A stretch of DNA of 64,000 nucleotides, from NCBI RefSeq assembly GCF_009914755.1, contig NC_060943.1; one strand, 5' to 3'. Both the position numbers and the translations under genes were made by a program. A model generated the notes under the pieces. The model saw only the letters and a list, made by a program, of their open reading frames with translations. It was not told where the DNA came from and did not search any database. Numbering within the stretch: the stretch's first letter is position 1; every line of letters begins with the position of its first letter. This stretch comes from the human T2T-CHM13v2.0 reference genome, Homo sapiens. Positions 1 to 64,000 of the stretch are shown here, in pieces.

Positions 1-215
1 ATGCCATTCTCCTGCCTCAGCCTCCCAAAGAGCTGGGACTACAGGCGCCCGACACCACGCCCAGCTAAGGTTTTTGCATTTATTATTTTTTTTTTTTGTA
101 GGGACGGGCTTTCACCGTGTTAGCCAGGACGGTCTCGATCTCCTGCCCTCGTGATGCACCCGCCTGAGCCTCCCGAAGTGCTCGGATTACAGGCATGAGC
201 CACCATGCACGGCCC
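1..215 (-). mobile_element. AluY-like SINE, truncated by the window start (equivalent to 7363-7671)
   Basis: Antisense Alu text: gccattctcctgcctcagcctccc...gctgggactacaggcgccc...tttcaccgtgttagccagga...ggattacaggcatgagccacc. Confidence 0.92.
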
Positions 216-620
216 AGAAATGGAGATTTTTGAGCAAACACATTAAAGAAAAGAAACGCAAATAGACGAAACTCATTTTAACATTTTTATTTAACCCAAG
301 GAATACAGATATAATCAACACCAATACAATTGATGTCACAGTGATGACTAAGATACATGCTACAATCCTTCATTCTCAGATGCAAAATCTAGTATGTGTT
401 TTACAGCAAACGTCAGTTGGAAACTGAACGTCGATCACACATGCTTGATGTGCATGTCAATTTCATGAGAGTTACAATCTCAGGAGAAGTCTCACATAGC
501 GTAAGAGTCCAAACATACCTTCAAGTGTTTCGACAAGTTCTTCACTACTCATTCTTAGAACTGAATTTACCAACAACAATCCCAGCCTATTCATTGCTGA
601 ACTGCATCCCATTGAAAGAA
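216..620. mobile_element. Old hAT-Charlie DNA transposon relic (Charlie5/MER33-like); recurs in each unit
   Basis: Segments cacattaaagaaaagaaac...ttttatttaacccaa, aaatctagtatgtgttttacagca and ccaaacatacc resemble the recalled MER33/Charlie5 consensus. Its left end (tccagtagaaata, ~7002-7015 in the next unit) is separated by two Alus. Boundaries approximate. Confidence 0.6.
286..291 (-). terminator. Candidate polyadenylation signal AATAAA for the PRR23D-like gene
   Basis: tttatt on + strand; the first canonical AATAAA I found downstream of the stop at 1405 (~1.1 kb 3'UTR); T/GT-rich sequence follows on the minus strand. Confidence 0.4.
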
Positions 621-1404
621 TGGGTCACAGTTCCTCTCTCTAGACACTGTGGAACGACATTGAAGGCCCCTCCATCTTTTGGCGATTGTGAGGACAGGTG
701 CTAGAAGCCTCTGCCCTCAGCCTTGTCCACGTGAGTTCTAATTCCTTTAGAACAACTATCTCAGGGTGGGAAAGATGGTTCCAATGCTAAGTGCCTATTG
801 CATTGATTATGAATCAATGAAACTCTTTCTCCCTGGGGGTTGTCCCAGTTGGATTCCAAGCAGCACTGTCAGAGTGTTCCAGCTTCTCCACATGCTCCGC
901 AGCCCTTGGGATGGTGAGTGATTGTCACGGTGGCTTCTGGGAGAGCTTCTTGGTTGTGGTTGAAGGTGTATTTGACGTGCATTTCCCCAGGGGAGGGACA
1001 GTGAACGCTTTTTGAAGTGGTTCTTTACATCCCCTTTGAGGAAATGTCTGCTCAAGTCTCTGGCTGGGTTTTGAACAGAATCATTTGTTTGTCCCATTGG
1101 AGTTTTGACAACTCTGTGTATTCTGAGTATGAGCAGTCCTTGCACGTATATGAGATTTGCAAATATTTTGTGCCCCAATCTCAAGGTTGCTCTTTGATAC
1201 AAATCAAGAGCATCTGAGGCAGAGCAAAGGTTCAGGTGAGAGGACGGAGCATTTCTCCACCTCTCCAGCATGCGCAGCATCTCTCTCCTCCGAGATGCCG
1301 AGACATGTGTGCAGGGAGACACCATGAAAAAGCAGGTGTGCTTCATTCTGAATAGAGCGTCTCTGATTCCCGTCTGGTGCGTGAGGGTGCATGGCCCATG
1401 AGCC

Positions 1405-3799
1405 TTAGAAGAGACGTCTTCGGGCCTTGCACGTTGGCCTCCATAGAAACTTGTGGCAAATTCTGGGCTCCGGACTGGGTGATGGAGGTAGAGGTCTGAG
1501 GGCAGAGGTGGGCAGGGGCTCCAGGCCGTGGAGATCCAAGTGGAATTCTTCAGGCAGAGCCTGTCTCCAGGGACTAGGCTTGGGCATTTGGGATGAGCCC
1601 TGGGGGACGGCCGCTCTGTAGTCAGGTTTGAGGTAGAGGACACGCCAGGAAGAAGGGCTGACTCCATGCACAAGGTTTGCTGGGGGTCCCATCAGGGGCA
1701 GGAAGCCTTGGGGAGCCTCACCCTCTTCTACTGAAGGCGCCACACACACATTCTCTGCTCTCTGGGCTCTCACAGATCCATTTTCAATGTCAATCTCCCA
1801 GACAGTCTCTGTACTAGTGAGCAGGAGCCAGCGGGCATGGGCAGGGTACAAGAGATCCTTCAGGGACATCAAGAGTTGCTCAGGGACCACCAGGAGCTGC
1901 ACATTGAGGAGGCTGAGTCGCAGGGCTCCCTGTGGGTCCAGCCCCAGGAACTCCTGCCCCAGGCGCAGGTGCAGGACCATTCCTGGTTCCAAGACCGCGA
2001 TGATCATCTTCCTCTGGGGAAGCTGTGGGCCCTGGGGGAGAAAAGCCGTGGGTCAGTCATTGTCCTCTGAGGGTGGCTCAAACAGGGAGAGAGCAAGGCG
2101 GGGAGCTGCCAGTAACTTCCCCAGGCATAAATGAAACCCCGCAGGGACACCCAGAATTGGCACCTGTATTGACGCCCCTTGGGACGGTGATTTCCTGCAA
2201 GTCCCCTAGGGCCTGGAGCTCAGGCAGACCTGTCTCACCCACGCCCACCTAGGTGGTGTGACCTTACCTGGGGCAGCTCCAGGGGCAGCTGTGCAGGGTG
2301 GTGGGGAGCTGGCTGTACCGGAGCTGGTTCTGCACCTGTGGAGAGAGCAGAGTGTGCAGGTGAAAGCCCTTGTCATGCAGGATGCCCTTGAGGGTTCAAG
2401 GTGCCACCGTGAGAAAGACCAAATACAGAAGAAGCCAGGTACAGGACACCCAGCCACGGAGCTGCAGGAGGAAGCTCCCGACACTCTGGACAGCACAGCT
2501 GCTCGCCTCATGACGTGACGGGACACTGGCTTGGTAGCAGGGGACTCAGGATGAAAAAGAGAAGATGCCTCACCTGGATGAGGACCCAGCTCCTCCACTT
2601 TCTGGCGTTTTGGGGCATTTGATGGCGTGCCGCTGGAGCTGTAGGACAGAGAGACACAGTCAGATTTCGGGCAGTTCCCTAACGTCCAATTCCCTGAATC
2701 CCCACAAATTCACTCCACTTCCCTGCCTTTCATTCAAGGCCACAGACTCGTCATCCACTTCCTGTGAGACCTGCTCCCAATCTGTCCTAACTCCCAGCTG
2801 TTCTTGTTCTCACCCCATCTACCTGAGCTTCCCTGGGTGAAGAAAAGGCAGGGAAGGAGGGTCGGTGCCCACAGGGAGCAGTTTACCCTTTCAGGAGCTC
2901 ATGCAGATGAGAGTTGGAAAACTCTCCTTGGGTGTGAGGAGCTGGAGAAAGATGTTGAGATCCCGGAGAGGTGGCACCTCTGTCTACACAGGTAACAAAG
3001 GAATGGGGTCTTAGGATTCGAATCACAGCAGGAGAAGAGGAAGGAATTTGTCGGGCATGACGGCATGCGCCTGTAATCCCAGCACTTTGGGAGGCCAAGG
3101 TCGGAGGATTGCTTGAGTCCAGGAGTTTGAGAGCAGCCTGGGCAACATGGTGAAAGCTAGTCTCCACTAAAAATACTAAACATTAGTGGGTCATGGTGGT
3201 GCATGCCTGTGGTCTCACCTACTCAGGAGGCTCAGGTGGGAGGATCACCTGCGACTCAGAGGTGGAGCCCGCAGTCAGCTAAAATCACGCCACTGCACTC
3301 CAGTGTGGACCATCGGAGTGAGACGCTGTCTCAATAAAATAAATCAGTAAATAAGACAAATAGAAAAATTAAAAATGAAAAAAGGAGGAAACTGTTTTAT
3401 TTTTCCTAGTAGATCTTGAAACTCTCACATCATGTCCTACAATCTCCCTTCTTGCAGAACACAGAACCCATTCCCTGTGGAGCTGGTTGGGTGGATTGAA
3501 AGTGGGGCTGCCCTGAGATATGTGTGTGGTTGCGATGTAGAAGCCTTCCCAGCACCCTGTGATGACTTACGGGCACCTCACTTCCCTCTGGCCCCAAATT
3601 CAAAACATCCAATCTCATGGCAGGTTCATGCACCCTTTTCCCTTCCCCTCTCTCCAACACACACCCACACATCCCACAGGCAGGTCACCCCGCAGGCGTC
3701 CCCAGCACATAGCAAAGCTCACCCGCTCTCTCCTGCGTGGTCGCTCTTGGATTCGGTGCAGGAATCACTGGGGCTTCTTGGGCGCCGGGAACCTTTCAT
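1405..3799 (-). CDS. PRR23D-like proline-rich protein, copy 1; 4 coding exons 3799-3723, 2638-2574, 2335-2268, 2031-1405; 278 aa
   Basis: ttcaccATG start. Junctions: GG|gtgagc...tctctgtcctacag|C (phase 2), G|gtgagg...tgctctctccacag|GT (phase 1), CAG|gtaagg...ttttctcccccag|GGC (phase 0). 77+65+68+627=837 nt open to TAA. Product [87 protein letters not shown]...[31 protein letters not shown]. Family call rests on recalled PRR23D1 motifs (RRxRSP, PKRxxVE, LELPQ, LHGxE, LRPxPPSPSP, ARRxLF). Confidence 0.85.
3051..3345 (+). mobile_element. AluJ-like SINE in intron 1, antisense to the gene; recurs in each unit
   Basis: gcctgtaatcccagcactttgggaggccaagg...ggattgcttgagtccaggagtttgag (AluJ-type), dimer linker ctaaaaatac, A-rich tail. 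Confidence 0.92.
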
Positions 3800-4278
3800 G
3801 GTGAAAATTTCCAGGGTTCTCCAAGTCAGCCACTGCCAGTGTTTGTCTGTCTCCTGCAAAGATTTCTTCTTGGCTCCCGAATCCTTTAGTTCCTTTGAGA
3901 GAGTGGTGTCAGCCCCAAAGCTGCTCCCGAAGGCTTGGGTTGTGTAGCGACGGGGCTGTGGCCAGCGGCAGGTGGATGAGGCTCTGACAACTGAGCTCTT
4001 GGGGGAATCTTGTACACTGTCAGCAGGGGGTGGAGCCAGGGGATTTGTCAGCAGGAACTGATGTGATTGGCTGTTCCTGGTATGACAACGGGAGGGGCCC
4101 TCATGGAGGATTGGGGCGTAACTCAATCCATAGATGACCGATCAACAGAACCTGCCTAATCCCATCAAGAGCCAACCTGTTTCCTGTCCCCTCCCATCCT
4201 CTAGGTCTTGCCTAATAATGATAGACACTTTCTGTCATACCCAATTCAATCATCGCTGAAATAGTTTTTCATGTGTGC

Positions 4279-4286
4279 CTTTTATA
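4279..4286 (-). promoter_or_regulatory. Candidate TATA box (TATAAAAG) about 480 bp upstream of the ATG
   Basis: cttttata on + strand = TATAAAAG on the gene strand; retained in all 9 copies. Confidence 0.45.
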
Positions 4287-4572
4287 TTTTCATGCAATAA
4301 AAATATGTTAATTTTCACGGTGGCCATCCTGGGGAATGCTATGTACATGAAATGAAGTGTCAAAGGAGCAGAAGCAGAAGGAAATTCACAAGCTTCTCTG
4401 AGCGTCTCTGCTTCAATTCCTGCCATGTTTCCTAAATATGTTGGCTTCTTTCTTCCTACCCAAGTAAGAAGGTGCTTCAGAAGATCAATCTTATGGCATT
4501 TGACAAACCCTGCTGAGAATTTCAGGATGACACGAAGGAACCTTTGATTGGATTTGTGGATGTGCCTGTGAA

Positions 4573-4575
<3 letters not shown>

Positions 4576-4614
<39 letters not shown>
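4576..4614 (+). repeat. (GT)n microsatellite, length varies between units
   Basis: (GT)19 here; (GT)24 at 12036, (GT)25 at 19504, (GT)21 at 26975, shorter and interrupted at 34435 and ~41889, (GT)25 at 49343, (GT)21 at 56808. Confidence 0.98.
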
Positions 4615-4616
<2 letters not shown>

Positions 4617-4744
4617 GCCAGGATGAAGTGGCTGTTCCTGGGGTGGAGACCCTTCTTTCTCTTGAGAATGTTCATTGCTGTTGACTCATTGTGGGTTTTG
4701 GAGATATTTTCTCTCTTTCTTTCGTTCTTTCAGACATTTTTTGC

Positions 4745-4891
4745 TTTCTCCCTCCCTGGATCCTAACCCCCCTCCATCCCCCCCCTCACTCCCTCCCTCC
4801 TTGTTTCCATCCTTCCTCCCTCCCTTCCCTCTTTCCTTCCTTCCTGCCTTCTTCCCTTCCCCTTCCCCTCTTCCTTCTGTCCTTCCTTCCT
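4745..4891 (+). repeat. CT-rich low-complexity tract (CCCT/CCTT)
   Basis: About 145 bp of nearly pure pyrimidine: ccctccctcc...ccttccttcc. Confidence 0.9.
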
Positions 4892-5269
4892 GTGTGTAAA
4901 AGAAAAATTGGTGAATAGAAGAATAATTGAATAACTGCCTGAGTCACTTATACATTTCTCATCTCACTCTGGGGACACAGAAGACCGTGTTGTACTCATC
5001 TCCTCGATTTTAAAAACAGTCATTCTAAAATCAAGGATTCTAGATGTATCACTTCTAGGCGAAATCTTGAAAGAGAATGTGTAAGAGTTTCATGTGCTCT
5101 TCATCTCTATGATCACAATTGAAGAAGGCAGGAGGTTGAGATGCTGCATCGCCAAGATCGTGGTGATTCCATTATCATTACCCTTGTAACTTGTGAGCAT
5201 CCTTACTGCCAGCAATCATTATTAGATATGGAATCTGATATAGGAGTTCATATTTACTGTATGAATATC

Positions 5270-5563
5270 TTGGTGTGGGAGTGTTGGCTCATGCCTGTAA
5301 TCCCAGTGCTTTGGGAGGCAGAGGCAGGAGGCTCGCTTGAACCCAGGAGTTCGAGACAAGCCGGAATAGCATGGCGAGACCCTCGTCTCTACAAAAATGT
5401 AAAAATCAGCCAAGTGTGCTGGTAGGTGCCTGTAGTCTCAGCTCCTTAGGAGGCTGAAGTGTTAGGATCGCTTTCGCCCGGGATGTAATGGCTACAGGGA
5501 GTCGAGATCTTGCCACTGAACTTCAGCCTGGGCAACAGAGCAAGACTCTCTCTCAAAAATAAA
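5270..5563 (+). mobile_element. Diverged AluJ-like SINE; recurs in each unit
   Basis: ggctcatgcctgtaatcccagtgctttgggaggcagaggcaggagg...cgcttgaacccaggagttcgagac...cagcctgggcaacagagcaagactct. Confidence 0.9.
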
Positions 5564-5583
5564 ATGCTTTTTCCTTTAGGCTT

Positions 5584-5856
5584 AAATTCTAACACTGAAA
5601 CCTCCAAAGCGGAGGTATTAGGAGGTGGGGCCCTTGGGAGATGATGAGATTATGAAAGTGGAACCCTCGTAAATGGGATTAGTGCCCTTCTGAAAGTGAC
5701 GGAAGAGAGCTCGCCAGCACCTTCCATGTGGGGAGACAGGGAGGATATGACAGTCTCCAACCTGGAAGAGGGTCCTCACCAGACCCCGATCATGCTGGCA
5801 CTCTCATCGTGGACTTCCGGCCTCCAGAACTCTGATCAACAAATGTGTGTTCTTAA
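5584..5856 (+). mobile_element. ERVL-MaLR LTR fragment (MLT1A/MSTD-like); recurs in each unit
   Basis: ggtattaggaggtggggccc, aatgggattagtgccctt, gccctcacca-like ggtcctcaccagac, gctggcac...tggacttcc.gcctccagaact are hallmark MaLR LTR blocks. Confidence 0.8.
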
Positions 5857-6020
5857 AGAAAAAAAAAGTGTGGAAAGCAATGTTAATGTTCCCAATCACT
5901 TTGAGTACATTCTTTCCTTAACTATGTCTTAATGCATAGTTGTGTTGGATGGCCTAGTTTGTAATGTTAGAATATGCATGTTAGTGAATTAATAAATACA
6001 GCAGTAAAGAATAGAGTTGT

Positions 6021-6323
<303 letters not shown>

Positions 6324-6329
6324 AGAAGG

Positions 6330-6600
6330 CTGTTTGTTGACCATTTGAGTGGCCAGTCTTGGTGCTTCCTGGTGGGCGAGGAGAGCCCTGCCCCATTCCT
6401 ACCCATTCCAGTAGTCATGGCATAAGAGTGATTCTCACTTTCTGCTATAGCCTCCTTATCCATTGGCTGAAATGATTCTTTTTTAATATGTCTTATAAAT
6501 GCTTCCATAGCAAAAAAAATTGAATTGACTTTTATAGGGACTCTTTCGGGGATTGTTACCCATCATTCCATAATTTGTTTGTACTCCTAGAAAAGGGAAG
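6330..6600 (-). mobile_element. Possible ancient L1M (L1MC-like) 3' fragment
   Basis: Minus-strand ggaagcatttat...cagccaatggataaggagg...gagaatcac resembles recalled old L1MC 3'UTR text; by-eye match only. Confidence 0.35.
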
Positions 6601-7038
6601 TATGCCGAGCACAGTGGATATTTCGTCTCAAATAATAAATAAATAACCAAATAGAAAAGAAAGAAAAGGAAGTAAAGGGAAATATACAAATATACAAGGT
6701 GTTAGGAGAGAGTTGCTAATCGTGATTCCCCCTTAATTGTCCAAACAGACCACCTCTGGGGATCTATTCGTAAAAGACTCGTTAGAAGTGCAGACTCATG
6801 CATTTGAGAATCACTCAGGGAAATCTGAAGATGACCTGTGGTGGGGGTGTAAATGGATACTTAAATGTGTCTTGTGATTGTGTGAGAGTGTGACTGTGTG
6901 TTTGTGTGTGTGCTGTCATCTGTGGAGTGGGGGATCCTCTTTTGCCTTGAGAAAGCTCATCTCTGTCCACTTACTCTGGGCTCTACCATCTGTGCCTTGT
7001 ATCCAGTAGAAATAAAACAGTTTGCGGCAGAAATGGAG

Positions 7039-7345
<307 letters not shown>

Positions 7346-7362
7346 AGAAATGGAGATTTTTG

Positions 7363-7671
7363 TTCTTCTTTTGATGAGACGGAACCTCGCACTGTGGCCC
7401 AGGCTGGAGTGCAGTGGAGTGACCTCGGCTCACTGCAAGCTCTGCCTCCTGGGGTCATGCCATTCTCCTGCCTCAGCCTCCCATAGAGCTGGGACTACAG
7501 GCGCCCGACACCACGCCCAGCTAAGGTTTTTGCATTTATTATTTTTTTTTTTTGTAGGGACGGTCTTTCACCGTGTTAGCCAGGACGGTCTCGATCTCCT
7601 GCCCTCGTGATGCACCCGCCTGAGCCCCCCGAAGTGCTCGGATTACAGGCATGAGCCACCATGCACGGCCC
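7363..7671 (-). mobile_element. AluY-like SINE, antisense; recurs in each unit
   Basis: ctgcaagctctgcctcc, gccattctcc, ttagccagga.ggtctcgatctcctg..ctcgtgat (AluY-type diagnostics); 17-bp target-site duplication agaaatggagatttttg at 7346-7362 and 7672-7688. Confidence 0.92.
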
Positions 7672-8860
7672 AGAAATGGAGATTTTTGAGCAAACACATT
7701 AAAGAAAAGAAACGCAAATAGACGAAACTCATTTTAACATTTTTATTTAACCCAAGGAATACAGATATAATCAACACCAATACAATTGATGTCACAGTGA
7801 TGACTAAGATACATGCTACAATCCTTCATTCTCAGATGCAAAATCTAGTATGTGTTTTACAGCAAACGTCAGTTGGAAACTGAACGTCGATCACACATGC
7901 TTGATGTGCATGTCAATTTCATGAGAGTTACAATCTCAGGAGAAGTCTCACATAGCGTAAGAGTCCAAACATACCTTCAAGTGTTTCGACAAGTTCTTCA
8001 CTACTCATTCTTAGAACTGAATTTACCAACAACAATCCCAGCCTATTCATTGCTGAACTGCATCCCATTGAAAGAATGGGTCACAGTTCCTCTCTCTAGA
8101 CACTGTGGAACGACATTGAAGGCCCTTCCATCTTTTGGCGATTGTGAGGACAGGTGCTAGAAGCCTCTGCCCTCAGCCTTGTCCACGTGAGTTCTAATTC
8201 CTTTAGAACAACTATCTCAGGGTGGGAAAGATGGTTCCAATGCTAAGTGCCTATTGCATTGATTATGAATCAATGAAACTCTTTCTCCCTGGGGGTTGTC
8301 CCAGTTGGATTCCAAGCAGCACTGTCAGAGTGTTCCAGCTTCTCCACATGCTCCGCAGCCCTTGGGATGGTGAGTGATTGTCACGGTGGCTTCTGGGAGA
8401 GCTTCTTGGTTGTGGTTGAAGGTGTATTTGACGTGCATTTCCCCAGGGGAGGGACAGTGAACGCTTTTTGAAGTGGTTCTTTACATCCCCTTTGAGGAAA
8501 TGTCTGCTCAAGTCTCTGGCTGGGTTTTGAACAGAATCATTTGTTTGTCCCATTGGAGTTTTGACAACTCTGTGTATTCTGAGTATGAGCAGTCCTTGCA
8601 CGTATATGAGATTTGCAAATATTTTGTGCCCCAATCTCAAGGTTGCTCTTTGATACAAATCAAGAGCATCTGAGGCAGAGCAAAGGTTCAGGTGAGAGGA
8701 CGGAGCATTTCTCCACCTCTCCAGCATGCGCAGCATCTCTCTCCTCCGAGATGCCGAGACATGTGTGCAGGGAGACACCATGAAAAAGCAGGTGTGCTTC
8801 ATTCTGAATAGAGCGTCTCTGATTCCCGTCTGGTGCCTGAGGGTGCATGGCCCATGAGCC

Positions 8861-11259
8861 TTAGAAGAGACGTCTTCGGGCCTTGCACGTTGGCCTCCAT
8901 AGAAACTTGTGGCAAATTCTGGGCTCCGGACTGGGTGATGGAGTTAGAGGTCTGAGGGCAGAGGTGGGCAGGGGCTCCAGGCCGTGGAGATCCAAGTGGA
9001 ATTCTTCAGGCAGAGCCTGTCTCCAGGGACTAGGCTTGGGCATTTGGGATGAGCCCTGGGGGACGGCCGCTCTGTAGTCAGGTTTGAGGTAGAGGACACG
9101 CCAGGAAGAAGGGCTGACTCCATGCACAAGGTTTGCTGGGGGTCCCATCAGGGGCAGGAAGCCTTGGGGAGCCTCACCCTCTTCTACTGAAGGCGCCACA
9201 CACACATTCTCTGCTCTCTGGGCTCTCACAGATCCATTTTCAATGTCAATCTCCCAGACAGTCTCTGTACTAGTGAGCAGGAGCCAGCGGGCATGGGCAG
9301 GGTACAAGAGATCCTTCAGGGACATCAAGAGTTGCTCAGGGACCACCAGGAGCTGCACATTGAGGAGGCTGAGTCGCAGGGCTCCCTGTGGGTCCAGCCC
9401 CAGGAACTCCTGCCCCAGGCGCAGGTGCAGGACCATTCCTGGTTCCAAGACCGCGATGATCATCTTCCTCTGGGGAAGCTGTGGGCCCTGGGGGAGAAAA
9501 GCCGTGGGTCAGTCATTGTCCTCTGAGGGTGGCTCAAACAGGGAGAGAGCAAGGCGGGGAGCTGCCAGTAACTTCCCCAGGCATAAATGAAACCCCGCAG
9601 GGACACCCAGAATTGGCACCTGTATTGACGCCCCTTGGGACGGTGATTTCCTGCAAGTCCCCTAGGGCCTGGAGCTCAGGCAGACCTGTCTCACCCACGC
9701 CCACCTAGGTGGTGTGACCTTACCTGGGGCAGCTCCAGGGGCAGCTGTGCAGGGTGGTGGGGAGCTGGCTGTACCGGAGCTGGTTCTGCACCTGTGGAGA
9801 GAGCAGAGTGTGCAGGTGAAAGCCCTTGTCATGCAGGATGCCCTTGAGGGTTCAAGGTGCCACCGTGAGAAAGACCAAATACAGAAGAAGCCAGGTACAG
9901 GACACCCAGCCACGGAGCTGCAGGAGGAAGCTCCCGACACTCTGGACAGCACAGCTGCTCGCCTCATGACGTGACGGGACACTGGCTTGGTAGCAGGGGA
10001 CTCAGGATGAAAAAGAGAAGATGCCTCACCTGGATGAGGACCCAGCTCCTCCACTTTCTGGCGTTTTGGGGCATTTGATGGCGTGCCGCTGGAGCTGTAG
10101 GACAGAGAGAGAGACACAGTCAGATTTCGGGCAGTTCCCTAACGTCCAATTCCCTGAATCCCCACAAATTCACTCCACTTCCCTGCCTTTCATTCAAGGC
10201 CACAGACTCGTCATCCACTTCCTGTGAGACCTGCTCCCAATCTGTCCTAACTCCCAGCTGTTCTTGTTCTCACCCCATCTACCTGAGCTTCCCTGGGTGA
10301 AGAAAAGGCAGGGAAGGAGGGTCGGTGCCCACAGGGAGCAGTTTACCCTTTCAGGAGCTCATGCAGATGAGAGTTGGAAAACTCTCCTTGGGTGTGAGGA
10401 GCTGGAGAAAGATGTTGAGATCCCGGAGAGGTGGCACCTCTGTCTACACAGGTAACAAAGGAATGGGGTCTTAGGATTCGAATCACAGCAGGAGAAGAGG
10501 AAGGAATTTGTCGGGCATGACGGCATGCGCCTGTAATCCCAGCACTTTGGGAGGCCAAGGTCGGAGGATTGCTTGAGTCCAGGAGTTTGAGAGCAGCCTG
10601 GGCAACATGGTGAAAGCTAGTCTCCACTAAAAATACTAAACATTAGTGGGTCATGGTGGTGCATGCCTGTGGTCTCACCTACTCAGGAGGCTCAGGTGGG
10701 AGGATCACCTGCGACTCAGAGGTGGAGCCCGCAGTCAGCTAAAATCACGCCACTGCACTCCAGTGTGGACCATCGGAGTGAGACGCTGTCTCAATAAAAT
10801 AAATCAGTAAATAAGACAAATAGAAAAATTAAAAATGAAAAAAGGAGGAAACTGTTTTATTTTTCCTAGTAGATCTTGAAACTCTCACATCATGTCCTAC
10901 AATCTCCCTTCTTGCAGAACACAGAACCCATTCCCTGTGGAGCTGGTTGGGTGGATTGAAAGTGGGGCTGCCCTGAGATATGTGTGTGGTTGCGATGTAG
11001 AAGCCTTCCCAGCACCCTGTGATGACTTACGGGCACCTCACTTCCCTCTGGCCCCAAATTCAAAACATCCAATCTCATGGCAGGTTCATGCACCCTTTTC
11101 CCTTCCCCTCTCTCCAACACACACCCACACATCCCACAGGCAGGTCACCCCGCAGGCGTCCCCAGCACATAGCAAAGCTCACCCGCTCTCTCCTGCGTGG
11201 TCGCTCTTGGATTCGGTGCAGGAATCACTGGGGCTTCTTGGGCGCCGGGAACCTTTCAT
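8861..11259 (-). CDS. PRR23D-like protein, copy 2; exons 11259-11183, 10094-10030, 9791-9724, 9487-8861; P252T variant
   Basis: Same splice sites and frame as copy 1; g>t at 8944 gives LRPLTPSP. Confidence 0.85.
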
Positions 11260-12032
11260 GGTGAAAATTTCCAGGGTTCTCCAAGTCAGCCACTGCCAGT
11301 GTTTGTCTGTCTCCTGCAAAGATTTCTTCTTGGCTCCCGAATCCTTTAGTTCCTTTGAGAGAGTGGTGTCAGCCCCAAAGCTGCTCCCGAAGGCTTGGGA
11401 TGTGTAGCGACGGGGCTGTGGCCAGCGGCAGGTGGATGAGGCTCTGACAACTGAGCTCTTGGGGGAATCTTGTACACTGTCAGCAGGGGGTGGAGCCAGG
11501 GGATTTGTCAGCAGGAACTGATGTGATTGGCTGTTCCTGGTATGACAACGGGAGGGGCCCTCATGGAGGATTGGGGCGTAACTCAATCCATAGATGACCG
11601 ATCAACAGAACCTGCCTAATCCCATCAAGAGCCAACCTGTTTCCTGTCCCCTCCCATCCTCTAGGTCTTGCCTAATAATGATAGACACTTTCTGTCATAC
11701 CCAATTCATCCATCGCTGAAATAGTTTTTCATGTGTGCCTTTTATATTTTCATGCAATAAAAATATGTTAATTTTCACGGTGGCTATCCTGGGGAATGCT
11801 ATGTACATGAAATGAAGTGTCAAAGGAGCAGAAGCAGAAGGAAATTCACAAGCTTCTCTGAGCGTCTCTGCTTCAATTCCTGCCATGTTTCCTAAACATG
11901 TTGGCTTCTTTCTTCCTACCCAAGTAAGAAGGTGCTTCAGAAGTTCAATCTTAGGGCATTTGACAAACGCCGCTGAGAATTTCAGGATGACACGAAGGAA
12001 CCTTTGATTGGATTTGTGGATGTGCCTGTGAA

Positions 12033-12086
<54 letters not shown>

Positions 12087-13576
12087 GCCAGGATGAAGTG
12101 GCTGTTCCTGGGGTGGAGACCCTTCTTTCTCTTGAGAATGTTCATTGCTGTTGACTCATTGTGGGTTTTGGAGATATTTTCTCTCTTTCTTTCGTTCTTT
12201 CAGACATTTTTTGCTTTCTCCCTCCCTCGATCCTAACCCCCCTCCATCCCCCCCTCACTCCCTCCCTCCCTCTTTCCATCCTTCCTCCCTCCCTTCCCTC
12301 TTTCCTTCCTTCCTGCCTTCTTCCCTTCCCCTTCCCCTCTTCCTTCTGTCCTTCCTTCCTGTGTGTAAAAGAAAAATTGGTGAATAGAAGAATAATTGAA
12401 TAACTGCCTGAGTCACTTATACATTTCTCATCTCACTCTGGGGACACAGAAGACCGTGTTGTACTCATCTCCTCGATTTTAAAAACAGTCATTCTAAAAT
12501 CAAGGATTCTAGATGTATCACTTCTAGGCGAAATCTTGAAAGAAAATGTGTAAGAGTTTCATGTGCTCTTCATCTCTATGATCACAATTGAAGAAGGCAG
12601 GAGGTTGAGATGCTGCATCGCCAAGATCGTGGTGATTCCATTATCATTACCCTTGTAACTTGTGAGCATCCTTACTGCCAGCAATCATTATTAGATATGG
12701 AATCTGATATAGGAGTTCATATTTACTGTATGAATATCTTGGTGTGGGAGTGTTGGCTCATGCCTGTAATCCCAGTGCTTTGGGAGGCAGAGGCAGGAGG
12801 CTCGCTTGAACCCAGGAGTTCGAGACAAGCCGGAAGAGCATGGCGAGACCCTCGTCTCTACAAAAATGTAAAAATCAGCCAAGTGTGCTGGTAGGTGCCT
12901 GTAGTCTCAGCTCCTTAGGAGGCTGAAGTGTTAGGATCGCTTTCGCCCGGGATGTAATGGCTACAGGGAGTCGAGATCTTGCCACTGAACTTCAGCCTGG
13001 GCAACAGAGCAAGACTCTCTCTCAAAAATAAAATGCTTTTTCCTTTAGGCTTAAATTCTAACACTCAAACCTCCAAAGCGGAGGTATTAGGAGGTGGGGC
13101 CCTTGGGAGATGATGAGATTATGAAAGTGGAACCCTCGTAAATGGGATTAGTGCCCTTCTGAAAGTGACGGAAGAGAGCTCGCCAGCACCTTCCATGTGG
13201 GGAGACAGGGAGGATATGACAGTCTCCAACCTGGAAGAGGGTCCTCACCAGACCCCGATCATGCTGGCACTCTCATCGTGGACTTCCGGCCTCCAGAACT
13301 CTGATCAACAAATGTGTGTTCTTAAAGAAAAAAAAAGTGTGGAAAGCAATGTTAATGTTCCCAATCACTTTGAGTACATTCTTTCCTTAACTATGTCTTA
13401 ATGCATAGTTGTGTTGGATGGCCTAGTTTGTAATGTTAGAATATGCATGTTAGTGAATTAATAAATACAGCAGTAAAGAATAGAGTTGTGGTTGGGAATG
13501 GTGTCTCACGCCTGTAATCCCAGCACAATGGCATGCCGAGGCGGGTCAATCACCTGTAGTCGGGAGGTGGAGATCA

Positions 13577-13756
<180 letters not shown>

Positions 13757-14549
13757 CTAAATTCTATATCAAAAAATTAAAAAAAAAAAAAAGAAGGCTG
13801 TTTGTTGACCATTTGAGTGGCCAGTCTTGGTGCTTCCTGGTGGGCGAGGAGAGCCCTACCCCATTCCTACCCATTCCAGTAGTCATGGCATAAGAGTGAT
13901 TCTCACTTTCTGCTATAGCCTCCTTATCCATTGGCTGAAATGATTCTTTTTTAATATGTCTTATAAATGCTTCCATAGCAAAAAAAATTGAATTGACTTT
14001 TATAGGGACTCTTTCGGGGATTGTTACCCATCATTCCATAATTTGTTTGTACTCCTAGAAAAGGGAAGTATGCCGAGCACAGTGGATATTTCGTCTCAAA
14101 TAATAAATAAATAACCAAATAGAAAAGAAAGAAAAGGAAGTAAAGGGAAATATACAAATATACAAGGTGTTAGGAGAGAGTTGCTAATCGTGATTCCCCC
14201 TTAATTGTCCAAACAGACCACCTCTGGGGATCTATTCGTAAAAGACTCGTTAGAAGTGCAGACTCATGCATTTGAGAATCACTCAGGGAAATCTGAAGAT
14301 GACCTGTGGTGGGGGTGTAAATGGATACTTAAATGTGTCTTGTGATTGTGTGAGAGTGTGACTGTGTGTTTGTGTGTGTGCTGTCATCTGTGGAGTGGGG
14401 GATCCTCTTTTGCCTTGAGAAAGCTCATCTCTGTCCACTTACTCTGGGCTCTACCATCTGTGCCTTGTATCCAGTAGAAATAAAACAGTTTGCGGCAGAA
14501 ATGGAGTTTTATTTTATTTTACTTTACTTTTTATTAGGATTATTTGTAG

Positions 14550-14750
<201 letters not shown>

Positions 14751-16328
14751 TGATCCACCCGCCTCAGCCTCCCAAAGTGCTGGGATTACAGGTGGGAGCT
14801 ACTGTGCCCGGCCAGAAATGGAGATTTTTGTTCTTCTTTTGATGAGACGGAACCTCGCACCGTGGCCCAGGCTGGAGTGCAGTGGAGTGACCTCGGCTCA
14901 CTGCAAGCTCTGCCTCCTGGGGTCATGCCATTCTCCTGCCTCAGCCTCCCATAGAGCTGGGACTACAGGCGCCCGACACCACGCCCAGCTAAGGTTTTTG
15001 CATTTATTATTTTTTTTTTTTGTAGGGACGGTCTTTCACCGTGTTAGCCAGGACGGTCTCGATCTCCTGCCCTCGTGATGCACCCGCCTGAGCCCCCCGA
15101 AGTGCTCGGATTACAGGCATGAGCCACCATGCACGGCCCAGAAATGGAGATTTTTGAGCAAACACATTAAAGAAAAGAAACGCAAATAGACGAAACTCAT
15201 TTTAACATTTTTATTTAACCCAAGGAATACAGATATAATCAACACCAATACAATTGATGTCACAGTGATGACTAAGATACATGCTACAATCCTTCATTCT
15301 CAGATGCAAAATCTAGTATGTGTTTTACAGCAAACGTCAGTTGGAAACTGAACGTCGATCACACATGCTTGATGTGCATGTCAATTTCATGAGAGTTACA
15401 ATCTCAGGAGAAGTCTCACATAGCGTAAGAGTCCAAACATACCTTCAAGTGTTTCGACAAGTTCTTCACTACTCATTCTTAGAACTGAATTTACCAACAA
15501 CAATCCCAGCCTATTCATTGCTGAACTGCATCCCATTGAAAGAATGGGTCACAGTTCCTCTCTCTAGACACTGTGGAACGACATTGAAGGCCCTTCCATC
15601 TTTTGGCGATTGTGAGGACAGGTGCTAGAAGCCTCTGCCCTCAGCCTTGTCCACGTGAGTTCTAATTCCTTTAGAACAACTATCTCAGGGTGGGAAAGAT
15701 GGTTCCAATGCTAAGTGCCTATTGCATTGATTATGAATCAATGAAACTCTTTCTCCCTGGGGGTTGTCCCAGTTGGATTCCAAGCAGCACTGTCAGAGTG
15801 TTCCAGCTTCTCCACATGCTCCGCAGCCCTTGGGATGGTGAGTGATTGTCACGGTGGCTTCTGGGAGAGCTTCTTGGTTGTGGTTGAAGGTGTATTTGAC
15901 GTGCATTTCCCCAGGGGAGGGACAGTGAACGCTTTTTGAAGTGGTTCTTTACATCCCCTTTGAGGAAATGTCTGCTCAAGTCTCTGGCTGGGTTTTGAAC
16001 AGAATCATTTGTTTGTCCCATTGGAGTTTTGACAACTCTGTGTATTCTGAGTATGAGCAGTCCTTGCACGTATATGAGATTTGCAAATATTTTGTGCCCC
16101 AATCTCAAGGTTGCTCTTTGATACAAATCAAGAGCATCTGAGGCAGAGCAAAGGTTCAGGTGAGAGGACGGAGCATTTCTCCACCTCTCCAGCATGCGCA
16201 GCATCTCTCTCCTCCGAGATGCCGAGACATGTGTGCAGGGAGACACCATGAAAAAGCAGGTGTGCTTCATTCTGAATAGAGCGTCTCTGATTCCCGTCTG
16301 GTGCCTGAGGGTGCATGGCCCATGAGCC

Positions 16329-18727
16329 TTAGAAGAGACGTCTTCGGGCCTTGCACGTTGGCCTCCATAGAAACTTGTGGCAAATTCTGGGCTCCGGACT
16401 GGGTGATGGAGTTAGAGGTCTGAGGGCAGAGGTGGGCAGGGGCTCCAGGCCGTGGAGATCCAAGTGGAATTCTTCAGGCAGAGCCTGTCTCCAGGGACTA
16501 GGCTTGGGCATTTGGGATGAGCCCTGGGGGACGGCCGCTCTGTAGTCAGGTTTGAGGTAGAGGACACGCCAGGAAGAAGGGCTGACTCCATGCACAAGGT
16601 TTGCTGGGGGTCCCATCAGGGGCAGGAAGCCTTGGGGAGCCTCACCCTCTTCTACTGAAGGCGCCACACACACATTCTCTGCTCTCTGGGCTCTCACAGA
16701 TCCATTTTCAATGTCAATCTCCCAGACAGTCTCTGTACTAGTGAGCAGGAGCCAGCGGGCATGGGCAGGGTACAAGAGATCCTTCAGGGACATCAAGAGT
16801 TGCTCAGGGACCACCAGGAGCTGCACATTGAGGAGGCTGAGTCGCAGGGCTCCCTGTGGGTCCAGCCCCAGGAACTCCTGCCCCAGGCGCAGGTGCAGGA
16901 CCATTCCTGGTTCCAAGACCGCGATGATCATCTTCCTCTGGGGAAGCTGTGGGCCCTGGGGGAGAAAAGCCGTGGGTCAGTCATTGTCCTCTGAGGGTGG
17001 CTCAAACAGGGAGAGAGCAAGGCGGGGAGCTGCCAGTAACTTCCCCAGGCATAAATGAAACCCCGCAGGGACACCCAGAATTGGCACCTGTATTGACGCC
17101 CCTTGGGACGGTGATTTCCTGCAAGTCCCCTAGGGCCTGGAGCTCAGGCAGACCTGTCTCACCCACGCCCACCTAGGTGGTGTGACCTTACCTGGGGCAG
17201 CTCCAGGGGCAGCTGTGCAGGGTGGTGGGGAGCTGGCTGTACCGGAGCTGGTTCTGCACCTGTGGAGAGAGCAGAGTGTGCAGGTGAAAGCCCTTGTCAT
17301 GCAGGATGCCCTTGAGGGTTCAAGGTGCCACCGTGAGAAAGACCAAATACAGAAGAAGCCAGGTACAGGACACCCAGCCACGGAGCTGCAGGAGGAAGCT
17401 CCCGACACTCTGGACAGCACAGCTGCTCGCCTCATGACGTGACGGGACACTGGCTTGGTAGCAGGGGACTCAGGATGAAAAAGAGAAGATGCCTCACCTG
17501 GATGAGGACCCAGCTCCTCCACTTTCTGGCGTTTTGGGGCATTTGATGGCGTGCCGCTGGAGCTGTAGGACAGAGAGAGAGACACAGTCAGATTTCGGGC
17601 AGTTCCCTAACGTCCAATTCCCTGAATCCCCACAAATTCACTCCACTTCCCTGCCTTTCATTCAAGGCCACAGACTCGTCATCCACTTCCTGTGAGACCT
17701 GCTCCCAATCTGTCCTAACTCCCAGCTGTTCTTGTTCTCACCCCATCTACCTGAGCTTCCCTGGGTGAAGAAAAGGCAGGGAAGGAGGGTCGGTGCCCAC
17801 AGGGAGCAGTTTACCCTTTCAGGAGCTCATGCAGATGAGAGTTGGAAAACTCTCCTTGGGTGTGAGGAGCTGGAGAAAGATGTTGAGATCCCGGAGAGGT
17901 GGCACCTCTGTCTACACAGGTAACAAAGGAATGGGGTCTTAGGATTCGAATCACAGCAGGAGAAGAGGAAGGAATTTGTCGGGCATGACGGCATGCGCCT
18001 GTAATCCCAGCACTTTGGGAGGCCAAGGTCGGAGGATTGCTTGAGTCCAGGAGTTTGAGAGCAGCCTGGGCAACATGGTGAAAGCTAGTCTCCACTAAAA
18101 ATACTAAACATTAGTGGGTCATGGTGGTGCATGCCTGTGGTCTCACCTACTCAGGAGGCTCAGGTGGGAGGATCACCTGCGACTCAGAGGTGGAGCCCGC
18201 AGTCAGCTAAAATCACGCCACTGCACTCCAGTGTGGACCATCGGAGTGAGACGCTGTCTCAATAAAATAAATCAGTAAATAAGACAAATAGAAAAATTAA
18301 AAATGAAAAAAGGAGGAAACTGTTTTATTTTTCCTAGTAGATCTTGAAACTCTCACATCATGTCCTACAATCTCCCTTCTTGCAGAACACAGAACCCATT
18401 CCCTGTGGAGCTGGTTGGGTGGATTGAAAGTGGGGCTGCCCTGAGATATGTGTGTGGTTGCGATGTAGAAGCCTTCCCAGCACCCTGTGATGACTTACGG
18501 GCACCTCACTTCCCTCTGGCCCCAAATTCAAAACATCCAATCTCATGGCAGGTTCATGCACCCTTTTCCCTTCCCCTCTCTCCAACACACACCCACACAT
18601 CCCACAGGCAGGTCACCCCGCAGGCGTCCCCAGCACATAGCAAAGCTCACCCGCTCTCTCCTGCGTGGTCGCTCTTGGATTCGGTGCAGGAATCACTGGG
18701 GCTTCTTGGGCGCCGGGAACCTTTCAT
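16329..18727 (-). CDS. PRR23D-like protein, copy 3; exons 18727-18651, 17562-17498, 17259-17192, 16955-16329; P252T variant
   Basis: Intact ATG, splice sites and stop; t at 16412 gives P252T. Confidence 0.85.
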
Positions 18728-19500
18728 GGTGAAAATTTCCAGGGTTCTCCAAGTCAGCCACTGCCAGTGTTTGTCTGTCTCCTGCAAAGATTTCTTCTTG
18801 GCTCCCGAATCCTTTAGTTCCTTTGAGAGAGTGGTGTCAGCCCCAAAGCTGCTCCCGAAGGCTTGGGATGTGTAGCGACGGGGCTGTGGCCAGCGGCAGG
18901 TGGATGAGGCTCTGACAACTGAGCTCTTGGGGGAATCTTGTACACTGTCAGCAGGGGGTGGAGCCAGGGGATTTGTCAGCAGGAACTGATGTGATTGGCT
19001 GTTCCTGGTATGACAACGGGAGGGGCCCTCATGGAGGATTGGGGCGTAACTCAATCCATAGATGACCGATCAACAGAACCTGCCTAATCCCATCAAGAGC
19101 CAACCTGTTTCCTGTCCCCTCCCATCCTCTAGGTCTTGCCTAATAATGATAGACACTTTCTGTCATACCCAATTCATCCATCGCTGAAATAGTTTTTCAT
19201 GTGTGCCTTTTATATTTTCATGCAATAAAAATATGTTAATTTTCACGGTGGCTATCCTGGGGAATGCTATGTACATGAAATGAAGTGTCAAAGGAGCAGA
19301 AGCAGAAGGAAATTCACAAGCTTCTCTGAGCGTCTCTGCTTCAATTCCTGCCATGTTTCCTAAACATGTTGGCTTCTTTCTTCCTACCCAAGTAAGAAGG
19401 TGCTTCAGAAGTTCAATCTTAGGGCATTTGACAAACGCCGCTGAGAATTTCAGGATGACACGAAGGAACCTTTGATTGGATTTGTGGATGTGCCTGTGAA

Positions 19501-19556
<56 letters not shown>

Positions 19557-21046
19557 GCCAGGATGAAGTGGCTGTTCCTGGGGTGGAGACCCTTCTTTCT
19601 CTTGAGAATGTTCATTGCTGTTGACTCATTGTGGGTTTTGGAGATATTTTCTCTCTTTCTTTCGTTCTTTCAGACATTTTTTGCTTTCTCCCTCCCTCGA
19701 TCCTAACCCCCCTCCATCCCCCCCTCACTCCCTCCCTCCCTCTTTCCATCCTTCCTCCCTCCCTTCCCTCTTTCCTTCCTTCCTGCCTTCTTCCCTTCCC
19801 CTTCCCCTCTTCCTTCTGTCCTTCCTTCCTGTGTGTAAAAGAAAAATTGGTGAATAGAAGAATAATTGAATAACTGCCTGAGTCACTTATACATTTCTCA
19901 TCTCACTCTGGGGACACAGAAGACCGTGTTGTACTCATCTCCTCGATTTTAAAAACAGTCATTCTAAAATCAAGGATTCTAGATGTATCACTTCTAGGCG
20001 AAATCTTGAAAGAAAATGTGTAAGAGTTTCATGTGCTCTTCATCTCTATGATCACAATTGAAGAAGGCAGGAGGTTGAGATGCTGCATCGCCAAGATCGT
20101 GGTGATTCCATTATCATTACCCTTGTAACTTGTGAGCATCCTTACTGCCAGCAATCATTATTAGATATGGAATCTGATATAGGAGTTCATATTTACTGTA
20201 TGAATATCTTGGTGTGGGAGTGTTGGCTCATGCCTGTAATCCCAGTGCTTTGGGAGGCAGAGGCAGGAGGCTCGCTTGAACCCAGGAGTTCGAGACAAGC
20301 CGGAAGAGCATGGCGAGACCCTCGTCTCTACAAAAATGTAAAAATCAGCCAAGTGTGCTGGTAGGTGCCTGTAGTCTCAGCTCCTTAGGAGGCTGAAGTG
20401 TTAGGATCGCTTTCGCCCGGGATGTAATGGCTACAGGGAGTCGAGATCTTGCCACTGAACTTCAGCCTGGGCAACAGAGCAAGACTCTCTCTCAAAAATA
20501 AAATGCTTTTTCCTTTAGGCTTAAATTCTAACACTCAAACCTCCAAAGCGGAGGTATTAGGAGGTGGGGCCCTTGGGAGATGATGAGATTATGAAAGTGG
20601 AACCCTCGTAAATGGGATTAGTGCCCTTCTGAAAGTGACGGAAGAGAGCTCGCCAGCACCTTCCATGTGGGGAGACAGGGAGGATATGACAGTCTCCAAC
20701 CTGGAAGAGGGTCCTCACCAGACCCCGATCATGCTGGCACTCTCATCGTGGACTTCCGGCCTCCAGAACTCTGATCAACAAATGTGTGTTCTTAAAGAAA
20801 AAAAAAGTGTGGAAAGCAATGTTAATGTTCCCAATCACTTTGAGTACATTCTTTCCTTAACTATGTCTTAATGCATAGTTGTGTTGGATGGCCTAGTTTG
20901 TAATGTTAGAATATGCATGTTAGTGAATTAATAAATACAGCAGTAAAGAATAGAGTTGTGGTTGGGAATGGTGTCTCACGCCTGTAATCCCAGCACAATG
21001 GCATGCCGAGGCGGGTCAATCACCTGTAGTCGGGAGGTGGAGATCA

Positions 21047-21226
<180 letters not shown>

Positions 21227-22020
21227 CTAAATTCTATATCAAAAAATTAAAAAAAAAAAAAAAGAAGGCTGTTTGTTGACCATTTGAGTGGCCAGTCTTG
21301 GTGCTTCCTGGTGGGCGAGGAGAGCCCTGCCCCATTCCTACCCATTCCAGTAGTCATGGCATAAGAGTGATTCTCACTTTCTGCTATAGCCTCCTTATCC
21401 ATTGGCTGAAATGATTCTTTTTTAATATGTCTTATAAATGCTTCCATAGCAAAAAAAATTGAATTGACTTTTATAGGGACTCTTTCGGGGATTGTTACCC
21501 ATCATTCCATAATTTGTTTGTACTCCTAGAAAAGGGAAGTATGCCGAGCACAGTGGATATTTCGTCTCAAATAATAAATAAATAACCAAATAGAAAAGAA
21601 AGAAAAGGAAGTAAAGGGAAATATACAAATATACAAGGTGTTAGGAGAGAGTTGCTAATCGTGATTCCCCCTTAATTGTCCAAACAGACCACCTCTGGGG
21701 ATCTATTCGTAAAAGACTCGTTAGAAGTGCAGACTCATGCATTTGAGAATCACTCAGGGAAATCTGAAGATGACCTGTGGTGGGGGTGTAAATGGATACT
21801 TAAATGTGTCTTGTGATTGTGTGAGAGTGTGACTGTGTGTTTGTGTGTGTGCTGTCATCTGTGGAGTGGGGGATCCTCTTTTGCCTTGAGAAAGCTCATC
21901 TCTGTCCACTTACTCTGGGCTCTACCATCTGTGCCTTGTATCCAGTAGAAATAAAACAGTTTGCGGCAGAAATGGAGTTTTATTTTATTTTACTTTACTT
22001 TTTATTAGGATTATTTGTAG

Positions 22021-22221
<201 letters not shown>

Positions 22222-23799
22222 TGATCCACCCGCCTCAGCCTCCCAAAGTGCTGGGATTACAGGTGGGAGCTACTGTGCCCGGCCAGAAATGGAGATTTTT
22301 GTTCTTCTTTTGATGAGACGGAACCTCGCACCGTGGCCCAGGCTGGAGTGCAGTGGAGTGACCTCGGCTCACTGCAAGCTCTGCCTCCTGGGGTCATGCC
22401 ATTCTCCTGCCTCAGCCTCCCATAGAGCTGGGACTACAGGCGCCCGACACCACGCCCAGCTAAGGTTTTTGCATTTATTATTTTTTTTTTTTGTAGGGAC
22501 GGTCTTTCACCGTGTTAGCCAGGACGGTCTCGATCTCCTGCCCTCGTGATGCACCCGCCTGAGCCCCCCGAAGTGCTCGGATTACAGGCATGAGCCACCA
22601 TGCACGGCCCAGAAATGGAGATTTTTGAGCAAACACATTAAAGAAAAGAAACGCAAATAGACGAAACTCATTTTAACATTTTTATTTAACCCAAGGAATA
22701 CAGATATAATCAACACCAATACAATTGATGTCACAGTGATGACTAAGATACATGCTACAATCCTTCATTCTCAGATGCAAAATCTAGTATGTGTTTTACA
22801 GCAAACGTCAGTTGGAAACTGAACGTCGATCACACATGCTTGATGTGCATGTCAATTTCATGAGAGTTACAATCTCAGGAGAAGTCTCACATAGCGTAAG
22901 AGTCCAAACATACCTTCAAGTGTTTCGACAAGTTCTTCACTACTCATTCTTAGAACTGAATTTACCAACAACAATCCCAGCCTATTCATTGCTGAACTGC
23001 ATCCCATTGAAAGAATGGGTCACAGTTCCTCTCTCTAGACACTGTGGAACGACATTGAAGGCCCTTCCATCTTTTGGCGATTGTGAGGACAGGTGCTAGA
23101 AGCCTCTGCCCTCAGCCTTGTCCACGTGAGTTCTAATTCCTTTAGAACAACTATCTCAGGGTGGGAAAGATGGTTCCAATGCTAAGTGCCTATTGCATTG
23201 ATTATGAATCAATGAAACTCTTTCTCCCTGGGGGTTGTCCCAGTTGGATTCCAAGCAGCACTGTCAGAGTGTTCCAGCTTCTCCACATGCTCCGCAGCCC
23301 TTGGGATGGTGAGTGATTGTCACGGTGGCTTCTGGGAGAGCTTCTTGGTTGTGGTTGAAGGTGTATTTGACGTGCATTTCCCCAGGGGAGGGACAGTGAA
23401 CGCTTTTTGAAGTGGTTCTTTACATCCCCTTTGAGGAAATGTCTGCTCAAGTCTCTGGCTGGGTTTTGAACAGAATCATTTGTTTGTCCCATTGGAGTTT
23501 TGACAACTCTGTGTATTCTGAGTATGAGCAGTCCTTGCACGTATATGAGATTTGCAAATATTTTGTGCCCCAATCTCAAGGTTGCTCTTTGATACAAATC
23601 AAGAGCATCTGAGGCAGAGCAAAGGTTCAGGTGAGAGGACGGAGCATTTCTCCACCTCTCCAGCATGCGCAGCATCTCTCTCCTCCGAGATGCCGAGACA
23701 TGTGTGCAGGGAGACACCATGAAAAAGCAGGTGTGCTTCATTCTGAATAGAGCGTCTCTGATTCCCGTCTGGTGCCTGAGGGTGCATGGCCCATGAGCC

Positions 23800-26198
<2,399 letters not shown>

Positions 26199-26971
26199 GG
26201 TGAAAATTTCCAGGGTTCTCCAAGTCAGCCACTGCCAGTGTTTGTCTGTCTCCTGCAAAGATTTCTTCTTGGCTCCCGAATCCTTTAGTTCCTTTGAGAG
26301 AGTGGTGTCAGCCCCAAAGCTGCTCCCGAAGGCTTGGGTTGTGTAGCGACGGGGCTGTGGCCAGCGGCAGGTGGATGAGGCTCTGACAACTGAGCTCTTG
26401 GGGGAATCTTGTACACTGTCAGCAGGGGGTGGAGCCAGGGGATTTGTCAGCAGGAACTGATGTGATTGGCTGTTCCTGGTATGACAACGGGAGGGGCCCT
26501 CATGGAGGATTGGGGCGTAACTCAATCCATAGATGACCGATCAACAGAACCTGCCTAATCCCATCAAGAGCCAACCTGTTTCCTGTCCCCTCCCATCCTC
26601 TAGGTCTTGCCTAATAATGATAGACACTTTCTGTCATACCCAATTCATCCATCGCTGAAATAGTTTTTCATGTGTGCCTTTTATATTTTCATGCAATAAA
26701 AATATGTTAATTTTCACGGGGGCTATCCTGGGGAATGCTATGTACATGAAATGAAGTGTCAAAGGAGCAGAAGCAGAAGGAAATTCACAAGCTTCTCTGA
26801 GCGTCTCTGCTTCAATTCCTGCCATGTTTCCTAAACATGTTGGCTTCTTTCTTCCTACCCAAGTAAGAAGGTGCTTCAGAAGATCAATCTTAGGGCATTT
26901 GACAAACGCTGCTGAGAATTTCAGGATGACACGAAGGAACCTTTGATTGGATTTGTGGATGTGCCTGTGAA

Positions 26972-27019
<48 letters not shown>

Positions 27020-28509
27020 GCCAGGATGAAGTGGCTGTTCCTGGGGTGGAGACCCTTCTTTCTCTTGAGAATGTTCATTGCTGTTGACTCATTGTGGGTT
27101 TTGGAGATATTTTCTCTCTTTCTTTCGTTCTTTCAGACATTTTTTGCTTTCTCCCTCCCTCGATCCTAACCCCCCTCCATCCCCCCCTCACTCCCTCCCT
27201 CCCTCTTTCCATCCTTCCTCCCTCCCTTCCCTCTTTCCTTCCTTCCTGCCTTCTTCCCTTCCCCTTCCCCTCTTCCTTCTGTCCTTCCTTCCTGTGTGTA
27301 AAAGAAAAATTGGTGAATAGAAGAATAATTGAATAACTGCCTGAGTCACTTATACATTTCTCATCTCACTCTGGGGACACAGAAGACCGTGTTGTACTCA
27401 TCTCCTCGATTTTAAAAACAGTCATTCTAAAATCAAGGATTCTAGATGTATCACTTCTAGGCGAAATCTTGAAAGAAAATGTGTAAGAGTTTCATGTGCT
27501 CTTCATCTCTATGATCACAATTGAAGAAGGCAGGAGGTTGAGATGCTGCATCGCCAAGATCGTGGTGATTCCATTATCATTACCCTTGTAACTTGTGAGC
27601 ATCCTTACTGCCAGCAATCATTATTAGATATGGAATCTGATATAGGAGTTCATATTTACTGTATGAATATCTTGGTGTGGGAGTGTTGGCTCATGCCTGT
27701 AATCCCAGTGCTTTGGGAGGCAGAGGCAGGAGGCTCGCTTGAACCCAGGAGTTCGAGACAAGCCGGAAGAGCATGGCGAGACCCTCGTCTCTACAAAAAT
27801 GTAAAAATCAGCCAAGTGTGCTGGTAGGTGCCTGTAGTCTCAGCTCCTTAGGAGGCTGAAGTGTTAGGATCGCTTTCGCCCGGGATGTAATGGCTACAGG
27901 GAGTCGAGATCTTGCCACTGAACTTCAGCCTGGGCAACAGAGCAAGACTCTCTCTCAAAAATAAAATGCTTTTTCCTTTAGGCTTAAATTCTAACACTCA
28001 AACCTCCAAAGCGGAGGTATTAGGAGGTGGGGCCCTTGGGAGATGATGAGATTATGAAAGTGGAACCCTCGTAAATGGGATTAGTGCCCTTCTGAAAGTG
28101 ACGGAAGAGAGCTCGCCAGCACCTTCCATGTGGGGAGACAGGGAGGATATGACAGTCTCCAACCTGGAAGAGGGTCCTCACCAGACCCCGATCATGCTGG
28201 CACTCTCATCGTGGACTTCCGGCCTCCAGAACTCTGATCAACAAATGTGTGTTCTTAAAGAAAAAAAAAGTGTGGAAAGCAATGTTAATGTTCCCAATCA
28301 CTTTCAGTACATTCTTTCCTTAACTATGTCTTAATGCATAGTTGTGTTGGATGGCCTAGTTTGTAATGTTAGAATATGCATGTTAGTGAATTAATAAATA
28401 CAGCAGTAAAGAATAGAGTTGTGGTTGGGAATGGTGTCTCACGCCTGTAATCCCAGCACAATGGCATGCCGAGGCGGGTCAATCACCTGTAGTCGGGAGG
28501 TGGAGATCA

Positions 28510-28689
<180 letters not shown>

Positions 28690-29483
28690 CTAAATTCTAT
28701 ATCAAAAAATTAAAAAAAAAAAAAAAGAAGGCTGTTTGTTGACCATTTGAGTGGCCAGTCTTGGTGCTTCCTGGTGGGCGAGGAGAGCCCTACCCCATTC
28801 CTACCCATTCCAGTAGTCATGGCATAAGAGTGATTCTCACTTTCTGCTATAGCCTCCTTATCCATTGGCTGAAATGATTGTTTTTTAATGTGTCTTATAA
28901 ATGCGTCCATAGCAAAAAAAATTGAATTGACTTTTATAGGGACTCTTTCGGGGATTGTTACCCATCATTCCATAATTTGTTTGTACTCCTAGAAAAGGGA
29001 AGTATGCCGAGCACAGTGGATATTTCGTCTCAAATAATAAATAAATAACCAAATAGAAAAGAAAGAAAAGGAAGTAAAGGGAAATATACAAATATACAAG
29101 GTGTTAGGAGAGAGTTGCTAATCGTGATTCCCCCTTAATTGTCCAAACAGACCACTTCTGGGGATCTATTCGTAAAAGACTCGTTAGAAGTGCAGACTCA
29201 TGCATTTGAGAATCACTCAGGGAAATCTGAAGATGACCTGTGGTGGGGGTGTAAATGGATACTTAAATGTGTCTTGTGATTGTGTGAGAGTGTGACTGTG
29301 TGTTTGTGTGTGTGCTGTCATCTGTGGAGTGGGGGATCCTCTTTTGCCTTGAGAAAGCTCATCTCTGTCCACTTACTCTGGGCTCTACCATCTGTGCCTT
29401 GTATCCAGTAGAAATAAAACAGTTTGCGGCAGAAATGGAGTTTTATTTTATTTTACTTTACTTTTTATTAGGATTATTTGTAG

Positions 29484-29684
<201 letters not shown>

Positions 29685-31259
29685 TGATCCACCCGCCTCA
29701 GCCTCCCAAAGTGCTGGGATTACAGGTGGGAGCTACTGTGCCCGGCCAGAAATGGAGATTTTTGTTCTTCTTTTGATGAGACGGAACCTCGCACCGTGGC
29801 CCAGGCTGGAGTGCAGTGGAGTGACCTCGGCTCACTGCAAGCTCTGCCTCCTGGGGTCATGCCATTCTCCTGCCTCAGCCTCCCATAGAGCTGGGACTAC
29901 AGGCGCCCGACACCACGCCCAGCTAAGGTTTTTGCATTTATTTTTTTTTTTTGTAGGGACGGGCTTTCACCGTGTTAGCCAGGACGGTCTCGATCTCCTG
30001 CCCTCGTGATGCACCCGCCTGAGCCTCCCGAAGTGCTCGGATTACAGGCATGAGCCACCATGCACGGCCCAGAAATGGAGATTTTTGAGCAAACACATTA
30101 AAGAAAAGAAACGCAAATAGACGAAACTCATTTTAACATTTTTATTTAACCCAAGGAATACAGATATAATCAACACCAATACAATTGATGTCACAGTGAT
30201 GACTAAGATACATGCTACAATCCTTCATTCTCAGATGCAAAATCTAGTATGTGTTTTACAGCAAACGTCAGTTGGAAACTGAACGTCGATCACACATGCT
30301 TGATGTGCATGTCAATTTCATGAGAGTTACAATCTCAGGAGAAGTCTCACATAGCGTAAGAGTCCAAACATACCTTCAAGTGTTTCGACAAGTTCTTCAC
30401 TACTCATTCTTAGAACTGAATTTACCAACAACAATCCCAGCCTATTCATTGCTGAACTGCATCCCATTGAAAGAATGGGTCACAGTTCCTCTCTCTAGAC
30501 ACTGTGGAACGACATTGAAGGCCCTTCCATCTTTTGGCGATTGTGAGGACAGGTGCTAGAAGCCTCTGCCCTCAGCCTTGTCCACGTGAGTTCTAATTCC
30601 TTTAGAACAACTATCTCAGGGTGGGAAAGATGGTTCCAATGCTAAGTGCCTATTGCATTGATTATGAATCAATGAAACTCTTTCTCCCTGGGGGTTGTCC
30701 CAGTTGGATTCCAAGCAGCACTGTCAGAGTGTTCCAGCTTCTCCACATGCTCCGCAGCCCTTGGGATGGTGAGTGATTGTCACGGTGGCTTCTGGGAGAG
30801 CTTCTTGGTTGTTGTTGAAGGTGTATTTGACGTGCATTTCCCCAGGGGAGGGACAGTGAACGCTTTTTGAAGTGGTTCTTTACATCCCCTTTGAGGAAAT
30901 GTCTGCTCAAGTCTCTGGCTGGGTTTTGAACAGAATCATTTGTTTGTCCCATTGGAGTTTTGACAACTCTGTGTATTCTGAGTATGAGCAGTCCTTGCAC
31001 GTATATGAGATTTGCAAATATTTTGTGCCCCAATCTCAAGGTTGCTCTTTGATACAAATCAAGAGCATCTGAGGCAGAGCAAAGGTTCAGGTGAGAGGAC
31101 GGAGCATTTCTCCACCTCTCCAGCATGCGCAGCATCTCTCTCCTCCGAGATGCCGAGACATGTGTGCAGGGAGACACCATGAAAAAGCAGGTGTGCTTCA
31201 TTCTGAATAGAGCGTCTCTGATTCCCGTCTGGTGCCTGAGGGTCCATGGCCCATGAGCC

Positions 31260-33658
31260 TTAGAAGAGACGTCTTCGGGCCTTGCACGTTGGCCTCCATA
31301 GAAACTTGTGGCAAATTCTGGGCTCCGGACTGGGTGATGGAGGTAGAGGTCTGAGGGCAGAGGTGGGCAGGGGCTCCAGGCCGTGGAGATCCAAGTGGAA
31401 TTCTTCAGGCAGAGCCTGTCTCCAGGGACTAGGCTTGGGCATTTGGGATGAGCCCTGGGGGACGGCCGCTCTGTAGTCAGGTTTGAGGTAGAGGACACGC
31501 CAGGAAGAAGGGCTGACTCCATGCACAAGGTTTGCTGGGGGTCCCATCAGGGGCAGGAAGCCTTGGGGAGCCTCACCCTCTTCTACTGAAGGCGCCACAC
31601 ACACATTCTCTGCTCTCTGGGCTCTCACAGATCCATTTTCAATGTCAATCTCCCAGACAGTCTCTGTACTAGTGAGCAGGAGCCAGCGGGCATGGGCAGG
31701 GTACAAGAGATCCTTCAGGGACATCAAGAGTTGCTCAGGGACCACCAGGAGCTGCACATTGAGGAGGCTGAGTCGCAGGGCTCCCTGTGGGTCCAGCCCC
31801 AGGAACTCCTGCCCCAGGCGCAGGTGCAGGACCATTCCTGGTTCCAAGACCGCGATGATCATCTTCCTCTGGGGAAGCTGTGGGCCCTGGGGGAGAAAAG
31901 CCGTGGGTCAGTCATTGTCCTCTGAGGGTGGCTCAAACAGGGAGAGAGCAAGGCGGGGAGCTGCCAGTAACTTCCCCAGGCATAAATGAAACCCCGCAGG
32001 GACACCCAGAATTGGCACCTGTATTGACGCCCCTTGGGACGGTGATTTCCTGCAAGTCCCCTAGGGCCTGGAGCTCAGGCAGACCTGTCTCACCCACGCC
32101 CACCTAGGTGGTGTGACCTTACCTGGGGCAGCTCCAGGGGCAGCTGTGCAGGGTGGTGGGGAGCTGGCTGTACCGGAGCTGGTTCTGCACCTGTGGAGAG
32201 AGCAGAGTGTGCAGGTGAAAGCCCTTGTCATGCAGGATGCCCTTGAGGGTTCAAGGTGCCACCGTGAGAAAGACCAAATACAGAAGAAGCCAGGTACAGG
32301 ACACCCAGCCACGGAGCTGCAGGAGGAAGCTCCCGACACTCTGGACAGCACAGCTGCTCGCCTCATGACGTGACGGGACACTGGCTTGGTAGCAGGGGAC
32401 TCAGGATGAAAAAGAGAAGATGCCTCACCTGGATGAGGACCCAGCTCCTCCACTTTCTGGCGTTTTGGGGCATTTGATGGCGTGCCGCTGGAGCTGTAGG
32501 ACAGAGAGAGAGACACAGTCAGATTTCGGGCAGTTCCCTAACGTCCAATTCCCTGAATCCCCACAAATTCACTCCACTTCCCTGCCTTTCATTCAAGGCC
32601 ACAGACTCGTCATCCACTTCCTGTGAGACCTGCTCCCAATCTGTCCTAACTCCCAGCTGTTCTTGTTCTCACCCCATCTACCTGAGCTTCCCTGGGTGAA
32701 GAAAAGGCAGGGAAGGAGGGTCGGTGCCCACAGGGAGCAGTTTACCCTTTCAGGAGCTCATGCAGATGAGAGTTGGAAAACTCTCCTTGGGTGTGAGGAG
32801 CTGGAGAAAGATGTTGAGATCCCGGAGAGGTGGCACCTCTGTCTACACAGGTAACAAAGGAATGGGGTCTTAGGATTCGAATCACAGCAGGAGAAGAGGA
32901 AGGAATTTGTCGGGCATGACGGCATGCGCCTGTAATCCCAGCACTTTGGGAGGCCAAGGTCGGAGGATTGCTTGAGTCCAGGAGTTTGAGAGCAGCCTGG
33001 GCAACATGGTGAAAGCTAGTCTCCACTAAAAATACTAAACATTAGTGGGTCATGGTGGTGCATGCCTGTGGTCTCACCTACTCAGGAGGCTCAGGTGGGA
33101 GGATCACCTGCGACTCAGAGGTGGAGCCCGCAGTCAGCTAAAATCACGCCACTGCACTCCAGTGTGGACCATCGGAGTGAGACGCTGTCTCAATAAAATA
33201 AATCGGTAAATAAGACAAATAGAAAAATTAAAAATGAAAAAAGGAGGAAACTGTTTTATTTTTCCTAGTAGATCTTGAAACTCTCACATCATGTCCTACA
33301 ATCTCCCTTCTTGCAGAACACAGAACCCATTCCCTGTGGAGCTGGTTGGGTGGATTGAAAGTGGGGCTGCCCTGAGATATGTGTGTGGTTGCGATGTAGA
33401 AGCCTTCCCAGCACCCTGTGATGACTTACGGGCACCTCACTTCCCTCTGGCCCCAAATTCAAAACATCCAATCTCATGGCAGGTTCATGCACCCTTTTCC
33501 CTTCCCCTCTCTCCAACACACACCCACACATCCCACAGGCAGGTCACCCCGCAGGCGTCCCCAGCACATAGCAAAGCTCACCCGCTCTCTCCTGCGTGGT
33601 CGCTCTTGGATTCGGTGCAGGAATCACTGGGGCTTCTTGGGCGCCGGGAACCTTTCAT
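31260..33658 (-). CDS. PRR23D-like protein, copy 5; exons 33658-33582, 32493-32429, 32190-32123, 31886-31260
   Basis: Intact; translated segments identical to copy 1. Confidence 0.85.
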
Positions 33659-35964
33659 GGTGAAAATTTCCAGGGTTCTCCAAGTCAGCCACTGCCAGTG
33701 TTTGTCTGTCTCCTGCAAAGATTTCTTCTTGGCTCCCGAATCCTTTAGTTCCTTTGAGAGAGTGGTGTCAGCCCCAAAGCTGCTCCCGAAGGCTTGGGTT
33801 GTGTAGCGACGGGGCTGTGGCCAGCGGCAGGTGGATGAGGCTCTGACAACTGAGCTCTTGGGGGAATCTTGTACACTGTCAGCAGGGGGTGGAGCCAGGG
33901 GATTTGTCAGCAGGAACTGATGTGATTGGCTGTTCCTGGTATGACAACGGGAGGGGCCCTCATGGAGGATTGGGGCGTAACTCAATCCATAGATGACCGA
34001 TCAACAGAACCTGCCTAATCCCATCAAGAGCCAACCTGTTTCCTGTCCCCTCCCATCCTCTAGCTCTTGCCTAATAATGATAGACACTTTCTGTCATACC
34101 CAATTCATCCATCGCTGAAATAGTTTTTCATGTGTGCCTTTTATACTTTCATGCAATAAAAATATGTTAATTTTCACGGTGGCTATCCTGGGGAATGCTA
34201 TGTACATGAAATGAAGTGTCAAAGGAGCAGAAGCAGAAGGAAATTCACAAGCTTCTCTGAGCGTCTCTGCTTCAATTCCTGCCATGTTTCCTAAACATGT
34301 TGGCTTCTTTCTTCCTACCCAAGTAAGAAGGTGCTTCAGAAGATCAATCTTAGGGCATTTGACAAACGCTGCTGAGAATTTCAGGATGACACGAAGGAAC
34401 CTTTGATTGGATTTGTGGATGTGCCTCTGAAAGCGTGTGTGTGTGTGTGTGTGTGTGTTTGTGTGTGTGTGAAGCCAGGATGAAGTGGCTGTTCCTGGGG
34501 TGGAGACCCTTCTTTCTCTTGAGAATGTTCATTGCTGTTGACTCATTGTGGGTTTTGGAGATATTTTCTCTCTTTCTTTCGTTCTTTCAGACATTTTTTG
34601 CTTTCTCCCTCCCTCGATCCTAACCCCCCTCCTTCCCCCCCCTCACTCCCTCCCTCCCTCTTTCCATCCTTCCTCCCTCCCTTCCCTCTTTCCTTCCTTC
34701 CTGCCTTCTTCCCTTCCCCTTCCCCTCTTCCTTCCGTCCTTCCTTCCTGTGTGTAAAAGAAAAATTGGTGAATAGAAGAATAATTGAATAACTGCCTGAG
34801 TCACTTATACATTGCTCATCTCACTCTGGGGACACAGAAGACCGTGTTGTACTCATCTCCTCGATTTTAAAAACAGTCATTCTAAAATCAAGGATTCTAG
34901 ATGTATCACTTCTAGGCGAAATCTTGAAAGAGAATGTGTAAGAGTTTCATGTGCTCTTCATCTCTATGATCACAATTGAAGAAGGCAGGAGGTTGAGATG
35001 CTGCATCGCCAAGATCGTGGTGATTCCATTATCATTACCCTTGTAACTTGTGAGCATCCTTACTGCCAGCAATCATTATTAGATATGGCATCTGATATAG
35101 GAGTTCATATTTACTGTATGAATATCTTGGTGTGGGAGTGTTGGCTCATGCCTGTAATCCCAGTGCTTTGGGAGGCAGAGGCAGGAGGCTCGCTTGAACC
35201 CAGGAGTTCGAGACAAGCCGGAAGAGCATGGCGAGACCCTCGTCTCTACAAAAATGTAAAAATCAGCCAAGTGTGCTGGTAGGTGCCTGTAGTCTCAGCT
35301 CCTTAGGAGGCTGAAGTGTTAGGATCGCTTTCGCCCGGGATGTAATGGCTACAGGGAGTCGAGATCTTGCCACTGAACTTCAGCCTGGGCAACAGAGCAA
35401 GACTCTCTCTCAAAAATAAAATGCTTTTTCCTTTAGGCTTAAATTCTAACACTCAAACCTCCAAAGCGGAGGTATTAGGAGGTGGGGCCCTTGGGAGATG
35501 ATGAGATTATGAAAGTGGAACCCTCGTAAATGGGATTAGTGCCCTTCTGAAAGTGACGGAAGAGAGCTCGCCAGCACCTTCCATGTGGGGAGACAGGGAG
35601 GATATGACAGTCTCCAACCTGGAAGAGGGTCCTCACCAGACCCCGATCATGCTGGCACTCTCATCGTGGACTTCCGGCCTCCAGAACTCTGATCAACAAA
35701 TGTGTGTTCTTAAAGAAAAAAAAAGTGTGGAAAGCAATGTTAATGTTCCCAATCACTTTCAGTACATTCTTTCCTTAACTATGTCTTAATGCATAGTTGT
35801 GTTGGATGGCCTAGTTTGTAATGTTAGAATATGCATGTTAGTGAATTAATAAATACAGCAGTAAAGAATAGAGTTGTGGTTGGGAATGGTGTCTCACGCC
35901 TGTAATCCCAGCACAATGGCATGCCGAGGCGGGTCAATCACCTGTAGTCGGGAGGTGGAGATCA

Positions 35965-36144
<180 letters not shown>

Positions 36145-36936
36145 CTAAATTCTATATCAAAAAATTAAAAAAAAAAAAAGAAGGCTGTTTGTTGACCATT
36201 TGAGTGGCCAGTCTTGGTGCTTCCTGGTGGGCGAGGAGAGCCCTACCCCATTCCTACCCATTCCAGTAGTCATGGCATAAGAGTGATTCTCACTTTCTGC
36301 TATAGCCTCCTTATCCATTGGCTGAAATGATTGTTTTTTAATGTGTCTTATAAATGCGTCCATAGCAAAAAAAATTGAATTGACTTTTGTAGGGACTCTT
36401 TCGGGGATTGTTACCCATCATTCCATAATTTGTTTGTACTCCTAGAAAAGGGAAGTATGCCGAGCACAGTGGATATTTCGTCTCAAATAATAAATAAATA
36501 ACCAAATAGAAAAGAAAGAAAAGGAAGTAAAGGGAAATATACAAATATACAAGGTGTTAGGAGAGAGTTGCTAATCGTGATTCCCCCTTAATTGTCCAAA
36601 CAGACCACTTCTGGGGATCTATTCGTAAAAGACTCGTTAGAAGTGCAGACTCATGCATTTGAGAATCACTCAGGGAAATCTGAAGATGACCTGTGGTGGG
36701 GGTGTAAATGGATACTTAAATGTGTCTTGTGATTGTGTGAGAGTGTGACTGTGTGTTTGTGTGTGTGCTGTCATCTGTGGAGTGGGGGATCCTCTTTTGC
36801 CTTGAGAAAGCTCATCTCTGTCCACTTACTCTGGGCTCTACCATCTGTGCCTTGTATCCAGTAGAAATAAAACAGTTTGCGGCAGAAATGGAGTTTTATT
36901 TTATTTTACTTTACTTTTTATTAGGATTATTTGTAG

Positions 36937-37137
<201 letters not shown>

Positions 37138-38713
37138 TGATCCACCCGCCTCAGCCTCCCAAAGTGCTGGGATTACAGGTGGGAGCTACTGTGCCCGGCC
37201 AGAAATGGAGATTTTTGTTCTTCTTTTGATGAGACGGAACCTCGCACCGTGGCCCAGGCTGGAGTGCAGTGGAGTGACCTCGGCTCACTGCAAGCTCTGC
37301 CTCCTGGGGTCATGCCATTCTCCTGCCTCAGCCTCCCAAAGAGCTGGGACTACAGGCGCCCGACACCACGCCCAGCTAAGGTTTTTGCATTTATTTTTTT
37401 TTTTTTGTAGGGACGGGCTTTCACCGTGTTAGCCAGGACGGTCTCGATCTCCTGCCCTCGTGATGCACCCGCCTGAGCCTCCCGAAGTGCTCGGATTACA
37501 GGCATGAGCCACCATGCACGGCCCAGAAATGGAGATTTTTGAGCAAACACATTAAAGAAAAGAAACGCAAATAGACGAAACTCATTTTAACATTTTTATT
37601 TAACCCAAGGAATACAGATATAATCAACACCAATACAATTGATGTCACAGTGATGACTAAGATACATGCTACAATACTTCATTCTCAGATGCAAAATCTA
37701 GTATGTGTTTTACAGCAAACGTCAGTTGGAAACTGAACGTCGATCACACATGCTTGATGTGCATGTCAATTTCATGAGAGTTACAATCTCAGGAGAAGTC
37801 TCACATAGCGTAAGAGTCCAAACATACCTTCAAGTGTTTCGACAAGTTCTTCACTACTCATTCTTAGAACTGAATTTACCAACAACAATCCCAGCCTATT
37901 CATTGCTGAACTGCATCCCATTGAAAGAATGGGTCACAGTTCCTCTCTCTAGACACTGTGGAACGACATTGAAGGCCCTTCCATCTTTTGGCGATTGTGA
38001 GGACAGGTGCTAGAAGCCTCTGCCCTCAGCCTTGTCCACGTGAGTTCTAATTCCTTTAGAACAACTATCTCAGGGTGGGAAAGATGGTTCCAATGCTAAG
38101 TGCCTATTGCATTGATTATGAATCAATGAAACTCTTTCTCCCTGGGGGTTGTCCCAGTTGGATTCCAAGCAGCACTGTCAGAGTGTTCCAGCTTCTCCAC
38201 ATGCTCCGCAGCCCTTGGGATGGTGAGTGATTGTCACGGTGGCTTCTGGGAGAGCTTCTTGGTTGTTGTTGAAGGTGTATTTGACGTGCATTTCCCCAGG
38301 GGAGGGACAGTGAACGCTTTTTGAAGTGGTTCTTTACATCCCCTTTGAGGAAATGTCTGCTCAAGTCTCTGGCTGGGTTTTGAACAGAATCATTTGTTTG
38401 TCCCATTGGAGTTTTGACAACTCTGTGTATTCTGAGTATGAGCAGTCCTTGCACGTATATGAGATTTGCAAATATTTTGTGCCCCAATCTCAAGGTTGCT
38501 CTTTGATACAAATCAAGAGCATCTGAGGCAGAGCAAAGGTTCAGGTGAGAGGACGGAGCATTTCTCCACCTCTCCAGCATGCGCAGCATCTCTCTCCTCC
38601 GAGATGCCGAGACATGTGTGCAGGGAGACACCATGAAAAAGCAGGTGTGCTTCATTCTGAATAGAGCGTCTCTGATTCCCGTCTGGTGCCTGAGGGTCCA
38701 TGGCCCATGAGCC

Positions 38714-41112
38714 TTAGAAGAGACGTCTTCGGGCCTTGCACGTTGGCCTCCATAGAAACTTGTGGCAAATTCTGGGCTCCGGACTGGGTGATGGAGGTAG
38801 AGGTCTGAGGGCAGAGGTGGGCAGGGGCTCCAGGCCGTGGAGATCCAAGTGGAATTCTTCAGGCAGAGCCTGTCTCCAGGGACTAGGCTTGGGCATTTGG
38901 GATGAGCCCTGGGGGACGGCCGCTCTGTAGTCAGGTTTGAGGTAGAGGACACGCCAGGAAGAAGGGCTGACTCCATGCACAAGGTTTGCTGGGGGTCCCA
39001 TCAGGGGCAGGAAGCCTTGGGGAGCCTCACCCTCTTCTACTGAAGGCGCCACACACACATTCTCTGCTCTCTGGGCTCTCACAGATCCATTTTCAATGTC
39101 AATCTCCCAGACAGTCTCTGTACTAGTGAGCAGGAGCCAGCGGGCATGGGCAGGGTACAAGAGATCCTTCAGGGACATCAAGAGTTGCTCAGGGACCACC
39201 AGGAGCTGCACATTGAGGAGGCTGAGTCGCAGGGCTCCCTGTGGGTCCAGCCCCAGGAACTCCTGCCCCAGGCGCAGGTGCAGGACCATTCCTGGTTCCA
39301 AGACCGCGATGATCATCTTCCTCTGGGGAAGCTGTGGGCCCTGGGGGAGAAAAGCCGTGGGTCAGTCATTGTCCTCTGAGGGTGGCTCAAACAGGGAGAG
39401 AGCAAGGCGGGGAGCTGCCAGTAACTTCCCCAGGCATAAATGAAACCCCGCAGGGACACCCAGAATTGGCACCTGTATTGACGCCCCTTGGGACGGTGAT
39501 TTCCTGCAAGTCCCCTAGGGCCTGGAGCTCAGGCAGACCTGTCTCACCCACGCCCACCTAGGTGGTGTGACCTTACCTGGGGCAGCTCCAGGGGCAGCTG
39601 TGCAGGGTGGTGGGGAGCTGGCTGTACCGGAGCTGGTTCTGCACCTGTGGAGAGAGCAGAGTGTGCAGGTGAAAGCCCTTGTCATGCAGGATGCCCTTGA
39701 GGGTTCAAGGTGCCACCGTGAGAAAGACCAAATACAGAAGAAGCCAGGTACAGGACACCCAGCCACGGAGCTGCAGGAGGAAGCTCCCGACACTCTGGAC
39801 AGCACAGCTGCTCGCCTCATGACGTGACGGGACACTGGCTTGGTAGCAGGGGACTCAGGATGAAAAAGAGAAGATGCCTCACCTGGATGAGGACCCAGCT
39901 CCTCCACTTTCTGGCGTTTTGGGGCATTTGATGGCGTGCCGCTGGAGCTGTAGGACAGAGAGAGAGACACAGTCAGATTTCGGGCAGTTCCCTAACGTCC
40001 AATTCCCTGAATCCCCACAAATTCACTCCACTTCCCTGCCTTTCATTCAAGGCCACAGACTCGTCATCCACTTCCTGTGAGACCTGCTCCCAATCTGTCC
40101 TAACTCCCAGCTGTTCTTGTTCTCACCCCATCTACCTGAGCTTCCCTGGGTGAAGAAAAGGCAGGGAAGGAGGGTCGGTGCCCACAGGGAGCAGTTTACC
40201 CTTTCAGGAGCTCATGCAGATGAGAGTTGGAAAACTCTCCTTGGGTGTGAGGAGCTGGAGAAAGATGTTGAGATCCCGGAGAGGTGGCACCTCTGTCTAC
40301 ACAGGTAACAAAGGAATGGGGTCTTAGGATTCGAATCACAGCAGGAGAAGAGGAAGGAATTTGTCGGGCATGACGGCATGCGCCTGTAATCCCAGCACTT
40401 TGGGAGGCCAAGGTCGGAGGATTGCTTGAGTCCAGGAGTTTGAGAGCAGCCTGGGCAACATGGTGAAAGCTAGTCTCCACTAAAAATACTAAACATTAGT
40501 GGGTCATGGTGGTGCATGCCTGTGGTCTCACCTACTCAGGAGGCTCAGGTGGGAGGATCACCTGCGACTCAGAGGTGGAGCCCGCAGTCAGCTAAAATCA
40601 CGCCACTGCACTCCAGTGTGGACCATCGGAGTGAGACGCTGTCTCAATAAAATAAATCGGTAAATAAGACAAATAGAAAAATTAAAAATGAAAAAAGGAG
40701 GAAACTGTTTTATTTTTCCTAGTAGATCTTGAAACTCTCACATCATGTCCTACAATCTCCCTTCTTGCAGAACACAGAACCCATTCCCTGTGGAGCTGGT
40801 TGGGTGGATTGAAAGTGGGGCTGCCCTGAGATATGTGTGTGGTTGCGATGTAGAAGCCTTCCCAGCACCCTGTGATGACTTACGGGCACCTCACTTCCCT
40901 CTGGCCCCAAATTCAAAACATCCAATCTCATGGCAGGTTCATGCACCCTTTTCCCTTCCCCTCTCTCCAACACACACCCACACATCCCACAGGCAGGTCA
41001 CCCCGCAGGCGTCCCCAGCACATAGCAAAGCTCACCCGCTCTCTCCTGCGTGGTCGCTCTTGGATTCGGTGCAGGAATCACTGGGGCTTCTTGGGCGCCG
41101 GGAACCTTTCAT
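38714..41112 (-). CDS. PRR23D-like protein, copy 6; exons 41112-41036, 39947-39883, 39644-39577, 39340-38714
   Basis: Intact; translated segments identical to copy 1. Confidence 0.85.
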
Positions 41113-43418
41113 GGTGAAAATTTCCAGGGTTCTCCAAGTCAGCCACTGCCAGTGTTTGTCTGTCTCCTGCAAAGATTTCTTCTTGGCTCCCGAATCCTTT
41201 AGTTCCTTTGAGAGAGTGGTGTCAGCCCCAAAGCTGCTCCCGAAGGCTTGGGTTGTGTAGCGACGGGGCTGTGGCCAGCGGCAGGTGGATGAGGCTCTGA
41301 CAACTGAGCTCTTGGGGGAATCTTGTACACTGTCAGCAGGGGGTGGAGCCAGGGGATTTGTCAGCAGGAACTGATGTGATTGGCTGTTCCTGGTATGACA
41401 ACGGGAGGGGCCCTCATGGAGGATTGGGGCGTAACTCAATCCATAGATGACCGATCAACAGAACCTGCCTAATCCCATCAAGAGCCAACCTGTTTCCTGT
41501 CCCCTCCCATCCTCTAGCTCTTGCCTAATAATGATAGACACTTTCTGTCATACCCAATTCATCCATCGCTGAAATAGTTTTTCATGTGTGCCTTTTATAC
41601 TTTCATGCAATAAAAATATGTTAATTTTCACGGTGGCTATCCTGGGGAATGCTATGTACATGAAATGAAGTGTCAAAGGAGCAGAAGCAGAAGGAAATTC
41701 ACAAGCTTCTCTGAGCGTCTCTGCTTCAATTCCTGCCATGTTTCCTAAACATGTTGGCTTCTTTCTTCCTACCCAAGTAAGAAGGTGCTTCAGAAGATCA
41801 ATCTTAGGGCATTTGACAAACGCTGCTGAGAATTTCAGGATGACACGAAGGAACCTTTGATTGGATTTGTGGATGTGCCTCTGAAAGCGTGTGTGTGTGT
41901 GTGTGTGTGTGTTTGTGTGTGTGTGAAGCCAGGATGAAGTGGCTGTTCCTGGGGTGGAGACCCTTCTTTCTCTTGAGAATGTTCATTGCTGTTGACTCAT
42001 TGTGGGTTTTGGAGATATTTTCTCTCTTTCTTTCGTTCTTTCAGACATTTTTTGCTTTCTCCCTCCCTCGATCCTAACCCCCCTCCTTCCCCCCCCTCAC
42101 TCCCTCCCTCCCTCTTTCCATCCTTCCTCCCTCCCTTCCCTCTTTCCTTCCTTCCTGCCTTCTTCCCTTCCCCTTCCCCTCTTCCTTCCGTCCTTCCTTC
42201 CTGTGTGTAAAAGAAAAATTGGTGAATAGAAGAATAATTGAATAACTGCCTGAGTCACTTATACATTGCTCATCTCACTCTGGGGACACAGAAGACCGTG
42301 TTGTACTCATCTCCTCGATTTTAAAAACAGTCATTCTAAAATCAAGGATTCTAGATGTATCACTTCTAGGCGAAATCTTGAAAGAGAATGTGTAAGAGTT
42401 TCATGTGCTCTTCATCTCTATGATCACAATTGAAGAAGGCAGGAGGTTGAGATGCTGCATCGCCAAGATCGTGGTGATTCCATTATCATTACCCTTGTAA
42501 CTTGTGAGCATCCTTACTGCCAGCAATCATTATTAGATATGGCATCTGATATAGGAGTTCATATTTACTGTATGAATATCTTGGTGTGGGAGTGTTGGCT
42601 CATGCCTGTAATCCCAGTGCTTTGGGAGGCAGAGGCAGGAGGCTCGCTTGAACCCAGGAGTTCGAGACAAGCCGGAAGAGCATGGCGAGACCCTCGTCTC
42701 TACAAAAATGTAAAAATCAGCCAAGTGTGCTGGTAGGTGCCTGTAGTCTCAGCTCCTTAGGAGGCTGAAGTGTTAGGATCGCTTTCGCCCGGGATGTAAT
42801 GGCTACAGGGAGTCGAGATCTTGCCACTGAACTTCAGCCTGGGCAACAGAGCAAGACTCTCTCTCAAAAATAAAATGCTTTTTCCTTTAGGCTTAAATTC
42901 TAACACTCAAACCTCCAAAGCGGAGGTATTAGGAGGTGGGGCCCTTGGGAGATGATGAGATTATGAAAGTGGAACCCTCGTAAATGGGATTAGTGCCCTT
43001 CTGAAAGTGACGGAAGAGAGCTCGCCAGCACCTTCCATGTGGGGAGACAGGGAGGATATGACAGTCTCCAACCTGGAAGAGGGTCCTCACCAGACCCCGA
43101 TCATGCTGGCACTCTCATCGTGGACTTCCGGCCTCCAGAACTCTGATCAACAAATGTGTGTTCTTAAAGAAAAAAAAAGTGTGGAAAGCAATGTTAATGT
43201 TCCCAATCACTTTCAGTACATTCTTTCCTTAACTATGTCTTAATGCATAGTTGTGTTGGATGGCCTAGTTTGTAATGTTAGAATATGCATGTTAGTGAAT
43301 TAATAAATACAGCAGTAAAGAATAGAGTTGTGGTTGGGAATGGTGTCTCACGCCTGTAATCCCAGCACAATGGCATGCCGAGGCGGGTCAATCACCTGTA
43401 GTCGGGAGGTGGAGATCA

Positions 43419-43598
<180 letters not shown>

Positions 43599-44390
43599 CT
43601 AAATTCTATATCAAAAAATTAAAAAAAAAAAAAGAAGGCTGTTTGTTGACCATTTGAGTGGCCAGTCTTGGTGCTTCCTGGTGGGCGAGGAGAGCCCTAC
43701 CCCATTCCTACCCATTCCAGTAGTCATGGCATAAGAGTGATTCTCACTTTCTGCTATAGCCTCCTTATCCATTGGCTGAAATGATTCTTTTTTAATGTGT
43801 CTTATAAATGCGTCCATAGCAAAAAAAATTGAATTGACTTTTGTAGGGACTCTTTCGGGGATTGTTACCCATCATTCCATAATTTGTTTGTACTCCTAGA
43901 AAAGGGAAGTATGCCGAGCACAGTGGATATTTCGTCTCAAATAATAAATAAATAACCAAATAGAAAAGAAAGAAAAGGAAGTAAAGGGAAATATACAAAT
44001 ATACAAGGTGTTAGGAGAGAGTTGCTAATCGTGATTCCCCCTTAATTGTCCAAACAGACCACTTCTGGGGATCTATTCGTAAAAGACTCGTTAGAAGTGC
44101 AGACTCATGCATTTGAGAATCACTCAGGGAAATCTGAAGATGACCTGTGGTGGAGGTGTAAATGGATACTTAAATGTGTCTTGTGATTGTGTGAGAGTGT
44201 GACTGTGTGTTTGTGTGTGTGCTGTCATCTGTGGAGTGGGGGATCCTCTTTTGCCTTGAGAAAGCTCATCTCTGTCCACTTACTCTGGGCTCTACCATCT
44301 GTGCCTTGTATCCAGTAGAAATAAAACAGTTTGCGGCAGAAATGGAGTTTTATTTTATTTTACTTTACTTTTTATTAGGATTATTTGTAG

Positions 44391-44591
<201 letters not shown>

Positions 44592-46167
44592 TGATCCACC
44601 CGCCTCAGCCTCCCAAAGTGCTGGGATTACAGGTGGGAGCTACTGTGCCCGGCCAGAAATGGAGATTTTTGTTCTTCTTTTGATGAGACGGAACCTCGCA
44701 CCGTGGCCCAGGCTGGAGTGCAGTGGAGTGACCTCGGCTCACTGCAAGCTCTGCCTCCTGGGGTCATGCCATTCTCCTGCCTCAGCCTCCCAAAGAGCTG
44801 GGACTACAGGCGCCCGACACCACGCCCAGCTAAGGTTTTTGCATTTATTTTTTTTTTTTTGTAGGGACGGGCTTTCACCGTGTTAGCCAGGACGGTCTCG
44901 ATCTCCTGCCCTCGTGATGCACCCGCCTGAGCCTCCCGAAGTGCTCGGATTACAGGCATGAGCCACCATGCACGGCCCAGAAATGGAGATTTTTGAGCAA
45001 ACACATTAAAGAAAAGAAACGCAAATAGACGAAACTCATTTTAACATTTTTATTTAACCCAAGGAATACAGATATAATCAACACCAATACAATTGATGTC
45101 ACAGTGATGACTAAGATACATGCTACAATCCTTCATTCTCAGATGCAAAATCTAGTATGTGTTTTACAGCAAACGTCAGTTGGAAACTGAACGTCGATCA
45201 CACATGCTTGATGTGCATGTCAATTTCATGAGAGTTACAATCTCAGGAGAAGTCTCACATAGCGTAAGAGTCCAAACATACCTTCAAGTGTTTCGACAAG
45301 TTCTTCACTACTCATTCTTAGAACTGAATTTACCAACAACAATCCCAGCCTATTCATTGCTGAACTGCATCCCATTGAAAGAATGGGTCACAGTTCCTCT
45401 CTCTAGACACTGTGGAACGACATTGAAGGCCCTTCCATCTTTTGGCGATTGTGAGGACAGGTGCTAGAAGCCTCTGCCCTCAGCCTTGTCCACGTGAGTT
45501 CTAATTCCTTTAGAACAACTATCTCAGGGTGGGAAAGATGGTTCCAATGCTAAGTGCCTATTGCATTGATTATGAATCAATGAAACTCTTTCTCCCTGGG
45601 GGTTGTCCCAGTTGGATTCCAAGCAGCACTGTCAGAGTGTTCCAGCTTCTCCACATGCTCCGCAGCCCTTGGGATGGTGAGTGATTGTCACGGTGGCTTC
45701 TGGGAGAGCTTCTTGGTTGTTGTTGAAGGTGTATTTGACGTGCATTTCCCCAGGGGAGGGACAGTGAACGCTTTTTGAAGTGGTTCTTTACATCCCCTTT
45801 GAGGAAATGTCTGCTCAAGTCTCTGGCTGGGTTTTGAACAGAATCATTTGTTTGTCCCATTGGAGTTTTGACAACTCTGTGTATTCTGAGTATGAGCAGT
45901 CCTTGCACGTATATGAGATTTGCAAATATTTTGTGCCCCAATCTCAAGGTTGCTCTTTGATACAAATCAAGAGCATCTGAGGCAGAGCAAAGGTTCAGGT
46001 GAGAGGACGGAGCATTTCTCCACCTCTCCAGCATGCGCAGCATCTCTCTCCTCCGAGATGCCGAGACATGTGTGCAGGGAGACACCATGAAAAAGCAGGT
46101 GTGCTTCATTCTGAATAGAGCGTCTCTGATTCCCGTCTGGTGCCTGAGGGTGCATGGCCCATGAGCC

Positions 46168-48566
46168 TTAGAAGAGACGTCTTCGGGCCTTGCACGTTGG
46201 CCTCCATAGAAACTTGTGGCAAATTCTGGGCTCCGGACTGGGTGATGGAGGTAGAGGTCTGAGGGCAGAGGTGGGCAGGGGCTCCAGGCCGTGGAGATCC
46301 AAGTGGAATTCTTCAGGCAGAGCCTGTCTCCAGGGACTAGGCTTGGGCATTTGGGATGAGCCCTGGGGGACGGCCGCTCTGTAGTCAGGTTTGAGGTAGA
46401 GGACACGCCAGGAAGAAGGGCTGACTCCATGCACAAGGTTTGCTGGGGGTCCCATCAGGGGCAGGAAGCCTTGGGGAACCTCACCCTCTTCTACTGAAGG
46501 CGCCACACACACATTCTCTGCTCTCTGGGCTCTCACAGATCCATTTTCAATGTCAATCTCCCAGACAGTCTCTGTACTAGTGAGCAGGAGCCAGCGGGCA
46601 TGGGCAGGGTACAAGAGATCCTTCAGGGACATCAAGAGTTGCTCAGGGACCACCAGGAGCTGCACATTGAGGAGGCTGAGTCGCAGGGCTCCCTGTGGGT
46701 CCAGCCCCAGGAACTCCTGCCCCAGGCGCAGGTGCAGGACCATTCCTGGTTCCAAGACCGCGATGATCATCTTCCTCTGGGGAAGCTGTGGGCCCTGGGG
46801 GAGAAAAGCCGTGGGTCAGTCATTGTCCTCTGAGGGTGGCTCAAACAGGGAGAGAGCAAGGCGGGGAGCTGCCAGTAACTTCCCCAGGCATAAATGAAAC
46901 CCCGCAGGGACACCCAGAATTGGCACCTGTATTGACGCCCCTTGGGACGGTGATTTCCTGCAAGTCCCCTAGGGCCTGGAGCTCAGGCAGACCTGTCTCA
47001 CCCACGCCCACCTAGGTGGTGTGACCTTACCTGGGGCAGCTCCAGGGGCAGCTGTGCAGGGTGGTGGGGAGCTGGCTGTACCGGAGCTGGTTCTGCACCT
47101 GTGGAGAGAGCAGAGTGTGCAGGTGAAAGCCCTTGTCATGCAGGATGCCCTTGAGGGTTCAAGGTGCCACCGTGAGAAAGACCAAATACAGAAGAAGCCA
47201 GGTACAGGACACCCAGCCACGGAGCTGCAGGAGGAAGCTCCCGACACTCTGGACAGCACAGCTGCTCGCCTCATGACGTGACGGGACACTGGCTTGGTAG
47301 CAGGGGACTCAGGATGAAAAAGAGAAGATGCCTCACCTGGATGAGGACCCAGCTCCTCCACTTTCTGGCGTTTTGGGGCATTTGATGGCGTGCCGCTGGA
47401 GCTGTAGGACAGAGAGAGAGACACAGTCAGATTTCGGGCAGTTCCCTAACGTCCAATTCCCTGAATCCCCACAAATTCACTCCACTTCCCTGCCTTTCAT
47501 TCAAGGCCACAGACTCGTCATCCACTTCCTGTGAGACCTGCTCCCAATCTGTCCTAACTCCCAGCTGTTCTTGTTCTCACCCCATCTACCTGAGCTTCCC
47601 TGGGTGAAGAAAAGGCAGGGAAGGAGGGTCGGTGCCCACAGGGAGCAGTTTACCCTTTCAGGAGCTCATGCAGATGAGAGTTGGAAAACTCTCCTTGGGT
47701 GTGAGGAGCTGGAGAAAGATGTTGAGATCCCGGAGAGGTGGCACCTCTGTCTACACAGGTAACAAAGGAATGGGGTCTTAGGATTCGAATCACAGCAGGA
47801 GAAGAGGAAGGAATTTGTCGGGCATGACGGCATGCGCCTGTAATCCCAGCACTTTGGGAGGCCAAGGTCGGAGGATTGCTTGAGTCCAGGAGTTTGAGAG
47901 CAGCCTGGGCAACATGGTGAAAGCTAGTCTCCACTAAAAATACTAAACATTAGTGGGTCATGGTGGTGCATGCCTGTGGTCTCACCTACTCAGGAGGCTC
48001 AGGTGGGAGGATCACCTGCGACTCAGAGGTGGAGCCCACAGTCAGCTAAAATCACGCCACTGCACTCCAGTGTGGACCATCGGAGTGAGACGCTGTCTCA
48101 GTAAAATAAATCAGTAAATAAGACAAATAGAAAAATTAAAAATGAAAAAAGGAGGAAACTGTTTTATTTTTCCTAGTAGATCTTGAAACTCTCACATCAT
48201 GTCCTACAATCTCCCTTCTTGCAGAACACAGAACCCATTCCCTGTGGAGCTGGTTGGGTGGATTGAAAGTGGGGCTGCCCTGAGATATGTGTGTGGTTGC
48301 GATGTAGAAGCCTTCCCAGCACCCTGTGATGACTTACGGGCACCTCACTTCCCTCTGGCTCCAAATTCAAAACATCCAATCTCATGGCAGGTTCATGCAC
48401 CCTTTTCCCTTCCCCTCTCTCCAACACACACCCACACATCCCACAGGCAGGTCACCCCGCAGGCGTCCCCAGCACATAGCAAAGCTCACCCGCTCTCTCC
48501 TGCGTGGTCGCTCTTGGATTCGGTGCAGGAATCACTGGGGCTTCTTGGGCGCCGGGAACCTTTCAT
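46168..48566 (-). CDS. PRR23D-like protein, copy 7; exons 48566-48490, 47401-47337, 47098-47031, 46794-46168; A176V variant
   Basis: Intact; g>a at 46478 gives EGEVPQG. Confidence 0.85.
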
Positions 48567-49339
48567 GGTGAAAATTTCCAGGGTTCTCCAAGTCAGCCAC
48601 TGCCAGTGTTTGTCTGTCTCCTGCAAAGATTTCTTCTTGGCTCCCGAATCCTTTAGTTCCTTTGAGAGAGTGGTGTCAGCCCCAAAGCTGCTCCCGAAGG
48701 CTTGGGTTGTGTAGCGACGGGGCTGTGGCCAGCGGCAGGTGGATGAGGCTCTGACAACTGAGCTCTTGGGGGAATCTTGTACACTGTCAGCAGGGGGTGG
48801 AGCCAGGGGATTTGTCAGCAGGAACTGATGTGATTGGCTGTTCCTGGTATGACAACGGGAGGGGCCCTCATGGAGGATTGGGGCGTAACTCAATCCATAG
48901 ATGACCGATCAACAGAACCTGCCTAATCCCATCAAGAGCCAACCTGTTTCCTGTCCCCTCCCATCCTCTAGGTCTTGCCTAATAATGATAGACACTTTCT
49001 GTCATACCCAATTCATCCATCGCTGAAATAGTTTTTCATGTGTGCCTTTTATATTTTCATGCAATAAAAATATGTTAATTTTCACGGGGCCTATCCTGGG
49101 GAATGCTATGTACATGAAATGAAGTGTCAAAGGAGCAGAAGCAGAAGGAAATTCACAAGCTTCTCTGAGCGTCTCTGCTTCAATTCCTGCCATGTTTCCT
49201 AAACATGTTGGCTTCTTTCTTCCTACCCAAGTAAGAAGGTGCTTCAGAAGATCAATCTTAGGGCATTTGACAAACGCTGCTGAGAATTTCAGGATGACAC
49301 GAAGGAACCTTTGATTGGATTTGTGGATGTGCCTGTGAA

Positions 49340-49395
<56 letters not shown>

Positions 49396-50885
49396 GCCAG
49401 GATGAAGTGGCTGTTCCTGGGGTGGAGACCCTTCTTTCTCTTGAGAATGTTCATTGCTGTTGACTCATTGTGGGTTTTGGAGATATTTTCTCTCTTTCTT
49501 TCGTTCTTTCAGACATTTTTTGCTTTCTCCCTCCCTCGATCCTAACCCCCCTCCATCCCCCCCTCACTCCCTCCCTCCCTCTTTCCATCCTTCCTCCCTC
49601 CCTTCCCTCTTTCCTTCCTTCCTGCCTTCTTCCCTTCCCCTTCCCCTCTTCCTTCTGTCCTTCCTTCCTGTGTGTAAAAGAAAAATTGGTGAATAGAAGA
49701 ATAATTGAATAACTGCCTGAGTCACTTATACATTTCTCATCTCACTCTGGGGACACAGAAGACCGTGTTGTACTCATCTCCTCGATTTTAAAAACAGTCA
49801 TTCTAAAATCAAGGATTCTAGATGTATCACTTCTAGGCGAAATCTTGAAAGAAAATGTGTAAGAGTTTCATGTGCTCTTCATCTCTATGATCACAATTGA
49901 AGAAGGCAGGAGGTTGAGATGCTGCATCGCCAAGATCGTGGTGATTCCATTATCATTACCCTTGTAACTTGTGAGCATCCTTACTGCCAGCAATCATTAT
50001 TAGATATGGAATCTGATATAGGAGTTCATATTTACTGTATGAATATCTTGGTGTGGGAGTGTTGGCTCATGCCTGTAATCCCAGTGCTTTGGGAGGCAGA
50101 GGCAGGAGGCTCGCTTGAACCCAGGAGTTCGAGACAAGCCGGAAGAGCATGGCGAGACCCTCGTCTCTACAAAAATGTAAAAATCAGCCAAGTGTGCTGG
50201 TAGGTGCCTGTAGTCTCAGCTCCTTAGGAGGCTGAAGTGTTAGGATCGCTTTCGCCCGGGATGTAATGGCTACAGGGAGTCGAGATCTTGCCACTGAACT
50301 TCAGCCTGGGCAACAGAGCAAGACTCTCTCTCAAAAATAAAATGCTTTTTCCTTTAGGCTTAAATTCTAACACTCAAACCTCCAAAGCGGAGGTATTAGG
50401 AGGTGGGGCCCTTGGGAGATGATGAGATTATGAAAGTGGAACCCTCGTAAATGGGATTAGTGCCCTTCTGAAAGTGACGGAAGAGAGCTCGCCAGCACCT
50501 TCCATGTGGGGAGACAGGGAGGATATGACAGTCTCCAACCTGGAAGAGGGTCCTCACCAGACCCCGATCATGCTGGCACTCTCATCGTGGACTTCCGGCC
50601 TCCAGAACTCTGATCAACAAATGTGTGTTCTTAAAGAAAAAAAAAGTGTGGAAAGCAATGTTAATGTTCCCAATCACTTTGAGTACATTCTTTCCTTAAC
50701 TATGTCTTAATGCATAGTTGTGTTGGATGGCCTAGTTTGTAATGTTAGAATATGCATGTTAGTGAATTAATAAATACAGCAGTAAAGAATAGAGTTGTGG
50801 TTGGGAATGGTGTCTCACGCCTGTAATCCCAGCACAATGGCATGCCGAGGCGGGTCAATCACCTGTAGTCGGGAGGTGGAGATCA

Positions 50886-51065
<180 letters not shown>

Positions 51066-53636
51066 CTAAATTCTATATCAAAAAATTAAAAAAAAAAAAA
51101 AGAAGGCTGTTTGTTGACCATTTGAGTGGCCAGTCTTGGTGCTTCCTGGTGGGCGAGGAGAGCCCTGCCCCATTCCTACCCATTCCAGTAGTCATGGCAT
51201 AAGAGTGATTCTCACTTTCTGCTATAGCCTCCTTATCCATTGGCTGAAATGATTGTTTTTTAATGTGTCTTATAAATGCTTCCATAGCAAAAAAAATTGA
51301 ATTGACTTTTGTAGGGACTCTTTCGGGGATTGTTACCCATCATTCCATAATTTGTTTGTACTCCTAGAAAAGGGAAGTATGCCGAGCACAGTGGATATTT
51401 CGTCTCAAATAATAAATAAATAACCAAATAGAAAAGAAAGAAAAGGAAGTAAAGGGAAATATACAAATATACAAGGTGTTAGGAGAGAGTTGCTAATCGT
51501 GATTCCCCCTTAATTGTCCAAACAGACCACCTCTGGGGATCTATTCGTAAAAGACTCGTTAGAAGTGCAGACTCATGCATTTGAGAATCACTCAGGGAAA
51601 TCTGAAGATGACCTGTGGTGGGGGTGTAAATGGATACTTAAATGTGTCTTGTGATTGTGTGAGAGTGTGACTGTGTGTTTGTGTGTGTGCTGTCATCTGT
51701 GGAGTGGGGGATCCTCTTTTGCCTTGAGAAAGCTCATCTCTGTCCACTTACTCTGGGCTCTACCATCTGTGCCTTGTATCCAGTAGAAATAAAACAGTTT
51801 GCGGCAGAAATGGAGTTTTATTTTATTTTACTTTACTTTTTATTAGGATTATTTGTAGACCGGGTCTCACTCTGTCACTCAGGCTGGAGTGCAACGGCAC
51901 GATCTCAGATCACTGCAACCTGTGCCTCCTGCACTGAAGCCATCCTCCCACCTCAGCCTCTGGAGTGGGGAGATCCCACACCTGTGTAATTTTTGCATTT
52001 TTTCTAGAGATGGGGTTTCCTCATGCTGCCCGGGCTGGTTTCCAACGCCCGGGCTCAAGTGATCCACCCGCCGCAGCCTCCCAAAGTGCTGGGATTACAG
52101 GTGGGAGCTACTGTGCCCGGCCAGAAATGGAGATTTTTGTTCTTCTTTTGATGAGACGGAACCTCGCACCGTGGCCCAGGCTGGAGTGCAGTGGAGTGAC
52201 CTCGGCTCACTGCAAGCTCTGCCTCCTGGGGTCATGCCATTCTCCTGCCTCAGCCTCCCAAAGAGCTGGGACTACAGGCGCCCGACACCACGCCCAGCTA
52301 AGGTTTTTGCATTTATTATTTTTTTTTTTGTAGGGACGGGCTTTCACCGTGTTAGCCAGGACGGTCTCGATCTCCTGCCCTCGTGATGCACCCGCCTGAG
52401 CCTCCCGAAGTGCTCGGATTACAGGCATGAGCCACCATGCACGGCCCAGAAATGGAGATTTTTGAGCAAACACATTAAAGAAAAGAAACGCAAATAGACG
52501 AAACTCATTTTAACATTTTTATTTAACCCAAGGAATACAGATATAATCAACACCAATACAATTGATGTCACAGTGATGACTAAGATACATGCTACAATCC
52601 TTCATTCTCAGATGCAAAATCTAGTATGTGTTTTACAGCAAACGTCAGTTGGAAACTGAACGTCGATCACACATGCTTGATGTGCATGTCAATTTCATGA
52701 GAGTTACAATCTCAGGAGAAGTCTCACATAGCGTAAGAGTCCAAACATACCTTCAAGTGTTTCGACAAGTTCTTCACTACTCATTCTTAGAACTGAATTT
52801 ACCAACAACAATCCCAGCCTATTCATTGCTGAACTGCATCCCATTGAAAGAATGGGTCACAGTTCCTCTCTCTAGACACTGTGGAACGACATTGAAGGCC
52901 CTTCCATCTTTTGGCGATTGTGAGGACAGGTGCTAGAAGCCTCTGCCCTCAGCCTTGTCCACGTGAGTTCTAATTCCTTTAGAACAACTATCTCAGGGTG
53001 GGAAAGATGGTTCCAATGCTAAGTGCCTATTGCATTGATTATGAATCAATGAAACTCTTTCTCCCTGGGGGTTGTCCCAGTTGGATTCCAAGCAGCACTG
53101 TCAGAGTGTTCCAGCTTCTCCACATGCTCCGCAGCCCTTGGGATGGTGAGTGATTGTCACGGTGGCTTCTGGGAGAGCTTCTTGGTTGTGGTTGAAGGTG
53201 TATTTGACGTGCATTTCCCCAGGGGAGGGACAGTGAACGCTTTTTGAAGTGGTTCTTTACATCCCCTTTGAGGAAATGTCTGCTCAAGTCTCTGGCTGGG
53301 TTTTGAACAGAATCATTTGTTTGTCCCATTGGAGTTTTGACAACTCTGTGTATTCTGAGTATGAGCAGTCCTTGCACGTATATGAGATTTGCAAATATTT
53401 TGTGCCCCAATCTCAAGGTTGCTCTTTGATACAAATCAAGAGCATCTGAGGCAGAGCAAAGGTTCAGGTGAGAGGACGGAGCATTTCTCCACCTCTCCAG
53501 CATGCGCAGCATCTCTCTCCTCCGAGATGCCGAGACATGTGTGCAGGGAGACACCATGAAAAAGCAGGTGTGCTTCATTCTGAATAGAGCGTCTCTGATT
53601 CCCGTCTGGTGCCTGAGGGTGCATGGCCCATGAGCC

Positions 53637-56031
53637 TTAGAAGAGACGTCTTCGGGCCTTGCACGTTGGCCTCCATAGAAACTTGTGGCAAATTCTGGGC
53701 TCCGGACTGGGTGATGGAGTTAGAGGTCTGAGGGCAGAGGTGGGCAGGGGCTCCAGGCCGTGGAGATCCAAGTGGAATTCTTCAGGCAGAGCCTGTCTCC
53801 AGGGACTAGGCTTGGGCATTTGGGATGAGCCCTGGGGGACGGCCGCTCTGTAGTCAGGTTTGAGGTAGAGGACACGCCAGGAAGAAGGGCTGACTCCATG
53901 CACAAGGTTTGCTGGGGGTCCCATCAGGGGCAGGAAGCCTTGGGGAGCCTCACCCTCTTCTACTGAAGGCGCCACACACACATTCTCTGCTCTCTGGGCT
54001 CTCACAGATCCATTTTCAATGTCAATCTCCCAGACAGTCTCTGTACTAGTGAGCAGGAGCCAGCGGGCATGGGCAGGGTACAAGAGATCCTTCAGGGACA
54101 TCAAGAGTTGCTCAGGGACCACCAGGAGCTGCACATTGAGGAGGCTGAGTCGCAGGGCTCCCTGTGGGTCCAGCCCCAGGAACTCCTGCCCCAGGCGCAG
54201 GTGCAGGACCATTCCTGGTTCCAAGACCGCGATGATCATCTTCCTCTGGGGAAGCTGTGGGCCCTGGGGGAGAAAAGCCGTGGGTCAGTCATTGTCCTCT
54301 GAGGGTGGCTCAAACAGGGAGAGAGCAAGGCGGGGAGCTGCCAGTAACTTCCCCAGGCATAAATGAAACCCCGCAGGGACACCCAGAATTGGCACCTGTA
54401 TTGACGCCCCTTGGGACGGTGATTTCCTGCAAGTCCCCTAGGGCCTGGAGCTCAGGCAGACCTGTCTCACCCACGCCCACCTAGGTGGTGTGACCTTACC
54501 TGGGGCAGCTCCAGGGGCAGCTGTGCAGGGTGGTGGGGAGCTGGCTGTACCGGAGCTGGTTCTGCACCTGTGGAGAGAGCAGAGTGTGCAGGTGAAAGCC
54601 CTTGTCATGCAGGATGCCCTTGAGGGTTCAAGGTGCCACCGTGAGAAAGACCAAATACAGAAGAAGCCAGGTACAGGACACCCAGCCACGGAGCTGCAGG
54701 AGGAAGCTCCCGACACTCTGGACAGCACAGCTGCTCGCCTCATGACGTGACGGGACACTGGCTTGGTAGCAGGGGACTCAGGATGAAAAAGAGAAGATGC
54801 CTCACCTGGATGAGGACCCAGCTCCTCCACTTTCTGGCGTTTTGGGGCATTTGATGGCGTGCCGCTGGAGCTGTAGGACAGAGAGACACAGTCAGATTTC
54901 GGGCAGTTCCCTAACGTCCAATTCCCTGAATCCCCACAAATTCACTCCACTTCCCTGCCTTTCATTCAAGGCCACAGACTCGTCATCCACTTCCTGTGAG
55001 ACCTGCTCCCAATCTGTCCTAACTCCCAGCTGTTCTTGTTCTCACCCCATCTACCTGAGCTTCCCTGGGTGAAGAAAAGGCAGGGAAGGAGGGTCGGTGC
55101 CCACAGGGAGCAGTTTACCCTTTCAGGAGCTCATGCAGATGAGAGTTGGAAAACTCTCCTTGGGTGTGAGGAGCTGGAGAAAGATGTTGAGATCCCGGAG
55201 AGGTGGCACCTCTGTCTACACAGGTAACAAAGGAATGGGGTCTTAGGATTCGAATCACAGCAGGAGAAGAGGAAGGAATTTGTCGGGCATGACGGCATGC
55301 GCCTGTAATCCCAGCACTTTGGGAGGCCAAGGTCGGAGGATTGCTTGAGTCCAGGAGTTTGAGAGCAGCCTGGGCAACATGGTGAAAGCTAGTCTCCACT
55401 AAAAATACTAAACATTAGTGGGTCATGGTGGTGCATGCCTGTGGTCTCACCTACTCAGGAGGCTCAGGTGGGAGGATCACCTGCGACTCAGAGGTGGAGC
55501 CCGCAGTCAGCTAAAATCACGCCACTGCACTCCAGTGTGGACCATCGGAGTGAGACGCTGTCTCAATAAAATAAATCAGTAAATAAGACAAATAGAAAAA
55601 TTAAAAATGAAAAAAGGAGGAAACTGTTTTATTTTTCCTAGTAGATCTTGAAACTCTCACATCATGTCCTACAATCTCCCTTCTTGCAGAACACAGAACC
55701 CATTCCCTGTGGAGCTGGTTGGGTGGATTGAAAGTGGGGCTGCCCTGAGATATGTGTGTGGTTGCGATGTAGAAGCCTTCCCAGCACCCTGTGATGACTT
55801 ACGGGCACCTCACTTCCCTCTGGCCCCAAATTCAAAACATCCAATCTCATGGCAGGTTCATGCACCCTTTTCCCTTCCCCTCTCTCCAACACACACCCAC
55901 ACATCCCACAGGCAGGTCACCCCGCAGGCGTCCCCAGCACATAGCAAAGCTCACCCGCTCTCTCCTGCGTGGTCGCTCTTGGATTCGGTGCAGGAATCAC
56001 TGGGGCTTCTTGGGCGCCGGGAACCTTTCAT
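53637..56031 (-). CDS. PRR23D-like protein, copy 8; exons 56031-55955, 54870-54806, 54567-54500, 54263-53637; P252T variant
   Basis: Intact; t at 53720 gives P252T. Confidence 0.85.
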
Positions 56032-56804
56032 GGTGAAAATTTCCAGGGTTCTCCAAGTCAGCCACTGCCAGTGTTTGTCTGTCTCCTGCAAAGATTTCTT
56101 CTTGGCTCCCGAATCCTTTAGTTCCTTTGAGAGAGTGGTGTCAGCCCCAAAGCTGCTCCCGAAGGCTTGGGTTGTGTAGCGACGGGGCTGTGGCCAGCGG
56201 CAGGTGGATGAGGCTCTGACAACTGAGCTCTTGGGGGAATCTTGTACACTGTCAGCAGGGGGTGGAGCCAGGGGATTTGTCAGCAGGAACTGATGTGATT
56301 GGCTGTTCCTGGTATGACAACGGGAGGGGCCCTCATGGAGGATTGGGGCGTAACTCAATCCATAGATGACCGATCAACAGAACCTGCCTAATCCCATCAA
56401 GAGCCAACCTGTTTCCTGTCCCCTCCCATCCTCTAGGTCTTGCCTAATAATGATAGACACTTTCTGTCATACCCAATTCATCCATCGCTGAAATAGTTTT
56501 TCATGTGTGCCTTTTATATTTTCATGCAATAAAAATATGTTAATTTTCACGGGGGCTATCCTGGGGAATGCTATGTACATGAAATGAAGTGTCAAAGGAG
56601 CAGAAGCAGAAGGAAATTCACAAGCTTCTCTGAGCGTCTCTGCTTCAATTCCTGCCATGTTTCCTAAACATGTTGGCTTCTTTCTTCCTACCCAAGTAAG
56701 AAGGTGCTTCAGAAGATCAATCTTAGGGCATTTGACAAACGCTGCTGAGAATTTCAGGATGACACGAAGGAACCTTTGATTGGATTTGTGGATGTGCCTG
56801 TGAA

Positions 56805-56852
<48 letters not shown>

Positions 56853-58343
56853 GCCAGGATGAAGTGGCTGTTCCTGGGGTGGAGACCCTTCTTTCTCTTG
56901 AGAATGTTCATTGCTGTTGACTCATTGTGGGTTTTGGAGATATTTTCTCTCTTTCTTTCGTTCTTTCAGACATTTATTGCTTTCTCCCTCCCTCGATCCT
57001 AACCCCCCTCCATCCCCCCCCTCACTCCCTCCCTCATTGTTTCCATCCTTCCTCCCTCCCTTCCATCTTTCCTTCCTTCCTGCCTTCTTCCCTTCCCCTT
57101 CCCCTCTTCCTTCTGTCCTTCCTTCCTGTGTGTAAAAGAAAAATTGGTGAATAGAAGAATAATTGAATAACTGCCTGAGTCACTTACACATTTCTCATCT
57201 CACTCTGGGGACACAGAAGACCGTGTTGTCCTCATCTCCTCGATTTTAAAAGCAGTCATTCTAAAATCAAGGATTCTAGATGAATCACTTCTAGGCGAAA
57301 TCTTGAAAGAAAATGTGTAAGAGTTTCATGTGCTCTTCATCTCTATGATCACAATTGAAGAAGGCAGGAGGTTGAGATGCTGCATCGCCAAGATCGTGGT
57401 GATTCCATTATCATTACCCTTGTAACTTGTGAGCATCCTTACTGCCAGCAATCATTATTAGATATGGAATCTGGTATAGGAGTTCATATTTACTGTATGA
57501 ATATCTTGGTGTGGGAGTGTTGGCTCATGCCTGTAATCCCAGTGCTTTGGGAGGCAGAGGCAGGAGTCTCGCTTGAACCCAGGAGTTCGAGACAAGCCGG
57601 AAGAGCATGGCTAGACCCTCGTCTCTACAAAAATGTAAAAATCAGCCAAGTGTGCTGGTAGGTGCCTGTAGTCTCAGCTCCTTAGGAGGCTGAAGTGTTA
57701 GGATCGCTTTCGCCCGGGATGTAATGGCTACAGGGAGTCGAGATCTTGCCACTGAACTTCAGCCTGGGCAACAGAGCAAGACTCTCTCTCAAAAATAAAA
57801 TGCTTTTTCCTTTAGGCTTAAATTCTAACACTCAAACCTCCAAAGCGGAGGTATTAGGAGGTGGGGCCCTTGGGAGATGATGAGATTATGAAAGTGGAAC
57901 CCTCGTAAATGGGATTAGTGCCCTTCTGAAAGTGACGGAAGAGAGCTCGCCAGCACCTTCCATGTGGGGAGACAGGGAGGATATGACAGTCTCCAACCTG
58001 GAAGAGGGTCCTCACCAGACCCCGATCATGCTGGCACTCTCATCGTGGACTTCCGGCCTCCAGAACTCTGATCAACAAATGTGTGTTCTTAAAGAAAAAA
58101 AAAGTGTGGAAAGCAATGTTAATGTTCCCAATCACTTTGAGTACATTCTTTCCTTAACTATGTCTTAATGCATAGTTGTGTTGGATGGCCTAGTTTGTAA
58201 TGTTAGAATATGCATGTTAGTGAATTAATAAATACAGCAGTAAAGAATAGAGTTGTGGTTGGGAATGGTGTCTCACGCCTGTAATCCCAGCACAATGGCA
58301 TGCCGAGGCGGGTCAATCACCTGTAGTCGGGAGGTGGAGATCA

Positions 58344-58523
<180 letters not shown>

Positions 58524-61094
58524 CTAAATTCTATAGCAAAAAATTAAAAAAAAAAAAAAGAAGGCTGTTTGTTGACCATTTGAGTGGCCAGTCTTGGTGC
58601 TTCCTGGTGGGCGAGGAGAGCCCTGCCCCATTCCTACCCATTCCAGTAGTCATGGCATAAGAGTGATTCTCACTTTCTGCTATAGCCTCCTTATCCATTG
58701 GCTGAAATGATTGTTTTTTAATGTGTCTTATAAATGCTTCCATAGCAAAAAAAATTGAATTGACTTTTATAGGGACTCTTTCGGGGATTGTTACCCATCA
58801 TTCCATAATTTGTTTGTACTCCTAGAAAAGGGAAGTATGCCGAGCACAGTGGATATTTCGTCTCAAATAATAAATAAATAACCAAATAGAAAAGAAAGAA
58901 AAGGAAGTAAAGGGAAATATACAAATATACAAGGTGTTAGGAGAGAGTTGCTAATCGTGATTCCCCCTTAATTGTCCAAACAGACCACCTCTGGGGATCT
59001 ATTCGTAAAAGACTCGTTAGAAGTGCAGACTCATGCATTTGAGAATCACTCAGGGAAATCTGAAGATGACCTGTGGTGGGGGTGTAAATGGATACTTAAA
59101 TGTGTCTTGTGATTGTGTGAGAGTGTGACTGTGTGTTTGTGTGTGTGCTGTCATCTGTGGAGTGGGGGATCCTCTTTTGCCTTGAGAAAGCTCATCTCTG
59201 TCCACTTACTCTGGGCTCTACCATCTGTGCCTTGTATCCAGTAGAAATAAAACAGTTTGCGGCAGAAATGGAGTTTTATTTTATTTTACTTTACTTTTTA
59301 TTAGGATTATTTGTAGACCGGGTCTCACTCTGTCACTCAGGCGGGAGTTCAACGGCACGATCTCAGATCACTGCAACCTGTGCCTCCTGCACTGAAGCCA
59401 TCTTCCCACCTCAGCCTCTGGAGTGGGGAGATCCCACACCTGTGTAATTTTTGCATTTTTTCTAGAGATGGGGTTTCCTCATGCTGCCCGGGCTGGTTTC
59501 CAACGCCCGGGCTCAAGTGATCCACCCGCCTCAGCCTCCCAAAGTGCTGGGATTACAGGTGGGAGCTACTGTGCCCGGCCAGAAATGGAGATTTTTGTTC
59601 TTCTTTTGATGAGACGGAACCTCGCACCGTGGCCCAGGCTGGAGTGCAGTGGAGTGACCTCGGCTCACTGCAAGCTCTGCCTCCTGGGGTCATGCCATTC
59701 TCCTGCCTCAGCCTCCCAAAGAGCTGGGACTACAGGCGCCCGACACCACGCCCAGCTAAGGTTTTTGCATTTATTATTTTTTTTTTTGTAGGGACGGGCT
59801 TTCACCGTGTTAGCCAGGACGGTCTCGATCTCCTGCCCTCGTGATGCACCCGCCTGAGCCTCCCGAAGTGCTCGGATTACAGGCATGAGCCACCATGCAC
59901 GGCCCAGAAATGGAGATTTTTGAGCAAACACATTAAAGAAAAGAAACGCAAATAGACGAAACTCATTTTAACATTTTTATTTAACCCAAGGAATACAGAT
60001 ATAATCAACACCAATACAATTGATGTCACAGTGATGACTAAGATACATGCTACAATCCTTCATTCTCAGATGCAAAATCTAGTATGTGTTTTACAGCAAA
60101 CGTCAGTTGGAAACTGAACGTCGATCACACATGCTTGATGTGCATGTCAATTTCATGAGAGTTACAATCTCAGGAGAAGTCTCACATAGCGTAAGAGTCC
60201 AAACATACCTTCAAGTGTTTCGACAAGTTCTTCACTACTCATTCTTAGAACTGAATTTACCAACAACAATCCCAGCCTATTCATTGCTGAACTGCATCCC
60301 ATTGAAAGAATGGGTCACAGTTCCTCTCTCTAGACACTGTGGAACGACATTGAAGGCCCCTCCATCTTTTGGCGATTGTGAGGACAGGTGCTAGAAGCCT
60401 CTGCCCTCAGCCTTGTCCACGTGAGTTCTAATTCCTTTAGAACAACTATCTCAGGGTGGGAAAGATGGTTCCAATGCTAAGTGCCTATTGCATTGATTAT
60501 GAATCAATGAAACTCTTTCTCCCTGGGGGTTGTCCCAGTTGGATTCCAAGCAGCACTGTCAGAGTGTTCCAGCTTCTCCACATGCTCCGCAGCCCTTGGG
60601 ATGGTGAGTGATTGTCACGGTGGCTTCTGGGAGAGCTTCTTGGTTGTGGTTGAAGGTGTATTTGACGTGCATTTCCCCAGGGGAGGGACAGTGAACGCTT
60701 TTTGAAGTGGTTCTTTACATCCCCTTTGAGGAAATGTCTGCTCAAGTCTCTGGCTGGGTTTTGAACAGAATCATTTGTTTGTCCCATTGGAGTTTTGACA
60801 ACTCTGTGTATTCTGAGTATGAGCAGTCCTTGCACGTATATGAGATTTGCAAATATTTTGTGCCCCAATCTCAAGGTTGCTCTTTGATACAAATCAAGAG
60901 CATCTGAGGCAGAGCAAAGGTTCAGGTGAGAGGACGGAGCATTTCTCCACCTCTCCAGCATGCGCAGCATCTCTCTCCTCCGAGATGCCGAGACATGTGT
61001 GCAGGGAGACACCATGAAAAAGCAGGTGTGCTTCATTCTGAATAGAGCGTCTCTGATTCCCGTCTGGTGCCTGAGGGTGCATGGCCCATGAGCC

Positions 61095-63492
61095 TTAGAA
61101 GAGACGTCTTCGGGCCTTGCACGTTGGCCTCCATAGAAACTTGTGGCAAATTCTGGGCTCCGGACTGGGTGATGGAGGTAGAGGTCTGAGGGCAGAGGTG
61201 GGCAGGGGCTCCAGGCCATGGAGATCCAAGTGGAATTCTTCAGGCAGAGCCTGTCTCCAGGGACTAGGCTTGGGCATTTGGGATGAGCCCTGGGGGACGG
61301 CCGCTCTGTAGTCAGGTTTGAGGTAGAGGACACGCCAGGAAGAAGGGCTGACTCCATGCACAAGGTTTGCTGGGGGTCCCATCAGGGGCAGGAAGCCTTG
61401 GGGAGCCTCACCCTCTTCTACTGAAGGCGCCACACACACATTCTCTGCTCTCTGGGCTCTCACAGATCCATTTTCAATGTCAATCTCCCAGACAGTCTCT
61501 GTACTAGTGAGCAGGAGCCAGCGGGCATGGGCAGGGTACAAGAGATCCTTCAGGGACATCAAGAGTTGCTCAGGGACCACCAGGAGCTGCACATTGAGGA
61601 GGCTGAGTCGCAGGGCTCCCTGTGGGTCCAGCCCCAGGAACTCCTGCCCCAGGCGCAGGTGCAGGACCATTCCTGGTTCCAAGACCGCGATGATCATCTT
61701 CCTCTGGGGAAGCTGTGGGCCCTGGGGGAGAAAAGCCGTGGGTCAGTCATTGTCCTCTGAGGGTGGCTCAAACAGGGAGAGAGCAAGGCGGGGAGCTGCC
61801 AGTAACTTCCCCAGGCATAAATGAAACCCCGCAGGGACACCCAGAATTGGCACCTGTATTGACGCCCCTTGGGACGGTGATTTCCTGCAAGTCCCCTAGG
61901 GCCTGGAGCTCAGGCAGACCTGTCTCACCCACGCCCACCTAGGTGGTGTGACCTTACCTGGGGCAGCTCCAGGGGCAGCTGTGCAGGGTGGTGGGGAGCT
62001 GGCTGTACCGGAGCTGGTTCTGCACCTGTGGAGAGAGCAGAGTGTGCAGGTGAAAGCCCTTGTCATGCAGGATGCCCTTGAGGGTTCAAGGTGCCACCGT
62101 GAGAAAGACCAAATACAGAAGAAGCCAGGTACAGGACACCCAGCCACGGAGCTGCAGGAGGAAGCTCCCGACACTCTGGACAGCACAGCTGCTCGCCTCA
62201 TGACGTGACGGGACACTGGCTTGGTAGCAGGGGACTCAGGATGAAAAAGAGAAGATGCCTCACCTGGATGAGGACCCAGCTCCTCCACTTTCTGGCGTTT
62301 TGGGGCATTTGATGGCGTGCCGCTGGAGCTGTAGGACAGAGAGACACAGTCAGATTTCGGGCAGTTCCCTAACGTCCAATTCCCTGAATCCCCACAAATT
62401 CACTCCACTTCCCTGCCTTTCATTCAAGGCCACAGACTCGTCATCCACTTCCTGTGAGACCTGCTCCCAATCTGTCCTAACTCCCAGCTGTTCTTGTTCT
62501 CACCCCATCTACCTGAGCTTCCCTGGGTGAAGAAAAGGCAGGGAAGGAGGGTCGGTGCCCACAGGGAGCAGTTTACCCTTTCAGGAGCTCATGCAGATGA
62601 GAGTTGGAAAACTCTCCTTGGGTGTGAGGAGCTGGAGAAAGATGTTGAGATCCCGGAGAGGTGGCACCTCTGTCTACACAGGTAACAAAGGAATGGGGTC
62701 TTAGGATTCGAATCACAGCAGGAGAAGAGGAAGGAATTTGTCGGGCATGACGGCATGCGCCTGTAATCCCAGCACTTTGGGAGGCCAAGGTCGGAGGATT
62801 GCTTGAGTCCAGGAGTTTGAGAGCAGCCTGGGCAACATGGTGAAAGCTAGTCTCCACTAAAAATACTAAACATTAGTGGGTCATGGTGGTGCATGCCTGT
62901 GGTCTCACCTACTCAGGAGGCTCAGGTGGGAGGATCACCTGCGACTCAGAGGTGGAGCCCGCAGTCAGCTAAAATCACGCCACTGCACTCCAGTGTGGAC
63001 CATCGGAGTGAGACGCTGTCTCAATAAAATAAATCAGTAAATAAGACAAATAGAAAAATTAAAAATGAAAAAAGGAGGAAACTGTTTTATTTTTCCTAGT
63101 AGATCTTGAAACTCTCACATCATGTCCTACAATCTCCCTTCTTGCAGAACACAGAACCCATTCCCTGTGGAGCTGGTTGGGTGGATTGAAAGTGGCCGAC
63201 CTGCCCTGAGATATGTGTGTGGTTGCGATGTAGAAGCCTTCCCAGCACCCTGTGATGACTTACGGGCACCTCACTTCCCTCTGGCCCCAAATTCAAAACA
63301 TCCAATCTCATGGCAGGTTCATGCACCCTTTTCCCTTCCCCTCTCTCCAACACACACCCACACATCCCACAGGCAGGTCACCCCGCAGGCGTCCCCAGCA
63401 CATAGCAAAGCTCACCCGCTCTCTCCTGCGTGGTCGCTCTTGGATTCGGTGCAGGAATCACTGGGGCTTCTTGGGCGCCGGGAACCTTTCAT
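61095..63492 (-). CDS. PRR23D-like protein, copy 9; exons 63492-63416, 62328-62264, 62025-61958, 61721-61095
   Basis: Intact; synonymous CAC>CAT at 61218. Confidence 0.85.
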
Positions 63493-64000
63493 GGTGAAAA
63501 TTTCCAGGGTTCTCCAAGTCAGCCACTGCCAGTGTTTGTCTGTCTCCTGCAAAGATTTCTTCTTGGCTCCCGAATCCTTTAGTTCCTTTGAGAGAGTGGT
63601 GTCAGCCCCAAAGCTGCTCCCGAAGGCTTGGGTTGTGTAGCGACGGGGCTGTGGCCAGCGGCAGGTGGATGAGGCTCTGACAACTGAGCTCTTGGGGGAA
63701 TCTTGTACACTGTCAGCAGGGGGTGGAGCCAGGGCATTTGTCAGCAGGAACTGATGTGATTGGCTGTTCCTGGTATGACAACGGGAGGGGCCCTCATGGA
63801 GGATTGGGGCGTAACTCAATCCATAGATGACCGATCAACAGAACCTGCCTAATCCCATCAAGAGCCAACCTGTTTCCTGTCCCCTCCCATCCTCTAGGTC
63901 TTGCCTAATAATGATAGACACTTTCTGTCATACCCAATTCATCCATCGCTGAAATAGTTTTTCATGTGTGCCTTTTATATTTTCATGCAATAAAAATATG

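What the first reader, a model, noticed from the sequence alone, without database searches (positions are those of the whole stretch)
1..64000. Likely the 19p13.2 VNTR beside ZNF558, known as a cis-regulatory repeat rather than a gene array
Knowledge, from memory and to be verified: a VNTR with a ~7.46 kb unit downstream of ZNF558 was reported to be longer in chimpanzee, variable in humans and linked to ZNF558 silencing in neural progenitors; a Charlie5-containing ~7.5 kb tandem family has also been described on chr19. Seen: period 7454-7471 bp and a Charlie5-like relic. Inference: if so, the heterochromatin over the VNTR may exist to silence a multi-copy PRR23-like gene, with ZNF558 affected as a neighbour, and short arrays might de-repress the gene as D4Z4 contraction does for DUX4.
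Basis: partly seen in the sequence, partly recalled or inferred. Interest (0 to 1): 0.8.

Follow-up and report, generated by a model that had tools for sequence, protein, structure and literature searches.

The report
ZNF558 repeat hides PRR23-family gene array
The large tandem repeat next to ZNF558, published as non-coding regulatory DNA that differs between humans and chimpanzees, carries in nearly every unit an intact but unannotated copy of an old mammalian gene of the PRR23 family.

Summary
The whole window is tandem repeat with a period of 7,453-7,471 bp. It is part of a 22-unit, ~162-kb array in CHM13 that ends 14-19 kb from the 3' end of ZNF558. This is the published ZNF558 VNTR, also called MSat12 or the "Charlie 5" megasatellite. 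All three papers treat it as gene-free.

New here: each unit holds a four-exon, 278-codon minus-strand gene of the PRR23 family (Pfam PF10630, 82.9 bits). It has canonical splice sites and is intact in 21 of 22 units. RefSeq does not annotate it.

Evidence that it is a real gene:
- It groups with predicted genes of siamang, marmoset and loris in a clade that also holds horse, bats and tree shrew.
- An intronless chrX retrocopy spans all three exon junctions.
- Annotated PRR23D1 has the same exon structure.
- It keeps 56 of 59 deeply invariant residues; the retrocopy keeps 40.

Evidence against present function: near-neutral protein change in hominoids and no expression data.

The D4Z4-like de-repression idea is untested. 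The unit is CpG-poor, unlike D4Z4.

The parts
1..64000 (.). 8.6 units of the 7.46-kb ZNF558 VNTR (MSat12). The window lies wholly inside the 22-unit CHM13 array, chr19:8,736,169-8,898,135.
   Evidence: k-mer offsets 7,453-7,471; unit BLAST over the fetched flanks
1405..3799 (-). PRR23-like gene copy c10, stop to ATG. Four coding exons: 3799-3723, 2638-2574, 2335-2268, 2031-1405. Intact 278 codons.
8861..11259 (-). Gene copy c11. Intact; carries the P252T variant.
16329..18727 (-). Gene copy c12. Intact; P252T.
23800..26198 (-). Gene copy c13. Intact; the commonest protein form.
31260..33658 (-). Gene copy c14, the reference copy studied. Exon 1 33658-33582, exon 2 32493-32429, exon 3 32190-32123, exon 4 31886-31260 (TAA). 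All introns are GT-AG; phases 2, 1, 0.
38714..41112 (-). Gene copy c15. Intact.
46168..48566 (-). Gene copy c16. Intact; A176V.
53637..56031 (-). Gene copy c17. Intact; P252T.
61095..63492 (-). Gene copy c18. Intact.
33659..33736 (-). Inferred 5' UTR of copy c14. The chrX retrocopy alignment starts 78 nt upstream of the ATG. There is no upstream ATG, and the Kozak context has A at -3.
33737..34000 (-). Putative TATA-less, CpG-poor promoter. Two CCAAT boxes (~33969, ~33925) and a GC box (~33895) lie on the gene strand. Inferred, not shown to be active.
30363..31259 (-). Inferred 3' UTR of about 0.9 kb, the extent of colinear alignment with the retrocopy. There is no canonical AATAAA close to that end in the present human sequence; the next ones are at 30146 and 29942.
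33366..33385 (+). Site of published CRISPRi guide VNTR-g1: intron 1 of the gene, about 290 bp downstream of the ATG.
31745..31764 (+). Site of published guide VNTR-g3: inside the exon 4 coding sequence.
28796..28815 (-). Site of published guide VNTR-g2: intergenic part of the unit, about 2.4 kb beyond the stop codon.

Best explanation
The window is an internal stretch of the known macrosatellite downstream of ZNF558. Its repeat unit is not merely regulatory or transposon-derived DNA. It is a tandemly amplified, complete transcription unit of a eutherian PRR23-family gene: four coding exons, 278 aa, minus strand, the same orientation as ZNF558.

Shown: the gene structure, its intactness in 21 of 22 CHM13 units, its orthology, its ancestral germline expression and splicing (from the retrocopy), and long-term selection for an open frame.

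Taken from the literature: the array carries H3K9me3 in human and chimpanzee neural progenitors; copy number correlates inversely with ZNF558 expression; dCas9-KRAB at the array silences ZNF558.

Inferred: like its paralogues PRR23A-C (testis, spermatogonia), the gene is germline-restricted. It has a CpG-poor CCAAT/GC-box promoter. In somatic cells the many head-to-tail copies are packed into H3K9me3 chromatin, as tandem gene arrays commonly are. The size of that block sets how strongly the neighbour ZNF558 is repressed in cis. Whether the human copies still make a functional protein is about even odds.
For: - Period and place.
- Family: Pfam PF10630, 82.9 bits against a cut-off of 27, on the exon 4 ORF.
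- Gene model: the marmoset protein's N-terminus maps onto three further upstream exons. All six splice dinucleotides are canonical with compatible phases.
- Intactness: 21 of 22 copies have an intact ORF, ATG and splice sites.
- Retrocopy: the chrX copy is intronless across all three junctions, 78% identical over 1,860 nt.
- Parent against retrocopy: dN/dS 0.63, with CDS K 0.20 against 3' UTR K 0.28.
- Conserved residues: 56 of 59 columns invariant in marmoset, loris, bat and horse are kept in human, against 40 of 59 in the retrocopy.
- Tree: human + siamang + marmoset_a has 100/100 support, inside a clade with loris, horse, bats and tree shrew, and apart from primate PRR23D1.
- Paralogue: PRR23D1 has the same four coding exons at homologous junctions.
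- Neutral survival of the ORF plus splice sites: P about 0.015 at K=0.06 and about 1e-4 at K=0.14.
- Variation between units: SNV density is 4 per 837 bp in the CDS against 128 per 6,617 bp elsewhere, Fisher p=0.0012.
- Literature. PRR23A-C are testis/spermatogonia genes.
Against: - No expression evidence for the sense, spliced transcript in humans could be reached.
- RefSeq annotates no gene here, although it annotates a chr8 'PRR23D1-like' model in the same assembly.
- No human or great-ape protein of this type appears among named sources.
- On the human lineage since the gibbon split there are 8 polarised amino-acid changes in 203 columns (plus 9 unpolarised). The neutral expectation is 6.6-11, so omega is about 1 (the neutral K values are recalled).
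- Neutral survival of the ORF over hominoid times is not unlikely: P 0.24 at K=0.02 and 0.65 at K=0.006.
- Variants among the 21 aligned full units are 3 non-synonymous to 1 synonymous; one further copy carries a frameshift.
- The low SNV density covers the introns as well. 400 of 7,454 circular shifts (5.4%) are as low.
- No canonical poly(A) signal lies near the retrocopy-defined 3' end.
- The transcript characterised in the preprint is on the opposite strand.
Confidence: 0.6

Rival explanations
1. Purely cis-regulatory VNTR. The PRR23-like ORFs are a not-yet-broken relic, with constraint lost in hominoids. The array acts only as a length-dependent heterochromatin block, or as an enhancer or lncRNA source, for ZNF558, as published.
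For: - Amino-acid change is near-neutral on the human and siamang lineages.
- P(intact | neutral) is 0.24-0.65 over hominoid or hominin times.
- Among units there are 3 non-synonymous variants to 1 synonymous, plus one frameshifted copy.
- There is no RefSeq model and no human protein in named sources.
- Three papers treat the array as gene-free.
Against: - 21 of 22 copies are intact, with ATG, stop and all splice sites.
- 56 of 59 deeply invariant residues are retained, against 40 of 59 in the neutral retrocopy.
- The gene segment is the least variable part of the unit.
- Reads from a 20-70-copy array multi-map, so lack of annotation is weak evidence.
Confidence: 0.3
2. The heterochromatin primarily serves to silence the embedded gene, ZNF558 is collateral, and short arrays de-repress the PRR23-like gene.
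For: - Every unit has an ORF.
- H3K9me3 lies over the array, and transcription within the VNTR is seen in human (shorter array) but not chimpanzee progenitors.
- The preprint itself likens the locus to FSHD.
Against: - The unit is CpG-poor (o/e 0.35, no island).
- No inter-individual DNA-methylation variation was found at MSat12.
- The only characterised VNTR transcript is antisense to the gene.
- There is no evidence that the sense transcript tracks array length.
Confidence: 0.2
3. The published CRISPRi effect on ZNF558 runs through the gene itself. Either activity of the ZNF558-proximal PRR23-like promoter drives the plus-strand lncRNA as a divergent transcript, or the PRR23-like protein acts in trans. 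Heterochromatin spreading alone is not the cause.
For: - Two of the three guides lie in the gene: intron 1, about 290 bp from the ATG, and exon 4.
- The lncRNA starts in the VNTR and runs towards ZNF558, which is the direction of divergent transcription from a minus-strand promoter.
- CCAAT/GC-box promoters are often bidirectional (recalled).
Against: - There is no evidence that the gene is expressed in iPSCs or progenitors.
- The inverse correlation between copy number and ZNF558 expression fits repression in cis better than a dosage effect of an activator.
Confidence: 0.1
4. Chance ORFs or an assembly artefact.
For: None found.
Against: - The Pfam match has E 5.4e-23.
- Orthologues exist in at least 8 species.
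- The retrocopy validates the splicing.
- The array is reported independently in hg18, GRCh38 and CHM13.
Confidence: 0.01

Closest known systems
ZNF558 VNTR (Johansson et al., bioRxiv 2020 / Cell Stem Cell 2022), also MSat12 (Brahmachary 2014) and the 19p13.2 'Charlie 5' megasatellite (Warburton 2008)
   Same: It is the same locus. It lies downstream of ZNF558, the unit is 7.46 kb, and the published guides match once per unit.
   Different: All three papers treat it as gene-free or non-coding. 'PRR23' and 'open reading' occur 0 times in the preprint, and 'PRR23' occurs 0 times in Brahmachary 2014. Here every unit is shown to hold a complete PRR23-family gene. CHM13 has 22 units. The GRCh38 interval given in the preprint works out to about 7.9 units.
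D4Z4 / DUX4 macrosatellite at 4q35 (features recalled from general knowledge)
   Same: A polymorphic kilobase-scale tandem array, heterochromatic in somatic cells, with an ORF in each unit. A length-dependent effect on gene expression has been proposed.
   Different: D4Z4 is GC- and CpG-rich, and its ORF is intronless. Here GC is 49%, CpG o/e is 0.35 with no CpG island, and the gene has four exons and its own promoter-like region in each unit. There is no DUX4 motif in the unit. De-repression on contraction is untested.
Tandem germline or cancer-testis multicopy gene arrays such as CT47, TSPY, PRR20, TAF11-like and USP17/RS447 (recalled; CT47 is cited in Warburton 2008)
   Same: Head-to-tail units each carry a whole gene. 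Units are more than 99% identical. Copy number is variable. The gene family is expressed in the reproductive tract (PRR23A-C testis, PRR23D2 epididymis).
   Different: Those arrays are annotated as genes, and this one is not. Germline expression of this member is not shown. It also has a documented cis effect on a neighbouring KZFP gene.
PRR23D1/PRR23D2 (chr8p23.1) and PRR23A-C (chr3q23), Pfam DUF2476
   Same: The same domain, the same four coding exons as PRR23D1, and the shared C-terminal [RK]xLF and SPSP motifs.
   Different: Only 38-39% identical to PRR23D1/D2 and about 36% to PRR23A-C over exon 4. It falls in a separate clade with non-primate 'PRR23D1-like' genes. It is present in 22 tandem copies rather than as single genes.

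Membership tests
ZNF558 VNTR / MSat12 | Lies just downstream (3') of ZNF558 on 19p13.2 | tested here: met
   Homogeneous units end at chr19:8,898,135 and diverged edge fragments at 8,903,530. The ZNF558 3' end is at 8,917,114.
ZNF558 VNTR / MSat12 | Repeat unit of about 7,460 bp | tested here: met
   Offsets are 7,453-7,471. Unit lengths are 7,450-7,458. The preprint gives 7,460 bp.
ZNF558 VNTR / MSat12 | Published VNTR-specific guide sequences match the unit | tested here: met
   g1 has 8 hits, g2 8 and g3 9 exact hits in the window, one per unit.
ZNF558 VNTR / MSat12 | Copy number varies between people and species and correlates inversely with ZNF558 expression | not testable with these tools
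   Known from the literature only. A single haplotype is seen here (22 units).
PRR23 family (Pfam PF10630, DUF2476) | Domain match above Pfam's gathering score | tested here: met
   82.9 bits against a cut-off of 27, E 5.4e-23, profile positions 60-259 of 259. All but 2 of the 76 proteins listed in the profile search (P0019, P0020) carry PF10630.
PRR23 family (Pfam PF10630, DUF2476) | Gene structure shared with an annotated member | tested here: met
   PRR23D1 has four coding exons with junctions at homologous positions.
PRR23 family (Pfam PF10630, DUF2476) | Family-wide C-terminal [RK]xLF and SPSP motifs | tested here: met
   63 of 65 and 60 of 65 aligned rows, the human VNTR protein among them.
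PRR23 family (Pfam PF10630, DUF2476) | Expression restricted to the reproductive tract or germline | not testable with these tools
   Paralogues only: PRR23A-C testis/spermatogonia, PRR23D2 epididymis. The retrocopy implies past germline expression.
D4Z4/DUX4-type macrosatellite | ORF in every unit | tested here: met
   22 of 22 units carry the gene, and 21 are intact.
D4Z4/DUX4-type macrosatellite | GC-rich, CpG-island-like unit (feature recalled) | tested here: not met
   GC 0.49, CpG o/e 0.35. No 400-bp window has both GC above 0.55 and o/e above 0.6.
D4Z4/DUX4-type macrosatellite | Intronless, retrogene-type ORF (feature recalled) | tested here: not met
   Four exons with GT-AG introns. 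This locus is the parent, and the retrocopy is on chrX.
D4Z4/DUX4-type macrosatellite | Array contraction relaxes chromatin and de-represses the embedded gene | not testable with these tools
Tandem multicopy germline gene arrays | Each unit holds a whole gene with promoter-like and 3' UTR regions, and units are nearly identical | tested here: met
   (median difference between units 0.36%).

The most novel reading that the evidence does not exclude
The 'non-coding' VNTR credited with a human-specific switch in brain development is in fact a copy-number-variable array of a functional germline or early-embryo gene. The gene would encode a nuclear PRR23-family protein with a cyclin-docking-like C-terminal RxLF motif. 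Shortening of the array in humans would partly de-repress this gene, or its terminal promoter, which would drive the reported lncRNA as a divergent transcript. Part of what was ascribed to cis heterochromatin acting on ZNF558 would then run through, or be confounded by, the embedded gene. Two of the three CRISPRi guides hit that gene.
Probability: 0.15. Interest if true: 0.85.

Novelty: new member of a known kind. Interest (0 to 1): 0.62.

Why it matters
The ZNF558 VNTR is a prominent example of a structural variant said to rewire a gene network in human brain evolution. It has been interpreted as non-coding throughout.

If each unit is a live gene, three things follow:
- Humans carry some 20-40 diploid copies, and African apes more than 70, of an unannotated protein-coding gene whose dosage differs greatly between people and species.
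- The CRISPRi experiment that established cis-regulation also targeted that gene.
- The heterochromatin over the array has a simple rationale, namely somatic silencing of a germline gene array.

Even if the gene is a relic, it explains the origin of the macrosatellite: amplification of an old gene locus rather than of a transposon-built unit. It also adds a missing human member to the PRR23 family. It is a concrete case of a gene missed because its reads multi-map.

Tried and rejected
- TRF on the window found nothing. Its longest period is 500 bp, so this says nothing about a 7.5-kb period. k-mer offsets were used instead.
- A whole-unit DNA search of the genome was not scored because there were too many candidates.
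- The sigma-70 promoter and terminator scan is a bacterial model and irrelevant to human DNA. I disregard it.
- Rfam found 0 families in one unit.
- The Atlas search gave no usable hit.
- The family profile (A2) matched 0 PDB sequences at E<=1.
- Motif scans of the unit, using motifs recalled from memory: no DUX4 motif, no full CRE, no OCT4 octamer, no crude CTCF core.
- Higher-order repeat structure in the array: none clear. Mean differences are 20 at lag 1 and 21-25 at lags 2-7.
- Selection test from variation between units: CDS against the rest gives Fisher p=0.0012, but the circular-shift control gives 5.4%. I rejected this as decisive.
- 'Charlie5' could not be checked on the sequence because there is no transposon library. 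A search for Charlie5 + tandem + chr19 found 0 papers. Warburton's Table 2D supplied the label.

Literature searches for prior description of the gene all came back empty:
- macrosatellite + PRR23: 0 papers.
- ZNF558 + PRR23: 0 papers.
- '23D1-like': 0 papers.
- MSat12: only Brahmachary 2014 is relevant.
- PRR23D1/D2/E: 23 papers in the listing, all apparently gene-list or 8p23.1 CNV papers judging by their titles (listing only).

Limits on what I read:
- The published Cell Stem Cell version is not held, so only the preprint was read, and only as passages.
- Supplements are closed. The preprint's primer table and Supplementary Fig. 3I (lncRNA primer positions) and Brahmachary's Tables S6 and S10 (primate copy numbers) could bear on the strand of the transcripts and on when the array arose.

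Full report
**Observation.** The window is tandem repeat from end to end. Successive occurrences of identical 24-mers lie 7,453-7,471 bp apart along the whole 64 kb. TRF was blind to this only because its longest period is 500 bp. RefSeq places the window (chr19:8,804,001-8,868,000) in a 189-kb interval without any annotated gene or functional element. The interval lies between OR2Z1 and the 3' end of ZNF558, which is on the minus strand at 8,917,114-8,949,099. I fetched 130 kb of flanks and ran BLAST with one unit. CHM13 has 21 full units at 99.4-99.9% identity and one 5.3-kb partial unit at 99.1%, spanning 8,736,169-8,898,135. Fragments 90-92% identical sit at both edges, one of them inverted. 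The array therefore ends 14-19 kb from ZNF558.

**Identity with the published locus.** The bioRxiv version of Johansson et al. (passages read) makes the following points:
- A VNTR with a 7,460-bp unit lies downstream of ZNF558 (GRCh38 chr19:8,735,220-8,794,192).
- Mean diploid copy number is 24-43 in humans, above 70 in chimpanzee, bonobo and gorilla, and about 36 in orangutan.
- H3K9me3 lies over the array in both human and chimpanzee.
- Transcription within the VNTR is seen in human cells only.
- A lncRNA antisense to ZNF558 runs towards ZNF558.
- dCas9-KRAB at the VNTR silences ZNF558.

Its three guide sequences each match once per unit here. Brahmachary 2014 (passages) calls the array MSat12 and counts it among "13 non-coding macrosatellites". 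It reports an inverse correlation with ZNF558 expression (R = -0.46) and no variation in DNA methylation. Warburton 2008 (passages) lists it as a 7.5-kb "Charlie 5" megasatellite, in a class said not to contain genes. The Charlie5 label itself could not be checked on the sequence.

**What is in the unit.** Only 1,004 of 7,454 bp are soft-masked. GC is 49% and CpG o/e is 0.35, with no CpG island. A 200-aa minus-strand ORF matches Pfam PF10630 (DUF2476, the PRR23 family) at 82.9 bits against a cut-off of 27. Its closest named relatives are predicted "proline-rich protein 23D1-like" proteins of siamang (87%), marmoset, slow loris, a horseshoe bat and horse. The marmoset protein's N-terminus aligns to three further short minus-strand segments of the human unit. 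Reading the DNA shows four coding exons of 77, 65, 68 and 627 nt. The three introns are GT-AG with good pyrimidine tracts, the phases are 2, 1 and 0, and the ATG has A at -3. Together they encode 278 aa. A counting slip of mine was corrected. In CHM13, 21 of 22 copies have the ATG, open frame, stop and all six splice dinucleotides. One copy outside the window has a 1-bp deletion. Thirteen copies encode the same protein, six carry P252T, and two carry single changes. Nine intact copies lie in the window.

**Independent support for the gene model.** A genome-wide search with the exon 4 protein found the 22 chr19 copies and also a 63-65% identical, unannotated copy on chrX near ACTRT1. That copy aligns colinearly with the spliced model through all three exon junctions. 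It has no introns and is 78% identical over 1,860 nt, from 78 nt upstream of the ATG to about 0.9 kb beyond the stop. It is a processed retrocopy. The four-exon mRNA was therefore made in the germline of an ancestor, and the approximate transcript ends are known. The annotated paralogue PRR23D1 on chr8 has the same four coding exons at homologous positions.

**Relationships.** The VNTR protein is only 38-39% identical to human PRR23D1/D2 and about 36% to PRR23A-C over exon 4. A profile search returned 76 family proteins, all but two of them listed with PF10630. None was a human, chimpanzee, gorilla, orangutan or macaque protein of the VNTR type. In a maximum-likelihood tree of 36 rows that I chose from these:
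- Human VNTR + siamang (97/89) joins one marmoset protein (100/100) and then loris (89/91).
- This group sits inside a 100/100 clade that also holds horse + two bats, two tree-shrew proteins, and a separate primate-only PRR23D1 clade containing a second marmoset protein.
- The order of these four groups is unresolved.

The VNTR gene is thus the human representative of a eutherian gene distinct from PRR23D1. Synteny in other species could not be checked.

**Is it under selection?**

Evidence for:
- Parent against retrocopy gives dS 0.28 and dN 0.18, so dN/dS is 0.63. The 3' UTR has K 0.28.
- At 59 columns invariant in marmoset, loris, bat and horse, human keeps 56 and the retrocopy keeps 40.
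- A neutral simulation used the locus's own indel rate. Survival of the ORF, ATG and splice sites has P about 0.015 at lineage K = 0.06 and about 1e-4 at K = 0.14. The K values for primate splits are recalled.
- The gene segment is the least variable part of the unit. SNV sites number 4 per 837 in the CDS, 15 per 1,562 in introns and 113 per 5,055 in intergenic sequence.

Evidence against:
- The last contrast also covers the introns, and 5.4% of circular shifts are as low.
- Coding variants among units are 3 non-synonymous to 1 synonymous, plus one frameshift.
- Since the gibbon split the human protein shows 8 polarised changes in 203 columns (plus 9 unpolarised), against a neutral expectation of 6.6-11.
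- Neutral survival over hominoid times is not improbable, at P 0.24-0.65.

My reading is that long-term constraint is clear, and that present function in humans is about even odds.

**What the protein may be.** It has no solved relative by sequence and no Atlas lead, and structure prediction was off. Across 65 family rows:
- A C-terminal [RK]xLF motif is present in 63.
- An SPSP-type motif is present in 60.
- An N-terminal basic cluster is present in 59 of the 64 full-length rows.

From recalled motif definitions this suggests a nuclear protein that docks on cyclin-CDK and is phosphorylated at proline-directed sites. This is a lead, not a result. PRR23A-C are testis and spermatogonia genes, and PRR23D2 is said to be epididymis-specific (passages). 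PRR23B rises in 8C-like cells (passage).

**Mechanism.**

Shown here:
- The macrosatellite is an amplified gene locus.
- Each unit has a TATA-less, CpG-poor upstream region with two CCAAT boxes and a GC box.
- Each unit has about 0.9 kb of 3' UTR as defined by the retrocopy. No canonical poly(A) signal lies near that end.

From the literature: H3K9me3 over the array, and length-dependent repression of ZNF558 that can be induced with CRISPRi.

Inferred: the array is silenced in somatic cells as a tandem germline gene cluster, and ZNF558 feels the size of that block.

Two of the three published guides lie in the gene, one in intron 1 and one in exon 4. That experiment therefore cannot separate heterochromatin spreading from loss of the gene's own promoter activity. 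The reported plus-strand lncRNA could be the divergent transcript of the ZNF558-proximal copy.

As a family assignment it fails on CpG content and on the intron-bearing gene.

**Novelty.** The VNTR and its cis effect are known. The embedded intact gene is not mentioned in the preprint (0 occurrences of 'PRR23' and of 'open reading'). None of my searches found it in print. RefSeq annotates nothing here (finding header). The published journal version and all supplements could not be read. I rate it a new member of a known kind, namely tandem multicopy germline gene arrays, with consequences for how a well-known result is read.

Noticed in passing
L014:1829-3661 (CHM13 chrX about 126,468,829-126,470,661, minus strand): An unannotated processed retrocopy of the VNTR gene near ACTRT1. 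It is 78% identical over 1.86 kb and has 5 deleted CDS bases, but no in-frame stop in the parent's frame. That is fewer stops than I would roughly expect after such divergence, so it may have been functional for a time.
   Followed up: partly
window 33366-33385, 31745-31764, 28796-28815 (and once per unit elsewhere): The three published VNTR CRISPRi guides. g1 falls in intron 1 of the PRR23-like gene, g3 inside its exon 4 coding sequence, and g2 in intergenic unit sequence.
   Followed up: yes
chr19:8,741,446-8,898,135 (21 full units; window included): Units differ by a median of 27 SNVs (0.36%; range 1-43) with no clear higher-order repeat. That is less than the recalled human-chimpanzee divergence, so the present human units seem to share an ancestor within the hominin lineage.
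   Followed up: partly
L001-L002 (chr19:8,732,480-8,736,168) and L012 (8,898,132-8,903,530): The array edges hold partial units diverged by K 0.08-0.11, one of them inverted (8,901,811-8,903,530). A 1,772-bp, 63% GC, almost entirely soft-masked insert (8,734,397-8,736,168) sits exactly where identity to the unit jumps from 90% to 99%.
   Followed up: partly
L005 (chr19 copy c05, ATG at 8,770,491; outside the window): The only broken gene copy in the array. A 1-bp deletion in exon 4 shifts the frame at about codon 124.
   Followed up: yes
G000 chr8:12,465,092-12,470,866: RefSeq annotates a third chr8 'proline-rich protein 23D1-like' gene (LOC124906737) as protein-coding in CHM13. The pipeline therefore does call PRR23D-type models, yet it called none in the chr19 array.
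   Followed up: partly
window 31887-31901 (intron 3 just upstream of exon 4): The siamang model P0001 (216 aa, 'isoform X1') starts at a methionine aligned to a threonine codon inside what is intron 3 in human. That model is a single-exon reading that lacks exons 1-3.
   Followed up: partly
window 27182-27315, 29480-30071, 32918-33113: Soft-masked stretches of the unit: a CT-rich low-complexity run, and stretches over Alu-like ORF translations, one of them inside intron 1 of the gene. The 'Charlie 5' element named by Warburton 2008 could not be located without a transposon library.
   Followed up: no
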